Source: Octopus vulgaris
Taxonomy: Eukaryota
Assembly: GCA_951406725.2 (NCBI GenBank)
Contig: CATOCA020000001.1
Location: forward strand, 1,984,001 to 2,048,000
Direction of reading: 5' to 3'
Length of the DNA stretch: 64,000 bases
In this document: positions 1 through 64,000 of the stretch, piece by piece
Layout: each line of letters opens with the position of its first letter
Position numbering within the stretch: position 1 is the first letter of the stretch
Program-made: the position numbers and the translations under genes
Notes under the pieces: generated by a model
What the model saw: only the letters and a program-made list of their open reading frames with translations
What the model was told of the DNA's origin: nothing
Database searches by the model: none

Positions 1-425
<425 letters not shown>

Positions 426-426
426 G

Positions 427-1391
427 TGTTGTGGTTCAGCTTAAGGACAGAGCCGGCGACCTACTTTGGGGATGAATCCATTGTTCTGCCAGATGCGGGT
501 TGATTAATTAGCTCTGGGGAAACTCCCCGACCCTGTCAGGTGAATTAGAGTTCAGTTTGTGAGAGACAGTGAGAGAGGATGAGGGGCTGAGGAAGACAGG
601 CAGAGAGTATTGCAGAGCTAAGAGAGAGGGAGATTGCGACAGAGAGATTGGGGTAGTGACAAATCAGTCGGTATTTGGGAGTCAAGGCGAGCAGTTGGCA
701 GTCGGATTTAGCAGTGAGGATTTGGTATTCAAGGCAAGCGGTTGGCGGTTGGATTTAGCGGTTGGCAGTTGGATTTAGCAGTGCTAAGAGAGATGAACTA
801 CAATGTGAGACATTGGCTAATGTAACGATACGTGAATTGAGTAAGGGACTTGTCGATGTGTTATAAAAGCTGGAAAAAGAAATGAAACAGTAAAAAGAAC
901 AATGTGAACTGTATTGATATGTGTTACAGAACTGTTAAAGCAAGAGAGAGATTCTGTTGTAGTCTTTAATGAACATTGAACTGTATATGCCTTTAATGTT
1001 CTTTGAACTGTAACGTTAATGTGATTTGAAACAGAACTGTTGTCTCCGGACTGTATGATGTATTGACTTGATGTTTAATTCGACGTGTACTCTTTAAATG
1101 CTGTTGTTATTGCATTTGATGTGTTGTTACTTGCATGTATTTCCTCTTTGATGTATCTGATATGTATTTGATGTTGTAACAATTATAAAGTGTTATAAAC
1201 TAGTACGTTAAATGTAGGCCAATTGCCTTCTTTGTGTCTCTCTCGATTGCCTCTGTGTCTCTTCTTGCGGCTGTTGTTGTAGTAGTTGTCTCTCTCTCTC
1301 CTCTCCGAGTTTCCGTGGCGAACATTTACTGATCGATCGGGCCTGTGTGAGGGATTCCGTAACAGCTTTCGTTCGGAGGTCCCCCGTAACA
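427..1391. mobile_element. Probable solo LTR inserted in a (TA)n tract
   Basis: About 965 bp non-coding block starting TGTTGTGG and ending CCGTAACA (TG...CA, 6/8 terminal inverted match), with (TA)n on both sides. No clean TSD can be read. Confidence 0.5.
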
Positions 1392-1562
<171 letters not shown>

Positions 1563-1644
1563 CAGATTCAGTTGAATTGAGTTCTTAAGTTGAAGCACCA
1601 AGTCAGTCCGTTATAATCCGCGCGGATCGAAGTAAGGTGAATAA

Positions 1645-1980
1645 AGTCAAAATATGCAGCAGGATATCAAATAGTGATGCAGTACGACCATTTCAAGCGA
1701 GTCCATTGACTTGAAAAATGCAATTATTACATCAATTTAAACGCAGTGCTATCTTCAGCTGCACAAAATAAATATTATTTTTTAACTAGTAGGCTACATT
1801 AATGTTATATTAAAAAATCATGTTTTTGTGTCCATTTATTAAAAAACTCCATTTAGTTTGTGCAGCTGAAGATATAATTGCATTTAAACTGATGTAATGT
1901 TTGCTTTGTTCAATTAAATGGAGTCGCTTGAAACGGTCGTACTGCATTACTACTTGTTATCCTGTTGCTTATTTTGATTA
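1645..1980. mobile_element. Palindromic MITE-like element (long imperfect inverted repeats)
   Basis: Left arm 'gcaggatatcaaatagtgatgcagtacgaccatttcaagcga...cttcagctgcacaaa' is approximately the reverse complement of right arm 'tttgtgcagctgaagat...tcgcttgaaacggtcgtactgcattactacttgttatcctgttgc'. A further single-arm copy lies at about 3733-3900. Confidence 0.7.
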
Positions 1981-2027
1981 CACACACACACACACGCACA
2001 CACACACACACTCACACACATACACAC

Positions 2028-2091
<64 letters not shown>
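1981..2091. repeat. Compound (CA)n/(TA)n microsatellite
   Basis: Directly visible. Confidence 0.95.
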
Positions 2092-2092
<1 letters not shown>

Positions 2093-2355
2093 CAAAGACA
2101 TGTATCACATTATAGCAGGTTTGACAAAAAACCGAGTTTCATTGGGAAAGTAAATTCACAGGCGTATATGACACTGCGAGACTCCAAAACAAACCGTTTT
2201 TTCACTCGATAAAGAATGAGTGAAAAAACGGTAAGGACGATTTGTTTTGGAGTCTCGCAATGCCATATACGCCTGTGAGGATTTACTTTCCCAATGAAAC
2301 TCGGTTTTTTCTCAAACCTTTTCTCAAACCTGCTATAATGTGATACATGTCTTTG
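2093..2355. mobile_element. Palindromic MITE / foldback element
   Basis: About 100-bp arms 'caaagacatgtatcacattatagcaggtttga...gcgagactccaaaacaaa' and 'tttgttttggagtctcgc...tcaaacctgctataatgtgatacatgtctttg', plus an inner hairpin accgttttttcactc / gagtgaaaaaacggt. Confidence 0.8.
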
Positions 2356-2549
2356 GTGTGGTAATTGTACGTGGCTGAAGAAGGCTTTTGATCTACCTGT
2401 TATATCAATTATGCATTGATATAAGTTGTTCAATAAAGCCCGAAACATATGTACCGCAAAATCCTTTACGTCCTGTTTTTCTTTTGATACATATATCCTA
2501 TCACCTATACCACTAGCTGGCATATACAGGTGCTTACATTTATCAAGTA

Positions 2550-3348
2550 CTAGCAGCATAGCCCGGCGTTGCCCGGGTATGTAAGAGCCCCTAGTAGGCA
2601 ACGACTAATCCCAATCTAGTCCTTTCCCTCTAGGGAACGAAGGCGCATGTGTAGGTTGCAATGTCTTCTCTTCACTCCCAAATAACTATCAAACAGCTAT
2701 CGATAATTCAACCCAACCAATTCCTACCAGGAAGAAATTACATTCGAGACTTTACCCCCAACACCGCCACTTCTGCTAATAGCTGCTGCAGCCGCAAGTT
2801 ATTCGAATACTTTTTTGTTTACACTTTCTTTATAACTACCACCCCAAACGTTTTTCCTTAAATTTTTGACGTACCCTAAGGGTCCTCGGACGCTACTTGC
2901 AAACTCGTGGTTTATTATAAACCGCTTTTGTCGTGTGCACCAAACAAACCTTTTCCATTCGCTTGTTCAGTTTGGTCACTTTTGACTTTTTCGTTGTTGT
3001 CACTCACATTGCTGCCCGCTTTTTTGCCGTTTTTGTACATCTTTATACATTTTGGGATACTTACCCCACGTGTTCCGAGAGTTAAAAAGGTCGAGTTGCG
3101 TCCCCTAGACAGTCTGTAGAAAATGTGTTGCATATAAAAAGCTTAGATTCTCGACCCTTGTCGAATTTATCGATTATTTTTCAGGACTGGAGGAACTTTT
3201 CAAAATTTTCGCTGCGTTAGTTTTGAATTATGACATTGGGCTATGTGTGTGTCAAGTTTCATCAGAATCGGTTGAAAACCGTGGTCAGGGTGAGGGTACA
3301 ACCTGACAGACACACAGACAGACAAACTGCCGTTTATATATAGAGAGA
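2550..3348 (-). mobile_element. Non-autonomous Helitron (Lep1-like)
   Basis: On the minus strand: 5'-TC start, internal (CTGT)n, GC-rich subterminal hairpin CCCGGGCAACGCCGGG, 3'-CTAG end, inserted between A and T. The + strand motif 'aagtttcatcagaatcgg' is typical of this family. Confidence 0.8.
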
Positions 3349-3357
3349 TTCACCCTG

Positions 3358-3398
<41 letters not shown>

Positions 3399-3399
3399 G

Positions 3400-3720
3400 T
3401 AAAGAAATCATTCGGTTATGAATGATCATCGGATAGCACCCAGGATGTTAGATGTTACTCTCCGGGGCACGAGCCCGGGTAATGTTTTTATGGAAGACAA
3501 ACAGTGGCCTATGTATGCGACACTCCATTCTCCACGCCACCAATGTCATCTAAGAGAAAGGCAAGGGCCGATACAGCTTGACACCAGTGGCATCAGAACT
3601 CACTTCTAAAGCCTATTGAACTGGAAAAACATGGAAATATTGTGTCTTGCTCAAGCACAAAATCGAACTCCCTACCTCATGAGTGTGAGCCTGAGGTTCT
3701 AACCACTGAGCCTTGCATCT
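3400..3720 (-). mobile_element. Degenerate tRNA-derived SINE fragment
   Basis: 'tgtcttgctcaag...aatcgaactc...ctaaccactgagcc' reads as the reverse complement of an A-box/B-box tRNA-like head followed by a CORE-like segment. Confidence 0.5.
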
Positions 3721-5178
3721 TCATATATATATAATCAAATTAAGCAACAGGATATCAAGTCGTGATACAATACGACCGTTTCAAGCGCCTCCATTCAATT
3801 GAACAATGCAATCAATACATCAATTTAAATGCAGTGCCATCTTTAGCTGTAGAAATAAATGAATAGAATTTTAACCATTCGGATACATTACTGTAATGTT
3901 TCTAAACTATTTTAACAGAGTAAGAAGATGGAAGAAATTAATGTTATCGATATTGTAGCTAAGAAAAAAACTACACTTCCAAGAATCGCATGGAGGCTAT
4001 TGGAGTCATAGTGTTGTAAAGGATTGTAATTCATTTCTAATTTCATTTATCTCTTTATCAACTACTAAATCTAAGACCAGAAGACAGTGTCCTGTTTTGA
4101 ATAAAGGACAAGAATGAGTTGACAGCTCATGGCTAGGTATGGTCATAAATGTTGTCGTATGTATTCCCTTTCCTCTAGGCAGAAAGAAGACATTAGGGGT
4201 AGTCAATTGGATATAAAGTAAGTGTCCATAAAAAGAGGCTTAGTAGTGTAAGACTTTAAATCATGATGTTGATTACCAGTTAAAGGGGCAAGGCGCAAAG
4301 AAACCAAGGATGTTAATGCAGACGAAATTTTATTATGTGTGATTGCTTATAAACAATATTGCTATGTTGTATGAAAAATATAATTAAGATTGTCAAAAAT
4401 GGTATCAATACCGAAATAGGTAAAATGTGTGTCTTTATTTATTATAAACATTAAAAAGGAAAGATTACCGGAGACTAAACAGTATGCCTGTGCCTCAGTA
4501 GAAGGTAAATCTGCAAAATCTAGGTTTTGGTACAATCGATTTAGGCAGATAAAATTTTGGGTAGAAATACATTTGAAGTGGACAAGTTGTCAAAACATGT
4601 TTGTAGATCAATGATTTCTTTAGATACACCAATAACAATTACATCATGTGTGGCAGAATCAGTGGTTTATTTCTCAATGTCCCTGGATTTAGCTATAACT
4701 AGGGGTAGATTTTTACCTGATGTTTTCTTATATGGACCTTTAATGTCGGATTACGTAAGGAACTTTTCTTTTAATATCCGTCACAACAAATGTTCAGAAT
4801 TTTCCTGTGGATGGCCAGATTTTGTTCGACTGCAAAGATGGGGAAAGACACACGGGCCAGCCACCGTGGGGATCATACAACCATAATGCATCTTTGATTG
4901 GCCTGAAGTTAATGGTGCATAGAAACTCAGTACAACTCATCTGTTTTTAAAATATTCTCCAGTTTTGTACATATACATTGTATTGTATTCTCAAAACATT
5001 CTTCTATTTTAGAACAGTGACTTGTTTAGTTATACGGATCTCGTATATATGAAGCTATAGCAAAGGTGGCCCGTCTCTCCAGCCATAAAATTCAAAACCA
5101 GATGTCTAAATATAGAGGACTTGTGAAACAGATTAGATACAATGAAGAGTTTTATATATACATATATTAATGGTTGTA

Positions 5179-5996
5179 CATGATCTTATCAATAAGTATC
5201 CAGACTGTTGCCATAGTAACAAAGCTAAAGCACACAGAGTAAAGTTGCTTGGCACAGATTGACCTTTATCTCTGTTGTGCATGCACGCTAAGTTTTGACT
5301 TTCTAGAGCAATTCCACTGTTTACAGCAGTGCTTGGAACGGAAGGTGTGTAGCGTGTGATCGTCACATTGACAATGATATAGAAAGCTGAGCAGAGAATC
5401 TGCATCAAATTTTGTCAAAAGTTTGACGATTCCTGCTCAGAGGGCCCTAGAAATTTTTCAATAAATTTTTATCGTCCCTGACACAATCAAGGACATCTTG
5501 TGCATCTGAAACCCGCGTGTCCTTTTGGTCATCTGAAAGCAGTTTTTGCACAAATTTGGTAGACACGCGTCTCAAACCCAAATCTTCAGTGGTAATGGCC
5601 CGAACCGTAACAAACCTGCACATCCTCTGATAATTCAAGGATGGTAATTCGATGGTTTACCCACACAACTGTACGCACATCAGCAATGTTTTTTCTCAGT
5701 TCTGGTCGTTGCAGATCTTCCAGAATGTTCGTCAATATCGACATTTTCGGCCATACTTAAAATGTCTGAACCACTCTTACATGTGTGTGTGGCTCATACA
5801 CTCCTCTCCATACACTTTCTGCAACTTTACGTAGGCTTCCAAGCACTGCTGTAAACAGCGGACATGAGCTAGAACATAAAAAATTAGTGCGCATGTACAG
5901 CACAGATTGAGATCAATCTTTGCCAAGCGGCTTCACTCTGCGTGTTTTTGCTTCGTTACTATAGCAACAGTCCGGATACTTATTGATCAGACCTCG
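5179..5996. mobile_element. Rearranged mariner (Tc1/mariner) element with TA target-site duplication
   Basis: TA|CATGATCTTATCAATAAGTATCCAGACTG versus reverse-complement TA|CGAGGTCTGATCAATAAGTATCCGGACTG. Transposase N-terminus 'KAEQRICIKFCQKF' on +, and 'EDLGLRRVSTKFVQKLLSDDQK' (WVPxxL-motif region) on - at 5447-5638. Confidence 0.85.
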
Positions 5997-6338
5997 TATA
6001 TAGACACAAAGTTGTGTACATATATAGTTTTGTTCAGCAGAAATGGAGTCTAGAAGTGAAGTATGGTTTTGGAATATATGTGGTGCACTGCTTTTGTAAT
6101 ATATCAGTCAAGACGTATATTTAACAATCTCTGTATAAATATACACGTGTGTGTGTCTGCGTAGCACTTATACACACATAAATCTGTCCGAACGTGGTTC
6201 TTTAAAATAGAAATTGTGAAACACTCATGAAGGTCACTGCAGAGTTTCATAATATTTTGTGCTGTAAACATGTATACCATGTAAAAATTGATATACATGA
6301 ATGTTATTGATGAAATGTGTTTATATTTTGTTCCATAG

Positions 6339-6481
6339 ATGTCGCTACTGTCATGAGAACATGGCCACCGTGAGACTGCAACCATGTGGAGATCTTGTTC
6401 TCTGCGAGAATTGTTCTTCTGAAATGACATTTAAGAGATGCCCCGTGTGTCGAGAATACACCCTCAGCAAAAGTGAATTTG
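6339..6481 (+). CDS. Internal exon encoding an IAP/Mind-bomb-type (C3HC4_3-like) RING finger of a putative E3 ubiquitin ligase
   Basis: Acceptor 'ttttgttccatag|', donor 'G|gtaaga'. Translation CRYCHENMATVRLQPCGDLVLCENCSSEMTFKRCPVCREYTLSKSEF. Entry phase 2, exit phase 1. Upstream exons were not found in this window. Confidence 0.85.
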
Positions 6482-7429
6482 GTAAGATAATCTTTGGGGC
6501 TCTGTTTGTTGTCTTGTTGACCTTATTGTGTGGAATAATGTGCTTCAAGCTTTCGTGTAAACCCAGGTATGTCATAATGGGACAGATTTATGATAGGTGT
6601 TCCTGGGGTCTTTTCTTTGTGACAGTATATCTATCACTACATCCACTAAATATTGCCTTTACCTAATTTTAAGATGTCACACTTCAAGATGTCTGTCAGG
6701 ATATGTTGTTTAGGTACGTACCCTGAATGTCTCTTTAGGTACGTACCCTGAATTATAAGAAATTAACAAGATTAAAAATCAAATCTCTAAGATTATAAGT
6801 ATAATGATCATTAACGTTGATTAAATATTAAATTTAGTATTGGACGGTGAACATCTGTTTGCATTTAAACAAAATATTGGTGTTGACATAAAATATAAAG
6901 ATAGGAATTAAATATGAGTTCCCTGTGTGACTTGATCTCACAAATCCTTGTTTGTAACTATATATAATATACACTTATTACATTGTTTGAACAACATTTA
7001 CCATCCATATAGTCATTCTTTTTCTCACTCTTGTTAGATTTTAGATGATATTAAAACTAAAAGAGGCACAGTTTTCTGAGTGTTTTACCCTGTGGTTTTA
7101 GTTCTGACTTGATTGTTGCATTCAAATTTGACTACTCCCACAGCTGTTGTCATCCTTTGTCAGGTTCAACTTCTTATTTCCTTCAATTTGGATCTCTGGC
7201 ACTTCTTTATCCACATTTTTAAATCCTCCATACTCCTCCCATATCTGTACCATCTCGTCTCTTGTGCGCTATTTCTGAATCTTCTAAACCCCAGTTTTGC
7301 TTCCAGCTCATCTCTGCTCCGGGACTTCAGCACATTAATATTACACTTCTTCTGAAGTATGCTCACTTCATTTCTTAACAGTTTTCATACATCCTCTATA
7401 CTCTGTGAAACATTCCATTTTACAAATAC

Positions 7430-8440
7430 ACATCAGGGTTCACCAACGATCAGTCCTCAGCCCGCTCCTATTTATTATAGTCCTCCAGACAATAAAAGAG
7501 GAAATTCCAAGACAGGCTGTCCCTGGGAGCCTCTTTATGCTGATGACCTTGCTCTGAATAGTTGAGTCACTGCCAGAACTGGAAACAAAGTTTAGCGTCT
7601 GAAAGCAAGGTCTAGAATCGAAGGGCCTTAGAGTTAACCTAGTCAAAACCAAAGTCCTTGTTAGTAGGAAGGCTGTTAAATCACAACCCCTTTCAGGTAG
7701 ATGGAGATGGTAGAAACTCCACACGATGTAACCGGAGGAAGCTATGGACACATAAAAGGTGCAGCAATATCAAAGAAAGTTAACCAGGAAAATAGTTTTT
7801 GTGTGAGGCAGATGCTCTGGGGCAATAAACACTGAAAGTGTACAGAAAACAGATTCCATCACATTCCAGAGGAAGAAACTAGAAGTAGTTAATAGCTTCT
7901 GCTACCTAGGGGTTCAAGTCTGTAGTGAGTGTGATTGCTCTGCGTGTGTAGAGACTAGAGTAAGAATAGCCTGGGCAAAGTTCAGGGAGCTCCTACCTCT
8001 GCTGGCAACTAAAGGTCTATCACTCAGGGTGAAAGGTAGACTGCATGATGCATGTGTGCGAACAGCCATGTTACATGGAAGGAAACATGGGCTGCATGGA
8101 TGCTGAGGACATGCGTAGGCTTGAAAGAAATGAAGCTTGTATGATCCGCTGGATGTGTAACGTCAGTGTGCAATCACGACAAAGTTGGGCATAAGAAGCA
8201 TCAAATGTGGTGTGCAAGTGAGGCGACTGTGCTGGTATGGTCATGTGTTACGTATGAATGAAGACAGCTGTGTGATGAAGTTCCACTCCCTCACTGTAGA
8301 AGGAACCTGTAGAAGAGGTAGACCCAGGAAGACATGGGATGAGGTGATGAAGTATGACCTTCAAACATTGGCCTCACAATGGCAATAACAGGACACCGGG
8401 ATCTTGGGAGATACGCTTAGATTGAGAAAACCCTCTAGTG
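7430..8440 (+). mobile_element. 5'-truncated, frameshifted RTE-clade LINE (RT and C-terminus)
   Basis: 'GCPWEPLYADDLAL' RT motif and 'RRLCWYGHVLRM...RGRPRKTW' C-terminal motif characteristic of RTE ORF2. Confidence 0.88.
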
Positions 8441-8559
8441 AATTCACCCACACACTGTTGGGGTGTATGCGCAGTAGTCCTCTAAATCCAAAATATTGAC
8501 ACCCATCAATACAGTAAGCATTTTGCATTCACTCTTACTCCGTATTTTGGCGACATTGA

Positions 8560-10000
8560 ATATAAATTTCGAAGAAGCACCAATGCACATTATTAACCTT
8601 TGTGCCAGGAAGTTGGTCACGGAAATAATTTACTGGAACCTTTGATTTAAGTGCTCATATGGTGCGGAAATCACAGCAACTGAGCAAAGAAGAGGCTATT
8701 TTGGCTCATCCTGACCCAAGGAAAGGTACGTCCCGGGACGTCAGAATCGAAGGAATATTCACGTATTTGTCAAGCTAAAAAGGAAATTGTTACTGTAATT
8801 GAGAACGGATTAAAAGTCCACCGACTAAAATAGCCATTGCTTGTGAATCTTCAGAAATAGTTTTGTGTGGAATTCAAGGAAAACGCTGGATATAATAAGG
8901 TAGATTTTTGAAAGTTTTATGAATTGCAACTGAAATGAACGGATAATACAATTGTATGAGTCGGAGGAATATTCGCTTCTTTGTGACTTGCAACCAAAAT
9001 GCTGTGTTCAAGTTACTACCTCAGGCACGCATTCAGTATGTGTCTGTGAGAATCACCAACATGCAAAACGTATCGCCGCTGCCATTCCTGGTAGTCACGA
9101 CTACACAGACTTGCTTGGCAAAATGGTCTCTTCCGTGAGCAATCGAGATTGTATGTTGCTCCTATGTGAGTCCCGTCCTTTTGAACAACGTTTTTTATTA
9201 GACGTATTTTAATCACTTGGAGGTTTAGTAACGCACAAACAGTTGGCACATGTGGACTGGTCAGCTCCTCCTTTAGGACTCACTTCCCCAGTGAATGCCT
9301 TCATTCAAACCGCTGAAAGTGGGTTTGAATCTCTACAACAACACCATTTCATAGCAGAGGCCCAATCTTGTTTCCTTAATCATCAAAAAGATGACCTGAC
9401 ATCAAGTGAAGCAATAGTATTGTTGGACTTCACAAAAAAAAATTATAGCTTTGTAGTACAGGACGCCCTGCAAGGGTTTCATCGGAACAAATCCCAGGCA
9501 AATATTCATCCATTCGCGATCTACTATAAGACTGGTTCAAACCCACAATGCACTTCAATCTGTGTCATATCTGATTGTTTGAAACGTGACAACCCCATAG
9601 TGCATGCTTATATTACGAGGGTGATATCGCATATAAAGACAGAACTTCCATTCATAAACCATCTCCTGTACTTCAGTGACGGTGCAGCCGACCAATACAA
9701 GAACTAGAGACACCAAACAAATCTCTGTCATCATCAGAATAATCAAGGACTTGCAGTAGAGTGGCATTTTTCTCCATGTCATGTGCAAAAAAGTCTACAA
9801 GTAGCCACAGAAAGACATTTTCTCACGGATCCCAAGGTGTGTAGCTGAGTATGTGCAAGCATTCCAGGAATAATGTTCTTTTACGTCTGAAACGAAAACA
9901 GTAGAACAGTGAAATTAATTGGCACAAGATCCCATCACTGCTTCATTCTTTCTTCAAGATCTGATCTTCTAATGAAAAGAATATCAGCCGATGACAATTT
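8560..10000 (+). mobile_element. Degenerate DNA-transposon transposase (Sola2-like)
   Basis: Fragments 'THSVCVCENHQH', 'LLDFTKKNYSFVVQDALQGFH', 'CVISDCLKRD', 'YFSDGAADQYKN', with many stops and frameshifts. The superfamily call is from motif memory. Confidence 0.65.
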
Positions 10001-10567
10001 CACTCTTTTAGGTGAGGAGCAGCCAGCATCTGAGCTGCATATTTCAAAGTTACAATCCTGAAAATATGTTGGATACACGAATGAAAATGTTTAACAAGGA
10101 GATCAAGTGAGCAGGTTTATTCTACGTGAAGTGTCTGTCATGTGTTTATGGTAAGATCATTGATGACCAAACTGGTTGCCATCGGAATTAAGCAAAGATG
10201 AGAATAATGTTGGTTAGAGAAGGGCAGAAGTGAGGGCACAATTTCACGTCATATGTTTAGTGCAGATATAAGAAAGGAAAGACAAACCTAATAAAAGATT
10301 GGTGTTATCAAGTGATAATTAAATGAAATAATGACACAGTTGTTAGATTATGTCGAATGTCTCAAAAGATAAAGGAAATTTTGGAAGGCAGTGTAAATAT
10401 TAAACTATTACATGGTAATCCATGTTCAAACTATAAACATTCTAACCAAAACCTTTGTCTTCAACAGTTGATTATGTATGAAAGAATCCCTGATATAAAA
10501 TATAGATTATTAATAAAGATGGAGAAATTTTTCTATAATGTTTAAAACTTGGAAATATTCATTTCAG

Positions 10568-10618
10568 TGAATCGAACATTTGAAGTCAAGGAAACACAGA
10601 CATTGGCTGAACCTGTTG
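10568..10618 (+). CDS. 51-nt symmetric (phase 1-1) linker exon, copy 1: (V)NRTFEVKETQTLAEPV
   Basis: Acceptor 'attcatttcag|', donor 'G|gtgagt'. Open and in phase with the RING exon exit. Confidence 0.65.
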
Positions 10619-10924
10619 GTGAGTATAAAATAACAGCACTTGATTGATTTCTGTAAGGTTTATCCCGCTGAACTATTTTGATATCAGAATGATAAAGATC
10701 AGCTTCCATTCTTACCTGTCAATGGGAAGTTTTAGCATTAAACTAATCATATTAAACATATCGATACTATTGACATTTCATAAAGTATCCAATCAGGTTA
10801 GCACGGTTGGTGAAATGGATAAATTAGAAGCGAAATAGATTTCAGGTTCTCTTTTGGAACAGCCAAATAATATATGTTGTGGTTTAACAGGTGAGGTAAT
10901 GACAAAGGTTTTGTTTGTTTTATA

Positions 10925-11352
10925 CTCTTTTACTCGGTTCAGTCATTTGACTGTCACCATGCTGGAGCACCACCTTTTTAGTCGACCAAATCGACCCTAG
11001 GACTTATTCTTTGTAAGCCTAGTACTAATTCTATCGGTCTCTTTAGCCAAACCGATGCATTACCTAGACGGAAACACACCAGCACCGGTTGTCAAGCAAT
11101 GTTGGGAGGACAAACACATACACACATACATACATACATACATACATACATACATACATACATACATACATACATACATACATACATACGACGGGCTTCT
11201 TTCAGTTCCTGTCTACCAAAGCAACTTACAAGGCTTTGGTTGGCTCGAAGATATAGAAGAAGACACTTGCCCAAGGTGCCACACAGTGGGACTGACCCAG
11301 AACCATCTAGTTCGTAAGCAAGCTACTTACCACACAGCCACTCCTACGCCTG
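10925..11352 (-). mobile_element. tRNA-derived CORE-type SINE (octopus-like) with internal (TACA)n
   Basis: Minus strand reads AGGCGTAGGAGTGGCTGTGTGGTAAG (A box) ... GGGTCAGTCCC (B-box-like) ... ACCTTGGGCAAGTGTCTT (CORE-like). Confidence 0.85.
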
Positions 11353-12700
11353 TATTTTAAAAATGTTTACTGACAAGATATTCTTGTTATTTTACCTGAT
11401 GTCTCTCATAATCTGGCAGACTTGCAATGAAATGGGTTCCAAATATGACCACCCTCATATTTTTCACTGATAATAAATCTATCATTGCATCCAGTAAACA
11501 TTGTCTTTATTCAAGTGGAAGACGTTGGTTTGCTGCTCAGAAAACCGTTGTCTCTTTCCCTTTCTTCAAACTTCATAGAGGCTGTATGATACAATACAAT
11601 CAAATACATTCAAAGAGACATCGGATGGGTTGAAAGAAGAAAGGATAGTGAACACCTTAGATAAAAGCTCCTTAAGAACCCTTCTGATGGTACTAGGATA
11701 TTTTTGCCGATGTTAAGTGGGGGAGATTATAATGCACTAAAGATGAAGTGAACAAGAATATACGGGAGACATAAGAGGACGTAGTGTTTCTTGGTTACAA
11801 GACCACATCCATACGAACCGTGATTATAGTTCCTATGTTTCAGTATGTTTTGATGGTATTGTGTTTTCGATTCATTTCATAGGAAACACTATGTTGTGGA
11901 ACATTTCTGTATACATACTTGACACTAATTAGATGTATTTTATAAAACATTTTAGAAACATTTTCAATTAGTTGACGTCAATGATCATTAGTGACAAATG
12001 TGGTAAAACAGTGATGGTGGAATGGGGTGTGAGCAGGGTTTCATATTCCTTGTAATGTGGGTAACATCAGAAGAGAAATTTCTACAGAGGTGTTCATTTC
12101 GTCCCCTCAGATTTGATTGAACTGAGTTTTCAGCCCCTTCAGAGGCACCGCATTGATTAAGGGGACATCAAAGGAGAGACGAATGTTTGGTTGATATATA
12201 GAAGAGGGTTGTCAGAGATATCCTAGAGTTTTCAGAATCACTTCCATTCTACCACTTAAAGTGGTGTGTGTAATGTGTTTATGGTTAGATCATGGATAAC
12301 CAAACTGGTTGCCATTGGAATTAAGCAAAGCTGAGAATAATGTTGGTTAGAGAAGGGCAGAAGTGAGGGCACAATTTCAAGTCATATGTTTAGTGCAGAT
12401 ATAAGAAAGGAAAGACAAACCTAATAAAAGATTGGTGTTATCAAGTGATAATTAAATGAAATAATGACACGGTTGTTAGATTATGTCGAATGTCTCAAAA
12501 GATAAAGGAAATTTTGGAAGGCAGTGTAAATATTGAACTATTACATGGTAATCCTGTTGAAACTATAAACATTCTAACCAAAATTATTGTCTTCAACAGT
12601 TGATCATCAATGAAAGGAATCCCTGATATAAAATATAGATTATTAATAAAGATAGAGAAATTTTTCTATAATGTTTAAAACTTGGAAATATTCATTTCAG

Positions 12701-12751
12701 TGAATCGAACATTTGAAGTCAAGGAAACACAGACATTGGCTGAACCTGTAG
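12701..12751 (+). CDS. 51-nt linker exon, copy 2
   Basis: Same splice sites and peptide as copy 1, with one synonymous change GTT>GTA. Confidence 0.62.
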
Positions 12752-13059
12752 GTGAGTATAAAATAACAGCACTTGATTGATTTCTGTAAGGTTTATTCTC
12801 TGCTGAACTATTTTGATATCAGAATGATAAAGATCAGCTTCCATTCTTACCTGTCAATGGGAAGTTTTAGCATTAAACTAATCATATTAAACATATCGAT
12901 ACTATTGACGTTTCATAAAGTATCCAATCAGGTTAGCACGGTTGGTGAAATGGATAAATTAGAAGCAAAATAGATTTCAGGTTCTCTTTTGGAACAGCCA
13001 AATAATATATGTTGTGGTTTAACAGGTGAGGTAATGACAAAGGTTTTGTTTGTTTTATA

Positions 13060-13438
13060 CTCTTTAACTCGGTTCAGTCATTTGACTGTCTCCATGCTGG
13101 AGCCCACCTTTTTAGTCGACCAAATCGACCCTAGGACTTATTCTTTGTAAGCCTAGTACTTATTCTATCGGTCTCTTTAGCCAAACTGCTATGGTACGGG
13201 ACGGAAACACACCAGCACCGGTTGTCAAGCAATGTTGGGAGGACAAACACATACACACATACATACATATATACATACATACATATATACATACATACAT
13301 ACAACATACATACGACGGGCTTTGGTTGGCTCGAGGCTATAGTAGAAGACACTTGCCCAAGGTGCCACACAGTGGGACTGAACCCAGAACCATCTGTTTC
13401 GTAAGCAAGATACTTGCCACACAGCCACTCCTACGCCT
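13060..13438 (-). mobile_element. SINE copy within tandem unit 2 (internal deletion)
   Basis: Matches 10925-11352 but lacks the 'ttctttcagttcc...acaaggc' segment. Confidence 0.85.
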
Positions 13439-14784
13439 GTATTTTTAAAATGTTTACTGACAAGATATTCTTGTTATTTTACCTGATGTCTCTCATAATC
13501 TGGCAGACTTGCAATGAAACGGGTTCCAAATATGACCACCCTCATATTTTTCACTGATAATAAATCTATCATTGCCTCCAGTAAACATTGTCTTTATTCA
13601 AGTGGAAGACGTTGGTTTGCTGCTCAGAAAACCGTTGTCTCTTTCCCTTTCTTCAAACTTCATAGAGGCTGTATGATACAATACAATCAAATACATTCAA
13701 AGAAACATCGGACGGGTTGAAAGGAGAACGGATAGTGAACACCTTAGATAAAAGCTCCTTAAGAACCCTTCTGATGGTACTAGGATATTTTTGCCGATGT
13801 TAAGTGGGGGAGATTATAATGCACTAAAGATGAAGTGAACAAGAATATACGGGAGACATAAGAGGACGTAGTGTTTCTTGGTTACAAGACCACATCCATA
13901 CGAACCGTGATTATAGTCCCTATGTTTCAGTATGTTTTGATGGTATTGTGTTTTCGATTCATTTCATAGGAAACACTATGTTGTGGAACATTTCTGTATA
14001 CATACTTGACACTAATTAGATGTATTTTATAAAACATTTTAGAAACATTTTCAATTAGTTGACGTCAATGATCATTAGTGACAAATGTGGTAAAACAGTG
14101 ATGGTGGAATGGGGTATGAGCAGGGTTTCATATTCCTTGTAATGTGGGTAACATCAGGAAGATTTCTACAGAGGTGTTCATTTCGTCCCCTCAGATTTGA
14201 TTGAACTGAGTTTTCAGCCACTTCAGAGGCACCGCATTGATTAAGGGGACATCAAAGGAGAGACGAATGTTTGGTTGATATATAGAAGAGGGTTGTCAGA
14301 GATATCCTAGAGTTTTCAGAATCACTTCCATTCTACCACTTAAAGTGGTGTGTGTAATGTGTTTATGGTTAGATCATGGATAACCAAACTGGTTGCCATT
14401 GGAATTAAGCAAAGATGAGAATAATGTTGGTTAGAGAAGGGCAGAAGTGAGGGCACAATTTCACGTCATATGTTCAGTGCAGATATAAGAAAGGAAAGAC
14501 AAACCTAATAAAAGATTGGTGTTATCAAGTGATAATTAAATGAAATAATGACACGGTTGTTAGATTATGTCGAATGTCTCAAAAGATAAAGGAAATTTTG
14601 GAAAGCAGTGTAAATATTGAACTATTACATGGTAATCCTGTTGAAACTATAAACATTCTAACCAAAACCATTGTCTTCAACAGTTGATTATCTATGAAAG
14701 AAATCTCTGATATAAAATATAGATTATTAATAAAGATAGAGAAATTTTTCTATAATGTTTAAAACTTGGAAATATTCATTTCAG

Positions 14785-14835
14785 TGAATCGAACATTTGA
14801 AGTCAAGGAAACACAGACATTGGCTGAACCTGTAG
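14785..14835 (+). CDS. 51-nt linker exon, copy 3
   Basis: Identical to copy 2, with intact ag/gt. Confidence 0.62.
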
Positions 14836-15144
14836 GTGAGTATAAAATAACAGCACTTGATTGATTTCTGTAAGGTTTATTCTCTGCTGAACTATTTTGA
14901 TATCAGAATGATAAAGATCAGCTTCCATTCTTACTTTTCAATGGGAAGTTTTAGCATTAAACTAATCATATTAAACATATCGATACTATTGACGTTTCAT
15001 AAAGTATCCAATCAGGTTAGCACGGTTGGTGAAATGGATAAATTAGAAGCAAAATAGATTTCAGGTTCTCTTTTGGAACAGCCAAATAATATATGTTGTG
15101 GTTTAACAGGTGAGGTAATGACAAAGGTTTTGTTTGTTTTATAC

Positions 15145-15580
15145 TCTTTAACTCGGTTCAGACTGTCTCCATGCTGGAGCAACACCTTTTTAGTCGACCA
15201 AATCGACCCTAGGACTTATTCTTTGTAAGCCTAGTACTTATTCTATCGGTCTCTTTAGCCAAACAGTTAAGTTACACGGACGGAAACACACCAGCACCGG
15301 TTGTCAAGCAATGTTGGGAGGACAAACACATACACACATACATACATACATACATACATACATACATACATACATACATACATACATACATACATACATA
15401 CATACATACATACATACGACGGGCTTCTTTCAGTTCCTGTCTACCAAATCCACTCACAAGGCTTTGGTTGGCTCGAGGCTATAGTAGAAGACACTTGCCT
15501 AAGGTGCCACACAGTGGGACTGAACCCAGAACCATCTGGTTCGTAAGCAAGCTACTTACCACACAACCACTCCTACGCCT
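15145..15580 (-). mobile_element. SINE copy within tandem unit 3
   Basis: Matches 10925-11352, with B box GGTTCAGTCCC intact. Confidence 0.85.
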
Positions 15581-16639
15581 TTATTTTAAAAATGTTTACT
15601 GACAAGTTATTGTTGTTATTTTAGCTGATGTCTCTCATAATCTGGCAGACTTACAATGAAACGAGTTCCAAATATGACCACCCTCTTATTTTTCACTGAT
15701 AATAAATCTATCATTGCATCCAGTAAACATTGTCTTTATTCCAGTGGAAGACATCGGTTTGCTGCTCAGAAAACCGTTGTCTCTTTCCCTTTCTTGAAAC
15801 TTCATAGAGGCTGTATGATACAATACAATCAAATACATTCAAAGAAACAGTGGACGGGTTGAAAAAATAAAGGATAGTGAACACTTTAGATAGCAGCTCC
15901 TTAAGAACCCTGCTTACGGTGCTAGGATTCATTGGGAAATTTTAGCAGTAAACTAATCATGATGACACCTAGAAGTTATGAGCTGGGTGTGCCCGGTTCC
16001 TTTAGCTTGTTAGGTATAAGGGCCGAAACGCTTGTGGAATGGGAGTTCTTCTACTGAAGATCTCTCCTGCTGTGTACTCACCTTGCCACGAGTTCCCCCT
16101 TTTTATTGTAACTCTGTGTTTATCCTAGTTGAAGCGTTGAGTCGTGTGTTTGCGGTGAAATATGTGATGCGCAAATTGATTGACATCAGAATTAAGCAGA
16201 AACTGAGAAGAATATTGTTTGGTGAAATATGAAAGTGAGAGGAAAATGCCGTGTCTTAGATTTGGCCCAAATGTAAGAAAGGAAAAACAGAAGAGAAAAG
16301 CAGGGTTGTCAAGTGATAATTAAAATGTGATAATTACCACATTGTTAGATTATGTAGAGCATCTTAATAGAAAGAGGAGATTTAGGAAGGTTGGTCCATT
16401 TTGTTGTGGACATAATATTGAGCTATTACATAGGAAATCTGTAGAAAATATGAAAATGTTAACCGAAGCCATAGTGGTTTCTCATTGCGCATTGTAGAAA
16501 GGATTATCAATACAAATAAAGAAATTTTACAAGACTCGAGTGCCACAAAAGCAGCCCCTTCAGAAAGTGGCACAAAACTTAGTTAATGACCACAAAAATT
16601 ATTGATGGAAGCAATAGACTTCTTTTATATATGCGAAAA

Positions 16640-17070
16640 GATTAAGCATGTGATGAGGTGTTGCTATAACAATTTCAAAATGTGCTTCATGAAAGAAAAC
16701 TTCACAACAGACTGGCACCTTCTTGAGATTGGAATTGCTGTAGTTTGTACAGCATTTGTTTTCTGCTTATGATGGAGATTTTATGATCAGCAGGTTGATC
16801 ATAAGAAACGGCTCAAGTGGATTCATCTAAAGAGACTCCATGGATGACATCACAATACTAACAAGAGACCCAAAGATATGCAAATAGTTCTGGATCAACT
16901 AATTACTTGGTGAATAATGAAGGTTAAAGTAAATACGTAATGCAGTCTGTCATTTGTCATATTTAAGCAGAAGCAAGTAAATTTCAAAAATAACAGGAGA
17001 AACGAGACCAAATGTTAAAGACAATCCTATATAAAGATTAGGACGATGGTGTGCTAGCTTGCTGTCTGGT
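16640..17070 (+). mobile_element. Highly degenerate non-LTR reverse transcriptase fragment (possibly Hero/R2-like)
   Basis: 'FTTDWHLLEIGIA' and 'MDDITIL' motifs in broken frames. Confidence 0.4.
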
Positions 17071-17269
17071 AGGAAACGAGGAATTGATACATACCTTGTC
17101 ACAGATGTAAGAATTATAAGCAGTAGATACGCCAAAGTGTATTATGATGCACAAATACCATGTATCAAAATGTCAACATCATGTCTGCTGTTCAATACTC
17201 TGTAAACATTGTAAAGCTGCAACGGAGTCTACGAAGCAGTGACCAGCATGTCTTCAGATGTGTCTCCAT

Positions 17270-17570
17270 TGAAGCTGACGTCTTTGAACGCAGCCTTAAG
17301 TTCAATTCAGATGGCTGTTAATGCTCCTAGAGACGGTGGTCAAATCTGGCTGGACATGGTCGCTGTTCGAAGGCCTTATACATGACAGCAGAATGCAGTT
17401 CCTTTCCATACCAGCAGGAAGAATCAGAAGTGACTGTCGGAGAATTTATACGGCTTCCATGGACCCATGTTTAGCCTCCTAATTGCCTTGATTGTAATCC
17501 CATGGATTATTATGTCTGGAGCAGAGTTGAAAAAGAGACCATCCGCTCTGACCGCAACAACTGAAACAGG
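17270..17570 (+). mobile_element. Degenerate Tc1/mariner-superfamily transposase catalytic fragment
   Basis: 'RPYT*QQNAVPFHTSRKNQK*LSEN...PPNCLDCNPMDYYVWSRVEKET' resembles the QQDxAPxH...WPPxSPDLNPxDY motifs. Confidence 0.65.
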
Positions 17571-18179
17571 AAATGAGGTTGGATTAGAGAAAAACTCCTT
17601 CAGAACCCTTATGATGTTAATAGGAATCTAAATGCAGATGCTATGTGAAGTAGTGTAAAATGTACTGAGGATGAACTGGACAGGTATATACAGGATCCCT
17701 ACAGTGACCCACAGCAAGGCCAGCAGTTCCAGCTCAAGGAGGGTTTGAAATATCGAATGAAGCTGGGAATCAAATTTCAGCAAAGTGATTTCAGCCAACA
17801 CCAATCAGATAGCTGTGTGAAGAAGGCAAGAGCAATGGGTGCCCCAGAAGGCGATAGTATACCATAGAAGGTGTACAAGTATTTGTACAGGATTCTGTTA
17901 TAAGCTTTACGTACGACTTAGAGAATTGTGGTACAGAAGTAAACTAGTTCGTCGAGTAATAATTAAATCAGATAACTGCTAAGTTAATTGATAATGTAGG
18001 ATATTTTAATAGATACAAGAAGTTTAGGGAAGGTGAGTCTATTTAGTTGTGGATCTAAATATTGACCATTGATAATAGAAATGTCTTACAATATAAAATA
18101 CACTAATAAAATAAAGACCAATTAACAGAGACAAAGAAATTGTACTGTGAAGTGTAAAGTTTGGAAATATTTATTTCAG

Positions 18180-18250
18180 AGTCTCTAAAACTGAATGGGG
18201 AGTATCTCCAAAGAGCAGCAAAGAAGTTAGGGGCAACTGGCAGCAAGCAG
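18180..18250 (+). CDS. Exon encoding the N-terminal part of a death domain (possible 1-nt frameshift)
   Basis: Acceptor 'atttatttcag|', donor 'CAG|gtgagt'. Phase-1 entry gives (E)SLKLNGEYLQRAAKKLG. Adding one G to the G4 run continues GNWQQAG, the typical DD helix-2 start. Confidence 0.65.
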
Positions 18251-20608
18251 GTGAGTATAGAATACCTAATTGCTTTCTATAAATTTTGCCATTACTTGAA
18301 GTTTTGTTTGTTAAAATGACAACGAAAAAGTTCCATTCGTAATTTCCTGTTGAAATGTTAGCTAAAGATATTACTGAAACTTCATAAAATATTCACCGAA
18401 ATTAGCATAGTTTTGCATACTTGGTGAAATTAGAAAATACAATAGAGTTGATACAAGGAACGAAGTTCTTTTGTTATTTAAAGGTAAACAGGTGAGTTAA
18501 TAGCGACGCTTCTGTTGTTTACGTTGTTTACGTTTCTACTTAATTTAATGATAGATTGTTGTTGTTGTTGTGTAGACTTAATCTGGCAATATTATGAAGA
18601 AAGGTGTTCCAGGTGTGACATAACTGCTTCACCTGGGAGACAAGGACCAAATTACCAAATGGAACTTTTTAAACAGGAGAGTGTGCATTTTATGTGACAT
18701 GTTGTAGTCTGCCCTTTCGCCAGTCTGTTTTCCTATATTTATAGTAATTCTTTAGCGCCAGGTCAACCTATTGTCTTGTCTCTAAACAGACAAGTCACTT
18801 TGTTGATTGTCTTCATTGCTGGATTGAACTCAGTACTTATAAGTTAATGAAGCACTTCCTAATTATAAAATAATTATGCCATCATATGTAAATTCGAATT
18901 GATTTTGTTTCTCACTTGAAATCACTTCACTCTTCATTACATTATAAAAGTCATTTGGAAAGGCATGAACATCACAATAACCCACTTCCCCTTGTCTGAA
19001 TGTGTAACAACATAAAATACCATTTATACAATGTTCCCATTATTTACACAAATGCCTTCCCATGGTACCTATATGCATCTAGGTAGACTGCATCATAGAG
19101 AGACGCCTTTAGCAGGGATATAGAGCAGTGCCGGGGACTAGATTTGAACCTTCCAGCCTGGATACAAGAAGTCATGACAATATCCTGTCAGTCAGCTGAT
19201 AGAAATGGTTTATCTAAATTAAGAGAGGATATCATCTATGACATGTCGAACATGTTATACCTTTGGAATTAATATAAAATCTAACAGTCATATACTAGGC
19301 TAAAATCAATCCACAAACAACGGTTCATCATCATCATCATCATCATCATCCTCATCTTGTTTCATTTCTCGAAGTTTGAATGAGTTAGACTACTTATCTC
19401 ACAGCTGTTGTCGTCCTTTGACAGATTTAACTTCTTGTTTACTTCCATCTGGATTTCCTGGTACTTCTTCATCCAGCTTGTATCTTCCGTACGCCTCCCA
19501 TATCTGCACCACCTAGTTTTTCTTCCAGTTCATTTTTTTCTCCCTGATTTCTACACATTAGCATTACACATCCAGTAAAGAATGCTCTCTTAATTTCTTG
19601 CCAGTTTTCATACATCCTCCATATTCAATGCATCATTGCATCATACAATCTGCCCTTCATTTGGAAACGGAACCTCTTTGTTACCAACAGCCATAATAGC
19701 TAACTGTGCATTTTTCACCTCATATTTTGCTCTAAATAGTATGAATGCAAAATAGTTTCCTCCACTTTCAATTATGTTACCAAGGTAACAGAAACCATCA
19801 ACTACAACTTCCATAGTTGTTCTTACTATAGCGACCCCCGTATATCTGCTAATGACAAAGTATTTCCTCTACCCTGTGAACATACCTCTGGTCCCACTGC
19901 ATTACCTTGGCTTATAGAATTCCTACTTACCCACCTCTTTCCTGTTAATTAAAACTCTATTCATTGCTAGGTTTACTCCATTGTCGACATCTCTCTCCAT
20001 TGTGGCCTTGATCCAGTGAAAGAAATCCTTATTATGAGTCATGAACCAAGAAAATTAATTTCGTGTCTTCTATAATATTTGAGGAGAACTAGGAAATATT
20101 ATATTTTTGTGTAATTGTGATCATTCTGGTATCTTGTCTATTTGTTATTTAATTGGTCACCGTGTACCGAATATTACAGGTAATGTTTGTCAACCCAGTC
20201 CCCACTTTCCAGGTATGTCTAAATGTTGATATTCCAGACGAGGAAGGGGTATCACACATCATTATTTCCAGCGTTGATGTTATCAGATGGTTTTTCAAAG
20301 CCTTCCTTAAAAAAGCATATTTTCCACACAAATACTGCTCCTGTCAGCTGTTTACCATACATTTTCTCAAATCCTTCATTCTTTTTAATATTTCTTCTTC
20401 TTACTTCTTTATTTTAACCTCTTTGTTATTTTTGTCAACATTCTTAAAAATAGAGAACAATGTCTTATAGTTTTCATGTTTCTTATTTATTTCGTTATTT
20501 CTCTATTGATGTAGATTCTTTGTTATATTTATAACTTACAGTACATAGTCTTTGTATCATTGTTAATGTTGTTGTTCCTGTTATTTTCTGTCGTTGTATC
20601 TTTTGCAG

Positions 20609-20815
20609 GACGTTTTCTAGGAGTTCCAGCAAGTTAATCTGGATATTATCAAGAATGATTCTCCTTGTGACACAGTAAAACAGAGTTATCAAATGCTTTG
20701 TGAGTGGTTTATAAATTGTAAACCAGAGGAACGTACAGTTGAGACCCTCAGAAGAGGCCTTAAAGATGCTGAGTGCTTTGATGCCCTTGAGTATCTCTCA
20801 TTATATGAACGGTGA
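20609..20815 (+). CDS. Terminal exon encoding death-domain helices 3-6
   Basis: Long polypyrimidine tract ending 'ttttgcag|' (alternative 'ttttctag|' at 20620). Frame 20621-20815 reads EFQQVNLDIIKNDSPCDTVKQSYQMLCEWFINCKPEERTVETLRRGLKDAECFDALEYLSLYER*, matching the DD pattern (Q.Y.ML..W, T...L...L). Confidence 0.78.
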
Positions 20816-21043
20816 ATTTCTGTTTAAATTCTACTGTTGTTTGCTCCCAGGTGAATGCTGACCAAAGAGAGAGACCTTTGACCAAAGTATAGAGAACCAA
20901 GAACCACATTCTCCAATTTGTCCTCCTTTACAATGATGAGGTGTGGAGTGCAGTGGATTTAGCTACTAATTCTAGCAGATCTATCTCTCACATAAGAGAT
21001 ACCCTTCACTGGTTTGGTTCCTTTGTTAGAAATTAGCTTTTGA

Positions 21044-21049
21044 AATAAA
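21044..21049 (+). promoter_or_regulatory. Candidate polyadenylation signal (another at 21421-21426)
   Basis: AATAAA about 230 nt after the death-domain stop. Weak evidence in AT-rich DNA. Confidence 0.3.
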
Positions 21050-24000
21050 GATAAACTTTGAAATATCCGTTTGTTGTTGTTGCTGTTGTTGTATATATAA
21101 TCACTTCCCTAAACACTTTCATTGTTATTTAGACAGTTTTAATATCCTCTGCCAAATTAATAGTTATCTACCTTCATTTATAGCTTAGAACAAAATGTCT
21201 GGTATACATACATTGATGTTTTTTTTCTATGAATATATATCACATAGAGATAGTATTTCTATATAATAAATGATATCTCTCTTTGTTCTGTTATGGTTTA
21301 AGACCAGTTTAAAGTGGGGATGCTTGTATAAAACTTCATGGGGTTGTGAGTGCAATTAAGAATCATTATATTTTGTATTCTAGCTCTAGGCTGCTCTTTA
21401 TTTACTAGCTACCGAGTTTTAATAAATTTAAATTTAAGTATAACTGTCATAATGAAATAACATCACAGTATTTGTTACTGTAATTTCATGTGATTGAGGA
21501 AAAGTCACAGTGAGCCCACAGTATCGGAATAAATTGAGATAATGGAAAAGTTCTATTTTGCCCAACAATTTTTAACATCATACTACTCGGATGTTATCGC
21601 ATTTTAATTTTTATTTTAATTTCATAATTCTTTGCACCATAGACGTAGAAAAGTTTTTAAAGAAGTAAAACACTTGAAGCTTCCTTGGTGGACTTCCTTT
21701 GTCTATAAAATTGTGGGATGTGACAGAAAGCTCTACCGTACATAATTTAATGAAACAAGATTGTAAGACACATAGTCATTATCCACTGGTTGTAGGATTC
21801 TTTTCTGATAGGAGTTAATAAATCTGGTTTAATTTGGAAATTAAATACAAAACTATTTAAATTGCCTCAATTTTATTTCGGAAATTGATAAGAAATTGCT
21901 ATTGAGAGGGAAAAGAAAAAAGGCATTTGAGGGGTGATGCATACCCTGTGCGCAGATAAAGTTTTTTTTTCTCAAATTATAGTATGGCTTACAATGCGTT
22001 TCTTAGACATACTTTTGCATTGAACTAACTTAAGCTTTGTAATTGTTTGCCTAAAAGACGATTGAAAGTCTAAGAAGATGACAGCTAAAAGTGGACTTGA
22101 CCGATGTCTACGGCAAACCGTAAAAGTAAAATTTGCAAATGACTAAATAAATGGTTATTCAAATAAAAATTATGATTATGAAAACGAAAGTGAACAAAAT
22201 GAAATAAGTATAGAAAATATTGCATAGAATTTCAGAAGTGTTTTCAACGTTTTTCAATGAAGGCAAGAGAATCAAACGCAGGATATAAATAATAAGGCTA
22301 CTTGCTGATCGGGAAATTCGTAAGCTCGATTTTATTTCATTTTTTTGTTTTAAGTATCACCATTATAGGTATATACATTCTGGTGAAATTAAGAAATCAA
22401 CTCGTAAATAAACGAAACTCTCGCATCCATCACTGAACACACACACACACACACAGAGTCGCATATCTGTGTATGTATTTATGTATGTGTGTACCTACAC
22501 GTGTCTACGTACTTAGATACACCATGATCTGTACACATGAAGACAATGGTCGATTCAAATCACACACAAACACATACATACACTCACTCGCACACGCACA
22601 TACACACACACACATATATATATTGTGTACTATTCCGTGCCCCATCTGGTGAGTGAAAAATAGTATTTAATAAACATAATACATGTTTTTTTTTCTGTGC
22701 TGCTATTAGCTTCTTGTACTGAGAACTTGCCACAACGATGCATAACCTGCGTTCATAATTTCTTTTGCAAAACATATTCACAGTCAAAACATTTTGATTC
22801 ACCCGTCCGCCAGTTTTGAAGATAATCAAACCAGATTTTCATCAAGTTTAGTCATTTATCCACTGCGTATTTCTGCTGAATTTCGTGAAAATTTGTTCAG
22901 CTGTTGTCCAGTTATTGTTTCTAAAACACAAACAGACCACGACGAGCGACCACAATACCTTACTTTCGCTTACGCGCAGGGTACTTATTAGTATTAAAAC
23001 AAATTATTGGGTATCAAATTCTGTATAAAATTATTTCAAATAAATTGTTAACATATTTCACTGATTTTTAGTTCCAAAACCTGGTAGCGAAATTATATTC
23101 AAACATTATTTGTGATGTTAAAACAGAAGAAAAATATAAACATGATTGTTTTTCCTGAAAGTTGTACGAAATAAGTGACTCTTTATATAAGCTAAGAGAA
23201 ACATATTTAGTATCGAATTTAATCAGTAGCAGTAAATGTATTTCTAAAAGGGCCAGGTGTGAAAACCTGAGAAAATATAATTCTTTTACTGATTCCATAA
23301 AACTAAAATGTTTAACTTTCAACTGTGATGACCCAAATCAATTCTTTTGGTGATTGAGATCTTCATCTTGTTTTGCGCAAAGATTCTGACAGTTATTAGC
23401 ATATATTAATTAATGAGAAAATATATTGCCCCTGATTGGTCAAGTCAATCAAAGAATAAAACCAGAGGAAATAATGATGATGATGTAACTGAGGAGAGTC
23501 ACAAACCTCAAGGTGTATCATGCATTCATAAATAAGTAATCCTCTCAGAACGACACAATTTCACATGAAAAAGAGGAAATATAATGAATTGATTTGATAA
23601 AATATTGAAAGAATACCCGTTCGTTTAATTTATAAGAATTGTTTGGTGTCTGAATGTATGAATACTAGACAAATTTAAAACATTTTGTCTCCGTTTTATA
23701 GAATTAATCATATACAGTTGTTTTGAAAGTATATTGGAATCCTTCAATTCACAGAAGGAATCTGTGAGGGACAGAATGAAATACTTATTTCTTTCACTCG
23801 TCGCATAATTCGCTGAGAGTTGTTTGTGTCACAGAAAATTTCTGCAGATCAGATTGTAGTGTTACAAGGAACAGCTAAAGTTATTAACATTATTGACATT
23901 CTTGCACCCCATAGTTGCCTCTTTTGTGACAAAATGGGATCGAATTTCAGAAAGTTGTGGCGAAAGAGCACAGCAGGGTTCGCCACCACGCACTGCCCGA

Positions 24001-24124
24001 GAATCGTGGAGCTTTAGATGTTTTGGCTAAATAAAAGCTCACAACGTCCGGTCTCAGAATCGAAACTGTGATTCCGCTGCCCTAACCACCAGGCTATTGC
24101 GCCTCCACACACACACACACACAC

Positions 24125-24167
<43 letters not shown>

Positions 24168-24329
24168 TAGCACTATGACCCGTCGTTGCTGGCTCATAGT
24201 GCTAGTGCATGTATATATGTGTATATATATATGTACATATTACATGTACATCTATATATATACATCTACACATAAAATACAAAATACAAAGCTATGTCTT
24301 GATATCGCTAGTGATAACAATACTCAAAA

Positions 24330-24570
24330 TATATAACAGACTGGAATTGTAGGCCCGTCTCTTGTAATTTCGATCAATTGTATCTTGTCCTCGCTCTTGT
24401 ATAGAAGTGTGGCTACAATCCTGCCTACCTCTACTTCTGGGGGGACATTTTTAATTTTTATCCGGGACGTTCTACGTCCCAGATATAAAGGTAAAAATAA
24501 AATATTTCCAATTTGCAAGGTTTGAGTCGAGTACTCCCTTGCACGCTCCATTGGCTCGAACCTTGCTTCT
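24330..24570 (-). mobile_element. Probable non-LTR retrotransposon ORF1 fragment
   Basis: 'EARFEPMERAREYSTQTLQIGNILFLPLYLGRRTSRIKIKNVPPEV' resembles the RRM-like segment of LINE ORF1 proteins. Confidence 0.4.
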
Positions 24571-24573
24571 ATT

Positions 24574-25023
24574 GGGAGAGAGAAAGCAACGAAAGGGGGA
24601 GCATACAGTAATATATAATGAGGTGGGAGAGCGGAGGGAGGGGAAGAGAGAAAGCAAGAAAGGGGGGAGCATACAGTAATATATAATGAGGTGGGAGAGC
24701 GGAGGGAGGGGGAGAGAGAAAGCAAGAAAAGGGAGAGCATACAGTAATATATAATGAGGGTGGAGAGAGTGCCAGAGGGAGAGGGAGAGAGAAAGCAAGA
24801 AAAGGGGGAGCATACAGTAATATATAATGAGGTGGGAGAGCGGAGGGAGGGGGAGAGAGAAAGCAAGAAAAGGGGAACATACAGTAATATATAATGAGGT
24901 GGGAGAGCGGAGGGAGGGGGGAGAGAGAAAGCAAGAAAGGGGGGAGCATACAGTAATATATAATGAGGTGGGAGAGCGGAGGGAGGGGGAGAGAGAAAGC
25001 AAGAAAGGGGGAGCATACAGTAA
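24574..25023. repeat. Purine/G-rich minisatellite, ~68-70 bp unit, ~6.5 copies
   Basis: Unit gagcatacagtaatatataatgaggtgggagagcggagggagggggagagagaaagcaagaaagggg. Confidence 0.95.
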
Positions 25024-26150
25024 TCGGCCATGATCGGATGGTGCTTTTTACGTCCACCGGCACGGGGGCCAGACGAGGCTGGCAACGACCACAATCGGAA
25101 GGTGCATTTTATGTGCCACCGGCACGAGGCCAGTCGGGGCGGCGCTGGCAACGGCCACGTTCGGATGGTTCTCTTAGATGCCATCGGCACTGGTATCACA
25201 GCTACAATTTCCATTGATGTTGATCAATTTCGATTTTGATTTTGATTTTCACTTGACTCAACAGGCCTTCACAAGTAGGGTTTGTGTCCCAAGAAGGAAA
25301 GATATGCATAAGTGGACTGGCTACATCCCATGTAGAGGCCACGGGTTATGGTCTCACTTGTCCTGCCGGGTCTTCTCACGTACAGCATACTTCCAGGGGT
25401 CTCGGTCTCTAGTCAGTCATTTCCTCGGTGAGACCTAAAGTTCGAAGGTCGTGCTTCACCACCTTGTCCCAGGTTTTCCTGGGTCTACCTCTTACACAGG
25501 TTCCCTCAACTGCTAGGGTGTGGCACTTTTTCACACAACTATCTTCATCCATTCTCGTCACATGACCATACCAGCGCAAACGTCTCTCTTGCACACCACA
25601 TCTGATGCTTCTTAGGTCCAGCTGTTCTCTCAAGGTACTTACACTATGTCGAGTATGAACACTGACATTACACATCCATCGGAGCATACTGGCTTCATTT
25701 CTTGCGAGCTTACGCATATCCTCAGCAGTCATGGCCCATGTTTCACTGCCATGTAGCATGGCTGTTTGTACACATGCATCATACAGTCTGCCTTTTATTC
25801 TGAGCGAGAGGCCTTTTGTCACCAGCAGAGGTAAGAGCTCTCTGAACTTTGCCCAGGCTATTCTTACTCTAGCAGTTACACTTTCAACACACCCGCCCCC
25901 GCTACTGACTTGGTCACCTAGGTAACGGAAGCTATCAACTATTTCTAGTTTGTCTCCCTGGAATGTGGCAGAAGTTGGTCTCAGAGCATTTTCAGTGTTT
26001 ATTGCTCCTGAGCATCTGCCACATACAAAAACTATCTTCCTACTTAGCAGCCTTCCTTTGACATTGCTGCACTCTTATGTGTCCATAGCTTACACTTAGT
26101 GCATCTTATAGAGTTTCTACCTATGCCTTTTCTACAGATCGAGCAGGGCC
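25024..26150 (-). mobile_element. 5'-truncated RTE-clade LINE (same family as 7430-8440) with 3' UTR
   Basis: ORF 25409-25822: 'KGRLYDACVQTAMLHGSETW...RRLRWYGHVTRM...RGRPRKTW'. Confidence 0.9.
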
Positions 26151-26559
26151 GAAAGAATAATTTATCTGACACAAACAGAAAATAATTGATGGAAATATAC
26201 TTCAGCAATTTTCAGCAATTTCATGGCCTTTTTTGTGTATGTTTAAAAAGAGTTTTTTTTACCCCACCCTTTTAAGTGTATAGTACAGAAAAAGAATTTG
26301 ACTCATGGAAGCATAAAAGTTTTCACAATAAACCGATGGTGAAGATGATGATTATGATGTGCAAAACAAGTACCTGCTAAGAAAATCCATTTTTCCATTC
26401 TTTTGTGGGTCAGGCAGAGATTTTTCTGCCAGATGGCCTTCTTCTTGTGAACCCTCACTAGTTTCCAAGCAAGGTAATATTTCCCCATGTCTGCACATAT
26501 TTTCAGGTTGATGTGCATTGACATGTGTTAAGTGATATGAAGACACAAAAACACACAGG

Positions 26560-26692
26560 ACTACCTTCTTTGAGTTTCTGTCTATCAAATCCACTCAGAT
26601 GGCTTTAGATGCTGCTATTAAAGAAGACCCTTGCTCAAGGTGCTGCTCTGTGAGACTGAACTTGAAATCACATGGTTGGAAATCAAAGTTCA
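26560..26692 (-). mobile_element. Degenerate 5' fragment of the same SINE family
   Basis: 'ctgtctatcaaatccactcag...agaagacccttgctcaaggtgc...gagactgaac' aligns by eye with the SINE at 15420-15560. Confidence 0.65.
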
Positions 26693-28090
26693 AAATTTTT
26701 TCCTAATTTTCTTGGCTTTTCATAATTCATCAATGTTTATTCTTGCTTCATCTGTCACAAAAATTGTAGTTCCGGCAGTTCTCCATGTGACAACATGACC
26801 TACTAGAAATAACAGCACATTTCTCTTCAATTTCTCCTATGGGTTACAAATATTGAAGACTGTATTGGATGACATAATTATAGATATAGAATGTTAGAGA
26901 AATAGACAGGATGTTCATGGATGGAATGTCTATAATCACATGTCTGTTCAGTCAGAACTGACCTGGATCTAAACAAAAGTTATATTTCTGGAGAAAGACT
27001 AATGTTAGCGTCCACCATTCTGTAGTTTTATTTTAAAACCCTTACACAATGTGAAGGTGTCAGTGGAGTTGACAAATATCTAAGCTTCACACAAGATTCT
27101 ATGATGTAAATTTTAATAAATGAAGTTCATCGTCATCTTTCGACCTCTATACTGGAAGCGATTCGATGGTTTGAGCAGGGCTGGCAAGCTGGGGAGCTGC
27201 AGCACACTCCAGTGTGAATTTTTATGGTTCCGAGAGCTAAATGCCCTTCCTCGTGCCAACCACCTCACAGTTCACAGGTTGCTTTTATGTGGCACTGCAC
27301 AGGCAATTTTATGTGCCACCACAGAGTTGCTTTAATGTGGTGCCACTTTAACATGGCACTGCACATCTGCTTTTATGAAGAAAGGTCACCAGTGTTTTTT
27401 ACCACCAGACGGATGAGTCTGAATATTTCTGCTGTGGAGTACAGGTCTTCTTGGGTACAGCTGGGTGCCAGGCACCTTTGTCTTTATCATATCACCTGAA
27501 ACTCTCCCATATCTTCTTGGGTGTCCCACTCCCATCTACTTTGAGAGATTGGCATTTCTTTATGGAGCTGTTGGCATCCAGCTCAGTTGTAAAGGTAAAT
27601 GTTTGTTTCTGCAGTTTATCTCCATAGAATTGAATCTGTATTTTTTAAGTAGCCTCCACATTTTACACTGCTGTTTCTCTATAATTTCAGAACATCAGAT
27701 GACAGAAGAAGCATCATCAATGTCTACCATGTTTTAAAGACTAAACGAAAATATACAAAACTTGTATAACATTGTTTTTACAAATCTGTGGAAGAATTCC
27801 TGTGAAACATTTGCTCTGAAATAATATATTTAGCCAATTTCTGAACATTATTGACTGGAATGTCAAGAAGATAAGACTGTGTCATGATTAAAGTTTGATA
27901 AATTTATGAAAGGGTTGCTAAACAAAGGTCACACTGGACAGAAATACAGCAGCAGAAGTGTATGTAAGGAACAAAGTATAAAAACGAAAGCAAGGAAAAT
28001 ATATTGACTGGGATTTGAGAGGAAAAGTAAGAGAAAAGAGAGAGAAAAAAATTATAGAATAGATTTTTGCCTTAACACCTCATAAAAGAG

Positions 28091-28250
28091 ATGAGTTCAT
28101 ATGACTGAGGTATCTGTACAAATCCTTTTTTCGAAAAGGTAACCCAATGATGCACAAATATATTCATACAGGAGAGAAAGCGTACCACTGTGATATCTGT
28201 GGTAAATCATTCTCTCAAAGTACTGACTTCAAAACACACAAACATATTCA
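28091..28250 (+). pseudogene. Degenerate 5' end of a C2H2 zinc-finger gene (founder of the array)
   Basis: A distinct first finger 'SYD*GICT/KSFFRKGNPMMHKYIHTGEK' has TGA at 28106 in place of the first Cys and a 1-nt shift near 28121. It keeps both His residues and runs directly into the array. Confidence 0.7.
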
Positions 28251-31200
28251 AACAGGGAGAAAGCGTACCACTGTGATATCTGTGGTAAATCATTCTCTCA
28301 AAGTACTGACTTCAAAAACACAAACATATTCAAACACTGTAATCTGTGGTAAATCATTCCTCAAAGTCTGCTTCAAAGAACAAACATATTCAAACAGGAG
28401 AAAGCGTACCACTGTGATATCTGTGGTAAATCATTCTCTCAAAGTACTGACTTCAAAAGACACAAACATATTCAAACAGGAGAGAAAGCGTACCACTGTG
28501 ATATCTGTGGTAAATCATTCTCTCAAAGTACTGACTTCAAAAGACACAAACATATTCAAACAGGAGAGAAAGCGTACCACTGTGATATCTGTGGTAAATC
28601 ATTCTCTCAAAGTACTGACTTCAAAAGACACAAACATATTCAAACAGGAGAGAAAGCGTACCACTGTGATATCTGTGGTAAATCATTCTCTCAAAGTACT
28701 GACTTCAAAAGACACAAACATATTCAAACAGGAGAGAAAGCGTACCACTGTGATATCTGTGGTAAATCATTCTCTCAAAGTACTGACTTCAAAAGACACA
28801 AACATATTCAAACAGGAGAGAAAGCGTACCACTGTGATATCTGTGGTAAATCATTCTCTCAAAGTACTGACTTCAAAAGACACAAACATATTCAAACAGG
28901 AGAGAAAGCGTACCACTGTGATATCTGTGGTAAATCATTCTCTCAAAGTACTGACTTCAAAAGACACAAACATATTCAAACAGGAGAGAAAGCGTACCAC
29001 TGTGATATCTGTGGTAAATCATTCTCTCAAAGTACTGACTTCAAAAGACACAAACATATTCAAACAGGAGAGAAAGCGTACCACTGTGATATCTGTGGTA
29101 AATCATTCTCTCAAAGTACTGACTTCAAAAGACACAAACATATTCAAACAGGAGAGAAAGCGTACCACTGTGATATCTGTGGTAAATCATTCTCTCAAAG
29201 TACTGACTTCAAAAGACACAAACATATTCAAACAGGAGAGAAAGCGTACCACTGTGATATCTGTGGTAAATCATTCTCTCAAAGTACTGACTTCAAAAGA
29301 CACAAACATATTCAAACAGGAGAGAAAGCGTACCACTGTGATATCTGTGGTAAATCATTCTCTCAAAGTACTGACTTCAAAAGACACAAACATATTCAAA
29401 CAGGGGAGAAAGCGTACCACTGTGATATCTGTGGTAAATCATTCTCTCAAAGTACTGACTTCAAAAGACACAAACATATTCAAACAGGAGAGAAAGCGTA
29501 CCACTGTGATATCTGTGGTAAATCATTCTCTCAAAGTACTGACTTCAAAAGACACAAACATATTCAAACAGGGAGAAAGCGTACCACTGTGATATCTGTG
29601 GTAAATCATTCTCTCAAAGTAGACTTCAAAAGACACAAACATATTCAAACAGGAGAGAAAGCGTACCACTGTGATATCTGTGGTAAATCATTCTCTCAAA
29701 GTACTGACTTCAAAAGACACAAACATATTCAAACAGGAGAGAAAGCGTACCACTGTGATATCTGTGGTAAATCATTCTCTCAAAGTACTGACTTCAAAAG
29801 ACACAAACATATTCAAACAGGAGAGAAAGCGTACCACTGTGATATCTGTGGTAAATCATTCTCTCAAAGTACTGACTTCAAAAGACACAAACATATTCAA
29901 ACAGGGGAGAAAGCGTACCACTGTGATATCTGTGGTAAATCATTCTCTCAAAGTACTGACTTCAAAAGACACAAACATATTCAAACAGGAGAGAAAGCGT
30001 ACCACTGTGATATCTGTGGTAAATCATTCTCTCAAAGTACTGACTTCAAAAGACACAAACATATTCAAACAGGAGAGAAAGCGTACCACTGTGATATCTG
30101 TGGTAAATCATTCTCTCAAAGTACTGACTTCAAAAGACACAAACATATTCAAACAGGAGAGAAAGCGTACCACTGTGATATCTGTGGTAAATCATTCTCT
30201 CAAAGTACTGACTTCAAAAGACACAAACATATTCAAACAGGAGAGAAAGCGTACCACTGTGATATCTGTGGTAAATCATTCTCTCAAAGTACTGACTTCA
30301 AAAGACACAAACATATTCAAACAGGAGAGAAAGCGTACCACTGTGATATCTGTGGTAAATCATTCTCTCAAAGTACTGACTTCAAAAGACACAAACATAT
30401 TCAAACAGTGGGGAAAGCGTAACACTGTGATATCTGTGGTAAATCATTCTCTCAAAGTACTGACTTCAAAAGACACAAACATATTCAAACAGGGGAGAAA
30501 GCGTACCACTGTGATATCTGTGGTAAATCATTCTCTCAAAGTACTGACTTCAAAAGACACAAACATATTCAAACAGGAGAGAAAGCGTACCACTGTGATA
30601 TCTGTGGTAAATCATTCTCTCAAAGTACTGACTTCAAAAGACACAAACATATTCAAACAGGAGAGAAAGCGTACCACTGTGATATCTGTGGTAAATCATT
30701 CTCTCAAAGTACTGACTTCAAAAGACACAAACATATTCAAAAAGGGGAGAAAGCGTACCACTGTGATATCTGTGGTAAATCATTCTCTCAAAGTACTGAC
30801 TTCAAAAGACACAAACATATTCAAACAGGAGAGAAAGCGTACCACTGTGATATCTGTGGTAAATCATTCTCTCAAAGAACTGACTTCAAAAGACACAAAC
30901 ATATTCAAACAGGAGAGAAAGCGTACCACTGTGATATCTGTGGTAAATCATTCTCTCAAAGTACTGACTTCAAAAGACACAAACATATTGAAACAGGGAA
31001 GAAAGCGTACCACTGTGATATCTGTTCTAAATCATTCTCTCAAAGTACTGACTTCAAAAGACACAAACATATTCAAACAGGAGAGAAAGCGTACCACTGT
31101 GATATCTGTGGTAAATCATTCTCTCAAAGTACTGACTTCAAAAGACACAAACATATTCAAACAGGAGAGAAAGCGTACCACTGTGATATCTGTGGTAAAT

Positions 31201-34200
31201 CATTCTCTCAAAAGTACTGACTTCAAAAGACACAAACATATTCAAACAGCAGAGAAAGCGTACCACTGTGATATCTGTGGTAAATCATTCTCTCAAAGTA
31301 CTGACTTCAAAAGACACAAACATATTCAAACAGGAGAGAAAGCGTACCACTGTGATATCTGTGGTAAATCATTCTCTCAAAGTACTGACTTCAAAAGACA
31401 CAAACATATTCAAACAGGGGAGAAAGCGTACCACTGTGATATCTGTGGTAAATCATTTTCTCAAACTACTGACTTCAAAAGACACAAACATATTCATACA
31501 AGGGAGGATGCGTACCACTGTGATATCTGTGGTAAATCATTCTCTCAAAGTACTGACTTCAAAAGACACAAACATATTCAAACAGGAGAGAAAGCGTACC
31601 ACTGTGATATGTGTGGTAAATCATTCTCTCAAAGTACTGACTTCAAAAGACACAAACATATTCAAACAGGAGAAAGCGTACCACTGTGATATCTGTGGTA
31701 AATCATTCTCTCACTGACTTCAAAAGATATTCAAAAGGAGAAAGCGTACCACTGTGATATCTGTGGTAAATCATTCTCTCAAAGTACTGACTTCAAAAGA
31801 CACAAACATATTCAAACAGACTTCAAAGACACAAACATATTCAAACAGGGAGAAAGCGTACCACTGTGATATCTGTGGTAAATCATTCTCTCAAACTACT
31901 GACTTCAAAAGACACAAACTTATTCATACAGGGGAGAAAGCGTACCACTGTGATATCTGTGGTAAATCATTCTCTCAAAGTACTGACTTCAAAAGACACA
32001 AACATATTCAAACAGGAGAGAAAGCGTACCACTGTGATATCTGTGGTAAATCATTCTCTCAAAGTACTGACTTCAAAAGACACAAACATATTCAAACAGG
32101 AGAGAAAGCGTAACACTGTGATATCTGTGGTAAATCATTCTCTCAAAGTACTGACTTCAAAAGACACAAACATATTCAAACAGGAGAGAAAGCGTACCAC
32201 TGTGATATCTGTGGTAAATCATTCTCTCAAAGTACTGACTTCAAAAGACACAAACATATTCAAACAGGGAGAAAGCGTACCACTGTGATATCTGTGGTAA
32301 ATCATTCTCTCAAAGTACTGACTTCAAAAGACACAAACATATTCAAACAGGAGAGAAAGCGTACCACTGTGATATCTGTGGTAAATCATTCTCTCAAAGT
32401 ACTGACTTCAAAAGACACAAACATATTCAAACAGGAGAGAAAGCGTACCACTGTGATATCTGTGGTAAATCATTCTCTCAAAGTACTGACTTCAAAAGAC
32501 ACAAACATATTCAAACAGGAGAGAAAGCGTACCACTGTGATATCTGTGGTAAATCATTCTCTCAAAGTACTGACTTCAAAAGACACAAACATATTCAAAC
32601 AGGAGAGAAAGCGTACCACTGTGATATCTGTGGTAAATCATTCTCTCAAAGTACTGACTTCAAAAGACACAAACATATTCAAACAGGAGAGAAAGCGTAC
32701 CACTGTGATATCTGTGGTAAATCATTCTCTCAAAGTACTGACTTCAAAAGACACAAACATATTCAAACAGGAGAGAAAGCGTACCACTGTGATATCTGTG
32801 GTAAATCATTCTCTCAAAGTACTGACTTCAAAAGACACAAACATATTCAAACAGGAGAGAAAGCGTACCACTGTGATATCTGTGGTAAATCATTCTCTCA
32901 AAGTACTGACTTCAAAAGACACAAACATATTCAAACAGGAGAGAAAGCGTACCACTGTGATATCTGTGGTAAATCATTCTCTCAAAGTACTGACTTCAAA
33001 AGACACAAACATATTCAAACAGGGAGAAAACGTACCACTGTGATATCTGTGGTAAATCATTCTCTCAAAGTACTGACTTCAAAAGACACAAACATATTCA
33101 AACAGGAGAGAAAGCGTACCACTGTGATATCTGTGGTAAATCATTCTCTCAAAGTACTGACTTCAAAACACACAAACATATTCAAACAGGAGAGAAAGCG
33201 TACCACTGTGATATCTGTGGTAAATCATTCTCTCAAAGTACTGACTTCAAAAGACACAAACATATTCAAACAGGAGAGAAAGCGTACCACTGTGATATCT
33301 GTGGTAAATCATTCTCTCAAAGTACTGACTTCAAAAGACACAAACATATTCAAACAGGAGAGAAAGCGTACCACTGTGATATCTGTGGTAAATCATTCTC
33401 TCAAAGTACTGACTTCAAAAGACACAAACATATTCAAACAGGAGAGAAAGCGTACCACTGTGATATCTGTGGTAAATCATTCTCTCAAAGTACTGACTTC
33501 AAAAGACACAAACATATTCAAACAGGGAGAAAGCGTACCACTGTGATATCTGTGGTAAATCATTCTCTCAAAGTACTGACTTCAAAAGACACAAACATAT
33601 TCAAACAGGAGAGAAAGCGTACCACTGTGATATCTGTGGTAAATCATTCTCTCAAAGTACTGACTTCAAAAGACACAAACATATTCAAACAGGAGAGAAA
33701 GCGTACCACTGTGATATCTGTGGTAAATCATTCTCTCAAAGTACTGACTTCAAAAGACACAAACATATTCAAACAGGAGAGAAAGCGTACCACTGTGATA
33801 TCTGTGGTAAATCATTCTCTCAAAGTACTGACTTCAAAAGACACAAACATATTCAAACAGGAGAGAAAGCGTACCACTGTGATATCTGTGGTAAATCATT
33901 CTCTCAAAGTACTGACTTCAAAAGACACAAACATATTCAAACAGGAGAGAAAGCGTACCACTGTGATATCTGTGGTAAATCATTCTCTCAAAGTACTGAC
34001 TTCAAAAGACACAAACATATTCAAACAGGAGAGAAAGCGTACCACTGTGATATCTGTGGTAAATCATTCTCTCAAAGTACTGACTTCAAAAGACACAAAC
34101 ATATTCAAACAGGAGAGAAAGCGTACCACTGTGATATCTGTGGTAAATCATTCTCTCAAAGTACTGACTTCAAAAGACACAAACATATTCAAACAGGAGA

Positions 34201-37200
34201 GAAAGCGTACCACTGTGATATCTGTGGTAAATCATTCTCTCAAAGTACTGACTTCAAAAGACACAAACATATTCAAACAGGGAGAAAGCGTACCACTGTG
34301 ATATCTGTGGTAAATCATTCTCTCAAAGTACTGACTTCAAAAGACACAAACATATTCAAACAGGGGAGAAAGCGTACCACTGTGATATCTGTGGTAAATC
34401 ATTCTCTCAAAGTACTGACTTCAAAAGACACAAACATATTCAAACAGGAGAGAAAGCGTACCACTGTGATATCTGTGGTAAATCATTCTCTCAAAGTACT
34501 GACTTCAAAAGACACAAACATATTCAAACAGGAGAGAAAGCGTACCACTGTGATATCTGTGGTAAATCATTCTCTCAAAGTACTGACTTCAAAAGACACA
34601 AACATATTCAAACAGGAGAGAAAGCGTACCACTGTGATATCTGTGGTAAATCATTCTCTCAAAGTACTGACTTCAAAAGACACAAACATATTCAAACAGG
34701 GGAGAAAGCGTACCACTGTGATATCTGTGGTAAATCATTCTCTCAAAGTACTGACTTCAAAAGACACAAACATATTCAAACAGGAGAGAAAGCGTACCAC
34801 TGTGATATCTGTGGTAAATCATTCTCTCAAAGTACTGACTTCAAAAGACACAAACATATTCAAACAGGGAGAAAGCGTACCACTGTGATATCTGTGGTAA
34901 ATCATTCTCTCAAAGTACTGACTTCAAAAGACACAAACATATTCAAACAGGAGAGAAAGCGTACCACTGTGATATCTGTGGTAAATCATTCTCTCAAAGT
35001 ACTGACTTCAAAAGACACAAACATATTCAAACAGGAGAGAAAGCGTACCACTGTGATATCTGTGGTAAATCATTCTCTCAAAGTACTGACTTCAAAAGAC
35101 ACAAACATATTCAAACAGGAGAGAAAGCGTACCACTGTGATATCTGTGGTAAATCATTCTCTCAAAGTACTGACTTCAAAAGACACAAACATATTCAAAC
35201 AGGAGAGAAAGCGTACCACTGTGATATCTGTGGTAAATCATTCTCTCAAAGTACTGACTTCAAAAGACACAAACATATTCAAACAGGAGAGAAAGCGTAC
35301 CACTGTGATATCTGTGGTAAATCATTCTCTCAAAGTACTGACTTCAAAAGACACAAACATATTCAAACAGGAGAGAAAGCGTACCACTGTGATATCTGTG
35401 GTAAATCATTCTCTCAAAGTACTGACTTCAAAAGACACAAACATATTCAAACAGGAGAGAAAGCGTACCACTGTGATATCTGTGGTAAATCATTCTCTCA
35501 AAGTACTGACTTCAAAAGACACAAACATATTCAAACAGGAGAGAAAGCGTACCACTGTGATATCTGTGGTAAATCATTCTCTCAAAGTACTGACTTCAAA
35601 AGACACAAACATATTCAAACAGGAGAGAAAGCGTACCACTGTGATATCTGTGGTAAATCATTCTCTCAAAGTACTGACTTCAAAAGACACAAACATATTC
35701 AAACAGGAGAGAAAGCGTACCACTGTGATATCTGTGGTAAATCATTCTCTCAAAGTACTGACTTCAAAAAGACACAAACATATTCAAACAGGGAGAAAGC
35801 GTACCACTGTGATATCTGTGGTAAATCATTCTCTCAAAGTACTGACTTCAAAAGACACAAACATATTCAAACAGGAGAGAAAGCGTACCACTGTGATATC
35901 TGTGGTAAATCATTCTCTCAAAGTACTGACTTCAAAAGACACAAACATATTCAAACAGGAGAGAAAGCGTACCACTGTGATATCTGTGGTAAATCATTCT
36001 CTCAAAGTACTGACTTCAAAAGACACAAACATATTCAAACAGGAGAGAAAGCGTACCACTGTGATATCTGTGGTAAATCATTCTCTCAAAGTACTGACTT
36101 CAAAAGACACAAACATATTCAAACAGGAGAGAAAGCGTACCACTGTGATATCTGTGGTAAATCATTCTCTCAAAGTACTGACTTCAAAAGACACAAACAT
36201 ATTCAAACAGGGGAGAAAGCGTACCACTGTGATATCTGTGGTAAATCATTCTCTCAAAGTACTGACTTCAAAAGACACAAACATATTCAAACAGGAGAGA
36301 AAGCGTACCACTGTGATATCTGTGGTAAATCATTCTCTCAAAGTACTGACTTCAAAAGACACAAACATATTCAAACAGGAGAGAAAGCGTACCACTGTGA
36401 TATCTGTGGTAAATCATTCTCTCAAAGTACTGACTTCAAAAGACACAAACATATTCAAACAGGAGAGAAAGCGTACCACTGTGATATCTGTGGTAAATCA
36501 TTCTCTCAAAGTACTGACTTCAAAAGACACAAACATATTCAAACAGGAGAGAAAGCGTACCACTGTGATATCTGTGGTAAATCATTCTCTCAAAGTACTG
36601 ACTTCAAAAGACACAAACATATTCAAACAGGAGAGAAAGCGTACCACTGTGATATCTGTGGTAAATCATTCTCTCAAAGTACTGACTTCAAAAGACACAA
36701 ACATATTCAAACAGGAGAGAAAGCGTACCACTGTGATATCTGTGGTAAATCATTCTCTCAAAGTACTGACTTCAAAAGACACAAACATATTCAAACAGGA
36801 GAGAAAGCGTACCACTGTGATATCTGTGGTAAATCATTCTCTCAAAGTACTGACTTCAAAAGACACAAACATATTCAAACAGGGAGAAAGCGTACCACTG
36901 TGATATCTGTGGTAAATCATTCTCTCAAAGTACTGACTTCAAAAGACACAAACATATTCAAACAGGAGAGAAAGCGTACCACTGTGATATCTGTGGTAAA
37001 TCATTCTCTCAAAGTACTGACTTCAAAAGACACAAACATATTCAAACAGGAGAGAAAGCGTACCACTGTGATATCTGTGGTAAATCATTCTCTCAAAGTA
37101 CTGACTTCAAAAGACACAAACATATTCAAACAGGAGAGAAAGCGTACCACTGTGATATCTGTGGTAAATCATTCTCTCAAAGTACTGACTTCAAAAGACA

Positions 37201-40200
37201 CAAACATATTCAAACAGGAGAGAAAGCGTACCACTGTGATATCTGTGGTAAATCATTCTCTCAAAGTACTGACTTCAAAAGACACAAACATATTCAAACA
37301 GGAGAGAAAGCGTACCACTGTGATATCTGTGGTAAATCATTCTCTCAAAGTACTGACTTCAAAAGACACAAACATATTCAAACAGGAGAGAAAGCGTACC
37401 ACTGTGATATCTGTGGTAAATCATTCTCTCAAAGTACTGACTTCAAAAGACACAAACATATTCAAACAGGAGAGAAAGCGTACCACTGTGATATCTGTGG
37501 TAAATCATTCTCTCAAAGTACTGACTTCAAAAGACACAAACATATTCAAACAGGAGAGAAAGCGTACCACTGTGATATCTGTGGTAAATCATTCTCTCAA
37601 AGTACTGACTTCAAAAGACACAAACATATTCAAACAGGAGAGAAAGCGTACCACTGTGATATCTGTGGTAAATCATTCTCTCAAAGTACTGACTTCAAAA
37701 GACACAAACATATTCAAACAGGGGAGAAAGCGTACCACTGTGATATCTGTGGTAAATCATTCTCTCAAAGTACTGACTTCAAAAGACACAAACATATTCA
37801 AACAGGAGAGAAAGCGTACCACTGTGATATCTGTGGTAAATCATTCTCTCAAAGTACTGACTTCAAAAGACACAAACATATTCAAACAGGAGAGAAAGCG
37901 TACCACTGTGATATCTGTGGTAAATCATTCTCTCAAAGTACTGACTTCAAAAGACACAAACATATTCAAACAGGAGAGAAAGCGTACCACTGTGATATCT
38001 GTGGTAAATCATTCTCTCAAAGTACTGACTTCAAAAGACACAAACATATTCAAACAGGAGAGAAAGCGTACCACTGTGATATCTGTGGTAAATCATTCTC
38101 TCAAAGTACTGACTTCAAAAGACACAAACATATTCAAACAGGAGAGAAAGCGTACCACTGTGATATCTGTGGTAAATCATTCTCTCAAAGTACTGACTTC
38201 AAAAGACACAAACATATTCAAACAGGAGAGAAAGCGTACCACTGTGATATCTGTGGTAAATCATTCTCTCAAAGTACTGACTTCAAAAGACACAAACATA
38301 TTCAAACAGGAGAGAAAGCGTACCACTGTGATATCTGTGGTAAATCATTCTCTCAAAGTACTGACTTCAAAAGACACAAACATATTCAAACAGGAGAGAA
38401 AGCGTACCACTGTGATATCTGTGGTAAATCATTCTCTCAAAGTACTGACTTCAAAAGACACAAACATATTCAAACAGGAGAGAAAGCGTACCACTGTGAT
38501 ATCTGTGGTAAATCATTCTCTCAAAGTACTGACTTCAAAAGACACAAACATATTCAAACAGGAGAGAAAGCGTACCACTGTGATATCTGTGGTAAATCAT
38601 TCTCTCAAAGTACTGACTTCAAAAGACACAAACATATTCAAACAGGAGAGAAAGCGTACCACTGTGATATCTGTGGTAAATCATTCTCTCAAAGTACTGA
38701 CTTCAAAAACACAAACATATTCAAACAGGAGAGAAAGCGTACCACTGTGATATCTGTGGTAAATCATTCTCTCAAAGTACTGACTTCAAAAGACACAAAC
38801 ATATTCAAACAGGAGAGAAAGCGTACCACTGTGATATCTGTGGTAAATCATTCTCTCAAAGTACTGACTTCAAAAGACACAAACATATTCAAACAGGAGA
38901 GAAAGCGTACCACTGTGATATCTGTGGTAAATCATTCTCTCAAAGTACTGACTTCAAAAGACACAAACATATTCAAACAGGGGAGAAAGCGTACCACTGT
39001 GATATCTGTGGTAAATCATTCTCTCAAAGTACTGACTTCAAAAGACACAAACATATTCAAACAGGAGAGAAAGCGTACCACTGTGATATCTGTGGTAAAT
39101 CATTCTCTCAAAGTACTGACTTCAAAAGACACAAACATATTCAAACAGGAGAGAAAGCGTACCACTGTGATATCTGTGGTAAATCATTCTCTCAAAGTAC
39201 TGACTTCAAAAGACACAAACATATTCAAACAGGAGAGAAAGCGTACCACTGTGATATCTGTGGTAAATCATTCTCTCAAAGTACTGACTTCAAAAGACAC
39301 AAACATATTCAAACAGGAGAGAAAGCGTACCACTGTGATATCTGTGGTAAATCATTCTCTCAAAGTACTGACTTCAAAAGACACAAACATATTCAAACAG
39401 GAGAGAAAGCGTACCACTGTGATATCTGTGGTAAATCATTCTCTCAAAGTACTGACTTCAAAAGACACAAACATATTCAAACAGGAGAGAAAGCGTACCA
39501 CTGTGATATCTGTGGTAAATCATTCTCTCAAAGTACTGACTTCAAAAGACACAAACATATTCAAACAGGAGAGAAAGCGTACCACTGTGATATCTGTGGT
39601 AAATCATTCTCTCAAAGTACTGACTTCAAAAGACACAAACATATTCAAACAGGGAGAAAGCGTACCACTGTGATATCTGTGGTAAATCATTCTCTCAAAG
39701 TACTGACTTCAAAAGACACAAACATATTCAAACAGGAGAGAAAGCGTACCACTGTGATATCTGTGGTAAATCATTCTCTCAAAGTACTGACTTCAAAAGA
39801 CACAAACATATTCAAACAGGAGAGAAAGCGTACCACTGTGATATCTGTGGTAAATCATTCTCTCAAAGTACTGACTTCAAAAGACACAAACATATTCAAA
39901 CAGGAGAGAAAGCGTACCACTGTGATATCTGTGGTAAATCATTCTCTCAAAGTACTGACTTCAAAAGACACAAACATATTCAAACAGGAGAGAAAGCGTA
40001 CCACTGTGATATCTGTGGTAAATCATTCTCTCAAAGTACTGACTTCAAAAGACACAAACATATTCAAACAGGAGAGAAAGCGTACCACTGTGATATCTGT
40101 GGTAAATCATTCTCTCAAAGTACTGACTTCAAAAGACACAAACATATTCAAACAGGAGAGAAAGCGTACCACTGTGATATCTGTGGTAAATCATTCTCTC

Positions 40201-43200
40201 AAAGTACTGACTTCAAAAGACACAAACATATTCAAACAGGAGAGAAAGCGTACCACTGTGATATCTGTGGTAAATCATTCTCTCAAAGTACTGACTTCAA
40301 AAGACACAAACATATTCAAACAGGAGAGAAAGCGTACCACTGTGATATCTGTGGTAAATCATTCTCTCAAAGTACTGACTTCAAAAGACACAAACATATT
40401 CAAACAGGAGAGAAAGCGTACCACTGTGATATCTGTGGTAAATCATTCTCTCAAAGTACTGACTTCAAAAGACACAAACATATTCAAACAGGAGAGAAAG
40501 CGTACCACTGTGATATCTGTGGTAAATCATTCTCTCAAAGTACTGACTTCAAAAGACACAAACATATTCAAACAGGAGAGAAAGCGTACCACTGTGATAT
40601 CTGTGGTAAATCATTCTCTCAAAGTACTGACTTCAAAAGACACAAACATATTCAAACAGGAGAGAAAGCGTACCACTGTGATATCTGTGGTAAATCATTC
40701 TCTCAAAGTACTGACTTCAAAAGACACAAACATATTCAAACAGGGGAGAAAGCGTACCACTGTGATATCTGTGGTAAATCATTCTCTCAAAGTACTGACT
40801 TCAAAAGACACAAACATATTCAAACAGGAGAGAAAGCGTACCACTGTGATATCTGTGGTAAATCATTCTCTCAAAGTACTGACTTCAAAAGACACAAACA
40901 TATTCAAACAGGAGAGAAAGCGTACCACTGTGATATCTGTGGTAAATCATTCTCTCAAAGTACTGACTTCAAAAGACACAAACATATTCAAACAGGAGAG
41001 AAAGCGTACCACTGTGATATCTGTGGTAAATCATTCTCTCAAAGTACTGACTTCAAAAGACACAAACATATTCAAACAGGAGAGAAAGCGTACCACTGTG
41101 ATATCTGTGGTAAATCATTCTCTCAAAGTACTGACTTCAAAAGACACAAACATATTCAAACAGGAGAGAAAGCGTACCACTGTGATATCTGTGGTAAATC
41201 ATTCTCTCAAAGTACTGACTTCAAAAGACACAAACATATTCAAACAGGAGAGAAAGCGTACCACTGTGATATCTGTGGTAAATCATTCTCTCAAAGTACT
41301 GACTTCAAAAGACACAAACATATTCAAACAGGAGAGAAAGCGTACCACTGTGATATCTGTGGTAAATCATTCTCTCAAAGTACTGACTTCAAAAGACACA
41401 AACATATTCAAACAGGAGAGAAAGCGTACCACTGTGATATCTGTGGTAAATCATTCTCTCAAAGTACTGACTTCAAAAGACACAAACATATTCAAACAGG
41501 GAGAAAGCGTACCACTGTGATATCTGTGGTAAATCATTCTCTCAAAGTACTGACTTCAAAAGACACAAACATATTCAAACAGGAGAGAAAGCGTACCACT
41601 GTGATATCTGTGGTAAATCATTCTCTCAAAGTACTGACTTCAAAAGACACAAACATATTCAAACAGGGAGAAAGCGTACCACTGTGATATCTGTGGTAAA
41701 TCATTCTCTCAAAGTACTGACTTCAAAAGACACAAACATATTCAAACAGGAGAGAAAGCGTACCACTGTGATATCTGTGGTAAATCATTCTCTCAAAGTA
41801 CTGACTTCAAAAGACACAAACATATTCAAACAGGAGAGAAAGCGTACCACTGTGATATCTGTGGTAAATCATTCTCTCAAAGTACTGACTTCAAAAGACA
41901 CAAACATATTCAAACAGGAGAGAAAGCGTACCACTGTGATATCTGTGGTAAATCATTCTCTCAAAGTACTGACTTCAAAAGACACAAACATATTCAAACA
42001 GGAGAGAAAGCGTACCACTGTGATATCTGTGGTAAATCATTCTCTCAAAGTACTGACTTCAAAAGACACAAACATATTCAAACAGGAGAGAAAGCGTACC
42101 ACTGTGATATCTGTGGTAAATCATTCTCTCAAAGTACTGACTTCAAAAGACACAAACATATTCAAACAGGAGAGAAAGCGTACCACTGTGATATCTGTGG
42201 TAAATCATTCTCTCAAAGTACTGACTTCAAAAGACACAAACATATTCAAACAGGAGAGAAAGCGTACCACTGTGATATCTGTGGTAAATCATTCTCTCAA
42301 AGTACTGACTTCAAAAGACACAAACATATTCAAACAGGAGAGAAAGCGTACCACTGTGATATCTGTGGTAAATCATTCTCTCAAAGTACTGACTTCAAAA
42401 GACACAAACATATTCAAACAGGAGAGAAAGCGTACCACTGTGATATCTGTGGTAAATCATTCTCTCAAAGTACTGACTTCAAAAGACACAAACATATTCA
42501 AACAGGAGAGAAAGCGTACCACTGTGATATCTGTGGTAAATCATTCTCTCAAAGTACTGACTTCAAAAGACACAAACATATTCAAACAGGGAGAAAGCGT
42601 ACCACTGTGATATCTGTGGTAAATCATTCTCTCAAAGTACTGACTTCAAAAGACACAAACATATTCAAACAGGAGAGAAAGCGTACCACTGTGATATCTG
42701 TGGTAAATCATTCTCTCAAAGTACTGACTTCAAAAGACACAAACATATTCAAACAGGAGAGAAAGCGTACCACTGTGATATCTGTGGTAAATCATTCTCT
42801 CAAAGTACTGACTTCAAAAGACACAAACATATTCAAACAGGAGAGAAAGCGTACCACTGTGATATCTGTGGTAAATCATTCTCTCAAAGTACTGACTTCA
42901 AAAGACACAAACATATTCAAACAGGAGAGAAAGCGTACCACTGTGATATCTGTGGTAAATCATTCTCTCAAAGTACTGACTTCAAAAGACACAAACATAT
43001 TCAAACAGGAGAGAAAGCGTACCACTGTGATATCTGTGGTAAATCATTCTCTCAAAGTACTGACTTCAAAAGACACAAACATATTCAAACAGGAGAGAAA
43101 GCGTACCACTGTGATATCTGTGGTAAATCATTCTCTCAAAGTACTGACTTCAAAAGACACAAACATATTCAAACAGGAGAGAAAGCGTACCACTGTGATA

Positions 43201-46200
43201 TCTGTGGTAAATCATTCTCTCAAAGTACTGACTTCAAAAGACACAAACATATTCAAACAGGAGAGAAAGCGTACCACTGTGATATCTGTGGTAAATCATT
43301 CTCTCAAAGTACTGACTTCAAAAGACACAAACATATTCAAACAGGGAGAAAGCGTACCACTGTGATATCTGTGGTAAATCATTCTCTCAAAGTACTGACT
43401 TCAAAAGACACAAACATATTCAAACAGGAGAGAAAGCGTACCACTGTGATATCTGTGGTAAATCATTCTCTCAAAGTACTGACTTCAAAAGACACAAACA
43501 TATTCAAACAGGAGAGAAAGCGTACCACTGTGATATCTGTGGTAAATCATTCTCTCAAAGTACTGACTTCAAAAGACACAAACATATTCAAACAGGAGAG
43601 AAAGCGTACCACTGTGATATCTGTGGTAAATCATTCTCTCAAAGTACTGACTTCAAAAGACACAAACATATTCAAACAGGAGAGAAAGCGTACCACTGTG
43701 ATATCTGTGGTAAATCATTCTCTCAAAGTACTGACTTCAAAAGACACAAACATATTCAAACAGGAGAGAAAGCGTACCACTGTGATATCTGTGGTAAATC
43801 ATTCTCTCAAAGTACTGACTTCAAAAGACACAAACATATTCAAACAGGAGAGAAAGCGTACCACTGTGATATCTGTGGTAAATCATTCTCTCAAAGTACT
43901 GACTTCAAAAGACACAAACATATTCAAACAGGAGAGAAAGCGTACCACTGTGATATCTGTGGTAAATCATTCTCTCAAAGTACTGACTTCAAAAGACACA
44001 AACATATTCAAACAGGAGAGAAAGCGTACCACTGTGATATCTGTGGTAAATCATTCTCTCAAAGTACTGACTTCAAAAGACACAAACATATTCAAACAGG
44101 AGAGAAAGCGTACCACTGTGATATCTGTGGTAAATCATTCTCTCAAAGTACTGACTTCAAAAGACACAAACATATTCAAACAGGAGAGAAAGCGTACCAC
44201 TGTGATATCTGTGGTAAATCATTCTCTCAAAGTACTGACTTCAAAAGACACAAACATATTCAAACAGGAGAGAAAGCGTACCACTGTGATATCTGTGGTA
44301 AATCATTCTCTCAAAGTACTGACTTCAAAAGACACAAACATATTCAAACAGGGAGAAAGCGTACCACTGTGATATCTGTGGTAAATCATTCTCTCAAAGT
44401 ACTGACTTCAAAAGACACAAACATATTCAAACAGGGAGAAAGCGTACCACTGTGATATCTGTGGTAAATCATTCTCTCAAAGTACTGACTTCAAAAGACA
44501 CAAACATATTCAAACAGGAGAGAAAGCGTACCACTGTGATATCTGTGGTAAATCATTCTCTCAAAGTACTGACTTCAAAAGACACAAACATATTCAAACA
44601 GGAGAGAAAGCGTACCACTGTGATATCTGTGGTAAATCATTCTCTCAAAGTACTGACTTCAAAAGACACAAACATATTCAAACAGGAGAGAAAGCGTACC
44701 ACTGTGATATCTGTGGTAAATCATTCTCTCAAAGTACTGACTTCAAAAGACACAAACATATTCAAACAGGAGAGAAAGCGTACCACTGTGATATCTGTGG
44801 TAAATCATTCTCTCAAAGTACTGACTTCAAAAGACACAAACATATTCAAACAGGAGAGAAAGCGTACCACTGTGATATCTGTGGTAAATCATTCTCTCAA
44901 AGTACTGACTTCAAAAGACACAAACATATTCAAACAGGAGAGAAAGCGTACCACTGTGATATCTGTGGTAAATCATTCTCTCAAAGTACTGACTTCAAAA
45001 GACACAAACATATTCAAACAGGAGAGAAAGCGTACCACTGTGATATCTGTGGTAAATCATTCTCTCAAAGTACTGACTTCAAAAGACACAAACATATTCA
45101 AACAGGAGAGAAAGCGTACCACTGTGATATCTGTGGTAAATCATTCTCTCAAAGTACTGACTTCAAAAGACACAAACATATTCAAACAGGAGAGAAAGCG
45201 TACCACTGTGATATCTGTGGTAAATCATTCTCTCAAAGTACTGACTTCAAAAGACACAAACATATTCAAACAGGAGAGAAAGCGTACCACTGTGATATCT
45301 GTGGTAAATCATTCTCTCAAAGTACTGACTTCAAAAGACACAAACATATTCAAACAGGGAGAAAGCGTACCACTGTGATATCTGTGGTAAATCATTCTCT
45401 CAAAGTACTGACTTCAAAAGACACAAACATATTCAAACAGGAGAGAAAGCGTACCACTGTGATATCTGTGGTAAATCATTCTCTCAAAGTACTGACTTCA
45501 AAAGACACAAACATATTCAAACAGGAGAGAAAGCGTACCACTGTGATATCTGTGGTAAATCATTCTCTCAAAGTACTGACTTCAAAAGACACAAACATAT
45601 TCAAACAGGGAGAAAGCGTACCACTGTGATATCTGTGGTAAATCATTCTCTCAAAGTACTGACTTCAAAAGACACAAACATATTCAAACAGGAGAGAAAG
45701 CGTACCACTGTGATATCTGTGGTAAATCATTCTCTCAAAGTACTGACTTCAAAAGACACAAACATATTCAAACAGGAGAGAAAGCGTACCACTGTGATAT
45801 CTGTGGTAAATCATTCTCTCAAAGTACTGACTTCAAAAGACACAAACATATTCAAACAGGAGAGAAAGCGTACCACTGTGATATCTGTGGTAAATCATTC
45901 TCTCAAAGTACTGACTTCAAAAGACACAAACATATTCAAACAGGAGAGAAAGCGTACCACTGTGATATCTGTGGTAAATCATTCTCTCAAAGTACTGACT
46001 TCAAAAGACACAAACATATTCAAACAGGAGAGAAAGCGTACCACTGTGATATCTGTGGTAAATCATTCTCTCAAAGTACTGACTTCAAAAGACACAAACA
46101 TATTCAAACAGGAGAGAAAGCGTACCACTGTGATATCTGTGGTAAATCATTCTCTCAAAGTACTGACTTCAAAAGACACAAACATATTCAAACAGGAGAG

Positions 46201-49200
46201 AAAGCGTACCACTGTGATATCTGTGGTAAATCATTCTCTCAAAGTACTGACTTCAAAAGACACAAACATATTCAAACAGGAGAGAAAGCGTACCACTGTG
46301 ATATCTGTGGTAAATCATTCTCTCAAAGTACTGACTTCAAAAGACACAAACATATTCAAACAGGAGAGAAAGCGTACCACTGTGATATCTGTGGTAAATC
46401 ATTCTCTCAAAGTACTGACTTCAAAAGACACAAACATATTCAAACAGGGAGAAAGCGTACCACTGTGATATCTGTGGTAAATCATTCTCTCAAAGTACTG
46501 ACTTCAAAAGACACAAACATATTCAAACAGGAGAGAAAGCGTACCACTGTGATATCTGTGGTAAATCATTCTCTCAAAGTACTGACTTCAAAAGACACAA
46601 ACATATTCAAACAGGAGAGAAAGCGTACCACTGTGATATCTGTGGTAAATCATTCTCTCAAAGTACTGACTTCAAAAGACACAAACATATTCAAACAGGA
46701 GAGAAAGCGTACCACTGTGATATCTGTGGTAAATCATTCTCTCAAAGTACTGACTTCAAAAGACACAAACATATTCAAACAGGGAGAAAGCGTACCACTG
46801 TGATATCTGTGGTAAATCATTCTCTCAAAGTACTGACTTCAAAAGACACAAACATATTCAAACAGGAGAGAAAGCGTACCACTGTGATATCTGTGGTAAA
46901 TCATTCTCTCAAAGTACTGACTTCAAAAGACACAAACATATTCAAACAGGAGAGAAAGCGTACCACTGTGATATCTGTGGTAAATCATTCTCTCAAAGTA
47001 CTGACTTCAAAAGACACAAACATATTCAAACAGGAGAGAAAGCGTACCACTGTGATATCTGTGGTAAATCATTCTCTCAAAGTACTGACTTCAAAAGACA
47101 CAAACATATTCAAACAGGAGAGAAAGCGTACCACTGTGATATCTGTGGTAAATCATTCTCTCAAAGTACTGACTTCAAAAGACACAAACATATTCAAACA
47201 GGGGAGAAAGAGTACCACTGTGATATCTGTGGTAAAACATTCTCTCAAAGTACTGACTTCAAAAGACACAAACATATTCAAACAGGAGAGAAAACGTACC
47301 ACTGTGATATCTGTGGTAAATCATTCTCTCAAAGTACTGACTTCAAAAGACACAAACATATTCAAACAGGAGAGAAAGCGTACCACTGTGATATCTGTGG
47401 TAAATCATTCTCTCAAAGTACTGACTTCAAAAGACACAAACATATTCAAACAGGAGAGAAAGCGTACCACTGTGATATCTGTGGTAAATCATTCTCTCAA
47501 AGTACTGACTTCAAAAGACACAAACATATTCAAACAGGAGAGAAAGCGTACCACTGTGATATCTGTGGTAAATCATTCTCTCAAAGTACTGACTTCAAAA
47601 GACACAAACATATTCAAACAGGAGAGAAAGCGTACCACTGTGATATCTGTGGTAAATCATTCTCTCAAAGTACTGACTTCAAAAGACACAAACATATTCA
47701 CACAGGAGAGAAAGCGTACCACTGTGATATCTGTGGTAAATCATTCTCTCAAAGTACTGACTTCAAAAGACACAAACATATTCAAACAGGAGAGAAAGCG
47801 TACCACTGTGATATCTGTGGTAAATCATTCTCTCAAAGTACTGACTTCAAAAGACACAAACATATTCAAACAGGAGAGAAAGCGTACCACTGTGATATCT
47901 GTGGTAAATCATTCTCTCAAAGTACTGACTTCAAAAGACACAAACATATTCAAACAGGAGAGAAAGCGTACCACTGTGATATCTGTGGTAAATCATTCTC
48001 TCAAAGTACTGACTTCAAAAGACACAAACATATTCAAACAGGAGAGAAAGCGTACCACTGTGATATCTGTGGTAAATCATTCTCTCAAAGTACTGACTTC
48101 AAAAGACACAAACATATTCAAACAGGAGAGAAAGCGTACCACTGTGATATCTGTGGTAAATCATTCTCTCAAAGTACTGACTTCAAAAGACACAAACATA
48201 TTCAAACAGGAGAGAAAGCGTACCACTGTGATATCTGTGGTAAATCATTCTCTCAAAGTACTGACTTCAAAAGACACAAACATATTCAAACAGGAGAGAA
48301 AGCGTACCACTGTGATATCTGTGGTAAATCATTCTCTCAAAGTACTGACTTCAAAAGACACAAACATATTCAAACAGGAGAGAAAGCGTACCACTGTGAT
48401 ATCTGTGGTAAATCATTCTCTCAAAGTACTGACTTCAAAAGACACAAACATATTCAAACAGGAGAGAAAGCGTACCACTGTGATATCTGTGGTAAATCAT
48501 TCTCTCAAAGTACTGACTTCAAAAGACACAAACATATTCAAACAGGAGAGAAAGCGTACCACTGTGATATCTGTGGTAAATCATTCTCTCAAAGTACTGA
48601 CTTCAAAAGACACAAACATATTCAAACAGGGAGAAAGCGTACCACTGTGATATCTGTGGTAAATCATTCTCTCAAAGTACTGACTTCAAAAGACACAAAC
48701 ATATTCAAACAGGGAGAAAGCGTACCACTGTGATATCTGTGGTAAATCATTCTCTCAAAGTACTGACTTCAAAAGACACAAACATATTCAAACAGGAGAG
48801 AAAGCGTACCACTGTGATATCTGTGGTAAATCATTCTCTCAAAGTACTGACTTCAAAAGACACAAACATATTCAAACAGGAGAGAAAGCGTACCACTGTG
48901 ATATCTGTGGTAAATCATTCTCTCAAAGTACTGACTTCAAAAGACACAAACATATTCAAACAGGAGAGAAAGCGTACCACTGTGATATCTGTGGTAAATC
49001 ATTCTCTCAAAGTACTGACTTCAAAAGACACAAACATATTCAAACAGGGAGAAAGCGTACCACTGTGATATCTGTGGTAAATCATTCTCTCAAAGTACTG
49101 ACTTCAAAAGACACAAACATATTCAAACAGGAGAGAAAGCGTACCACTGTGATATCTGTGGTAAATCATCCTCTCAAAGTACTGACTTCAAAAGACACAA

Positions 49201-52200
49201 ACATATTCAAACAGGAGAGAAAGCGTACCACTGTGATATCTGTGGTAAATCATTCTCTCAAAGTACTGACTTCAAAAGACACAAACATATTCAAACAGGG
49301 AGAAAGCGTACCACTGTGATATCTGTGGTAAATCATTCTCTCAAAGTACTGACTTCAAAAGACACAAACATATTCAAACAGGAGAGAAAGCGTACCACTG
49401 TGATATCTGTGGTAAATCATTCTCTCAAAGTACTGACTTCAAAAGACACAAACATATTCAAACAGGAGAGAAAGCGTACCACTGTGATATCTGTGGTAAA
49501 TCATTCTCTCAAAGTACTGACTTCAAAAGACACAAACATATTCAAACAGGGGAGAAAGCAGTACCACTGTGATATCTGTGGTAAATCATTCTCTCAAAGT
49601 ACTGACTTCAAAAGACACAAACATATTCAAACAGGAGAGAAAGCGTACCACTGTGATATCTGTGGTAAATCATTCTCTCAAAGTACTGACTTCAAAAGAC
49701 ACAAACATATTCAAACAGGAGAGAAAGCGTACCACTGTGATATCTGTGGTAAAACATTCTCTCAAAGTACTGACTTCAAAAGACACAAACATATTCAAAC
49801 AAGAAAGCGTACCACTGTGATATCTGTGGTAAATCATTCTCTCAAAGTACTGACTTCAAAAGACCCAAACATATTCAAACAGGGGAGAAAGCGTACCACT
49901 GTGATATCTGTGGTAAATCATTCTCTCAAAAAAACTGACTTCAAAAGACACAAACATATTCAAACAGGCGAGAAAGCGTACCACTGTGATATCTGTGGTA
50001 AATCATTCTCTCAAAGTACTGACTTCAAAAGACACAAACATATTCAAACAGGAGAGAAAGCGTACCACTGTGATATCTGTGGTAAATCATTCTCTCAAAG
50101 TACTGACTTCAAAAGACACAAACATATTCAAACAGGAGAGAAAGCGTACCACTGTGATATCTGTGGTAAATCATTCTCTCAAAGTACTGACTTCAAAAGT
50201 CACAATCATATTCAAACAGGAGAGAAAGCGTACCACTGTGATATCTGTGGTAAATCATTCTCTCAAAGTACTGACTTCAAAAGACACAAACATATTCAAA
50301 CAGGAGAGAAAGCGTACCACTGTGATATCTGTGGTAAATCATTCTCTCAAAGTACTGACTTCAAAAGTACACAAACATATTCAAACAGGGGAGAAAGCGA
50401 CTACCACTGTGATATCTGTGGTAAATCATTCTCTCAAAGTACTGACTTCAAAGGACACAAACATATTCAAACAGGAGAGAAAGCGTACTACTGTGATATC
50501 TGTGGTAAATAATTCTCTCAAAGTACTGACTTCAAAAGACACAAATATATTCAAACAGGAGAGAATGCGTACCTCTGTGATATCTGTGGTAAAACATTCT
50601 TTCAAAGTACTGACTTCAAAAGACACAAACATATTCAAACAGGGGAGAAAGCGTACCACTGTGATATCTGTGGTAAATCATTCTCTCAAAGTACTGACTT
50701 CAAAAGACACAAACATATTGAAACAGGGGAGAAAGCGTACCACTGTGATATCTGTGGTAATTCATTCTCTCAAAGAACTGACTTCAAAAGACACAAACAT
50801 ATTCAAACAGGCGAGAAAGCGTACCACTGTGATATCTGTGGTAAATCATTCTCTCAAAGTACTGACTTCAAAAGACACAAACATATTCAAACAGGAGAGA
50901 AAGCGTACCACTGTGATATCTGTGGTAAATCATACTCTCAAAGTACTGACTTCAACAGACACAAACATATTCAAACAGGGGAGAAAGCTTACCACTGTGA
51001 TATCTGTGGTATATCATTCTCTCAAAGTACTGACTTCAAAAGTCACAAACATATTCAAACAGGAGAGAAAGCGTACAACTGTGATATCTGTGGTAAATCA
51101 TTCTCTCAAAGTACTGCCTTCAAAAGACACAAACATATTCAAACAGGAGAGAAAGCGTTCCACTGTGATATCTGTGGTAAATCATTCTCTCAAAGTACTG
51201 ACTTCAAAAGACACAAACATATTCAAACAGGGGAGAATGCGTACCACTGTGATATCTGTGGTAAATCATTCTCTCAAAGTACTGACTTCAAAAGACACAA
51301 ACATATTCAAACAGGAGAGAAAGCGTACCACTGTGATATCTGTGGTAAATCATTCTCTCAATGTACTTACTTCAAAAGACACAAACATATGCAAACAGGA
51401 GAGAAAGCGTACCACTGTGATATCTGTGGTAAATCATTCTCTCAAAGTACTGACTTCAAAAGACACAAACATATTCAAACAGGGAGAAAGCGTTACACTG
51501 TGATATCTGTGGTAAATCATTCTCTCAAAGTACTGACTTCAAAAGACACAAACATATTCAAACAGGAGAGAAAGCGTACCACTGTGATATCTGTGGTAAA
51601 TCATTCTCTCAAAGTACTGACTTCAAAAGACACAAACATATTCAAACAGGGAGAAAGCGTACCACTGTGATATCTGTGGTAAATCATTCTCTCAAAGTAC
51701 TGACTTCAAAAGACACAAACATATTCAAACAGGAGAGAAAGCGTACCACTGTGATATCTGTGGTAAATCATTCTCTCAAAGTACTGACTTCAAAAGACAC
51801 AAACATATTCAAACAGGAGAGAAAGCGTACCACTGTGATATCTGTGGTAAATCATTCTCTCAAAGTACTGACTTCAAAAGACACAAACATATTCAAACAG
51901 GAGAGAAAGCGTACCACTGTGATATCTGTGGTAAATCATTCTCTCAAAGTACTGACTTCAAAAGACACAAACATATTCAAACAGGAGAGAAAGCGTACCA
52001 CTGTGATATCTGTGGTAAATCATTCTCTCAATGTACTTACTTCAAAAGACACAAACATATGCAAACAGGAGAGAAAGCATACCACTGTGATATCTGTGGT
52101 AAATCATTCTCTAAAAGTACTGACTTCAAAAGACACAAGAAGCATATTCAAACAGGAGAGAAAGCGTACCACTGTGATATCTGTGGTAAATCATTCTCTC

Positions 52201-55200
52201 AAAGTACTGACTTCAAAAGACACAAGCATATTCAAACAGGAGAGAAAGCGTACCACTGTGATATCTGTGGTAAATCATTCTCTCAAAAAGTACTGACTTC
52301 AAAAGACACAAACATATTCAAACAGGGGAGAAAGCGTACCACTGTGATATCTGTGGTAAATCATTCTCTCAAAGTACTGACTTCAAAAGACACAAACATA
52401 TTCAAACAGGAGAGAAAGCGTACCACTGTGATATCTGTGGTAAATCATTCTCTCAAAGTACTGACTTCAAAAGACACAAACATATTCAAACAGGAGAGAA
52501 AGCGTACCACTGTGATATCTGTGGTAAATCATTCTCTCAAAGTACTGACTTCAAAAGACACAAACATATTCAAACAGGAGAGAAAGCGTACCACTGTGAT
52601 ATCTGTGGTAAATAATTCTCTCAAAGTACTGACTTCAAAAGACACAAACATATTCAAACAGGAGAGAAAGCGTACTACTGTGATATCTGTGGTAAATCAT
52701 TCTCTCAAAGTACTGACTTCAAAAGACACAAACATATTCAAACAGGAGAGAAAGCGTACCACTGTGATATCTGTGGTAGATCATTCTCTCAAAGTACTGA
52801 CTTCAAAAGACACAAACATATTCAAACAGGAGAGAAAGCGTACCACTGTGATATCTGTGGTAAAACATTCTCTCAAAGTACTGACTTCAAAAGACACAAA
52901 CATATTCAAACAGGAGAGAAAGCGTACCACTGTGATATCTGTGGTAAATCATTCTCTCAAAGTACTGACTTCAAAAGACACAAACATATTCAAACAGGAG
53001 AGAAAGCGTACCACTGTGATATCTGTTAAATCATTCTCTCAAAGTACTGACTTCAAAAGACACAAACATATTCAAACAGAGAGAAAGCGTACCACTGTGA
53101 TATCTGTGGTAAATCATTCTCTCAAAGTACTGACTTCAAAAGACACAAACATATTCAAACAGGAGAGAAAGCGTACCACTGTGATATCTGTGGTAAATCA
53201 TTCTCTCAAAGTACTGACTTCAAAAGACACAAACATATTCAAACAGGGGAGAAAGCGTACCACTGTGATATCTGTGGTAAATCATTCTCTCAAAGTACTG
53301 ACTTCAAAAGACACAAACATATTCAAGCAGGAGAGAAAGCGTACCACTGTGATATCTGTGGTAAATCATTCCCTCAAAGTCCTGACTTCAAAAGACACAA
53401 ACATATTCAAACAGGAGAGAAAGCGTACCACTGTGATATCTGTGGTAAATCATTCTCTCAAAGTACTGACTTCAAAAGACACAAACATATTCAAACAGGA
53501 GAGAAAGCGTACCACTGTGATATCTGTGGTAAATCATTCTCTCAAAGTACTGACTTCAAAAGACACAAACATATTCATTCAAAAAAGGAGAGAAAGCGTA
53601 CCACTGTGATATCTGTGGTAAATCATTCTCTCAAAGTACTGACTTCAAAAGACACAAACATATTCAAACAGGGGATAAAGCGTACCACTGTGATATCTGT
53701 GGTAAATCATTCTCTCAAAGTACTGACTTCAAAAGACACAAACATATTCAAACAGGGGAGAAAGCGTACCACTGTGATATCTGTGGTAAATCATTCTCTC
53801 AAAGTACTGACTTCAAAAGACACAAACATATTCAAACAGGAGAGAAAGCGTACCACTGTGATATCTGTGGTAAATCATTCTCTCAAAGTACTGACTTCAA
53901 AAGACACAAACATATTCAAACAGGGGAGAAATCGTACCACTGTGATATCTGTGGTAAATCATTCTCTCAAAGTACTGACTTCAAAAGACACAAACATATT
54001 CAAACAGGAGAGAAATCGTACCACTGTGATATCTGTGGTAAATCATTCTCTCAAAGTACTGACTTCAAAAGACACAAACATATTCAAACAGGAGAGAAAG
54101 CGTACCACTGTGATATCTGTGGTAAATCATTCTCTCAAAGTACTGACTTCAAAAGACACAAACATATTCAAACAGGAGAGAAAGCGTACCACTGTGATAT
54201 CTGTGGTAAATCATTCTCTCAAAGTACTGATTTCAAAAGACAGAAACATATACAAACAGGGGTGAAAGCGTACCACTGTGATATCTGTGGTAAATCATTC
54301 TCTCAAAGTACTGACTTCAAAAGACACAAACATATTCAAACAGTGGAGAAAGCGTACCACTGTGATATCTGTGTTAAATCATTCTCTCAAAGTACTGACT
54401 TCACAAGACACAAACATATTCAAACAGGAGAGAAAGCGTACCACTGTGATATCTGTGGTAAATCATTCTCTCAAAGTACTGACTTCAAAAGACACAAACA
54501 TATTCAAACAGGAGAGAAAGCGTACCACTGTGATATCTATGGTAAATCATTCTCTCAAAGTACTTACTTCAAAAGACACAAACATATTCAAACAGGGGAG
54601 AAAGCGTACCACTGTGATATCTGTGGTAAATCATTCTCTCAAAGTACTGACTTCAAAAGACACAAACATATTCAAACAGGAGAGAAAGCGTACCACTGTG
54701 ATATCTGTGGTAAATCATTCTCTCAAAGTACTGACTTCAAAAGACACAAACATATTCAAACAGGAGAGAAAGCGTACCACTGTGATATCTGTGGTAAATC
54801 ATTCTCTCAAAGTACTGACTTCAAAAGACACAAACATATTCAAACAGGAGAGAAAGCGTACCACTGTGATATCTGTGGTAAATCATTCTCTCAAAGTACT
54901 GACTTCAAAAGACACAAACATATTCAAACAGGAGAGAAAGCGTACCACTGTGATATCTGTGGTAAATCATTCTCTCAAAGTACTGACTTCAAAAGACACA
55001 AACATATTCAAACAGGAGAGAAAGCGTACCACTGTGATATCTGTGGTAAATCATTCTCTCAAAGTACTGACTTCAAAAGACACAAACATATTCACACAGG
55101 GGAGAAAGCGTACCACTGTGATGTCTGTGGTAAATCATTCTCTCAAAGTACTGACTTCAAAAGACACAAACATATTCAAACAGGAGAAAGCGTACCACTG

Positions 55201-58200
55201 TGATGTCTGTGGTAAATCATTCTCTCAAAGTACTGACTTCAAAAGACACAAACATATTCAAACAGGGGAGAAAGCGTACCACTGTGATATCTGTGGTAAA
55301 TCATTCTCTCAATGTACTGACTTCAAAAGACACAAACAAGTGCAAAAAGTGGAGAAAGCGTACCACTGTGATATCTGTGGTAAATCATTCTCTCAAAGTA
55401 CTGACTTCAAAAGACACAAACAAGTGCAAAAAGTGGAGAAAGCGTACCACTGTGATATCTGTGGTAAATCATTCTCTCAAAGTACTGACTTCAAAAGACA
55501 CAAACAAGTTCAAAAAGTTGAGAAAGCGTACCACTGTGATATCTGTGGTAAATCATTCTCTCAAAGTACTGACTTCAAAAGACACAAACAAGTGCAAAAA
55601 GTGGAGAAAGCGTACCACTGTGATATCTGTGGTAAATCATTCTCTCAAAGTACTGACTTCAAAAGACACAAACAAGTGCAAAAAGTGGAGAAAGCGTACC
55701 ACTGTGATATCTGTGGTAAATCATTCTCTCAAAGTACTGACTTCAAAAGACACAAACATATTCAAACAGGAGAGAAAGCGTACCACTGTGATATCTGTGG
55801 TAAATCATTCTCTCAAAGTACTGACTTCAAAAGACACAAACATATTCAAACAGGAGAGAAAGCGTACCACTGTGATATCTGTGGTAAATCATTCTCTCAA
55901 AGTACTGACTTCAAAAGACACAAACAAGTGCAAAAAGTGGAGAAAGCGTACCACTGTGATATCTGTGGTAAATCATTCTCTCAAAGTACTGACTTCAAAA
56001 GACACAAACATATTCAAACAGGAGAGAAAGCGTACCACTGTGATATCTGTGGTAAATCATTCTCTCAAAGTACTGACTTCAAAAGACACAAACATATTCA
56101 AACAGGAGAGAAAGCGTACCACTGTGATATCTGTGGTAAATCATTCTCTCAAAGTAATGACTTCAAAAGACACAAACATATTCAAACAGGAGAGAAAGCG
56201 TACCACTGTGATATCTGTGGTAAATCATTCTCTCAAAGTAAAGACTTAAAAGACACAAACATATTCAAACAGGAGATAAAGCGTACCACTGTGATATCTG
56301 TGGTAAATCATTCTCTCAAAGTAATGACTTCAAAAGACACAAACATATTCAAACAGGAGATAAAGCGTACCACTGTGATATCTGTGGTAAATCATTCTCT
56401 CAAAGTACTGACTTCAAAAGAAACAAACATATTCAAACAGGAGAGAAAGCGTACCACTGTGATATCTGTGGTAAATCATTCTCTCAAAGTACTGACTTCA
56501 AAAGACACAAACATATTCAAACAGGAGAGAAAGCGTACCACTGTGATATCTGTGGTAAATCATTCTCTCAAAGTACTGACTTCAAAAGAAACAAACATAT
56601 TCAAACAGGAGAGAAAGCGTACCACTGTGATATCTGTGGTAAATCATTCTCTCAAAGTACTGACTTCAAAAGACACAAACATATTCAAACAGGAGAGAAA
56701 GCGTACCACTGTGATATCTGTGGTAAATCATTCTCTCAAAGTACTGACTTCAAAAGACACAAACATATTCAAACAGGGAGAAAGCGTACCACTGTGATAT
56801 CTGTGGTAAATCATTCTCTCAAAGTACTGACTTCAAAAGACACAAACATATTCAAACAGGAGAGAAAGCGTACCACTGTGATATCTGTGGTAAATCATTC
56901 TCTCAAAGTACTGACTTCAAAAGACACAAACATATTCAAACAGGAGAGAAAGCGTACCACTGTGATATCTGTGGTAAATCATTCTCTCAAAGTACTGACT
57001 TCAAAAGACACAAACATATTCAAACAGGAGAGAAAGCGTACCACTGTGATATCTGTGGTAAATCATTCTCTCAAAGTACTGACTTCAAAAAAAACAAACA
57101 TATTCAAACAGGAGAGAAAGCGTACCACTGTGATATCTGTGGTAAAAAATTCTCTCAAAGTACTGACTTCAAAAGACACAAACATATTCAAACAGGAGAG
57201 AAAGCGTACCACTGTGATATCTGTGGTAAATAATCCTCTCAAAGTACTGACTTCAAAAGAAACAAACATATTCAAACAGGAGAGAAAGCGTACCACTGTG
57301 ATATCTGTGGTAAATCATTCTCTCAAAGTACTGACTTCAAAAGAAACAAACATATTCAAACAGGAGAGAAAGCGTACCACTGTGATATCTGTGGTAAATC
57401 ATTCTCTCAAAGTACTGACTTCAAAAGACACAAACATATTCAAACAGGAGAGAAAGCGTACCACTGAGATATCTGTGGTAAATCATTCTCTCAAAGTACT
57501 GACTTCAAAAGACACAAACATATTCAAACAGGAGAGAAAGCGTACCACTGTGATATCTGTGGTAAATCATTCTCTCAAAGTACTGACTTCAAAAGACACA
57601 AACATATTCAAACAGGAGAGAAAGCGTACCACTGTGATATCTGTGGTAAATCATTCTCTCAAAGTACTGACTTCAAAAGACACAAACATATTCAAACAGG
57701 AGAGAAAGCGTACCACTGTGATATCTGTGGTAAATCATTCTCTCAAAGTACTGATTCAAAAGACACAAACATATTCAAACAGGAGAGAAAGCGTACCACT
57801 GTGATATCTGTGGTAAATCATTCTCTCAAAGTACTGACTTCAAAAGACACAACCATATTCAAACAGTGGAGAAAGCGTACCACTGTGATATTTGTGGTAA
57901 ATCATTCTCTCAAAGTACTGACTTCAAAAGACACAAACATATTCAAACAGGAGAGAAAGCGTACCATTGGATTATCTGTGGTAAATCAATCCCTCAAAGT
58001 ACTGACTTCAAAAGACACAAACAAATTCAAAGTGGAGAGTAAGCGTACTTCTGTGATATCTGTGGTAAATCATTCTCTCAAAGTACTGACTTCAAAAGAC
58101 ACAAACATATTCAAACAGGAGAGAAAGCGTACCACTGTGCTATCTGTGGAAACTCATTCTCTAAAATTACTGACTTCAAAAGACACAAACATATTCAAAC

Positions 58201-61200
58201 AGGGGAGAAAGCGTACCACTGTGATATCTGTGGTAAATCATTCTCTCAAAGTACTGACTTCAAAATACACAAACATATTCAAACAGTGGAGAAAGCGTAC
58301 CACTGTGATATCTGTGGTAAATCATTCTCTCAAAGTACTGACTTCAAAAGACACAAACATATTCAAACAGGGGAGAAAGCGTACCACTGTGATATCTGTG
58401 GTAAATCATTCTCTCAAAGTACTGAATTCAAAAGACACAAACATATTCAAACAGGGAGAAAGCGTACCACTGTGATATCTGTGGTAAATCATTCTCTCAA
58501 AGTACTGAATTCAAAAGACACAAACATATTCAAACATGAAAGAAAGCGTACCACTGTGATATCTGTGGTAAATCATTCTCTCAAAGTACTGACTTCAAAA
58601 GATACAAACATATTCAAACAGGAGAGAAGACGTACCACTGTGGTATCTGTGGTAAATCATTCTCTCAAAGTACTGACTTCAAAAGACACAAACATATTCA
58701 AACAGGAGAGAAAGCATACCACTGTGATATCTGTGGTAAATCATTCTCTCAAAGTACTGACTTCAAAAGAAACAAACATATTCAAACAGGAGAGAAAGCG
58801 TACCACTGTGATATCTGTGGTAAATCATTCTCTCAAAGTACTGACTTCAAAAGACACAAACATATTCAAACAGGAGAGAAAGCGTACCACTGTGATATCT
58901 GTGGTAAATCATTCTCTCAAACTACTGACTTCAAAAGACACAAACATATTCAAACAGGAGAGAAAGCGTACCACTGTGATATCTGTGGTAAATCATTCTC
59001 TCAAAGTACTGACTTCAAAAGACACAAACATATTCAAACAGGAGAGAAAGTGTACCACTGTGATATCTGTGGTAAATCATTCTCTCAAAGTACTGACTTC
59101 AAAAGACACAAACATATTCAAACAGGAGATAAAGCGTACCACTGTGATATCTGTGGTAAATCATTCTCTCAAAGTACTGACTTCAAAAGACACAAACATA
59201 TTCAAACAGGATAGAAAGCGTACCACTGTGATATCTGTGGTAAATCATTCTCTCAAAGTACTGACTTCAAAAGACACAAACATATTCAAAAAGGAGAGAA
59301 AGCGTCCCACTGTGATATCTGTGGTAAATCATTCTCTCAAAGTACTGACTTCAAAAGACACAAACATATTCAAACAGGAGAGAAAGCGTACCACTGCGAT
59401 ATCTGTGGTAAATCATTCTCTCAAAGTACTGACTTCAAAAGACACAAACATATTCAAACAGGGGAGAAAGCGTAACACTGTGATATCTGTGGTAAATCAT
59501 TCTCTCAAAGTACTGACGTCAAAAGACACAAACATATTCAAACAAGAGAGAAAGCGTACCACTGTGATATCTGTGGTAAATCATTCTCTCAAAGTACTGA
59601 CTTCAAAAGACACAAACATATTCAAACAGGAGAGAAAGCGTACCACTGTGATATCTGTGGTAAATCATTCTCTCAAAGTACTGACTTCAAAAGACACAAA
59701 CAAATTCAAACAGGAAAGAAAGCGTACCGCTGTGATATCTGTGGTAAATCATTCTCTCAAAGTACTGACTTCAAAAGACACAAACATATTCAAACAGGAG
59801 AGAAAGCGTACCACTGTGATATCTGTGGTAAATCATTCTCTCAAAGTACTGACTTCAAAAGGCACAAACATATTCAAACAGGGGAGAAAGCGTTCCACTG
59901 TGATATCTGTGGTAAATCATTCTTTCAAAGTACTGACTTCAAAAGACACAAACATATTGAAACAGGGGAGAAAGCATACCACTGTGATATCTGTGGTAAA
60001 TCATTCTCTCAAAGTACTGACTTCAAAAGACACAAACATATTCAAACAGGAGAGAAACCGTACCACTGTGATATCTGTGGTAAATCATTCTCTCAAAGTA
60101 CTGACTTCAAAAGACGCAAACATATTCAAACAGAGGAGAAAGCGTACCACTGTGATATCTGTGGTAAATCATTCTCTCAAAGTTCTGACTTCAAAAGACA
60201 CAAACATATTCAAACAGGAGAGAAAGCGTACCACTGTGATATCTGTGGTAAATCATTCTCTCAAACTACTGACTTCAAAAGACACAAACATATTCAAACA
60301 GGAGAGAAAGCATACCACTGTGAAATCTGTGGTAAATCATTCTCTCAAAGTACTGACTTCAAAAGACACAAACATTTTCAAACAGGAGTGAAAGTGTACC
60401 ACTGTGATATCTGTGGTAAATCATTCTCTCAAAGTACTGAATTCAAAAGACACAAACATATTCAAACAGGAGATAAAGCGTCCCACTGTGATATCTGTGG
60501 TAAATCATTCTCTCAAAGTACTGACTTCAAAAGACACAAACATATTCAAACAGGAGAGAAAGCGTACCACTGTGATATCTGTGGTAAATCATTCTCTCAA
60601 AGTACTGACGTCAAAAGACACAAACATATTCAAACAAGAGAGAAAGCGTACCACTGTGATATCTGTGGTAATTCATTCTCTCAAAGTACTGACTTCAAAA
60701 GACACAAACATATTCAAACAGGGGAGAAAGGGTACCACTGTGACATCTGTGGTAAATCATTCTCTCAAAGTACTGACTTCAAAAGACACAAACAAATTCA
60801 AACAGGAAAGAAAGCGTACCTCTGTGATATCTGTGGTAAATCATTCTCTCAAAGTACTGACTTCAAAAGACACAAACATATTCAAACAAGAGAGAAAGCG
60901 TACCACTGTGATATCTGTGGTAAATCATTCTCTCAAAGTACTGACTTCAAAAGACACAAACATATTCAAACAAGAGAGAAAGCGTACCACTGTGATATCT
61001 GTGGTAAATCATTCTCTCAAAGTACTGACTTCAAAAGGCACAAACATATTCAACCAGAGGAGAAAGCGTACCACTGTGATATCTGTGGTAAATCATTCTC
61101 TCAAAGTACTGACTTCAAAAGACACAAACATATTCAAACAGGAGAGAAAGCGTACCACTGTGATATCTGTGGTAAATCATTCTCTCAAAGTACTGACTTC

Positions 61201-64000
61201 AAAAGATACAAACATATTCAAACAGGGGAGAATGCGTACCACTGTGATATCTGTGGTAAATCATTCTCTCAAAGTACTGACTTCAAAAGACACAAACATA
61301 TTCAAACAGGGGAGAAAGCGTTCCACTGTGATATCTGTGGTAAATCATTCTTTCAAAGTACTGACTTCCAAAGACACAAACATATTCAAACAGGGGAGAA
61401 AGCGTACCACTGTGATATCTGTGGTAAATCATTCTCTCAAAGTACTGACTTCAAAAGACACAAACATATTCAAACAGGAGAGAAAGCGTACCACTGTGAT
61501 ATCTGTGGTAAATCATTCTCTCAAAGTACTGACTTCAAAAGACACAAACATATTCAACCAGGGGAGAAAGCGTACCACTGTGATATCTGTGGTAAATCAT
61601 TCTCTCAAAGTACTGAATTCAAAAGACACAAACATATTCAAACAGGAGAGAAAGCGTACCACTGTGATATCTGTGGTAAATCATTCTCTCAAAGTACTGA
61701 CTTCAAAAGATACAAACATATTCAAACAGGGGAGAAAGCGTACCACTGTGATATCTGTGGTAAATCATTCTCTCAATGTACTGACTTCAAAAGACACAAA
61801 CATATTCAAACAGGAGAGAAAGCGTACCACTGTGATATCTGTGGTAAATCATTCTCTCAAAGTACTGACTTCAAAAGACACAAACATATTCAAACAGGGG
61901 AGAAAGGGTACCACTGTGACATCTGTGGTAAATCATTCTCTCAAAGTACTGACTTCAAAAGACACAAACAAATTCAAACAGGAAAGAAAGCGTACCACTG
62001 TGATATCTGTGGTAAATCATTCTCTCAAAGTACTGACTTCAAAAGACACAAACATAGTCAAAAAGGAGAGAAAGCGTACCACTGTGATATCTGTGGTAAA
62101 TCATTCTCTCAAAGTACTGACTTCAAAAGGCACAAACATATTCAAACAGGGGAGAAAGCGTTCCACTGTGATATCTGTGGTAAATCATTCTTTCAATGTA
62201 CTGACTTCAAAAGACACAAACATATTCAAACAGGGGAGAAAGCATACCACTGTGATATCTGTGGTAAATCATTCTCTCAAAGTACTGACTTCAAAAGACA
62301 CAAACATATTCAAACAGGAGAGAAAGCGTACCACTGTGATATCTGTGGTAAATCATTCTCTCAAAGTACTGACTTCAAAAGACACAAACATATTCAAACA
62401 GAGGAGAAAGCGTACCACTGTGATATCTGTGGTAAATCATTCTCTCAAAGTACTGACTTCAAAAGACACAAACATATTCAAACAGGAGAGAAAGCGTACC
62501 ACTGTGATATCTGTGGTAAATCATTCTCTCAAACTACTGACTTCAAAAGACACAAACATATTCAAACAGGAGAGAAAGCATACCACTGTGATATCTGTGG
62601 TAAATCATTCTCTCAAAGTACTGACTTCAAAAGACACAAACATTTTCAAACAGGAGTGAAAGTGTACCACTGTGACATCTGTGGTAAATCATTCTCTCAA
62701 AGTACTGAATTCAAAAGACACAAACATATTCAAACAGGAGATAAAGCGTACCACTGTGATATCTGTGGTAAATCATTCTCTCAAAGTACTGACTTCAAAA
62801 GACACAAACATATTCAAACAGGAATGAAAGCGTACCACTGTGATATCTGTGGTAAATCATTCTCTCAAAGTACTGACTTCAAAAGACACAAACATATTCA
62901 AAAAGGAGAGAAAGCGTCCCAGTGATATCTGTGGTAAATCATTCTCTCAAAGTACTGACTTCAAAAGACACAAACATATTCAAACAGGAGAGAAAGCGTA
63001 CCACTGTGATATCTGTGGTAAATCATACTCTCAAAGTACTTACTTCAAAAGAGACAAACATATTCAAACAGGGGAGAAAGCGTAACACTGTGATATCTGT
63101 GGTAAATCATTCTCTCAAAGTACTGACGTCAAAAGACACAAACATATTCAAACAAGAGAGAAAGCGTACCACTGTGATATCTGTGGTAATTCATCCTCTC
63201 AAAGTACTGACTTCAAAAGACACAAACATATTCAAACAGGGGAGAAAGGGTACCACTGAGACATCTGTGGTAAATCATTCTCTCAAAGTACTGACTTCAA
63301 AAGACACAAACAATTCATAAAGTAGAGAAAGCGTACCACTGTGATATCAGTGGTAAATCATTCTCTCAAAGTACTGACTTCAAAAGACACAAACATATTC
63401 AAACAGGGGAGAAAGCGTACCACTGTGATATCTGTGGTAAATCATTCTCTCAAAGTACTGACTTCAAAAGACACAAACATATTCATAAAGTAGAGAAAGC
63501 GTACCACTGTGATATCTGTGGTAAATCATTCTCTCAAAGTACTGACTTCAAAAGACACAAACATATTCATAAAGTAGAGAAAGCGTACCACTGTGATATC
63601 TGTGGTAAATCATTCTCTCAAAGTACTGACTTCAAAAGACACAAACATATTCAAACAGGAGAGAAAGCGTACCACTGTGATATCTGTGGAAACTCATTCT
63701 CTCAAAAGTACTGACTTCAAAAGACACAAACATATTCAAACAGGGGAGAAAGCGTACCACTGTTATATCTGTGGTAAATCATTCTCTCAAAGTACTGACT
63801 TCAAAAGACACAAACATATTCAAACAGGAGAGAAAGCGTACCACTGTTATATCTGTGGTAAATCATTCTCTCAAAGTACTGACTTCAAAAGACACAAACA
63901 TATTCAAACAGGGGAGAAAGCGTACCACTGTGATATCTGTGGTAAATCATTCTCTCAAAGTACTGACTTCAAAAGACACAAACATATTCAAACAGGGGAG
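28168..64000 (+). repeat. 84-bp tandem array (about 425 units, open-ended) derived from a single C2H2 zinc finger: [28 protein letters not shown]
   Basis: Consensus acaggagagaaagcgtaccactgtgatatctgtggtaaatcattctctcaaagtactgacttcaaaagacacaaacatattcaa repeated head-to-tail. Many 1-nt indels and several in-frame stops break the zinc-finger frame. Confidence 0.99.

What the first reader, a model, noticed from the sequence alone, without database searches (positions are those of the whole stretch)
28168..64000. The amplified finger lacks its fourth zinc ligand (HxxxH to HKHIQ)
Seen: consensus is C-x2-C-x12-H-K-H-I-Q, so the terminal His codon is CAA. The core Leu is Phe and the linker is TGEKAY rather than TGEKPY. 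The founder finger at 28147-28167 (HKYIH) keeps the His, and I noticed only about eight units with His there (near 31495, 31925, 47699, 53577, 55093, 63316, 63484, 63568). Inference: a broken finger was amplified, which favours selection-free DNA-level expansion. Alternatively, the extra His residues (HKH, YHC) could give non-canonical or three-ligand metal binding, making any product a Cys/His-rich metal-binding polymer rather than a transcription factor.
Basis: partly seen in the sequence, partly recalled or inferred. Interest (0 to 1): 0.7.

Follow-up and report, generated by a model that had tools for sequence, protein, structure and literature searches.

The report
Octopus zinc finger turned satellite DNA
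In this octopus genome, the last zinc finger of a small gene family, which already lacked its fourth zinc-binding histidine, is repeated about 1,550 times in several long arrays; these mutate as if no protein depended on them, so they are likely non-coding satellite DNA and not a new metal-binding protein.

Summary
Observation confirmed. Of 427 units in the window, 416 have CAA (Gln) at the fourth ligand and 7 have His. Independent sequencing contigs carry the same Gln junction.

The 'founder finger' is only the back half of a broken first finger. The unit comes from the terminal finger of a paralogue clade: eight unexpanded copies already end in the same Gln finger, so His-to-Gln predates the expansion.

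The array runs 46 kb. Five assembled pieces on two scaffolds hold 1,552 inner units. Their variants look neutral (102 missense, 19 silent, 6 stops, against 99.9, 19.9, 7.2 expected), and stops and frameshifts were copied along. The window's frame breaks after one finger.

The 'extra' His residues are ordinary for the family and unconserved. But 'broken finger' is unproven: published CCHX fingers bind zinc and fold, and the parent Gln finger shows 5 silent against 1 missense change.

Verdict: likely a neutral, gene-born satellite with a traceable origin. One paralogue keeps an 82-finger open frame; expression is untested. The scan earlier noted a ~259-finger array in another octopus genome.

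The parts
25428..28105 (+). 5' flank duplicated with the paralogue family (about 98% identical to loci A and B); only short ATG frames (33 aa or less) between 27691 and 28146
28106..28167 (+). Broken first finger: Cys1 codon is TGA, 1-base deletion near 28123.
   Evidence: alignment to His-terminal paralogues with an intact first finger
28168..28188 (+). First linker TGEKAYH; matches the linker of every array unit and is the inferred donor of it
28147..29592 (+). Only ATG frame into the array: 481 aa, one finger in frame, then a 1-base deletion near 28257 and out-of-frame repeat
28189..64000 (+). 84-bp CCHQ finger array, 427 units in the window; continues to about C31:2058375 and ends mid-unit at a (GAT)n tract
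31949..49063 (+). Near-homogeneous core (0.08% substitutions per site); most of its 1-base deletions sit at one G-run position and may be sequencing errors
49064..64000 (+). Diverged zone (1.9% per site) with duplicated multi-variant blocks, stops and frameshifts
47639..47722 (+). Example of a His unit: differs from the common unit only at codon 21 (CAC)

Best explanation
This is a long tandem array of one 84-bp zinc-finger unit lacking the fourth histidine, likely a non-coding satellite that grew by unequal recombination inside the finger exon of a duplicated octopus C2H2 gene. Steps: (1) shown: a paralogue clade lost its ancestral start codon and first finger, and all its members end in the same CCHQ finger. 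(2) Shown as sequence, inferred as event: the unit joins that terminal finger to the gene's first linker, and the two share short identical stretches at the join, so a crossover there would close a one-finger unit. (3) Inferred: repeated unequal exchange and conversion amplified and homogenised the unit, and segmental duplication spread it to several loci. (4) Shown: array variants are neutral, and stops and frameshifts were copied. The Gln was inherited, neither cause nor product of the expansion. An isolated unit would probably still bind zinc through Cys, Cys, His (inferred from published CCHX fingers), but the window's locus cannot make the polymer.
For: Eight unexpanded paralogues end in the Gln finger, including 10- and 16-finger open frames on C4 and C1. 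A 3'-flank tree puts these eight and the C8 array end in one clade (support 100/98; 29 rows: 10 Q, 19 of the 31 His-terminal matches; bootstrap not fully settled). The unit differs from locus A's terminal finger at 1 of the first 68 bases, and its last 18 bases equal the first linker. The C8 array piece ends in the native tail and 3' flank. Neutrality: distinct alleles 102 N, 19 S, 6 stop against 99.9, 19.9, 7.2 expected; C1, C4, H17 changes 22 against 19.3; base-contact positions 26 against 23.2. Alleles seen in 2 or more units: 62, 16, 6 against 65.3, 12.7, 5.9. A three-change frameshift signature recurs in 12 units of array D and 1 of W, and stop signatures recur in C8 and D. 136 of 1,552 inner units are out of frame. 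The ATG frame breaks after 1 finger in W and 5 in D. An unrelated 94-bp satellite of over 29 kb lies 60 kb past the array end and matches a dispersed repeat. Loss of the last ligand is commoner in terminal fingers: 18 of 184, against 10 of 973 internal, among fetched proteins.
Against: Locus B keeps an open frame of 2,311 aa (1 CCHH and 81 CCHQ fingers) from the same Met. Half of the frame breaks (68 single deletions at one G-run position) may be long-read errors, so true frames may be longer. Sequencing errors would also look neutral, and selection on one unit among hundreds is weak for missense changes. The parent terminal finger shows 5 S against 1 N (p = 0.002, one of five windows tested), so the seed was not plainly dead. 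Expression was not tested with raw reads. The order of recombination events is not shown.
Confidence: 0.75

Rival explanations
1. One locus (type B) is a live gene for a giant polymer of three-ligand zinc fingers that binds metal or hydrolyses substrates; the other arrays are its decayed copies.
For: B has an 82-finger open frame. The C8 piece ends with 20 in-frame units and the native stop, so start and end pieces exist. CCHX fingers bind zinc and ZNF711-Z7 is weakly hydrolytic (PMC11030341 passages). One RNA-guess run holds an exact unit junction.
Against: No constraint on the three ligands or against stops in the arrays. B1 is also the most homogeneous piece (0.08% per site), which alone explains a long frame. 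The clade lacks the ancestral start. No predicted protein with tandem Gln fingers among the hits of three capped searches.
Confidence: 0.07
2. Loss of the His was a filter: only a finger with weak DNA binding could run away, because polymers of intact fingers would be harmful and purged.
For: All five array pieces carry Gln (1,530 of 1,552 inner units), although His-terminal paralogues are more numerous (31 against 12 pattern matches).
Against: All pieces share one unit and one origin, so this is a single event. W is out of frame after one finger, so no polymer is exposed to selection. CCHX fingers can bind DNA (second-hand via PMC11030341). I did not survey the genome for His-intact finger arrays.
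Confidence: 0.08
3. The array works as DNA or RNA: a heterochromatin block, or a source of small RNAs that match the many ordinary zinc-finger transcripts.
For: A 27-mer of the unit occurs exactly 4,064 times genome-wide, against 1,418 matches of a Gln-specific 20-mer, so well over half of those sites lie outside the arrays.
Against: No small-RNA or chromatin data were examined. No part of the unit is selectively conserved. The match is expected from common ancestry.
Confidence: 0.06
4. The array, or most of its length and loci, is an assembly artefact.
For: Loci B, D and E adjoin N gaps and the C8 piece starts at a scaffold tip. D and B share one 3' junction with 98% identical flanks and could be haplotype duplicates.
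Against: Duplicated multi-variant blocks. An exact junction contig in an independent run. 20 of 24 listed runs hold part of the query stretch.
Confidence: 0.04

Closest known systems
PRDM9 zinc-finger coding minisatellite (PMC8925151, PMC8600002: search listing and abstract starts only)
   Same: Head-to-tail C2H2 finger units homogenised as a minisatellite; 84-bp period (PRDM9 period recalled).
   Different: Hundreds of units rather than a short array (PRDM9 size recalled). No fourth His, frame not kept, no excess change at base-contact positions, and no effector frame in the exon.
Natural and engineered CCHX three-ligand fingers: ZNF711-Z7, BKLF-F3 mutants, truncated CP-1 (PMC11030341 abstract and passages; Simpson 2003 not held, seen only as cited there)
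   Same: C-x2-C-x12-H with the last ligand replaced.
   Different: Those are single fingers with measured zinc binding. Here X is Gln, binding is untested, and the finger is a gene's terminal finger copied about 1,550 times.
Coleoid cephalopod C2H2 gene expansion (PMC9068888, PMC12513265, PMC10547256; passages)
   Same: The parents are ordinary members of the family; P0005, labelled Octopus vulgaris, contains locus A's frame.
   Different: The passages read describe expansion in gene number. They do not mention a single finger amplified into satellite-length arrays.
Satellites born from genes or dispersed repeats (general class, recalled)
   Same: Long homogeneous core, diverged zones with higher-order blocks, neutral decay, abrupt ends at simple repeats.
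   Different: The seed is a zinc-finger coding unit, and unexpanded parents plus native 5' and 3' ends survive, so the birth can be traced.

Membership tests
Classical C2H2 finger (PF00096) | C-x2-C-x12-H, first three ligands | tested here: met
   406 of 427 window units keep C, C, H
Classical C2H2 finger (PF00096) | Fourth ligand His at H-x3-H | tested here: not met
   7 of 427 units have His. The Pfam match of a Gln unit passes the cut-off (26.7 against 25.2 bits) but covers profile 1-20 of 23; a His unit covers 1-23
Classical C2H2 finger (PF00096) | Core Phe and Leu; TGEKP linker | tested here: not met
   Phe8 is kept, Leu14 is Phe, Pro26 is Ala
Classical C2H2 finger (PF00096) | Beta-beta-alpha fold | tested here: inconclusive
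   Single-sequence AlphaFold2 model of a natural Q-H-Q triple: pLDDT 68.8, pTM 0.30, the same short helix in all three units. Foldseek hits are C2H2 arrays with TM about 0.26
CCHX three-ligand finger | Last ligand replaced, first three kept | tested here: met
CCHX three-ligand finger | Zinc-dependent folding and metal affinity | not testable with these tools
   Needs peptide spectroscopy
PRDM9-type coding minisatellite | Homogenised tandem finger units | tested here: met
PRDM9-type coding minisatellite | Reading frame maintained through the array | tested here: not met
   Stops at the neutral rate, copied frameshifts; B's 82-unit frame is the longest
PRDM9-type coding minisatellite | Diversity concentrated at base-contact residues | tested here: not met
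   Q10, T12, D13, R16: 26 changes against 23.2 expected
PRDM9-type coding minisatellite | Effector domain (KRAB, PR/SET) upstream | tested here: inconclusive
   None in frame within the exon; upstream spliced exons were not sought
Satellite DNA | Head-to-tail array of tens of kb with higher-order blocks | tested here: met
   46, 40, 26 and 19 kb; repeated variant signatures
Satellite DNA | No coding constraint | tested here: met
Satellite DNA | Heterochromatic, not translated | not testable with these tools
   Only contig-level run data

The most novel reading that the evidence does not exclude
A sister locus (B, possibly continuous with the C8 piece) is expressed as a natural polymer of 81 to several hundred identical three-ligand CCHQ zinc fingers, each with an open zinc site: a metal-buffering or hydrolytic chain born by runaway amplification of a conserved terminal CCHQ finger.
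Probability: 0.07. Interest if true: 0.85.

Novelty: new variant of a known kind. Interest (0 to 1): 0.42.

Why it matters
It is a clear record of satellite DNA being born from a transcription-factor exon: parents, seed finger, likely recombination join, native ends and several daughter arrays all survive in one genome, so amplification and homogenisation can be studied directly. It also warns that finger counts in cephalopods can be inflated: about 1,550 units pass the Pfam cut-off without being working genes. The parent CCHQ finger is a candidate natural three-ligand finger that is cheap to test.

Tried and rejected
Extra His residues as replacement ligands: rejected, because they are family-typical and unconserved. 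That His19 lies off the zinc face of the helix is recalled, not measured.

His units as ancestral relics: rejected. They carry private variants and fall into a few late events; A63 changes (7 T, 2 C) are at the high end of other A sites but within range.

Expression from run contigs: in the Gln-specific bin the summed depth was X1 203,807, X6 482,432, X16 0, X18 49, against 15,516 to 301,715 in a bin shared with ordinary fingers. The tool says such depths cannot rank genes or show copy number, and RNA status is a guess, so I draw no conclusion.

Presence in other species: runs coded as organisms C and D gave depth over the array at 90% likeness, but ordinary fingers can contribute. Among 184 proteins, only P0005 holds HKHIQ; best identity was 56%. 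These searches scored only part of the candidates, so absence is weak.

Structure prediction and fold search did not discriminate Gln from His. I first read the array's 3' junction as an ankyrin-gene intron; those exons were found only upstream of B, so I call it a (GAT)n tract.

Literature: searches listed no paper describing this array; subscription papers and supplements were not searched.
Full report
Observation. The window is G000:C31:1984001-2048000. From 28189 it is an 84-bp array of 427 units, 250 of them identical. The fourth-ligand codon is CAA in 416, His in 7, GAA in 3 and deleted in 1. Phe for Leu and Ala for Pro are confirmed against 170 canonical fingers from fetched paralogues. 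An independent run holds an exact 102-nt contig across the Gln codon and the next linker. Protein P0005, labelled Octopus vulgaris, contains the frame of a neighbouring paralogue.

Extent. The array (W) continues past the window to 46 kb and ends mid-unit at a (GAT)n tract. A Gln-specific 20-mer has 1,418 exact matches in the genome and 0 for the reversed control. Further pieces are D (C31:4.03 Mb, 26 kb), B (C31:6.01 Mb, 19 kb, split by a gap) and the tip of C8 (40 kb); locus E has a gap just after its start. Across five pieces, 1,530 of 1,552 inner units have CAA and 10 have His. B and D share a 3' junction and 98% identical flanks, so they may be duplicates or haplotypes.

Origin. A search with the 5' flank recovered the family. 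Eight unexpanded paralogues on C1, C4, C28 and C31 end in the same Gln finger, most followed by a short tail and stop; two are open frames of 10 and 16 fingers. A tree of 3' flanks (29 rows; 19 of the 31 His-terminal pattern matches were fetched) groups these eight and the C8 array end at 100/98. A tenth Gln row is a fingerless remnant that falls elsewhere, and the bootstrap had not fully settled. His-to-Gln therefore arose once, in a terminal finger, before the arrays. The unit matches locus A's terminal finger at 67 of the first 68 bases and then continues with the first linker. I infer a crossover between the terminal tail and the first linker, followed by unequal exchange. The C8 piece still ends in the native tail and 3' flank, so the expansion is internal to the exon.

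Selection on the arrays. I left out units with indels or more than six changes, columns 66-72, and the first two and last unit of each piece. Distinct alleles were 102 missense, 19 silent and 6 stop, against 99.9, 19.9 and 7.2 expected from the mutation spectrum. The three remaining ligands (22 against 19.3), the two 'extra' His (14 against 12.8) and the base-contact positions (26 against 23.2) show no constraint. Alleles seen in at least two units give 62, 16 and 6 against 65.3, 12.7 and 5.9. A frameshift signature recurs in 12 units of D and 1 of W, and stop signatures recur in duplicated blocks, so these breaks are real. 136 of 1,552 units are out of frame, but 68 are one deletion at a G run and may be read errors. 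From the shared Met, W keeps 1 finger in frame, D 5 and B 82.

Is the finger broken? Not shown. PMC11030341 (abstract and passages) reports a natural three-ligand finger that folds, binds zinc and hydrolyses an ester. It cites work in which CCHX fingers keep affinity and DNA binding; I could not open Simpson 2003. In the eight unexpanded paralogues the Gln finger has 5 silent and 1 missense change (p = 0.002), while the two preceding fingers show 2:5 and 3:7; the arrays show 25:118 over the same codons (Fisher p = 0.0013). This is a hint only. Five windows were tested, numbers are small, the signal is partly a silent excess, and three of the five silent changes lie in loci with broken or truncated frames. 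The AlphaFold2 model and fold search did not separate Gln from His units. YHC and HKH are ordinary in the family, so the alternative-ligand idea has no support.

Mechanism and rivals. The most likely reading (0.75) is a neutral satellite grown inside a duplicated finger exon, seeded by a terminal CCHQ finger that may itself bind zinc. A second, unrelated satellite 60 kb downstream, which matches a dispersed repeat, fits a region prone to tandem amplification. Rivals are a translated CCHQ polymer at B (0.07), His loss as a filter (0.08), a DNA- or RNA-level role (0.06) and an assembly artefact (0.04). Run contigs could not settle expression.

Comparison and novelty. It grows like a PRDM9-type finger minisatellite but fails the frame and contact-diversity tests, and it fails the fourth-ligand test for a classical finger. 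Searches listed no description of it; subscription papers and supplements were not seen. The scan's own note e1-9519102 reports about 259 identical fingers in another octopus genome (unchecked). I rate it a new variant of a known kind, interest 0.42.

Noticed in passing
G000:C31:2118519 to beyond 2148000 (L018-L020): A 94-bp satellite of at least 29 kb; its unit has 36 BLAST hits outside the satellite in fetched DNA. It resembles an octopus SINE (recalled, not tested).
   Followed up: partly
G000:C31:2096000-2112522 (L015-L017): Public gene model P0005 splices locus A's four fingers to three 3' exons of a DCLK-like kinase; real fusion or model artefact is unknown.
   Followed up: partly
G000:C8:1-39810 (L051-L054): The array piece starts at the scaffold tip and ends in the family's native 3' flank; it may be the misplaced other half of a gapped C31 locus.
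   Followed up: partly
G000:C31:4058235, 5991425 and about 2058375: Arrays D, B and W all end at nearly the same phase of the unit, running into (TA)n (D, B) or (GAT)n (W) simple repeats.
   Followed up: partly
G000:C31:6037200-6039399 (L028, minus strand): Two ankyrin-repeat-like exons separated by a long (GAT)n tract upstream of locus B; motif recognised from recall.
   Followed up: no
window 10131-15928: A unit of about 2.1 kb repeated nearly three times at 94-97% identity, with a further copy at C31:2078914.
   Followed up: no
window 24574-25024 and 25412-26074 (minus strand): A 68-bp minisatellite, and a 221-codon open stretch that looks like a LINE reverse-transcriptase fragment (recalled).
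   Followed up: no
L036:1318-1343 versus 1578-1811: Run X6 shows a Gln-bin to flank depth ratio about 16 times that of X1; copy-number difference, enrichment and transcription cannot be told apart from contigs.
   Followed up: no
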